In this document: positions 1 through 29,435 of the stretch, one piece after another
Layout of the letters: the number at the start of each line of letters is the position of its first letter
Position numbering within the stretch: position 1 is the first letter of the stretch
Origin: a virus
Taxonomy: Duplodnaviria > Caudoviricetes
Reading direction: 5' to 3' (one strand)
Length of the DNA: 29,435 nt
Virus record (IMG/VR): IMGVR_UViG_3300037722_000646
Span: 1-29,435 of that record
Notes under the pieces: generated by a model
What the model saw: only the letters and a program-made list of their open reading frames with translations
What the model was told of the DNA's origin: nothing
Databases searched by the model: none
Position numbers and translations under genes: made by a program

Positions 1-1
1 C

Positions 2-1465
<1,464 letters not shown>

Positions 1466-1470
1466 AAACC

Positions 1471-1495
1471 GTTACAATCGAACTGACCCACTACC
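1471..1495. mobile_element. Terminal inverted repeat of the methyltransferase-carrying IS-like element (left)
   Basis: GTTACAATCGAACTGACCCACTACC. Its reverse complement matches 27929-27953 at 24/25 positions. It ends exactly where the transposase fragment begins. Confidence 0.8.
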
Positions 1496-1720
1496 CGCAG
1501 GTTCACCCGGTTGACCAATGCATTCTCCAAGAAGGCCGAGAACCACGAGGCGGCGGTCTGCCTCCACTTCTTCCACTACAACTATATTCGGCCCCATACG
1601 ACGCTCACCAAGGCGGCTGGCGTCAAGACGACTCCGGCGATGGCAGCGGGACTGACGGACCGGGTCTGGACCTTCGAGGATATGCTGGCCATGATAGACC
1701 CGAACTATCTGTTACGTTGA
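1496..1720 (+). pseudogene. C-terminal fragment of an IS1-family-like DDE transposase
   Basis: RRFTRLTNAFSKKAENHEAAVCLHFFHYNYIRPHTTL...TPAMAAGLTDRVWT is a characteristic C-terminus. It is in frame from 1496, cut by the IR ending at 1495, and has no real start. Confidence 0.85.
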
Positions 1721-1735
1721 AACCCGGCCACTACC
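1718..1735. mobile_element. Right terminal IR of the interrupted IS
   Basis: TGAAACCCGGCCACTACC overlaps the transposase stop. Its reverse complement GGTAGTGGCCGGGTTTCA resembles the other GGTA(G/C)TGG..GTTT ends. Confidence 0.7.
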
Positions 1736-1752
1736 TGGGTCGCCGCTGACGC

Positions 1753-1781
1753 TTGCCAACCAACCGCTTACCCCATACGTT
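1753..1781 (+). promoter_or_regulatory. Sigma70-like promoter for the head operon
   Basis: TTGCCA-N17-TACGTT upstream of the scaffold gene. Confidence 0.55.
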
Positions 1782-1794
1782 AGGGGCAAGCGTC

Positions 1795-1857
1795 GCACGC
1801 AGGTTGAGGCCCACATGAGGCCCCCACGGGAGCAATCCCACGGGGGCCTTTGTCGTT
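1795..1857 (+). promoter_or_regulatory. Structured leader, copy 1 (GCACGCAGG, GAGGCCC x2, hairpin with GCAA loop)
   Basis: AGGCCCCC(1818-25) pairs with GGGGGCCT(1842-49) around GGGA-GCAA-TCCC, followed by TTGTCGTT. Related copies at 6670 and 18632. Confidence 0.55.
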
Positions 1858-1899
1858 CCGGGCGGGAGACCCGCCCCACACTCGGGGGATCCGATTCGC

Positions 1900-2610
1900 A
1901 TGGCGAAATTGGCGGGAGTGGTCGAGTCGTTGGACGCAGTCGAGGAGGGGTATCGCGGGGCCTATGTCGAGCAGGACGGGAAGTTTGTGCTTGACGCGGA
2001 CATCGAGGGGCACCCCGCGGTTGGGGCGCTGAAGCGGGCCCTGGACAGCGAACGCAAGATCACGAAAGAGGCGCTGCGAAAGGCGCAGGCCGCTGGAGAC
2101 CCGGCGGAGATCGAGCGGCTCAAGGCCGAGCTCGATGAGCTGAAAGGGAAGTCCGGTGGAGAGCCGAAGCCCCCGGATGCCGAGAAGCTCCGGAAGAAGT
2201 GGGAAGAGGAGAATGCGCCGAAGTTCAAGGCTCTGGAGGACGAACGGGACAAGGCCCTCGGCGAACTGCGGACCCTCCGGCTGGACGACAAGGTCCGGGA
2301 GTCAGCACTCAAGGCTGGGGTGCTACCGGAGGACATGGACGACGTGCTGTTGATCACCAAGCGGTACTTCACGCTGGACGCGGAGAACCGGGTGGTGATG
2401 CTGGATGAGGACGGGGACCCGACGGGCACGACGCCCGAGAAGTGGTTCACCGATGTGTTCAAGGTCAAAAAGCCCAAGTATTTCAAGGGTACCGGCAATG
2501 CGGGAAGCGGCGCCAAAGGCAGCGACGGGAGACCCGATTCGGCTGCGGAGTTGGACAAGCTGCCCCCCGCAGCACGGCTGACCCGTGCTCGTGCGATGGG
2601 GCTCCAATAG
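1900..2610 (+). CDS. Phage capsid scaffolding protein
   Basis: Charged coiled-coil protein directly before the MCP, with LKRALDSER and a C-terminal KPKYFKG..GSGAKGS tail typical of scaffolds. Confidence 0.8.
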   Translation: MAKLAGVVESLDAVEEGYRGAYVEQDGKFVLDADIEGHPAVGALKRALDSERKITKEALRKAQAAGDPAEIERLKAELDELKGKSGGEPKPPDAEKLRKKWEEENAPKFKALEDERDKALGELRTLRLDDKVRESALKAGVLPEDMDDVLLITKRYFTLDAENRVVMLDEDGDPTGTTPEKWFTDVFKVKKPKYFKGTGNAGSGAKGSDGRPDSAAELDKLPPAARLTRARAMGLQ

Positions 2611-2637
2611 CATCACCCCAACGCGGAGTAGTGCCTC

Positions 2638-3567
2638 GTGGCCCTCACACTGGTAGAAGCCGCCAAACTCGAAAGCGGCACCGTCCTGCAGCGGTCGATC
2701 ATTGAGATGTTCGCCCGTGAGTCCGACATCCTGCGTACCCTGCCGTTCCAGCCCATCGCAGGCAACGCGCTCAAGTACAACCAAGAGCAAGCCCTCCCGG
2801 GGATTGCCTTCCGCGGCGTCAACGAGGCGTACTCGGAGTCCGTCGGCGTCCTGAATCCCAAGGTCGAGCCGCTCGTGATCGCCGGGGGGGACCTCGATGT
2901 GGACAAGTTCATCGTCTCCACGATGGGGCCCGAACAGCGGGCGACCCATGAGCAGATGAAGGTCAAGGCCCTGGCCGCCGAGATCACGCGGGCGTTCATC
3001 AAGGGCGACTCGCAGACCGAACCCCGTGAATTCGACGGCCTCCAGGCGCGCCTGACCGGCGGGCAGCTGATCGACGCCGGGTCGGCATCGGGCGGCGACG
3101 CCCTCTCGCTGGCCCTACTCGACGAGCTGATCGACGCCGTCGATTCCCCAACCCACCTCATCATGTCCAAGGCGATGCGCCGGCGGCTAACGGCTGCTGC
3201 TCGGACGACCACGGTAGGGGGCTACGTGACCTACACCCAGGACGAGTTCGGTCGTCGGCTCGCGCAGTACAACGACCTGCCGATCCTGGTGCCCTACAGC
3301 GAGAACGGCGGCACCGAACCCATCGCCTTTGACGAGGCCAATCCGGGGGGCGGGTCGGCCGTCGGCACGTCGATCTACTGCGTGTCGTTCGGCGAGGGCC
3401 GACTCCAGGGAATCCAGAACAAGACCATGGAGGTCACCGACCTCGGCGAACTGCAGACCGCGCCGGTGTACCGGACCCGTGTCGAGTGGTTTGCGGGGAT
3501 CGCCGTGTTCCACGGCCGAGCCGCTGCTCGGCTCCGTGGCATCAAGAGCGCCGCGGTTGTGGCGTAA
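2638..3567 (+). CDS. Major capsid protein (HK97 fold; resembles the epsilon15 gp7/BPP-1-like group)
   Basis: 309 aa with MALTLVEAAKL, LPGIAFRGVNEAY, GGDLDVDKFIV, EFDGL and AAARLRGI, placed after the scaffold. Confidence 0.88.
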   Translation: MALTLVEAAKLESGTVLQRSIIEMFARESDILRTLPFQPIAGNALKYNQEQALPGIAFRGVNEAYSESVGVLNPKVEPLVIAGGDLDVDKFIVSTMGPEQRATHEQMKVKALAAEITRAFIKGDSQTEPREFDGLQARLTGGQLIDAGSASGGDALSLALLDELIDAVDSPTHLIMSKAMRRRLTAAARTTTVGGYVTYTQDEFGRRLAQYNDLPILVPYSENGGTEPIAFDEANPGGGSAVGTSIYCVSFGEGRLQGIQNKTMEVTDLGELQTAPVYRTRVEWFAGIAVFHGRAAARLRGIKSAAVVA

Positions 3568-3573
3568 GTCACG

Positions 3574-4083
3574 ATGCCAGACTCCTTCAGCTTCCAAGTG
3601 ACGAGCTCGGCGGGCGCCGGGCTCAAGGACTTCGAGGAACTCCCGATTACTGGAGAACTCGAGGTGTCAGGGACCACGCTGCGCCTGGCGGTCCCCAAGA
3701 TCAAAGTGCTGACCGAAACCCATCTCGCCTCCAGCTTCACGGACGGGGGGACCACGGTGGGCACCAAGACGTTCACGGGGAGCCTTCCCGCCGGGGCGGT
3801 GATCTTAGGGACCAAGGTCCTGGTCCCTGCCGGGTTTGCGGGGGACACGACGGCCGCCCTCACGATCGGCGACGGATCGGACGTCGATCGGTACAACACC
3901 AGCACGGTGGACATCTTCGCGACGGCGGCGGCGGGTGTGGAGTCGGGGGTGCCGAGTGGCGCCGTGCTCCAGGTCGCCGCCGTTGCCCCGGTCCTCACGG
4001 TCACGTCGACGGCGGATTTCACCTCGGTGGTCTCCGGGGGCGGGTCGGTCACGGTCAGCATCTACTACATCCAGACGGTCTAA
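3574..4083 (+). CDS. Putative capsid decoration/cement protein
   Basis: Beta-rich (LPAGAVIL...ALTIGDGSDVDRY...VTVSIYY), immediately after the MCP. Confidence 0.55.
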   Translation: MPDSFSFQVTSSAGAGLKDFEELPITGELEVSGTTLRLAVPKIKVLTETHLASSFTDGGTTVGTKTFTGSLPAGAVILGTKVLVPAGFAGDTTAALTIGDGSDVDRYNTSTVDIFATAAAGVESGVPSGAVLQVAAVAPVLTVTSTADFTSVVSGGGSVTVSIYYIQTV

Positions 4084-4098
4084 CGGAGGCACCACACC

Positions 4099-4533
4099 AT
4101 GTCCCAGCAAAAGAATTACACGTTCGACAAGAGCCTGCAGTTGAAGGACGATGGCCTGGTGGCCGCGTCGGCCGCTGCGGAAGTGGCGTCGGTGGCCAAG
4201 ATCCTGGACCTTGGGGATGGTCGCGTCGACGCCGTGGTGGTCTTGGACATCAGCGCGATCGAGGTCGCGTCGGGTGACGAGTCGTACCACATCGAGGCCC
4301 AGTTCTCCAATGACTCGGCCTTCGGCTCCACCAACATCGTGGGGTCGGTCCTCAAGACCGGCGACTCGAGCGTCAATTTCGGGTCGGCGGATACCGTCGT
4401 CGGGCGCTACGAACTGCCGGTCACGAACGAGTTCGCGGGCACCCGGTACCGCTACATGCGGCTCTACACGCGCATTGCCGGGGCGATCGCGACGGGCATC
4501 AACTACACCGGCTGGCTGGCTGTGGCGGCGTAA
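4099..4533 (+). CDS. Putative capsid cement/decoration protein (jelly-roll-like)
   Basis: SD GGAGG; ILDLGDG...YRYMRLYTRIAG...INYTGWL; head-module position. Confidence 0.6.
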   Translation: MSQQKNYTFDKSLQLKDDGLVAASAAAEVASVAKILDLGDGRVDAVVVLDISAIEVASGDESYHIEAQFSNDSAFGSTNIVGSVLKTGDSSVNFGSADTVVGRYELPVTNEFAGTRYRYMRLYTRIAGAIATGINYTGWLAVAA

Positions 4534-4534
4534 A

Positions 4535-4903
4535 GTGGACCACAAGGTTTTGGTACGGGAACGTGCGACTGGTCAGGTCATTCGTGCTTGGCCGGTTGAC
4601 GCCCGCGAACTGATCGCGTCCGGCGAATTCGAGGCGGGGGACGACGCGTCCGAGCGCATTGCACTCGGGGAGGCGGCCTTTCCGTTGGGGCCCCGTGTCA
4701 CGACCACCCTTGGGAAGATGGGTCAGGCGACGCCTCTCCCGCTGACCAAGCCGACGACGACAACGACGATCCACGTCTCGGAATCCGTCGGCACGACCTC
4801 GGAATCCATCGGCACGATCCTATTCGAGGTTCCCGACGTGCCCACTAAGGCCAAGCCCCGGACCCGGACCAAGCGCTCGGCCAAGCCGAAGGGCAAGAAG
4901 TAA
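4535..4903 (+). CDS. Small phage head-region protein
   Basis: GTG start one base after the previous stop; WPVDARELIASGEF motif and a basic K/R-rich tail. The ORF track's 4151 start appears over-extended. Confidence 0.55.
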   Translation: MDHKVLVRERATGQVIRAWPVDARELIASGEFEAGDDASERIALGEAAFPLGPRVTTTLGKMGQATPLPLTKPTTTTTIHVSESVGTTSESIGTILFEVPDVPTKAKPRTRTKRSAKPKGKK

Positions 4904-4906
4904 CCG

Positions 4907-5431
4907 ATGGCCGTCGCGCTCGTGGCCACCGTCGGCGGGGCAAATAGTAATTCATACGCCACGCTGGCGGATGCTGCGACGCTCGCCGAGGAGCTCTGGC
5001 CGACCCCGGTCTCCTGGCTGGCCGCCGGAGATCAGGACACGCGGGCTCGCTGTCTGGTGGAGGCGACCCGCATCCTGGATACCCTGACCCCGCCCGGGGC
5101 CTTAGCGGCCACGACGCAGGCCCTCCGGTGGCCCCGGGAAGGGGTCTCCAAGCAGGGCGGATCAGGTGAGTTGTACCTGTCAACCGAGATACCCGCCGAT
5201 GTGATCCGGGCCCAAATCCTCTTGGCCATGTGGCTGCTCGACCAAACGACCGATCCGGCGCTGGCGGCGGACGCGGGCCTGTCGTCCATCAGCTTCGGGG
5301 GTACGCTCAGTATGTCCTTCGAGCCGGGGGCTACGGGCAAGAGCCCGCTCGAGCGGTTCCTGTACCAGCGGATCTTCCCGGTGCTGGGGCCGCTGGTCTA
5401 CATGCCGCAACCCCGGATCGTGCGCGGATGA
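4907..5431 (+). CDS. Head-tail connector/adaptor (DnaT-like phage family)
   Basis: ANSNSYATLADA...LVEATRILD...QALRWPR...IPADVIRAQILLA. Confidence 0.75.
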   Translation: MAVALVATVGGANSNSYATLADAATLAEELWPTPVSWLAAGDQDTRARCLVEATRILDTLTPPGALAATTQALRWPREGVSKQGGSGELYLSTEIPADVIRAQILLAMWLLDQTTDPALAADAGLSSISFGGTLSMSFEPGATGKSPLERFLYQRIFPVLGPLVYMPQPRIVRG

Positions 5432-5760
5432 ACCTCGGCGCGTTGGTTGAGTCCGCGTTCCGCCGGGCGCCTCAGGGCGTGACGGGTGACGTGATGTTTA
5501 CGGCCACGGATGGGCGGACCACCACGGGCTTGGCCTGTGGGGTGCCAGAATCGGGATCGAGCGGCGACGGGTTCAAAGAGCGGCAGATGGTGCGTCACCG
5601 GGCCCGGCGGTTGACGGTGCTCCCCGTGGGCCTCGCGTTCGCGCCGGAGCCCGGGATGATTGCGGAATGGGCGGGGATGAAGTGGACGGTCTTGTCGGCT
5701 CCACCGCTAGCCCCTGATGGGGCCACCGTCCTGAGTTACGACGTGGTGCTGCAGCGATGA
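5428..5760 (+). CDS. Head closure/head-tail joining protein
   Basis: ATGA overlap; PEPGMIAEWAGMKWTVLSAPPLAPDG...YDVVLQR; neck position. Confidence 0.6.
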   Translation: MNLGALVESAFRRAPQGVTGDVMFTATDGRTTTGLACGVPESGSSGDGFKERQMVRHRARRLTVLPVGLAFAPEPGMIAEWAGMKWTVLSAPPLAPDGATVLSYDVVLQR

Positions 5761-6242
5761 AGGGCGATCTCGGGACGTTCACGGCCGACCTGTCCCGGTG
5801 GCAGGCCAAGTTGCCAGGTCAAGCTGACCTCCTGGTGCAGGGGTTCAGTCAGACCGTGTTCAACGAGGTGCAGTCGGGCGGGAAGTACTCGCCGGGAACG
5901 CCGATCGCGAGCGGGTTCGCGCGGGCCAACTGGGACGGGGGCGTCGGGGCGATCCCGAGCAACCCGCCGACCATCACCGCCGAGGCGGCCGAGGCCAACC
6001 CGGCGGCTGGGCGAGCGGCGGCAGCCGAGGCAGGACGACGGACGGCAACCGCGATCCTCACGGCCAAGGCGGGCGATCGGATCTACCTGTCGAACACGGC
6101 GTGGTATATCCGCCGGCTCGAGTTCGGGTGGTCGACGCAAGCGCCGGGTGGCTTCATTCGGTTGGCGCTCAACTCCGCCCAGGCGATCGCCGACGAGGTC
6201 GGTGCGTTTCTGGTGAAGCGGGGCCTCCGTGGGGCTCAGTGA
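5757..6242 (+). CDS. HK97 gp10-like tail completion protein
   Basis: TPIASGFARANW...IYLSNTAWYIRRLEFGWSTQAPGGFIR. Confidence 0.8.
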   Translation: MKGDLGTFTADLSRWQAKLPGQADLLVQGFSQTVFNEVQSGGKYSPGTPIASGFARANWDGGVGAIPSNPPTITAEAAEANPAAGRAAAAEAGRRTATAILTAKAGDRIYLSNTAWYIRRLEFGWSTQAPGGFIRLALNSAQAIADEVGAFLVKRGLRGAQ

Positions 6243-6660
6243 GGATCTGCGGACCGCTCTCGCCGCTCGCGTCGGCACAGTGGCCGGGATCCCCGGAGCC
6301 GACTACCGGGCAGGGGAGAACGCGGTGTTCGAGCCCCCGATCGGGGAGACGTGGCTCCGGGAGACGCTGGTGTTCGGGGCCCGGACCCGCCTGACGGCTC
6401 CCGCCGATGGGGCCTGGCTGCAACACACCGGGCTGTACTTAGTGGATGTGTTCCACCCGGAGAACCTGGGGCCGGGCGCGGCGGACACCTTGGCGGACGC
6501 GGTGCTGACCCAGTTCGCGGACGGGCAGCAATACACCACGCCGAGCGGGTTGCTCCGCATCACCCGGGCCACGCGCCGGGGCGGATTCCGCGCGGAGGGC
6601 TGGTATCAGGTGCCGGTGGAAATCGGCTGGGAAATCGAGACGGTGCAGACGGTGATGTAA
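6229..6660 (+). CDS. Tail terminator-like protein
   Basis: ENAVFEPP..WLR...GLYLVDVFHP...WYQVPVEIGW, directly before the tail tube. Confidence 0.7.
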   Translation: MGLSEDLRTALAARVGTVAGIPGADYRAGENAVFEPPIGETWLRETLVFGARTRLTAPADGAWLQHTGLYLVDVFHPENLGPGAADTLADAVLTQFADGQQYTTPSGLLRITRATRRGGFRAEGWYQVPVEIGWEIETVQTVM

Positions 6661-6669
6661 TCACCCCAC

Positions 6670-6730
6670 GCACAGCAGGATCACAGTAGGCTCTGAGGCC
6701 CCTGAGGCCCGAACGGATCAGGGGGATCTC
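6670..6730 (+). promoter_or_regulatory. Structured leader, copy 2, before the tail tube gene
   Basis: GCACAGCAGG...TGAGGCCCCTGAGGCCC. CCCCTGA pairs with TCAGGGG, which overlaps the likely RBS. Confidence 0.5.
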
Positions 6731-7945
6731 ATGGCCATTGCGGCGGGCGTCAATAAGTCGGTACGGATCAAAAAGGAGTCGGTGTTCGGCACGGCGCCGG
6801 GCGCGACCGGGGCCGTCCTGCTCCGCCGGGTGACCTCCGGGATCGATCTGGTCAAAGACACCTACGAATCAGCGGAAATCGTCTCGACGTTCCAGCGGTC
6901 GGACTTCCGCCACGGGACCCGGCGCGTCGAAGGATCGATCGACGGGGAACTGTCGCCCGGCACCTACCAGTTGCTGCTGGCGGCTGCGCTCCGCAAGGAC
7001 TTCGTGGCCGGCGCGACGACGGGAGCCATTACCACCGTCACGGCGGCGGTCGGCCCGCCGGGCACCTTCACTCGGTCCGCCGGCTCCTATCTGACCGACG
7101 GGTTCAAGGTCGGCGACATCGTCCGCTGGACCGGGTGGGCCACGGGCGGCACAAACAACAACGCCCGCAACTACCGGATCACGGTGCTCACCGCCACCGT
7201 CATGACCGTGACCGGCCTCCTCGACGAAGTCGTCGCGGCCAAGGCATCGGGCGACTCGGTGACCTGCACCGTGGTCGGCAAGAAGAGCTTCACTCCGGCC
7301 ACTGGCCACACGAACGACTCCTTCTCGGTCGAGCACTGGTTCTCGGATGTCGCCCTGAGCGAACTGTTCACCGGCTGCCGAGTGCGGAGCCTGGGCGTGC
7401 GGCTCCCCGCCACGGGCCTCGGCACACTGACGATCGGGCTGCTCGGTCAGAACATCACGACCGCCGGAGCGGCCTACTACACCTCACCCACGGCCGCCCC
7501 CACCACGGGGATCGTGGCCGCCGTCAATGGGGCGCTCCGGTTCGGCGGGTCGGACATCGCCACCGTGACGGGCATCGAACTCAACCTCGACGGCGGGATG
7601 ACCACCGAGGCGGTGGTCGGCTCCAATCAGAGCCCAGACGTGTTCCCCGGGATCGTGGCGGTCTCCGGTCAGGTGACGGTGCTGTTCGAGAACGCCACCC
7701 TGCGGGACCTGTTCCTCGATGAGACCGAAGCCGAGTTGTGGTCGTACCTCCGGCTGTCGAGCGCGATCAACTCCGACTTCCTGAGCTTCCACCTGCCCCG
7801 CATCAAGCTGGGCGGGGCACAGAAGAGCGACGGACTCCAGGGGCTGGTGCAGACGATGCCGTTCACCGCGCTGTACAACAGTGCGGGCGGCTCCGGGCTC
7901 GCCGGCGAAGCCACGACCTTGACCATCCAGGATAGTACGCTCTAA
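6731..7945 (+). CDS. Major tail (tube) protein with an inserted beta domain
   Basis: IKKESVFGTAP...LRRVTS...SAEI...VEGSIDGELS...VSGQVTVLFEN...FHLPRIK; insert GSYLTDGFKVGDIV...NNARNYRIT. Confidence 0.85.
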   Translation: MAIAAGVNKSVRIKKESVFGTAPGATGAVLLRRVTSGIDLVKDTYESAEIVSTFQRSDFRHGTRRVEGSIDGELSPGTYQLLLAAALRKDFVAGATTGAITTVTAAVGPPGTFTRSAGSYLTDGFKVGDIVRWTGWATGGTNNNARNYRITVLTATVMTVTGLLDEVVAAKASGDSVTCTVVGKKSFTPATGHTNDSFSVEHWFSDVALSELFTGCRVRSLGVRLPATGLGTLTIGLLGQNITTAGAAYYTSPTAAPTTGIVAAVNGALRFGGSDIATVTGIELNLDGGMTTEAVVGSNQSPDVFPGIVAVSGQVTVLFENATLRDLFLDETEAELWSYLRLSSAINSDFLSFHLPRIKLGGAQKSDGLQGLVQTMPFTALYNSAGGSGLAGEATTLTIQDSTL

Positions 7946-7977
7946 CCCACGCAGGACCGGGCGGGAGGCCCGTATCG

Positions 7978-8397
7978 ATGACGATGGATTTGGCACAGTT
8001 GACCCCCGTCGAGGATGGCGTCCCGATGGAGGTGGTCCACCCGGAGACCGGGCAGGTCCTCCGGGATGAGTCCGGCCAGGCGGTGACGATCACCCTCCTG
8101 GGTGAGGACAGCGAGGTCTACCAGAGCATGGAGCGGGCCAGCACCAACCGGCGGCTGAAGCAGGCGCAGCGTGGCCGGCGCGGCGGCCTGACCGCCGAGC
8201 AGCTGGCGGCCGAAGCGCTGGAACTGGTCGTGGCCTGTACGGTGGGCTGGTCGGGGGTGGTGTTCGCGGGCGGGGTGTTGGCGTACTCGGAGGCCAATGC
8301 CCGGAAGCTGTACACCGCGTTGCCGTGGTTACGGCGGCAGGTGGAGCAGTTCATCGCGGACGCTGCCAATTTTTTCGGCTCCTCGAAGACGAGCTGA
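7978..8397 (+). CDS. Tail assembly chaperone (gpG-like)
   Basis: HPETG...ITLLGEDS...ACTVGWSG...WLRRQVEQFIADAANFF, between tail tube and tape measure. Confidence 0.8.
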   Translation: MTMDLAQLTPVEDGVPMEVVHPETGQVLRDESGQAVTITLLGEDSEVYQSMERASTNRRLKQAQRGRRGGLTAEQLAAEALELVVACTVGWSGVVFAGGVLAYSEANARKLYTALPWLRRQVEQFIADAANFFGSSKTS

Positions 8398-8726
8398 TCG
8401 CCTTCGCCACGCACCAGTTTCGGCTGGAACAACGGCAGAAGGACGGTAGCTCGCTTCGAGAGCACCTGGAGAGCGCGGAGGAGCAGACCGGGCGGACGCC
8501 GGCGGAGTTGGTCAGTCCCGTGTTGCCCTACGAGTTGGAAGGGGTGTGGCGCGATTTCATGGACCTGGCGGGGCGCCGGAGCATGGGGCCGATGGGGCCC
8601 GCCCCGCTGACCTATCGAGACCTGGCCGCCTGGGCCACGCTGACCCGGCGGGTCCTGATCCAACCGGAGATCCGGATGCTGTCGCGGCTCGATGACTGCT
8701 GGCTGGCCAGTCTAGCGAAAGAGTAG
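8370..8726 (+). CDS. Frameshifted C-terminal extension of the tail chaperone (gpGT-like)
   Basis: T TTT TTC heptamer at 8370-8376. The -1 frame is open to 8726 (DGSSLREHL...VWRDFMDL...PLTYRDLAAW...LD) and has no good independent start. Confidence 0.72.
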   Translation, partial: FFRLLEDELIAFATHQFRLEQRQKDGSSLREHLESAEEQTGRTPAELVSPVLPYELEGVWRDFMDLAGRRSMGPMGPAPLTYRDLAAWATLTRRVLIQPEIRMLSRLDDCWLASLAKE

Positions 8727-8735
8727 GAGCACGCG

Positions 8736-11700
8736 ATGGACCTGGCCAAACTCACTATCGAGATCGACTCGGCTCCGGCCAAAACCGGAGCCGACCAGGC
8801 TGTGCAATCGGCCGAGCGGATCAAGACGTCGTTCGGCTCGCTTTCCCCCGTCCAAGCCAAGCTCGTGGCCGAGTTCCGGCGTCTCCAGGAGGTGCTGCGT
8901 CAGGGGGGCATCACCTTCGAGAACTACAGTCGCCTGAGCAACCAATTCACCAACGCCATGAGCAAGGGCGGGCGGGCGGCCGAACAAGCGGTCCAGTCCA
9001 TCCAGTCGGTCACCGGCTTCACGGCCAGTAGCGGCGTGGCGGCGGCCACTGCCTCAGTGAAGTGGGACAAGCTTCGCCTCCCGCTCCAACAGGCTGCCAT
9101 CAGTTTCTCCGCGATTCCCGGCCCCGTGGGCCGCGTGGTGGGCACCCTGGGCTTGCTGTCCGGCGGTGCGCTCCTGTCGGTCGGGGTCGTGGCGGGCATG
9201 GCAGCGATTACGTTGGCCATCGGGAAGCTGACCGAGCGCTCGCGCGAGGCCAAGAAGGCCACCGACGAATTAATCAAGTCCCTTCGGGCCGCCCGGGCCG
9301 AGGAATCCGGTGCGCTCTTCGCCACCCAGAAAGGGCTCTTGGCCTCGCGTCGGGCGGCGTTGGAACGGGAGATCCTGGGCAATCGCATCACGACGGCCCA
9401 ACAGGGCACCGTCACCGTCCTGCCGAGTGCCGCTCGAATCGCTGCCATCCGCAAGGAGATCACCGAACTGTACGCGGACGAGGCCCGTCTGCTGCGGAAC
9501 CGCCAAGAAGAGCACAACAAAGTGGTGCTCGCTCAACTGGCCGACGAGAAGCGACTGGCGGAGGGAACCGAGCGATTTGCCCGCGATGCCGCCGCCGAGA
9601 AGGCCCGGCTCCATGCGGCGGAATTGTCCGCCCTCAAGCTGATCGCCGACGCCACTGGCGACCCGATCCTCAAAGCCTATACCGCCCAGCTCACCCTGTT
9701 GGACCAGTTGACCGCTGTTGCCAGCAAGCTGCCGCCGATCTTCGCGGAGAAGTTGGTGGGCGCCATTGCGGCGGCGACAGCCGAAGTGGGCCACTTGGCT
9801 GAGGTCTTGGAAACGCGGGTGGCCCGGGCCCTCGCGGTGATCGGGATCACGCCTCGGGTGGCGGTCACCGGGGCGCTCCAGCCAGCGACCCCTTTGCCGA
9901 GTCAGCGGGACCCCTTTGCCGGGGAGGTGGTCACCCGGCGCGAAGAGATCGAACTCTCGGCACAGGCCCGCCAAGCGTCCATCGATTACGCGGTCTCGCT
10001 GGGGCTGGTCAGCTATCGCACCGGGCGCGCCCTGTCGGCCCTGAGCCGGATGGCAGAGGTGATCCAAGAGTTCGGGCGCAGCAGCAAGGAAGCCGCGGTC
10101 ACGATCGCGCTGGCGGTGGCGGCGTTGGCCAACCTGGTCATCACCGGCAAGAGCACGGGCGCCCGCATTGCCCGGGGGGCCATCGGTGGAGCGGGGGCTG
10201 GGTTCGTGCTTGGCGGGCCAGTCGGTGCAGCGATTGGTGGGGTCGCCGGTGGCCTCGGTGGGCTGCTCGGCGGGGATGGTGGCCAGAAGTCACGAGACAT
10301 CGAGGCGCTGACGGAAGCGATCAAGCGCTTCGCAGAGCAGGCGCGACACCTGACCCCACTTCAAGAATCGCTGGATCGGCTGGAGAAGGAATACAAGGAG
10401 CTGCTGGTCACGGCGAAGGCCCTCGGGGAACCCACCCGGAAGATTGCGCAGGCGTACGCACGTCAGGTCCAGGAAGCGAAGGACCTGTTCGCGCAGCAGG
10501 AGTTTGCGTTCCAGAAAGGGCTGGAGGTGCGACGGCTCGAACTGGAAGGTACGGAGGCAGAGGCAGCCACCGCCGCGTTGGCGCTCCGTCAAGCCGAACA
10601 GATTGCCGAGGCAGCGAAGCAGGGATATGGGGCAGCAACGACAGCCGTGTTGCAGCATGTCCATGCCTTAGAGAAGGAGAAGCTGGCACTCGACCAAGCG
10701 GTGGCCGCGATCCAGCAGAAGTCGGAGGCAGAACAGTTTCTTGGTGACCTCGAGGCCAGAGAACTGGCCTTGGTCGGTGATAAGGCCGGGGCGGCTCGTA
10801 AGCGACTAGAGAACCAGGCTCTTGCCGCGCAGCGTGAAGCAGAGGCGTTGTTCGCAGCGGGCACGATCACGGAGGACATCTTTGACCGACTGACCGGGGT
10901 CATCAATGGAGAACTGAACGTCGCGCTCGAAGAGCTTGGGACCACCGTCGACGAGACTGGGAAACAGATCAACGCCTTCGTCGCTCGGGCACGCGAGGAT
11001 CTTGAGGTTCGCAGACTGGTTGCCTTGGGGTTAACTGAGGAAGCGGCGGCACGACAGGTGGTGTTGGATCAGCAGCGGGAGATCAACACCCTGATTGAGC
11101 AGGGGGCGGATGAGGCCACGCTTGCTCTCGCGAAGTACGTGCAGTCGTTGGAGGCGACAGCCGCGTGGATTGACCGCGTCACAGCGGCGGAGGAGAAGCG
11201 GCTACGTGTTCTGGAGTTGACGGCCCGCAAAGAAGAGGACTTGGCGGTACGCGAGTTACGGGCATTGGGCAGGACAGCGGGCGCCGACGAATTGGCGCAA
11301 ATCCAGCGGAATGCAGCAGAGCTCCGAGATGCACTTGAGCAGGGGTTGGGTCAGGCGGTGATCGACAACATCATCCGGGTGCAGGGCATCGAGCGCGGGG
11401 CAGCGGATGCGGCGCGGCGGGCCGCGCAGGAAGAGGCGTTCCTGAAGGGCAGTACGTCCCTCGGGGGCGGCCTGGAGGCGGAAAGCCGAACCAGCTTCAA
11501 TGCCGCCGTCGGGATCACCGAGAGTCAGGCCAACCGGCTGGCGGGCCTGATGCAGACGCAGGTGGTCTACCAGGCCAACCTACCCGACATGCGTGCGGCT
11601 CTCCGGGAATTGGTGCAGTTGGCGCGAATCGGGCGGGGCCTCGTGGGGTCCAATCTGGACATTGAGGCGATCGACGCCGCGCTCGAGGGCCGGAGTAGCA

Positions 11701-11741
11701 GCGCCGACCGGGCGGCGGGGCTGCCGCCGGGGAATGTGTAA
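8736..11741 (+). CDS. Tape measure protein
   Basis: 1001 aa, Ala-rich and helical; MDLAKLTIEIDS N-terminus; Gly-rich hydrophobic segments; SD AGGAG. Confidence 0.85.
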   Translation: MDLAKLTIEIDSAPAKTGADQAVQSAERIKTSFGSLSPVQAKLVAEFRRLQEVLRQGGITFENYSRLSNQFTNAMSKGGRAAEQAVQSIQSVTGFTASSGVAAATASVKWDKLRLPLQQAAISFSAIPGPVGRVVGTLGLLSGGALLSVGVVAGMAAITLAIGKLTERSREAKKATDELIKSLRAARAEESGALFATQKGLLASRRAALEREILGNRITTAQQGTVTVLPSAARIAAIRKEITELYADEARLLRNRQEEHNKVVLAQLADEKRLAEGTERFARDAAAEKARLHAAELSALKLIADATGDPILKAYTAQLTLLDQLTAVASKLPPIFAEKLVGAIAAATAEVGHLAEVLETRVARALAVIGITPRVAVTGALQPATPLPSQRDPFAGEVVTRREEIELSAQARQASIDYAVSLGLVSYRTGRALSALSRMAEVIQEFGRSSKEAAVTIALAVAALANLVITGKSTGARIARGAIGGAGAGFVLGGPVGAAIGGVAGGLGGLLGGDGGQKSRDIEALTEAIKRFAEQARHLTPLQESLDRLEKEYKELLVTAKALGEPTRKIAQAYARQVQEAKDLFAQQEFAFQKGLEVRRLELEGTEAEAATAALALRQAEQIAEAAKQGYGAATTAVLQHVHALEKEKLALDQAVAAIQQKSEAEQFLGDLEARELALVGDKAGAARKRLENQALAAQREAEALFAAGTITEDIFDRLTGVINGELNVALEELGTTVDETGKQINAFVARAREDLEVRRLVALGLTEEAAARQVVLDQQREINTLIEQGADEATLALAKYVQSLEATAAWIDRVTAAEEKRLRVLELTARKEEDLAVRELRALGRTAGADELAQIQRNAAELRDALEQGLGQAVIDNIIRVQGIERGAADAARRAAQEEAFLKGSTSLGGGLEAESRTSFNAAVGITESQANRLAGLMQTQVVYQANLPDMRAALRELVQLARIGRGLVGSNLDIEAIDAALEGRSSSADRAAGLPPGNV

Positions 11742-12532
11742 TGGCAACGCTCTATGTGGCGGGGGTCGACCTGGAGGCGACGCTCGGCTTCCAGTTCACC
11801 GACGAGGGGGAGGTTTTGAGCGGGGCGGTGGCGATCCCGACCGAGATCGAGATCCCAACGATGCGCGGGGCGCTGTTCGTCGCCCCCCATCGGGTGCCCG
11901 TCCGGGAGTTCACCCTCCGAGGCTACCTCAACGGCGCCACGCAGGCGGCGGTACGGACCAACCTGAAGAAGCTCGTCGCGCTCGTCGGTGAGGATCAGGT
12001 CACGGTCCGCGTGGCCGACTGGTCCGATGTCCAGATCACCGCCAAGTGCGTGCGGTTCCCAGCGGCCAATTACCCGCCCGCCCAGTTGGCCCCCCCCGTG
12101 CGGGTCGAGATGACGTTCCGGGCTCCGAATCCCTACTGGCAGGACACGACCCCCCAAGCCATCGCGTTCACCACGTCCGCCGTGGCGATGCCCCAGGGCA
12201 CCGCACCCAGCGAACCGGTCCTGACGACGGCCGTGGGGGCCGCCACGACGCCGATGATTACCGCGAAGGACTACGTCGGGGGCACCCTGTGGACCGCCAC
12301 CCTTGCCTCGCTCAGTGCCTCAGAACGCTACCGGATCACCACGGCTCCCGGGGCGATGACGATCGAGCGGTGGGACGGCGCGGTCTGGGTGGCGGACGAG
12401 GACGCGCTCACCGCCGGGATTTTCCCACGGCCGCTGCCGAGTAACGGGACCGGCTACCAGACGAGCGCCTGGCCGACGCTCCAAGCAACCACCGGGTCGT
12501 GGACCGCCACCTACAATCGCCAGTGGAGGTAG
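11741..12532 (+). CDS. Distal tail (Dit-like) protein
   Basis: TAATG coupling to the TMP; REFTLRGYL...VEMTFRAPNPYW. Confidence 0.7.
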   Translation: MATLYVAGVDLEATLGFQFTDEGEVLSGAVAIPTEIEIPTMRGALFVAPHRVPVREFTLRGYLNGATQAAVRTNLKKLVALVGEDQVTVRVADWSDVQITAKCVRFPAANYPPAQLAPPVRVEMTFRAPNPYWQDTTPQAIAFTTSAVAMPQGTAPSEPVLTTAVGAATTPMITAKDYVGGTLWTATLASLSASERYRITTAPGAMTIERWDGAVWVADEDALTAGIFPRPLPSNGTGYQTSAWPTLQATTGSWTATYNRQWR

Positions 12533-12574
12533 GGGCGGGACTCGGCATCACTCGTTTCACAAAGGATCTAACAG

Positions 12575-13522
12575 ATGGCTGATATCGCGATTCCCTCTCT
12601 CCCGGCTGGCAGCACGCTGACCGCTGACGATCTACTGGTTGTCGAAAACTCCCCTGGGAGCGGACCAGTCACGCAGAAATACACGCTGGCACAGCTCCAG
12701 GCGTTCGTTTTGGACCTAATAGTTAGTGCGGGGGCCAATGGCCGAATCGGTCTTAGTGATACGACCCAGGCGTGGGGTCTTGACGTACGAGGTACATTAG
12801 CAGATCAGTTCATCATCAGAGATGTCTCGGCCTCTATTGATATCCTGACGCTTCTTAAAGGCGCGGCCACTACCCCAGTCAACCGTGCACGAGTTGGGAT
12901 TGGGGTGGCAAACCCTGATCCAGGGGTAACCCTGTATCTGGCCGATGCTGACGACTGTCAGCTAAAAGTCAATAGCACTACGCCAGGTTATAGCAATACC
13001 ATCCTCTCCACTGGTTTTCAAATCAACCGCCCGGATGGTGGAAACTGCACTTTAGATGTTACCAACGCGAACGGAGACTTCCTATTTCGCTTTAACAACC
13101 CCGCTGTAGAAAAGGCACGTGTTTCCAAAGAGGGTAACCTGACACTTGCGGGCATTGCGACGATAGACACGCAGGCGATCCTTAGGAAAGTAGCAGGTGC
13201 GGCAGCCGCCCTAGTATTCGATTGGATGCAGAATGCCGCGAGCGGTAAGTATAACTGGCGCATCGGCGCGCAGATCAATGTTGACAATGGGTTCGAGATT
13301 ACCCCATCGACAGCGGTTGATGGATCAACATTCGCTACCCCGGTTTTTCAGGTTACCCAAGCTGGTGCGGCTAATGTTGCGGCGAGTCTTGCGGTAGCGG
13401 GAACAAAAGTCGTTGGTGCGCAGGGCGCTGCTGTTGCCGACGCGACCGATGCCGCCAGCGCGATTACCCAGCTCAACTTGCTCTTGGCCCGCTGTCGGGC
13501 ACACGGGCTGATCGCAACCTAA
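12575..13522 (+). CDS. Fibre/receptor-binding-like protein, lower GC than its neighbours
   Basis: IPSLPAGSTLTADDLLVV..TQKYTLAQL N-terminus; RVGIGVANP beta segments; C-terminal AVADAT...LNLLLARCRAHGLIA. Confidence 0.65.
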   Translation: MADIAIPSLPAGSTLTADDLLVVENSPGSGPVTQKYTLAQLQAFVLDLIVSAGANGRIGLSDTTQAWGLDVRGTLADQFIIRDVSASIDILTLLKGAATTPVNRARVGIGVANPDPGVTLYLADADDCQLKVNSTTPGYSNTILSTGFQINRPDGGNCTLDVTNANGDFLFRFNNPAVEKARVSKEGNLTLAGIATIDTQAILRKVAGAAAALVFDWMQNAASGKYNWRIGAQINVDNGFEITPSTAVDGSTFATPVFQVTQAGAANVAASLAVAGTKVVGAQGAAVADATDAASAITQLNLLLARCRAHGLIAT

Positions 13523-13564
13523 TGGCACGCATGAGCCCGCTGGCACCTCCGGCCGGCTAACCTC

Positions 13565-16500
13565 ATGGGGTACCTCCTTACCTCCACGAGTGACATCCTC
13601 ACGACCTCTGGTGGGGATCGCATCCTCGTCAGTGCTATCAGCGCGAGCGCTGTCGTGGGATTCCAGTACACCGAGCTCTGGACGCGATTGCAGGCGGACG
13701 GCGGGGTGCGCCTCGGCTTCCTCGGCGTGCCGGTGTCCATCCGGCGGGTGCGACGGCTGGGTGGCGAGCACCGGCTGACCATGAGCATCGCCCGGGACCA
13801 CCGGCTGGCCGCGCAGCTTGTCCGCCGGTCGGTGATCCGCGAGGTAATCAGTGCGGACGGCACCAACTGGCGCGAGTGGATTGTCGAGGTGGTCCGCAAG
13901 GGAACGCTCGACGAGGTCCTGATCGCGCTGGAGTGCGTCAGCCCGCTCCAGGCGCTCCTCAATTATCCGGTGAGCACCAGCGACGGGGACGGGTTCGTCT
14001 ACTCGGAAACCGGCGCGGTGCAGCTCACTCCCGCCGCGATTGCGGCGACGTTCCTCCGGTCCAATACGCCCGCCTGGGTGGCGGCGGGCACCGTGACGCC
14101 GACCGAGCTGGTCGACGTGGGGTTCAGCGGGGACAACGCCCTGAGCGGGTGGCGGAAGCTCGAAGAGGTCACGGGCTATGAGAAGGATCTCCGTCGCAAC
14201 GGGACCACGCAATACTTGATGGACCTGATCCGGGTGGGGGCTAGTGCCCCGGCCCTGTACCTCCGACCGGGGAAGAATCTCCGCGCTCTGCTGCGCGAAG
14301 AATCAGCCGACATGGTGACACGGGTCAACACGATCCTCGGGGCGGCGAGCGATAACGGCCCCTCGGGCATCGGGTCGGCCTATTGGGAGGTGGTGAGCCG
14401 GTCGGTGAACGACGTGGTGCTGGGGGCGATCCACGGCGGGGCTGGCCCCATCGGGTTCGACGATCAGCTGGTCGGCACCTATTGGGAGCGGCCCGATCTG
14501 ACGCGGACCCTGGTGACGGCCAGCGTGGCCGCGACGCAGACGATCACCGTCGCCGACGGGACGGGCATCACGGCGCTCGACTGGGGCCGCTTCACGGCGG
14601 ACAGCGCCGGGACGCAGTTGACCTTCCTGGAGCACCCGACGGCGGCGGCGGCGTTCGGGGTGGTGGCGGGACGGTACGAGACCGAGTGGGATGATACGGT
14701 CATCGTCAACCGGAACGCCACCATGAAGGATTGGACGACGCCCACCGCACGGCCCGATGGGTACGGGGGGTCGGGCGGCACGCTGCTGCAGATGACCACC
14801 CAGGGTACCGAGACCCTGACGGCGGGACAGGCGCTCCGGATCGTCTTGTCGGGTGTGGCGGACGGCACGGTGATCCTCAGCACCCCCTCGCGAACGTGGC
14901 CCGTCAAGGACCGGACCTCGGTGTGGTTCGCGGCGAGCTGGGTCCGGCTGCTGGCGTTGACCTCGGGCGCGTTCGGCCTCCGGCTTAAGGTCGGTGGGGC
15001 CGTCGTGGGCGCACCGATCAGCTACCGGACCCCGCTCAACGTCTGGCGGCAGTTGCAGCTCTCGGGGCTCGACCTCTCGGCCCATGTGGGCACCAGCCCG
15101 ACCGTGGTGGTCGAGCTGATCACGGTCGGGACCACGAGCGGCACGATCATCGCCGATAGCCTGTGGTGTGGCCCCGCGCAGGGCGTGCGGGCGGTGCTGG
15201 AGGGTAACGGTGGCTCGCGGATCTGGCAGGGGATCAACGCCTTCCTCGCCGAGCGGGCGATGAGCCAGCCGGCCAGTCATCGCGTGGGCCTCCTCGACCT
15301 GGCCGCGCTCGGCGTGGCTGGGCAGCCCGACGTGGTGCTGGGGCAGACCGTCAACGTCCGGGCCGAGTCCGCTCTGGTGCCCGACTTCACCACCAGAATC
15401 GTGGAGTTGGACGAGAACCCGCTGGCCCCGGCCGAGACGCAGGTGGTCATCGCCGAGGAGACGCGGCGGCTCACCAAGACCGGGCCGGTGGCGCTCTCGG
15501 TGCCGTACCTCGACCCCATCCACCTGACGACCACCAGCCGCGATAATGCCCAGGCGGCGATGAAGATCCTCGCGGAGATCACGGCCAGCGACGCCACGAC
15601 GGTGACGGTCCTGCTGGAGGTGCTCGATACGCTGGGCGGGAGTCCCACGATCAGCTATGAGGCGTTCGGCACGACCTACGTCTCCGGGTCCGGGGTGGGG
15701 CCGTATGTGTTCAACCGCCCGGCCTCGGGCGCGGGGCAGGGGCGCGTGCTGTTCACGGCGGCGCTGGCGGGTCGTGAATCGGTGTGGGATGCGGTGGATG
15801 TGATTGAGATGGCGTCGCCCGCTGGGGCGAACACCGAGTATGCCGAGTGCGTCCCCCAGATCACGGGGGTCACCGCCACGACGATCACAGTCACCGTGAC
15901 GGCCCTCACCACGGGCGGCACGCCAGAAGTGCGCCTGAAGGCCATCACCGGATCGGCCACCCTGAGCAGCGGTCCCGCGATTGACGTGGACTCTGCGAGC
16001 GGCACGGTCTGGGTCTTCAACCGGGGCGCGTTCGAGGCGGGGATGGGGCAGGTGAAGTTCGAGGCGTTCCAGACCGGGTACGAGTCGGACTTCGATTTCG
16101 TGGATATCGCCGAACAGGGACGGGACACGGTAGGGCTGCTCGTCCGAGCGCGGCAGACGGCCCAGACCGGCACTCAGCAGACGATCCGGGTGGCGGTGGC
16201 CGATCCCTATCCCCAGGGGGCGGACAGCGCCTCGATCGCCTATGTGGCCTCGGGCGTCGGGACGATCACCCCCGCGTCGCCGCAGACCGTGACGCCAGCC
16301 GCGACACTGACCGAGGCCGCCAGCACGTACAAGGACTTCGTCGTGGATCGTCCGGCCTATCTGCAGCCGACGGGTCGAGTGACGTTCACCGTGACGGCAG
16401 CGAACCGCGTGGGCGATACCGATGCCGTCGAGGTGCTGGCCCAGGTGCGCGACACGATCACCGCTAAGGCCACCGTGGTGTCCTCGGGGCCGACGAGTTA

Positions 16501-18559
16501 CGTGATCCGGGTGTCTGGGGCGAGTCTGGCGACGGCCGTGGCTACGGTGGACTGGGTGAGCAACCTGACGCCGACCCCGGCCAGCGGTGGCACCCTGAAC
16601 CTCATGACGGACATCACGGCCACCCCGGCCGCTGGGGAGTTCATCGATTACACCATCACCCGACCGGCATGGGGGACGGGGACAGGCCGGGTGCAGTTCC
16701 TGCTGACCGCCACGGGGTATGTGAGCGCGACGGTGGCGGTTGAGGTGCCCGCGGTGGAGCAGGATACCAAATACAGCGAATGCCAGGTCTCCATCTCTGG
16801 GGTCACCACCACCAGTATCACGGTGACGGTGATCGGCTTGGCGACGAGTGGCACGCCACAGGTGAAGCTGGTGGCAGTGACCGGGTCGGCGGTGCAGACG
16901 GCTGGCGCGGCCATCGGGACACTCGTGGCCAGTGGGTCGACTTGGACGTTTGATCGGGGGGCGTTCGAGTCGGGGATGGGGCAGACGCAGTTCCGCGCTG
17001 TGACCGCTGGGCATGTGGATGACGACGACTTTGCCTATATCGCGGAAATAGGTCGGGACACGGTCGGCCTGTTGACGCGGGTCCGGGTCACGGGATCCGA
17101 CAAGACCACGGTCATCGTCCGGGTGTCGGTCGCGGACCCCTATCCGCAGGGCGCTGGGAGTGCCACGATCACCTATCAGAAGTTCGATGCGACGTTGCCC
17201 GTGACCCCGGCCTCCGGCGGAACGGTGACCCCCGAGGCCACACTCACCGAGGCGGCGGGCACGTACATCGACTATACCATCACCCGGCCCGTGTATGGCC
17301 TCGGCGACGGGCAGGTGGTGTTCACGGTGACGGCCGCGAACCGCGTGGGCGACAGCGATGCGGTGGATGTGCCGGTGCAGGTACTCCCCTACACGGGGTG
17401 CGTCGTGACGGTCGTGTCGAGCACGGCGACCACGATGACGGTGAGTGTGGTTGGTTCCGCGCCGACGGGCTTCTCGACGCCGACGGTGCAGCTAGTCGGG
17501 TACACGGGGTCGGCCACGGCAAACAGCGGACTGGGGGTCGGGGTGCCAGGTGCGAGCCCACAGACCTACGTGATCAACCGGGGGGCAGCCGGAGGTGGCG
17601 CGGGGGCAGGCCGCTGGAAAGCGGTGCTGTCGGGTGCCGTGGACGACGAGGACATCCTGACGGTGCCGGAGCAGGCGAGTGCCGACACCGAGTATGCCCA
17701 ATGCACGGCGGCGGTGACATCGAGCACGGCGACGACGATCACGGTGAGTGTGTCGGCGGCAGCCACATCCCTGGGAACCCCGACCGTGGAGTTGGTCGGG
17801 TATACGGGATCGGCCACGGCAAATAGCGGGCTCGGAGTCGGGGTGCCCGGTGCGAGCCCACAAACCTATGTGATTAACCGGGGCGCGGCTGGGGGCGGCG
17901 CGGGCGCGGGCCAGTACCGGGCCGTCCTCAGTGGAGTGCAGCCAGACGACGACGTGGTGCTAGTGCCTGCCCAGTCCACCACCGATACGGGGCCGGGCGA
18001 TGGGCCGATCTTCTCCATCCAGGGGAAAGCCGATACCACCAACCCGACAACCCAGTGGGTGCTGACGTGGACGGCGACCGGCACGGTGACGGTCTCGAAG
18101 AATGGCGCAGCGTTCGGGACGCCAGCGGCCGCGGGGCTCACGTCCGGGGTGGCGTTCAACCGCCCGGCCTATGCCTCGCCCGATGATGTCTACGTATTCA
18201 AGATCGACCGGGGCGGCCAGACGATCACGGACACGCAGTTGGTGCCGTCGGTGGTGGTGCTGCCGCTGGTGCTCACCCTGAATAAAGCGGTGGGCGACGA
18301 CCCGACGGCAGGGGATGTGTCCTTCTCCTGGTCAAGTTCCGGTTTCCCGACCGGGACCACATACGACATTACCTGGACGCTGATGGACTCGGCGAGTGTG
18401 ATCTACTCATCCGACTCGGCGCTGAACGTCACGTCGCCCTATGTGGCTGTGACCTCGGGGTTTGTGACCGGCGACCAGTTCGATTTCATGGTGATAGCGA
18501 GCGACGCGAACGGGAAAACGCTGAAGACGGCAGCGCGGTCCGGCGTGGCACTGGGCTAG
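13565..18559 (+). CDS. Large tail-tip/central fibre protein with about 10 tandem beta-sandwich-like modules
   Basis: Tal-like N-half (LYLRPGKNL...VTRV...LGQTVNV..TRIVEL), a CBM-like insert, and ~100-aa T/V/G-rich repeats from about 15560. Confidence 0.75.
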   Translation: MGYLLTSTSDILTTSGGDRILVSAISASAVVGFQYTELWTRLQADGGVRLGFLGVPVSIRRVRRLGGEHRLTMSIARDHRLAAQLVRRSVIREVISADGTNWREWIVEVVRKGTLDEVLIALECVSPLQALLNYPVSTSDGDGFVYSETGAVQLTPAAIAATFLRSNTPAWVAAGTVTPTELVDVGFSGDNALSGWRKLEEVTGYEKDLRRNGTTQYLMDLIRVGASAPALYLRPGKNLRALLREESADMVTRVNTILGAASDNGPSGIGSAYWEVVSRSVNDVVLGAIHGGAGPIGFDDQLVGTYWERPDLTRTLVTASVAATQTITVADGTGITALDWGRFTADSAGTQLTFLEHPTAAAAFGVVAGRYETEWDDTVIVNRNATMKDWTTPTARPDGYGGSGGTLLQMTTQGTETLTAGQALRIVLSGVADGTVILSTPSRTWPVKDRTSVWFAASWVRLLALTSGAFGLRLKVGGAVVGAPISYRTPLNVWRQLQLSGLDLSAHVGTSPTVVVELITVGTTSGTIIADSLWCGPAQGVRAVLEGNGGSRIWQGINAFLAERAMSQPASHRVGLLDLAALGVAGQPDVVLGQTVNVRAESALVPDFTTRIVELDENPLAPAETQVVIAEETRRLTKTGPVALSVPYLDPIHLTTTSRDNAQAAMKILAEITASDATTVTVLLEVLDTLGGSPTISYEAFGTTYVSGSGVGPYVFNRPASGAGQGRVLFTAALAGRESVWDAVDVIEMASPAGANTEYAECVPQITGVTATTITVTVTALTTGGTPEVRLKAITGSATLSSGPAIDVDSASGTVWVFNRGAFEAGMGQVKFEAFQTGYESDFDFVDIAEQGRDTVGLLVRARQTAQTGTQQTIRVAVADPYPQGADSASIAYVASGVGTITPASPQTVTPAATLTEAASTYKDFVVDRPAYLQPTGRVTFTVTAANRVGDTDAVEVLAQVRDTITAKATVVSSGPTSYVIRVSGASLATAVATVDWVSNLTPTPASGGTLNLMTDITATPAAGEFIDYTITRPAWGTGTGRVQFLLTATGYVSATVAVEVPAVEQDTKYSECQVSISGVTTTSITVTVIGLATSGTPQVKLVAVTGSAVQTAGAAIGTLVASGSTWTFDRGAFESGMGQTQFRAVTAGHVDDDDFAYIAEIGRDTVGLLTRVRVTGSDKTTVIVRVSVADPYPQGAGSATITYQKFDATLPVTPASGGTVTPEATLTEAAGTYIDYTITRPVYGLGDGQVVFTVTAANRVGDSDAVDVPVQVLPYTGCVVTVVSSTATTMTVSVVGSAPTGFSTPTVQLVGYTGSATANSGLGVGVPGASPQTYVINRGAAGGGAGAGRWKAVLSGAVDDEDILTVPEQASADTEYAQCTAAVTSSTATTITVSVSAAATSLGTPTVELVGYTGSATANSGLGVGVPGASPQTYVINRGAAGGGAGAGQYRAVLSGVQPDDDVVLVPAQSTTDTGPGDGPIFSIQGKADTTNPTTQWVLTWTATGTVTVSKNGAAFGTPAAAGLTSGVAFNRPAYASPDDVYVFKIDRGGQTITDTQLVPSVVVLPLVLTLNKAVGDDPTAGDVSFSWSSSGFPTGTTYDITWTLMDSASVIYSSDSALNVTSPYVAVTSGFVTGDQFDFMVIASDANGKTLKTAARSGVALG
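17492..17911 (+). repeat. Intragenic duplication (17492-17611 and 17792-17911)
   Basis: 40 identical amino acids (LVGYTGSATANSG...GGGAGAG) 300 bp apart. Confidence 0.9.
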
Positions 18560-18586
18560 GCGGTAGGTCGCCCACCAGGCGCGGAT

Positions 18587-18615
18587 TCGACGGGGCGCAC
18601 CCGACGCGCTAGATT
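18587..18615 (+). promoter_or_regulatory. Sigma70-like promoter for the lysis/accessory block
   Basis: TCGACG-N17-TAGATT in the gap after the tail-tip gene. Confidence 0.45.
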
Positions 18616-18631
18616 ACTGGTTGGTATAGGA

Positions 18632-18698
18632 GCACCGTAGGACCACACTGAGGCCCCCGAGGCCCGCCCGCACTTGGGCACTACTGGGGGGCCTCGTC
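18632..18698 (+). promoter_or_regulatory. Structured leader, copy 3
   Basis: GCACCGTAGG...TGAGGCCCCCGAGGCCC. GAGGCCCCC(18650-58) pairs with GGGGGCCTC(18687-95) around an inner GCCC/GGGC stem. Confidence 0.55.
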
Positions 18699-19130
18699 GT
18701 GCATCAGACCCGACCGCATCGCTGGGCCCTGGCCCTGCTCCCGCTGCTGCTGGTGTCCCCGCAGCCCCCGGAGGAGCCGGTGTTGCCCCCGGAGGAGCCG
18801 GTCACCGCCCTCCTGCCCCCACCCGCCGACTGGGCAACCGAGTACGACCGGGTCTGGCAGAGTTGCGGCCAGTTCGCGGTGTTGGTTCCCCGATATCAGT
18901 TCATCGACCTCCGGTTCTATACCGTCGAGGCGTCCCCATTTCACGTCCAGACCCGGTACGCCGGTCGTGTCGAGGCCGAAGGGATGTGGGAGGAAGACCG
19001 GATCTATCTCGCCCTCCCGATCACCCGATACGCCCTGCGCCACGAGATGCTCCACGCGCAGATCGGTCGGCCCGGTCATGGGTTCCTCTTCTCCCGCTGT
19101 CTGCCCATCACCGAGGCCCTCGACTCATGA
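18699..19130 (+). CDS. Exported zincin-like protein (HEMLH)
   Basis: Signal-like N-terminus, PPEEPV x2 linker, LRHEMLHAQIGRPGH, two Cys. Confidence 0.6.
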   Translation: MHQTRPHRWALALLPLLLVSPQPPEEPVLPPEEPVTALLPPPADWATEYDRVWQSCGQFAVLVPRYQFIDLRFYTVEASPFHVQTRYAGRVEAEGMWEEDRIYLALPITRYALRHEMLHAQIGRPGHGFLFSRCLPITEALDS

Positions 19131-19420
19131 CACCCGGTGCATGGCGCTCGGGGCGTGGTGGTTCTGAGCTGGCCTTGCGTGAGCCCGTGGTGTTCGTCCG
19201 GATCTTCCTCGGGACCACGGGAGCGATGTGCGTCGTCAGCGGGCTGTACCTGACGGGGATTGTGGTGCTCCGGCAACTGTACCCGACACCACAACCCTTG
19301 CCGTTGCCCCGGTCGCTGACCGTCGTGATGACGTTCGCCTTTGTCTTCAGTGTGTTCTGCCAGGGTATCGCCTGGGTGATGGTTTCGTTGTCGGAGCGGC
19401 TGTGGAAGTCAACGTCCTGA
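19127..19420 (+). CDS. Two-TM membrane protein
   Basis: ATGA overlap and two hydrophobic stretches; the start is uncertain. Confidence 0.45.
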   Translation: MTPGAWRSGRGGSELALREPVVFVRIFLGTTGAMCVVSGLYLTGIVVLRQLYPTPQPLPLPRSLTVVMTFAFVFSVFCQGIAWVMVSLSERLWKSTS

Positions 19421-19590
19421 TCTCGCTCGCCGGCATGATCGGCGCGGGGTTTAGCGCGTACGTCGGCGTCCGGGTCGGGCTCGCGGAGGTGCGGGGCGAC
19501 ATCAAGCGCCTGGATAAGGACGTGGATGATCTGGACGGACGGACCCGGCGACTCGAGGCACCGTACTTCGGACAGCGAGGGCAGGGGTAG
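19402..19590 (+). CDS. Small TM + coiled-coil protein (holin-region type)
   Basis: GTG start with a GGAG SD; VNVLISLAGMIGAGFSAYVGV then EVRGDIKRLDKDVDDLDGRTRRLE. Confidence 0.6.
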   Translation: MEVNVLISLAGMIGAGFSAYVGVRVGLAEVRGDIKRLDKDVDDLDGRTRRLEAPYFGQRGQG

Positions 19591-19681
19591 GGCCAACGTC
19601 CTCCTGGCGCTGGCGTTCTTCGGTGCAGTCGTCACCGGAGGTGGGATCGTGGCGGCGATTGCCGTCGCGTTGAGCAGGTAA
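19526..19681 (+). CDS. Small overlapping protein with a C-terminal TM helix (51 aa)
   Basis: AAGGA SD before ATG 19526; ends ANVLLALAFFGAVVTGGGIVAAIAVALSR. Shorter than the ORFs in the supplied track. Confidence 0.4.
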   Translation: MIWTDGPGDSRHRTSDSEGRGRANVLLALAFFGAVVTGGGIVAAIAVALSR

Positions 19682-19699
19682 CCGGGAAAGAGAGGCGAC

Positions 19700-19921
19700 A
19701 TGATCGACGGTTGGCGGTGTCCAGTCTGTGGGGCTGGTAAGGCCCCGTGGATGGCGTCGTGCCCACACCCGGTGACGACGACTTCCCGAACCGTGGAGTT
19801 GAACGAGGCGAGGGACTGGTTCTGTTTCTGTATTGGGTCTGCCTCTCGTCCTGGGACCGATGGTCGTTGCCGCAACTGCGGTGGGAAGACAATGTCCTCT
19901 TCCTTCACCGTGAGCGAGTAA
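19700..19921 (+). CDS. Small Cys-rich (zinc-ribbon-like) protein
   Basis: GWRCPVCG..APW..CPH, CFC, CRNCG; SD GAGAGG. Confidence 0.55.
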   Translation: MIDGWRCPVCGAGKAPWMASCPHPVTTTSRTVELNEARDWFCFCIGSASRPGTDGRCRNCGGKTMSSSFTVSE

Positions 19922-20463
19922 TGCCACTCTGGGTGTGGGCGGCCATCGTCCTTGGCCTTGTCAACTTGGTGATCCTCGTGTTCCTGTGGTTCCCGCCACA
20001 GGCTAGGGGTATCAAGCGCGTGCTCTGGCTGGAGTACGCCGCGCCGAGTCTCTGGAAGGGCTTGGACGTGATGCGGCGGCCCATCACCGTGATCGAGGGC
20101 CACTGGCTGCCCAAGCTGTGGGGCACCGGCGGCCTGTCGCTCTGGAAGAGCACGATAGCGCTCCGGTGGTATGGACCCAGGGTGCTCGTCAACGGCCAGC
20201 CCTCCCCGGTGGCCCCGGCCGAGTTGGTAGCCCATGAGATCGTGCATTGCGAGCAGAAGCGGGTTGAAGGCGGGCTCCACTACCTCGTGGGCTCGGTCTG
20301 GGACACGGTGACGATCCGATCCAAGCAGCAGCGCCCGCGCGAGGCGGCGGCCTATGCGGCTGAGCGGGTCATCGTCGAGGGCACCTACGGCCCGTTCACG
20401 GTGAGCGGGTTGGAGCAGTACCCGCCGCTCGGTAGCTCGACGCAACCAGGGACGGGGGGCTGA
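19921..20463 (+). CDS. Membrane-anchored HExxH metalloprotease-like protein (DUF4157-like motif pattern)
   Basis: TAATG coupling; N-terminal TM; LVAHEIVHCEQ...PREAAAY. Confidence 0.6.
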   Translation: MPLWVWAAIVLGLVNLVILVFLWFPPQARGIKRVLWLEYAAPSLWKGLDVMRRPITVIEGHWLPKLWGTGGLSLWKSTIALRWYGPRVLVNGQPSPVAPAELVAHEIVHCEQKRVEGGLHYLVGSVWDTVTIRSKQQRPREAAAYAAERVIVEGTYGPFTVSGLEQYPPLGSSTQPGTGG

Positions 20464-20465
20464 CG

Positions 20466-20981
20466 ATGCCAGCTTGGGGAGAGACGCTGCGGGAGCCACG
20501 GATGGGGATCATGCTCCACTACGACGCCAGCTCCTCCGATGCTGGCGCCGTCCAGTGGCTGCTCCACGATCCCGCCTGCCGGGTCAGCTACCAGTGGTTG
20601 GTGCTGGACTCTGGAGTCTCAATTCGGATCGCTCCGGACAGGGCGCGAGCGTACCACGCGGGCGTCTGCCGGTCGAGCGATCCGCGATTGCCCTACCGGG
20701 ACGCGAACAGCGCCTTCTACAGCATCTCGGCGGCGGCGACCGATGGCGAGGTCGTCACGCCAGCGCAGTACCAGACGATTCTCGACCTGGTCCGCTGCTA
20801 CTTCCGGGCCCACGACTGGCCGCTCGAGGAGAGCTGGCGCGTGGTGGGCCACGAGACCGAAGCCTATCCGCTCGGTCGCAAGCACGACCCGACGGGGAGT
20901 GACCCGGCCCGGCCGGTCCTGAGTGTCGCGCAGCTCCGGGCCGATCTCGCACCACCTTCACCGCTGCCACCGGCAGCCTGA
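20466..20981 (+). CDS. Endolysin, N-acetylmuramoyl-L-alanine amidase (Amidase_2 type)
   Basis: IMLHYDAS, VSYQWLV, RAYHAG, VVGH...GRKHDP zinc-amidase motifs. Confidence 0.82.
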   Translation: MPAWGETLREPRMGIMLHYDASSSDAGAVQWLLHDPACRVSYQWLVLDSGVSIRIAPDRARAYHAGVCRSSDPRLPYRDANSAFYSISAAATDGEVVTPAQYQTILDLVRCYFRAHDWPLEESWRVVGHETEAYPLGRKHDPTGSDPARPVLSVAQLRADLAPPSPLPPAA

Positions 20982-20999
20982 ACCATAGGAGTGTACCGC

Positions 21000-21302
21000 A
21001 TGGAAGTCTTCAAAGAGTTGCTGTTCCCGATCCTGATCTTGGCCGTGGCCGCGCTGACCACCACGTTCGCGGATGGGCTGCAGCGCCTGTTCGCCGTGCT
21101 CGATCGGATGCCGGCGGCCGCCAAGCGAATTCTGGTCGGCGTGATCGCGGTCCTGCTGACCAAAGCGTACACCGTGCTCGGCATCACGGATCTGCCGACC
21201 GACATCCTCGGGCTGACCGGGGAGAATGTCGCGGCCGTCGTGTCGGCGTTCCTGGCCTTCCTGTTCCACAAGGCCGATCGCACGAAGGAGAATCTCCCAT
21301 GA
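21000..21302 (+). CDS. Putative holin
   Basis: AGGAG SD before ATG 21000; up to three hydrophobic segments; directly after the endolysin. Confidence 0.55.
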   Translation: MEVFKELLFPILILAVAALTTTFADGLQRLFAVLDRMPAAAKRILVGVIAVLLTKAYTVLGITDLPTDILGLTGENVAAVVSAFLAFLFHKADRTKENLP

Positions 21303-21775
21303 CCCGAATCACTCTGATGGTGGCGGCCCTGCTCCTCGGCGGGTGCCACCTCATGCGGCCCGCCCCGCCCGGGCCGATCGGGGAAGTGCCGGTCGCCCCG
21401 GTCGCGCGGGCCTCGCTCCGACTGGCGACGGTCCGGGCTCCCGTGGCGGATGCCCCGGATACCGCGGTCACCACGGCGACCTGGACCATCCCAGCCGATG
21501 ACGGTCGGGGGCCGGTGGATTCCATGCGGGTCGTGGTCGGTCGGTTCACTGGCGGGGCCGTGGGCACACTGGTCGCCCCGACGGCCACGAGCTTCGAGGA
21601 CCGCCAGCCGATCCCGTTCGGGGAGGCGACCTGGACGGTGGCCGTCCAGGTGTGTCGCTATCGCAGGGATATCCCCTCGTGCGTGTCGGCGGAGACGGAT
21701 CTGGTGGTGGTGGACGTGGCTCCGGCCCCGGTCGGGGGGCTGGAGGTCACGGCGCGGAAAGTTCCTCCGGCATGA
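21299..21775 (+). CDS. Lipoprotein with an FN3-like domain
   Basis: Lipobox LLLGGC, Pro-rich linker, TATWTIPADDGRGPVDSMRV. Confidence 0.6.
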   Translation: MTRITLMVAALLLGGCHLMRPAPPGPIGEVPVAPVARASLRLATVRAPVADAPDTAVTTATWTIPADDGRGPVDSMRVVVGRFTGGAVGTLVAPTATSFEDRQPIPFGEATWTVAVQVCRYRRDIPSCVSAETDLVVVDVAPAPVGGLEVTARKVPPA

Positions 21776-21900
21776 AGCCGCCGGCGAAACAGCGCCCGCC
21801 GCCGATCCCGCCGAAGGTCTTGCGGAAGGGTGTGCCCCGGGAGAAGCGCACGAGTACTGAGGCGTACTACCTCCGGGCGCTCAGTCGGGCGTCCGGGTAA
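21772..21900 (+). CDS. Small basic protein (42 aa)
   Basis: ATGA overlap; MKPPAKQRPPPIPPKVLRK... Confidence 0.35.
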   Translation: MKPPAKQRPPPIPPKVLRKGVPREKRTSTEAYYLRALSRASG

Positions 21901-21918
21901 CGGAACAAGGAGCAGACG

Positions 21919-22416
21919 ATGAAGACACCAGCACCCGGGGATCGATTCTACCTCGACGGCTTTGTGTACGTGCTGGGTGAGACCCAGACCCGACACACCG
22001 CGGACGGGGTGATGGTCTTCCGGGAGTGGCACCGACCGGCGCCGCTGGATGCCGCCGACGCGGCCGCGCATCAGGCGAACGCGAATTACAAGCGGGAGGG
22101 GCTGGCCACCGAGGCGGAGTTGGTCTGGCTGGAGCCACTGGATCTCAATGACGAGATCCAGGTGCAGGCGCTCCGGCTGGCCCTGGGGAACGTCCGCCGG
22201 GCGGTCTGGGCGCGGGCCTGTGTCGCCCAGCAGGCGGATCAGACGGTCGGGGCCTGGACCCTGCCCGGGCGGCTGTTGGTCAAACCCCCGACCGTGATTT
22301 TGGAGGACGGCACGGCGGCCGTGCTCGAACCGATGGTACCGACGCAAGCGGAAGAGGTCATCGCAGCCCTCCTCCAGCACACGTTCAACATCATGATGGG
22401 AGGCTACCATGGCTAG
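21919..22416 (+). CDS. Hypothetical phage protein
   Basis: AAGGAG SD; host-like codon usage. Confidence 0.6.
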   Translation: MKTPAPGDRFYLDGFVYVLGETQTRHTADGVMVFREWHRPAPLDAADAAAHQANANYKREGLATEAELVWLEPLDLNDEIQVQALRLALGNVRRAVWARACVAQQADQTVGAWTLPGRLLVKPPTVILEDGTAAVLEPMVPTQAEEVIAALLQHTFNIMMGGYHG

Positions 22417-22879
22417 CGGGGCGTATCAAAACGGAGTGAAGGTCTGGCTCGACGGGACGATCGACTACCTCGTCGATACGATCAAGGTGCTGCTGGTGTC
22501 GACGGCCACGCCGTACACCTACGATCCGGATCACACGATTTTCGACGCGGGCGGGGCGAACGACATCGTCGACGCCGAAACCAACGTCTCGGGCTATACC
22601 CGAGGCTGGGGCGGCGCGGGCCGGAAAACACTGGCGTCGAAGACCATCGCCGTAGATGACACCAATGACCGGGTGGAGGTCGACGCGGCGGACGTGACCT
22701 GGACCGCGCTCGGCACCGGGGAAACCCTGGAGGCGGCGATCATCGGCAAGGAGGGCGGGGCGAACGACACGACCAGTGTGCCCATTGTGTACCTCGACCC
22801 GACCAACATTCCGACGAACGGGTCGGACGTGACGCTGCAGTTCGCGGCAACGGGATTCCTGCACTTCAACATCGTGTAA
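22409..22879 (+). CDS. Virion structural protein (fibre-module type)
   Basis: GTIDYLVDTIKVLLV...GYTRG..KTL...DAADVTWT...PTNGSDVTLQF; SD GGAGG. Confidence 0.65.
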   Translation: MASGAYQNGVKVWLDGTIDYLVDTIKVLLVSTATPYTYDPDHTIFDAGGANDIVDAETNVSGYTRGWGGAGRKTLASKTIAVDDTNDRVEVDAADVTWTALGTGETLEAAIIGKEGGANDTTSVPIVYLDPTNIPTNGSDVTLQFAATGFLHFNIV

Positions 22880-22897
22880 GGGCGCGGGGGTGGTGGG

Positions 22898-23308
22898 GTG
22901 ACGCGCGTTCAACAGGTCGGCGCGGTGTGCGGAGCGCTCCTCGGGGCGGCCGCCATCGGCGCGGCGGTGCTGCGGTTCTTCGGGACCACGGTGGAGCCGT
23001 TGCCGGTGCGATTCCAGCAGCATGTCGCGAACGAGCAGGTCTGGCACACCTCCGATTCGACAGCGGACGTGGCGGCGTTGGATCGGGACAACGAGGCGCT
23101 CGACCGGGATAACGAGTTGCATGGGCACATCGACCGGATCGAGCAGGAGCAAGGCGAGATGCGCCGGGTGGCCCACGTGGAGCAGTGCATGGAGAACAGC
23201 TTCGCGATGCTGGTGGCACAGAAGTTGGTGCCGTTCCGGTGCGACTCGCTGGGGATTCCGCGTCGGGCGGGTGATGTGCCACCGGCCAGCTTGGAGCCGG
23301 AACGATGA
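22898..23308 (+). CDS. TM + coiled-coil protein
   Basis: N-terminal hydrophobic helix, ALDRDNE x2, two late Cys. Confidence 0.45.
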   Translation: MTRVQQVGAVCGALLGAAAIGAAVLRFFGTTVEPLPVRFQQHVANEQVWHTSDSTADVAALDRDNEALDRDNELHGHIDRIEQEQGEMRRVAHVEQCMENSFAMLVAQKLVPFRCDSLGIPRRAGDVPPASLEPER

Positions 23309-23325
23309 ACGGAGGTTTGACCTAA

Positions 23326-24174
23326 ATGACGATTGAAACGGCGGGCGCGGTCACGGCCAGTTCCAGCGGAACGGTGGTCACGTCCGGCTCCACTGGTAAC
23401 TACAACGCGACCTACACGGAACTCATCGCCTCGACGTCCCAAGACTGGTACGGGTTCTATATCGGTTGCGCGTTCCAGTCCAACTCCGGCGCGTACAAGG
23501 CAAAGATTGCTGTGGGTGCCGCCGCGAGCGAGGTGGACATCTTCGAGTGGATACTGGAGGGACAATCTGCTCGAGGTATCGGGCAAGTCGTGTTCGTCCC
23601 GCTCAAGATTCCGGCTGGATCGCGGGTCAGTGCCAACCTCGGACTCTCGAATTCCACCACGGTCGAACTGGTGTTGTACGGGATCGAGGACCTGAGCGAT
23701 CAGACCCCGATCTACACGACCGCCACCACCCATTGCCTGGATATCGCTTGCGATGCCGGGGCAACAGCCAACACCAAGGTACGCACCGAACTCGTCGCCA
23801 GTACGGGCGCGCCCATTGACGCGATCAGTGTGTTCACGGGAGATGTTGCGGCGGGAGCCGACACCCGGTTGCTGTGCGACATCGAGACGGGTGCCGCCGC
23901 GAGCGAGGTCGTCGTGCTCGGGAACCTGGTGTGGCGGACGGAACAGACGGGCGGGCCGACGACCAGTCCCACTCACTACGGCCCGATGCGGATCAGCACG
24001 ATCGCCAGCGGGGCACGGCTCTCTTGCAATATCCAAGCCGATACGACCAACGTCTCAGGCCGGGTCATTGGCATCACCGTCGTTGGGTTCGACACGATTA
24101 TCAACCCAGGGACGGGGGCGATCATTTTTGCCGTCGCTCACTCACAAGCGGTCCCTCGGGCCGCCTACTGGTAA
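23326..24174 (+). CDS. Beta-rich virion protein with two related domains
   Basis: TELIAST...GAAASEV...IPAGSRVS repeated as TELVAST...GAAASEV...IASGARLS; SD GGAGG. Confidence 0.6.
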   Translation: MTIETAGAVTASSSGTVVTSGSTGNYNATYTELIASTSQDWYGFYIGCAFQSNSGAYKAKIAVGAAASEVDIFEWILEGQSARGIGQVVFVPLKIPAGSRVSANLGLSNSTTVELVLYGIEDLSDQTPIYTTATTHCLDIACDAGATANTKVRTELVASTGAPIDAISVFTGDVAAGADTRLLCDIETGAAASEVVVLGNLVWRTEQTGGPTTSPTHYGPMRISTIASGARLSCNIQADTTNVSGRVIGITVVGFDTIINPGTGAIIFAVAHSQAVPRAAYW

Positions 24175-24188
24175 AAGGAGTACTACCC

Positions 24189-24674
24189 ATGCCGCTCTAC
24201 GTTGCCTATAACGGCCCCGAACCGACCACCGCCAAGCGGGTCGCCGTCACGACCGGGACGGACATCAAGACGCTGCTGCAAGTCGCAACGCCGAGCACCC
24301 GCAAAATCCACCTGATCGAATGGGGAATCGCCTTTTCCGGCGCGGCCGCCGCCACCGGCATCCCGGTCGAGCTGATCGAGACTGACGTAGCGGCAACCGT
24401 CACGGCGTTGACGCCAACCAAATATCGGGGGGCGGGGGACAGTCTGTCGCTCTGCATCGGGGGCACGGCGGCCACCGGCTACACGGCAACCGCCGAGGGC
24501 ACGATCACGGCAGTGCGTACGCTGGACGCGCTACTGCTCCAACCTATGGCAAACTACTTCCATCAATTCCCGCTGGGCCGAGAGCCGGGCATCGACGTGA
24601 GCAAGTTCCTGCGTATTCGGGTGCATGCGGCGGTGGCCGTGGATGCGATAGCATATTTGGTCTGGGAGGAGTAG
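24189..24674 (+). CDS. Putative virion structural protein
   Basis: AAAGGAG SD; KTLLQVATPSTRKIHLIEWGIAF...FPLGREP...FLRIRV...WEE. Confidence 0.6.
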   Translation: MPLYVAYNGPEPTTAKRVAVTTGTDIKTLLQVATPSTRKIHLIEWGIAFSGAAAATGIPVELIETDVAATVTALTPTKYRGAGDSLSLCIGGTAATGYTATAEGTITAVRTLDALLLQPMANYFHQFPLGREPGIDVSKFLRIRVHAAVAVDAIAYLVWEE

Positions 24675-24682
24675 CGCCCTAG

Positions 24683-26077
24683 ATGGCGAGGTTTGGGCGT
24701 AGCTACCCGATCCCGAGGCCAACGGCGGCGCTGTCGGCGGGTGGGGCGGTCACCCTCAGTCCTGCCGTCGCGAGCGTAAATGTCGCAGCGGTCGCCCCGT
24801 CGCTGGTGCTGGGCGCCGTGTCCTTGGCGCCCTCAACCGCCTCGGTCAGCGTGGCCACCCAAACACCATCCCTGGTCGGCTCGGGTACCCCAGTAGGGTG
24901 GCTCTCGGCGGTGGCGGCGGTCACTGTTGCGGCGCTGACACCGACCCTGGCCGTGGCGCCGGTGACCCTCAGCCCGGCCGTCGCGTCGGTCTCGGTGGCC
25001 GCCGTGGCTCCCACGCTCACCCTGTCGGGCGCGGCGGTCCTCACACCCTCTGGCGCCAGCATCAGTGTGGCGGCCCAGGCTCCGGTCCTGGTCGGCGCTG
25101 GTACGGTCACGCTCAGCCCAGCCATGGCCGCTGTGTCGGTGGCCGGTGTAGCTCCGGCGCTGGTCCCGGCGCCCGCCGTTCTGACGCCCGCCGTGGCGGC
25201 TGTCACCGTGGCCGCCATTGCCCCGACGTTTGTGGGCTCGGGGACGCTGACGCCCGCCGCCGCGACAGTGAACGTGGCGGCTATCGCCCCGTCATTGATC
25301 CCGGCACCCGCCGTGCTGACCCCAGGGGTTGCCGCTGTGTCAGTAGTGGCCAGTGCTCCGGCGTTGGTGCCGGGAGCGGTCACCGTGACGCCAGCGGTCG
25401 CCACGGTCAACATCGCGGCCCAGACCCCGGCCTTCGCGGGCTCGGGAACACTGAGTCCTCCCACCGCGATGATCAGCGTGGCGGCGGTGGCTCCAGTTCT
25501 GATCGGCGGCGGCACGGTCGCCCTCAGCCCAGCGGTGGCGGTCATTTCGGTGGCGGCTCAGGTCCCGACACTCGTGGGATCGGGTACCCCGGTGGCTCTG
25601 ACCCCGGCTGGGGCCGCCGTGACTGTGGCCGCCTCGGATCCGACCTTGGCCGGGAGCGGGGCCGTATCACTGGCCCCGGCGGTTGCCCAAGTCTCCGTCC
25701 AAGCGGTCGTGCCCGTTCTCACCGGGGCCAGCGCGGTCGTCCTCGGTCCGCCCGTGGCCAGTGTGTCGGTGCAGGCGTCGGGGCCTACGCTCATCTCGAG
25801 TGGTGGGGCGACCTGGACCACGTCGCCGACCATCGTGACCGTGCAGGCCCTGGCCCCCAGTCTCAGCGGGAGCAGCGCGATTGCCACCACGCCAGCGGCG
25901 GCCGTCATCAACGTCGCGGCGCTGGACCCGGCGTTCGATGTCGTGGCCAAGATGGTGTTGGTCCTCACCGACCAGAGTATCCCGGCTTACCGCCTCGACG
26001 ATACCTCCACGCCCAGCTACACCGTACAAGACGGCAGTGTGCCGGGCCTCACCTTGTCTGATCGGAGTGTCCCATGA
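24683..26077 (+). CDS. Ala/Val/Pro/Thr repeat fibre-like protein
   Basis: Many ~23-25-aa units of the form VTLSPAVASVSVAAxAPTLVG. Confidence 0.7.
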   Translation: MARFGRSYPIPRPTAALSAGGAVTLSPAVASVNVAAVAPSLVLGAVSLAPSTASVSVATQTPSLVGSGTPVGWLSAVAAVTVAALTPTLAVAPVTLSPAVASVSVAAVAPTLTLSGAAVLTPSGASISVAAQAPVLVGAGTVTLSPAMAAVSVAGVAPALVPAPAVLTPAVAAVTVAAIAPTFVGSGTLTPAAATVNVAAIAPSLIPAPAVLTPGVAAVSVVASAPALVPGAVTVTPAVATVNIAAQTPAFAGSGTLSPPTAMISVAAVAPVLIGGGTVALSPAVAVISVAAQVPTLVGSGTPVALTPAGAAVTVAASDPTLAGSGAVSLAPAVAQVSVQAVVPVLTGASAVVLGPPVASVSVQASGPTLISSGGATWTTSPTIVTVQALAPSLSGSSAIATTPAAAVINVAALDPAFDVVAKMVLVLTDQSIPAYRLDDTSTPSYTVQDGSVPGLTLSDRSVP

Positions 26078-26433
26078 GTCCTACCCCGCAGGCCGTGGAT
26101 TGCCGGAAAAAGTTCCGCTTCCAGATGGCCGTCGAAATCCCGAACACCAAGGGGGTCCTGGCCGCCCCGGCCGCCCTGGCGGTGACGGGGATCGTGCTCC
26201 GCTTGTCGGCCACCAAGAACGGAGCGGCCATCCACGCCGACGTGAACGCCCTGGCCACGACCGAGGCGTCCGGGCTCTCGGGCACCTTCTACCATGAGGT
26301 GAGCAAGACGCTCCTGGAGACGCACATCCTCCCCCTGGGCGTGGGGCTGCGCTTCTATGCTATCTGGAGCAAGGCGGGCGACATGGACCTCCAGTACACG
26401 CCGTTCACCGTCGCCGACGGCACGGAGGTCTAG
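26074..26433 (+). CDS. Hypothetical beta-rich virion-associated protein
   Basis: ATGA overlap; 119 aa. Confidence 0.5.
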   Translation: MSPTPQAVDCRKKFRFQMAVEIPNTKGVLAAPAALAVTGIVLRLSATKNGAAIHADVNALATTEASGLSGTFYHEVSKTLLETHILPLGVGLRFYAIWSKAGDMDLQYTPFTVADGTEV

Positions 26434-26434
26434 C

Positions 26435-26638
26435 GTGGCGCGGTTCTCCTTCATTGCCTACGAACTCCGCGAACTCGGCCGCGTGTCAGCCCAGGAGAAG
26501 GCCGGGGCGATCCGGGCGGCTGAACACGTCTGGCCAGGGCGCGTCGTTCACGTCCAGTCGGTGGACTCGGTGGCCGTGGCGCGGGAGGAGTTCGCGGCGC
26601 TCATGCGGTCCCGGCGGTTCGGTACTGGTACAGTTTGA
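26435..26638 (+). CDS. Small protein whose 3' end is supplied by the IS terminus (possibly truncated)
   Basis: GGAGG SD before GTG 26435. The last codons (GTGTV-stop) lie inside the IR at 26621. Confidence 0.4.
   Translation: MARFSFIAYELRELGRVSAQEKAGAIRAAEHVWPGRVVHVQSVDSVAVAREEFAALMRSRRFGTGTV
26621..26638. mobile_element. Left terminal IR of an IS1-family-like element
   Basis: GGTACTGGTACAGTTTGA, 15/18 identical to GGTAGTGGGTCAGTTTGA at 27929. It marks the end of the phage gene run. Confidence 0.7.
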
Positions 26639-26676
26639 AGTTGCACGGTCTGGGCGGGGTGCCCTAGCTTTGGAGT

Positions 26677-26892
26677 ATGCCGAAACGACCCTCCACCCCA
26701 GACCGCCCGACGGACATGAACCAGCTCGCCAAGCGGATTGTTGATCTCTCGACCGGAGACGTAGCCGATACGCCGCCGCGCCCCCTCAGCAAGAGGGCAA
26801 AGGGCGGCGAGGCTAGGGCTCGGAAGCTCTCAGCGCGGAAGCGGACCACCATCGCCCGGAAGGCGGCACGGACACGATGGAAGGCTACCTAG
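26677..26892 (+). CDS. Small basic IS-associated protein
   Basis: RPTDMNQLAKRIVDLSTG...KGGEARARKLS...IARKAARTRW; SD GGAG. Confidence 0.75.
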   Translation: MPKRPSTPDRPTDMNQLAKRIVDLSTGDVADTPPRPLSKRAKGGEARARKLSARKRTTIARKAARTRWKAT

Positions 26893-27311
26893 TCTGCACC
26901 GTTGCCGTTCCGCTTCGCCTTATCTCGTTCCCGCTTGAGAACCGAATGAACCGCCTGCAACAACTGGGTACGGGTCTTCCCCTTCATCCCGCCCTGAATG
27001 AAGGCATCTACGATCCTTGGGGCGGTGTAGTCCCCAGGCCAGAGCTTTTTTAGGTCACGGTAAGCGTCAGTCGGCGTCTTGGAGGCAAAGAATCCTGGCG
27101 GGATGGATGCCGGTCGCCGCTCATCCCCCCCCCCCGAGGAGCCATCGGAGCCGAAAACCATGCGTACCTGGCCCTCAGCGCCGACAAGGCGCTTGATGGC
27201 CGCGATGGAGGCTTGCAGCGCCTGGCGGCGTTCGTCAATCCCGTCTAGCTGTTGCTGTAAGTCCTTTAGTACCACCACATAGTCAATCTTCATGTCCGTG
27301 TCCGTCGTCAT
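26889..27311 (-). CDS. Coiled-coil + probable winged-HTH passenger protein
   Basis: SD GGGAGG; heptad N-terminus; TAPRIVDAFIQGG...AVHSVLKR; contains a G11 tract. Confidence 0.6.
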   Translation of the reverse strand: MTTDTDMKIDYVVVLKDLQQQLDGIDERRQALQASIAAIKRLVGAEGQVRMVFGSDGSSGGGDERRPASIPPGFFASKTPTDAYRDLKKLWPGDYTAPRIVDAFIQGGMKGKTRTQLLQAVHSVLKRERDKAKRNGNGAD

Positions 27312-27628
27312 GTCGTTAGATCACCCTCCCAGGATGCGCGCCAGAGTCACTATACCTTTTTGAGGTACAGGGCTGTATATTCCCATCATCTGAGACCAGG
27401 CAGGGACGGCGGGAGGCGACCCCACCGTCCCCGCTCAAAGCCCGATCTCAGCTAGTTTTTTCGTCGCCGACATCGCTCACCTCCTGCGGCTCCTGCCGCT
27501 GTGAGGGGTTTCCGGCGGCTCGGACCCTGCCCAGGGTTACTCCCGAGACCGCCGGTTTCCGTTCCGACCACCATAGTATAGCGCCATCCCCCGGTTTGGC
27601 ACAAGCCTGATTAGTGCGGAATGGCCTA

Positions 27629-27677
27629 TTGACATTAGGCCCATTTGCAAGCATATTGGTTCAGTTAGAATAACTGA
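27629..27677 (+). promoter_or_regulatory. Transposase promoter with palindromes
   Basis: TTGACA-N17-CATATT; an imperfect IR flanks the -35; perfect TCAGTTA-GAA-TAACTGA at 27661-27677. Confidence 0.5.
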
Positions 27678-27689
27678 GCTAAGGGACCC

Positions 27690-27928
27690 ATGAACCGCCT
27701 GTCAGCCGAACGCCGGACCCAGATCATCGCCGCCCTCTGCGAAGGGGCGAGCGTGAACGCTACGGCCCGCCAGACTGGCGCGTCGAAGGTGACGATCTTG
27801 AAGCTCCTGGCGGAGATTGGCGACGTGTGCCTGGACTACCAGCGACGGGTCATGGTGGACCTGCCGTGCAGGCTGCTCCAGTGCGACGAAATCTGGGGAT
27901 TTATCCAGTGCAAGCAGGGTCGTCTCGA
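27690..27928 (+). pseudogene. N-terminal fragment of an IS1-family-like transposase
   Basis: MNRLSAERRTQIIAALCEGASVNATAR (HTH)...LQCDEIWGFI, cut by the IR at 27929. Confidence 0.85.
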
Positions 27929-27953
27929 GGTAGTGGGTCAGTTTGATTGTAAC
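27929..27953. mobile_element. Terminal IR of the methyltransferase-carrying element (right)
   Basis: GGTAGTGGGTCAGTTTGATTGTAAC, an inverted match to 1471-1495. Confidence 0.8.
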
Positions 27954-27955
27954 AG

Positions 27956-29434
27956 TTAGTCGTCCGGGTCGGCGTCGAACAGGTCGCCCCTCTCGGCCAC
28001 CTTGCGGACAGCACGAGGAGCCTGCTTGTAGGTGAGGTTCGCCCCGGAGACGTGGGGGTAATCGATCCCCTTGCCCTGCAGCAATTCAGCGACGGTGAGC
28101 AGTTGGAGCCGGGGGTGCTTGCCCCATGGCGATTCATAGAAGCCCGCAGAGGCCGCCTCCGCCCGCATCGGCTTGGTCGGTCGGTCGAAGCTTAGGAGCA
28201 CTCCAATCTCGGCGTCCTCCCGAGTCCTCACATGGCCCAAATCACGGACATGGGTGGCGTGAAGCTTCCCGGCCTTCACTGACATCACAATCTGTCGGGT
28301 TGTGTCGGACCCATCGTGAAAGTAGAGCCGCCCGTCGATTCCCTTATCCGCGCCTTTCTTCTGGTTGGCCGGTCGGGCTCCCACTAGCCCAAGTGCCCAC
28401 CACTGGAATTGATACGGGTCGGTTTCGGCAAGTTCTCGGGCTCCCTCAATAGTGGTAGGCTCGCCGAGAACCTCGTACTTCACGCCATCACTGTATGCAT
28501 CCCGGAGGCGAACTTTGATGAGGCTGATCGCCAAGTGTGTTACGTCGATGCCGATCCAGGGGCGACTGAGCTTCTGCGCGGCGGCAATCGTCGTCCCACA
28601 ACCGCAGAACGGATCGAGGACCACATCCCCCTTATTACTGCTCGCTTCGATGATTCTCTCTAACAGCGCTTCCGGCTTCTGTGTTGGATAACCAAGGCGT
28701 TCTTGGGCCTGAGAATTGATTGGATCGATGTCTGTCCAGATGTCTTGGAGAGGAACCCCTGGCATCTCATCGAGATATCGCTTGTACTCGGGCATTCCAG
28801 TTTTCGTGTAGACCAGCCGTCCCTCCGCCTCGAATCCAGCCATCTTCTCCTTGGAATAGGCCCAGTAACGGCCCTTGTAGGGGCGAACCCCATTCCATTC
28901 ATAGCTTGTATCACCCCCCGGCTTGTTTGCCGTTAGGTCGCCCTTACGGTAGCGGCGACCCGTGCCCTCCTCAACGTATCGGTAGTGGCTTTCGATGTAT
29001 TCCCTAGTGTAGGCGGTGAAAATAGGGTTCCACGTCCAATCACTGGAGCGGGAATAGAAGAGGATCACGTCGTGGATTCGTCCAGGTTGTTTCATGCCCT
29101 GCTTGGTATCGCTGTGCGCCGCACTCCGTTGCCAAGTGATCTCCGCTCGGAAATGTTCCGCCCCGAACACCGCGTCAAGTAGGAGCTTGAGGTAGTGGCT
29201 CGCCGTGGGGTCGCAATGCAGGTAGAGCGATCCGGTCGGCTTCAGGACACGGCGGAGCTCGACGAGTCGAGGGGCCATCATGGAGAGGTAGGCGAGCAAG
29301 TCGTTCGTGCCGAGGAACGTTCGGAACGCCCGCAGGACATCAGCGACTGAGCCGCCCGCCTCGACCGTTTCCTCGTAACGTGCTGCTGACACCTGGTCCC
29401 ATTGCCATGTATCCTCGAACGCTTGAATCCGGGC
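27956..29434 (-). CDS. Second DNA methyltransferase-Mrr-like fusion, paralogue of the left copy; 5' end outside the window
   Basis: Frame open from the window end ([12 protein letters not shown]...). Same motifs as the left copy with a different central region. Confidence 0.9.
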
Positions 29435-29435
29435 A

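Follow-up and report, generated by a model that had tools for sequence, protein, structure and literature searches.

The window, which is the whole stretch of DNA that was analysed, is a 29.4-kb phage fragment of 66% G+C, classed as linear and 42% complete. Its genes run in the order scaffold (1900), major capsid (2638), connectors, tail tube (6731), tape measure, and Dit (11741), after which come a 1,664-residue tail protein (to 18559) and a block of accessory genes that includes an amidase (20466). Both ends consist of insertion-element-like DNA carrying methylase genes; the left element, which we take to be IS1-like, stops ∼17 nt before the promoter of the first leader described below (copy 1). 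Terminase, portal, and all early genes are absent from the 29.4-kb window. The genes of main interest here are the following:

1900..2610, plus strand: head scaffolding gene, first of the head block (phrog_206, E 6e-28; phrog_212, E 7e-86)
2638-3567: major capsid gene, after the scaffold
6731..7945, plus strand: tail tube gene (Phage_tube_2, PF18906, E 2e-36)
18699..19130, plus strand: ORF 18699, first gene after copy 3; hydrophobic N terminus/signal peptide, HExxH, no family match
20466-20981: amidase gene

The original prediction described a structured leader at three places in this DNA, and the sequence agrees. GCAC..AGG lies at 1795, 6670, and 18632, tandem GAGGCCC heptamers lie at 1806/1817, 6695/6704, and 18650/18659, and downstream complements are present at 1842-1849, 6718-6726, and 18686-18695. 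All three copies are intergenic and every one is on the sense strand. GAGGCCC-N2-4-GAGGCCC was observed three times versus 0.01 expected (0/100 shuffles), a post hoc figure in that the pattern came from the same window; the single heptamer is mildly enriched in the window (18 versus 10.8 expected). Taken alone, GCAC(N)GYAGG is not above chance (4 versus 2.2 expected; 23/100 shuffles). Its proposed place as a general part of the leader did not hold up, as it is absent from both pre-terminase copies of related phages and, by eye, was not seen in the printed flanks of the 16 loci from a wider search (both described below).

The copies were said to precede the head, tail-tube, and lysis blocks. 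Copy 1 does lie before the scaffold gene (phrog_206) and copy 2 before the tail tube gene (Phage_tube_2). For copy 3 the label "lysis block" is loose, because the next gene is ORF 18699, with its signal peptide and HExxH, and the amidase is 1.8 kb further downstream. The promoter claim stands for two copies: copies 1 and 3 begin 13 and 16 nt past TAnnTT hexamers, each with a −35-like hexamer 17 nt upstream of it. A promoter scanner reported 0 promoters in the window, missing these two because both score 8/12, below its threshold. The copy-1 promoter layout also precedes the scaffold gene in two related loci (L002 and L226), and another relative (L286) has a promoter-like site at the post-tail position matching copy 3. 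The promoter and box features are as follows:

1753..1781, plus strand: predicted sigma70-type promoter of copy 1 (−35 TTGCCA, 1753-1758; 17 nt; −10 TACGTT, 1776-1781)
1795..1803, plus strand: GCAC..AGG box of copy 1, seen in this clade only
6670..6690, plus strand: copy 2, two ACAG(C/T)AGG boxes with no upstream promoter seen
18587..18615, plus strand: predicted promoter of copy 3 (−35 TCGACG, 17 nt, −10 TAGATT)
18632..18641, plus strand: GCAC..AGG box of copy 3, resembling the L286 leader

A cis-acting late-control RNA with alternative folds, as originally predicted, is supported, but the switch geometry proposed for it is not. With the two GAGGCCC copies competing for one complement, both folds are OFF, because the downstream complement stays paired whichever copy takes it. 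The fold that can alternate with these has the two GAGGCCC copies pairing with each other through the palindromic GGCC. The predicted small hairpin has a 4-bp GGCC/GGCC stem closed by C-G, with GA at the 3′ end of the loop and an A-C opposition at the base, and it is mutually exclusive with the full OFF helix. The competing structures are as follows:

1806..1824, plus strand: Com-type hairpin 1, predicted ON fold (GA, stem GGCC, 7-nt loop, stem GGCC, CC)
1818..1857, plus strand: predicted intrinsic terminator of copy 1 (hairpin 1818-1849, −24 kcal/mol, weak U-rich tail)
6695..6710, plus strand: Com-type hairpin 2 (5-nt loop, exact SELEX match)
6694..6733, plus strand: predicted OFF helix of copy 2, covering the tail-tube ribosome-binding site (6720-6726) and start region; no U-tract
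18650..18665, plus strand: Com-type hairpin 3 (5-nt loop, exact SELEX match)
18649..18701, plus strand: OFF hairpin predicted for copy 3, with the G-rich ribosome site of ORF 18699 in the 3′ arm (18686-18695) and no U-tract

The 5′ arm of the copy-1 terminator is thus the 3′ strand of hairpin 1, and only this copy has a U-rich tail. In copies 2 and 3, both without such a tail, the 3′ arm contains the G-rich ribosome site of the next gene, and the hairpins lie 36 nt before the tube start and 49 nt before ORF 18699, respectively. Comparable G-runs also precede the scaffold and amidase starts. Enforcing the small hairpin is predicted to raise the unpaired fraction from the Shine-Dalgarno sequence to the start codon from 0.22 to 0.53 in copy 2 and from 0.14 to 0.30 in copy 3. 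The 3′ arm or ribosome site is freed only in part, and in copy 1 much of the terminator 3′ arm is still paired. The cost of enforcement is 6.3 to 12.8 kcal/mol, compared to 0.4 for Mu and 1.6 for JD024. Given this penalty and the partial release, a switch at equilibrium is doubtful, and capture during transcription would be needed. In simulated nascent prefixes, hairpin 1 is predicted to form with a probability of 0.74 to 0.99 until the terminator 3′ arm emerges; in copies 2 and 3 the hairpin is minor (0.01 to 0.34).

Pairing in two registers could also act with no trans factor, with the alternative registers, or leaky terminators copied around the genome, tuning gene dosage. Such a reading draws on the ability of either GAGGCCC copy to pair with the 3′ complement and on the existence of close relatives without the element. 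It is highly improbable, in that the 3′ arm is paired in either register, high output is required of head and tail genes, and the enrichment of neighbouring ORFs reported below would be left unexplained.

The original prediction could not assign the element to a known family and likened it in function to nut, put, and qut sites. It can be placed more closely than that: the element matches the RNA hairpin bound by Com, a zinc-finger protein of phage Mu, instead. In published work (PMC6483171), SELEX with a Com zinc finger yielded NGAGNNCC(N)2-3GAGNNCCNN, whose two cores flank a 3- to 4-bp stem that is invariably C-G closed. The Com-bound part is the loop motif CC-N2-3-GAG with an accessible GA, and in mom the Com hairpin adjoins a structure that hides the start codon (PMC6483171). 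Copies 2 and 3 are exact instances of the SELEX motif as given there, and copy 1 has one extra loop base (gap of 4). With pairing required, the strict motif occurs twice in the window versus 0.047 expected, and 0/300 shuffles reach two; with the gap widened to 2 to 4, it occurs three times versus 0.083 expected, and 0/300 shuffles reach three. The paired motif occurs 0 times in 1.66 Mb of other fetched loci. The motif pattern also recovers the natural sites 34 to 35 nt before mom-like/methylase genes in JD024 and Chuche, which are two of the seven Com regions examined.

The match has limits. None of the window's three loops has the natural 6-nt length (Mu and JD024), and in four of the five copies from related phages the loop starts differently, lacks GAG, and does not contain CC-N2-3-GAG. 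Five named Com-encoding phages display no genome-wide excess of the motif (4 forward matches versus 4 in the forward control); thus, not every Com phage has sites of this kind at its late operons. The suggested Rfam search retrieved no family at the gathering threshold in the window, where one weak ctRNA match (E 4.7) was returned, and only tRNA in 10 relative loci.

Conservation in related phages, on which the original prediction was to be judged, is partial: five variant copies occur in three related phages, and their presence is patchy. The exact tandem is absent from the first 103 loci found by protein. Two variant copies found by protein position (L002:6825 and L226:5843) precede the scaffold gene, and the L002 capsid is 75% identical to that of the window. 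Two others (L002:854 and L227:2446) precede the terminase region. These match each other in position and promoter (GTGACG, 17 nt, TAnCTT), and downstream of each come, in order, a small cysteine-rich ORF and a gene that probably encodes the terminase small subunit. The fifth copy (L286:8001), identified by its DNA motif, follows a large tail gene, as copy 3 does, and its hairpin ends in a U-tract; in this relative Dit is 52% and the large tail protein 37% identical. The second L002 copy and the L286 copy were found with a relaxed pattern. Each of the five has a promoter-like site and a T-containing tail, which is weak in L227:2446.

Among lineages with scaffolds of at least 39% identity, two of five carry the element, and it is absent from L003, L346, and L238. 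It was found in 0/29 tube-upstream regions. Scaffold-alignment scans of metagenomes and genomes retrieved no further lineage with the element, blastn of copy 1 against isolated phages gave short chance matches only, and Dit had no plasmid match. The bare tandem motif was not discriminating as a search key, as its 122 viral-contig loci were mostly collagen-like or other coding repeats. The relaxed motif retrieved 91 stretches, among which only the two L002 copies and L286 belong by context; most of the others are coding repeats or a stop codon followed by an ordinary terminator. A leader peptide was also considered and rejected, with starts near GAGG in copy 1 and L286 only, at differing positions.

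A hairpin between the box and the adjoining arm is possible in all eight copies (window plus clade), longer by one U-G pair in L226 and L227:2446. In L002, a G-C pair of the terminator stem has become A-U, a compensatory change, and the box still reads GAGGCC; thus, the box does not follow changes in the 3′ arm. The small stem displays no Watson-Crick covariation across these eight short copies, whose alignment misplaced two inserted pairs. The hairpin architecture occurs at 5/14 terminator-like sites in the clade versus 1/274 in 89 other loci, with the reservation that its definition was tuned on the clade and that L002:6825 and L226 alone were located by means other than the motif.

These copies bear on two further readings. 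Tandem 7-bp direct repeats in a single orientation might be operator or activator sites read as DNA downstream of late promoters. This is very hard to reconcile with a repeat period of 9 or 11 in the window, with a second half that in relatives follows the terminator sequence, and with a pairing potential that survives the addition of a base to each strand, and we give it very little weight. Somewhat less improbable, though still unlikely, is a promoter-loaded processive antiterminator of the lambda Q type, with the tandem motif a by-product of GC-rich hairpin arms. A promoter followed immediately by a terminator in copy 1 and the five relative copies is the layout expected of such a system, and the early region that could encode the factor is missing from the fragment; no Q-family gene was found among the 39 window ORFs. 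By eye and in a weak alignment, however, no shared −35/−10 spacer element was seen across the seven promoters. The box lies 13 to 33 nt past the −10 hexamer but at a nearly fixed 4 to 6 nt before the hairpin arm, and copies 2 and 3 have no U-tract, with copy 2 also lacking a promoter. Other terminators rarely have the box architecture (the 1/274 above).

The Com-type reading is favoured further by a wider search of viral loci using the copy-1 pattern plus a terminator arm. This search retrieved 16 more viral loci, which we group by shared flanks into 10 lineages. In six lineages a prohead protease, capsid, scaffold, major tail protein, lysozyme, or amidase follows, and these placements mirror the head, tail, and lysis-region placements in the window. 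One of the remaining lineages has the element before a ParB-methylase, and three are uninformative. A small CxxC..Cx2-4C ORF starts at most 1 kb upstream in 7/12 loci (the 16 minus four near-duplicates) versus 2/262 control terminators, the cysteine pattern having been set after the ORFs were seen. Five of the seven ORFs align with the Com core (L360, L361, L369, L371, and L372), with those of L360 and L372 alike. The other two are a DUF5679 protein (L362) and an apparent shadow frame that looks spurious (L374). The L369 ORF is the sole PF10122 match of the seven (E 7e-4, 19.5 bits, below the cutoff of 22.9), and the L369 and L371 ORFs match phrog_6417, as Mu Com does. Across whole records, PF10122 matched 4/16 at E ≤ 0.1 versus 1/100 protein-selected records, none above the cutoff in either set.

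Within the clade itself, PF10122 had no match in the 42%-complete window or in the L002, L227, L341, and L003 records, which are fragments 4 to 42% complete. Home-built Com profiles similarly returned nothing significant in the window or four clade fragments. The cysteine-rich ORFs after the L002 and L227 pre-terminase copies are not detectably Com (hhalign probability, 0.6 to 25%). The family to which the L002 ORF belongs comprises 11 proteins and conserves four ligand positions; the model has a pLDDT of 91. No significant Pfam, PHROG, or fold match was found for this family (best Z of 4.9, root mean square deviation of 2.9, 72 aligned). The L002 ORF aligns weakly with the L227 ORF (E 0.015).

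The same RNA switch might be opened by something else, namely, an antisense RNA pairing with the tandem GAGGCCC or a protein that binds single-stranded RNA and recognises the repeated AGG units in the manner of HutP, TRAP, or CsrA. AGG occurs 11 times in the 190 nt upstream of the boxes versus ∼3 expected from the window frequency, a count that is partly post hoc; four clade loops deviate from the Com motif, and no Com was found in the clade fragments. Against this, the AGG units are missing from both pre-terminase copies. A perfect sense-strand complement of TGAGGCCC occurs just once in the window, within a late ORF (26044-26051). Neither form predicts a match to an independently selected protein motif or an enrichment of four-cysteine ORFs. 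We consider another opener unlikely, although it is the best placed of the alternatives.

Taken together, we consider it probable that a Com-like protein captures the small hairpin and thereby opens the OFF structures of the late genes. A Com-like protein is the likely binder because the repeats match the published Com RNA motif and overlap the predicted OFF hairpins. The sequence itself shows a promoter-like site (copies 1 and 3), the tandem GAG-GC-CC, and an overlapping complement. The tandem is predicted to fold into a GGCC/GGCC hairpin as in the mom site, incompatible with the full OFF helix. Without protein, the OFF helix would win by 10 to 13 kcal/mol in the window copies and the late genes would be silent. 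The protein would bind during transcription, ahead of 3′-arm emergence. By analogy with other phages, it may be a four-cysteine zinc ribbon of 50 to 80 residues encoded in the missing part of the genome. At copy 1, polymerase would then read through the terminator before the head genes; at copies 2 and 3, ribosomes would gain access to the tail-tube and post-tail genes.

A broader and more tentative proposal, to which we assign slightly less than even chances, is that Com-like zinc ribbons serve tailed phages widely as the master switch of their late genes. One protein of 50 to 80 residues would read one hairpin during transcription and open both terminators and ribosome-site hairpins at several operons per phage, with a copy before its own gene providing positive feedback (the L002 and L227 pre-terminase layout). 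If true, no smaller kind of phage late antiterminator would be known, and one RNA module would serve two outputs. To our knowledge, the late promoters of many phages are of the host type with terminators after them, and these phages have no recognisable Q, N, or late activator. Com-like zinc ribbons that open such gates would offer a concrete, testable answer to this long-standing gap in phage late control. The testable unit is a 60-nt leader plus a protein of 50 to 80 residues, and so compact a protein-RNA on-switch would be a useful synthetic part.

In its known role, Com activates the translation of one gene. In the literature searched, which lies mostly outside subscription journals, no role of Com in late antitermination was found; candidate RNAs reported elsewhere (PMC10690425) could include this element. 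A review terms the general role of Com unexplored (PMC6240691). The window adds what appears to be mixed wiring in one phage, with the same hairpin at a predicted terminator (head) and at predicted ribosome-site hairpins (tail tube and post-tail), and a controlled enrichment of neighbouring four-cysteine ORFs.

Among known late-control systems, lambda pR′-tR′ with Q, nut with N, and HK022 put place a host-type promoter and a terminator before the late genes. The promoter-proximal intrinsic terminator of copy 1 and the five relative copies resembles the Q arrangement, whereas copies 2 and 3 do not. In contrast to the Q, N, and put systems, the gates here would be local, at several operons, rather than a single processive modification, and two of the three copies look translational. 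In BglG/SacY/LicT antitermination, a protein stabilises a weak RAT hairpin that overlaps the 5′ arm of a terminator. The predicted copy-1 antiterminator hairpin overlaps its terminator in the same way, although its sequence differs, the hairpin is smaller, and it has no Rfam match; no CAT/PRD protein was found among the 39 ORFs scanned in the window.

Com-family control beyond mom has precedent in Pseudomonas, where com-like genes precede L-type bacteriocin, tailocin-lysis, and levansucrase genes (PMC6240691). There, unlike here, com lies directly before a single target, and the account, as far as it is used here, includes no terminator or multioperon late regulon (PMC6240691).

The closest likeness is to the Com/mom switch itself. 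The mom system has one site, before mom/methylase, whereas this fragment has three, with structural and post-tail targets. No com gene overlaps the site here, and the methylases of the window sit in the flanking insertion elements. The loops are 5 and 7 nt rather than 6 nt, and the overlap with the OFF helix is far deeper (6 to 13 versus 0.4 to 1.6 kcal/mol). Shared with Com/mom is a bipartite GAG-N2-CC-N2-3-GAG-N2-CC in a short, C-G-closed hairpin with GA in the loop and a predicted A-C opposition. Also shared is an adjoining inhibitory hairpin, which in copies 2 and 3 is predicted to hide a translation start and in copy 1 is a predicted terminator, as is the spacing of copy 2, 36 nt from its start codon versus 34 to 35 nt for natural sites. 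With virion and post-tail genes as its targets and a transcription terminator among its outputs, the element falls outside the defined com-mom system; as modelled here, it works like the Com/mom switch and, in copy 1, like a RAT antiterminator.

AGG triplets recur at a spacing of 8 to 12 nt in all three leaders of the window (1782-1805, 6661-6694, and 18616-18649) and in the leaders of the related-phage loci L226 and L286. The leaders contain 11 AGGs in 190 nt, versus about 3 expected. The leader copies that precede the terminase region lack these AGG repeats.

Features of the window and of related loci, one per line:
1-1735 and 26621-29435, stretches resembling insertion elements, one at each end of the window
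7978-8726, a pair of tail-chaperone frames that overlap
18699-19130, ORF whose N terminus is hydrophobic and which contains an HEMLH motif
19700-19921, ORF of 73 residues that has a CxxC at its N terminus and a later Cys/His
L002:919-1155, L227:2144-2428, and L227:2431-2721, small cysteine-rich ORFs directly 5' of a probable terminase small subunit in related phages

Both insertion-element-like ends carry an N6/N4 methylase gene (fused to an Mrr-like domain in the left end) and transposase-like fragments, and their terminal sequences are alike. The left element stops about 17 nt upstream of the copy-1 promoter and occupies the place where other phages have a small four-cysteine zinc-ribbon ORF. 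Within the viral loci retrieved with the copy-1 pattern, one lineage (L362:1664-1978) has two such features upstream of the leader: a DUF5679 zinc-ribbon ORF, and a 260-codon frame that ends in a sub-cutoff match to PF10122 (the Com family of phage Mu). Three other retrieved loci have a second Com-type hairpin in tandem, 5' of the terminator-overlapping one: L371 (oriented 9966 and 10001), and L360 and L372 (about 45 to 50 nt upstream of the match).

Among the cysteine-rich ORFs, that of L002 is one of 11 members of an unnamed family; its structure model is confident, but no fold match was found for it. For the L227 ORF, a CTG is a possible start codon, in which case the ribosome site would lie inside the hairpin arm. 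Within the window, the top match of a broadened Com profile was the 73-residue ORF, which was nonsignificant (E = 0.15). The ORF at 18699-19130 had no match in Pfam or PHROG; it is possibly a secreted zinc peptidase.

A possibly related viral contig family (L260:4424, L304:8001, and many near-identical loci) has TGAGGCC followed, after 6 nt, by a terminator. On the 5' side lie a TTGCCA hexamer, with no clear -10 box, and a structured stretch that is conserved. Among the control terminators, only L056:16680 carries a GA-stem-loop-stem-C hairpin on the 5' arm, and its stem sequence is different.

Finally, the overlapping pair of tail-chaperone frames in the window is the usual arrangement for a programmed frameshift.
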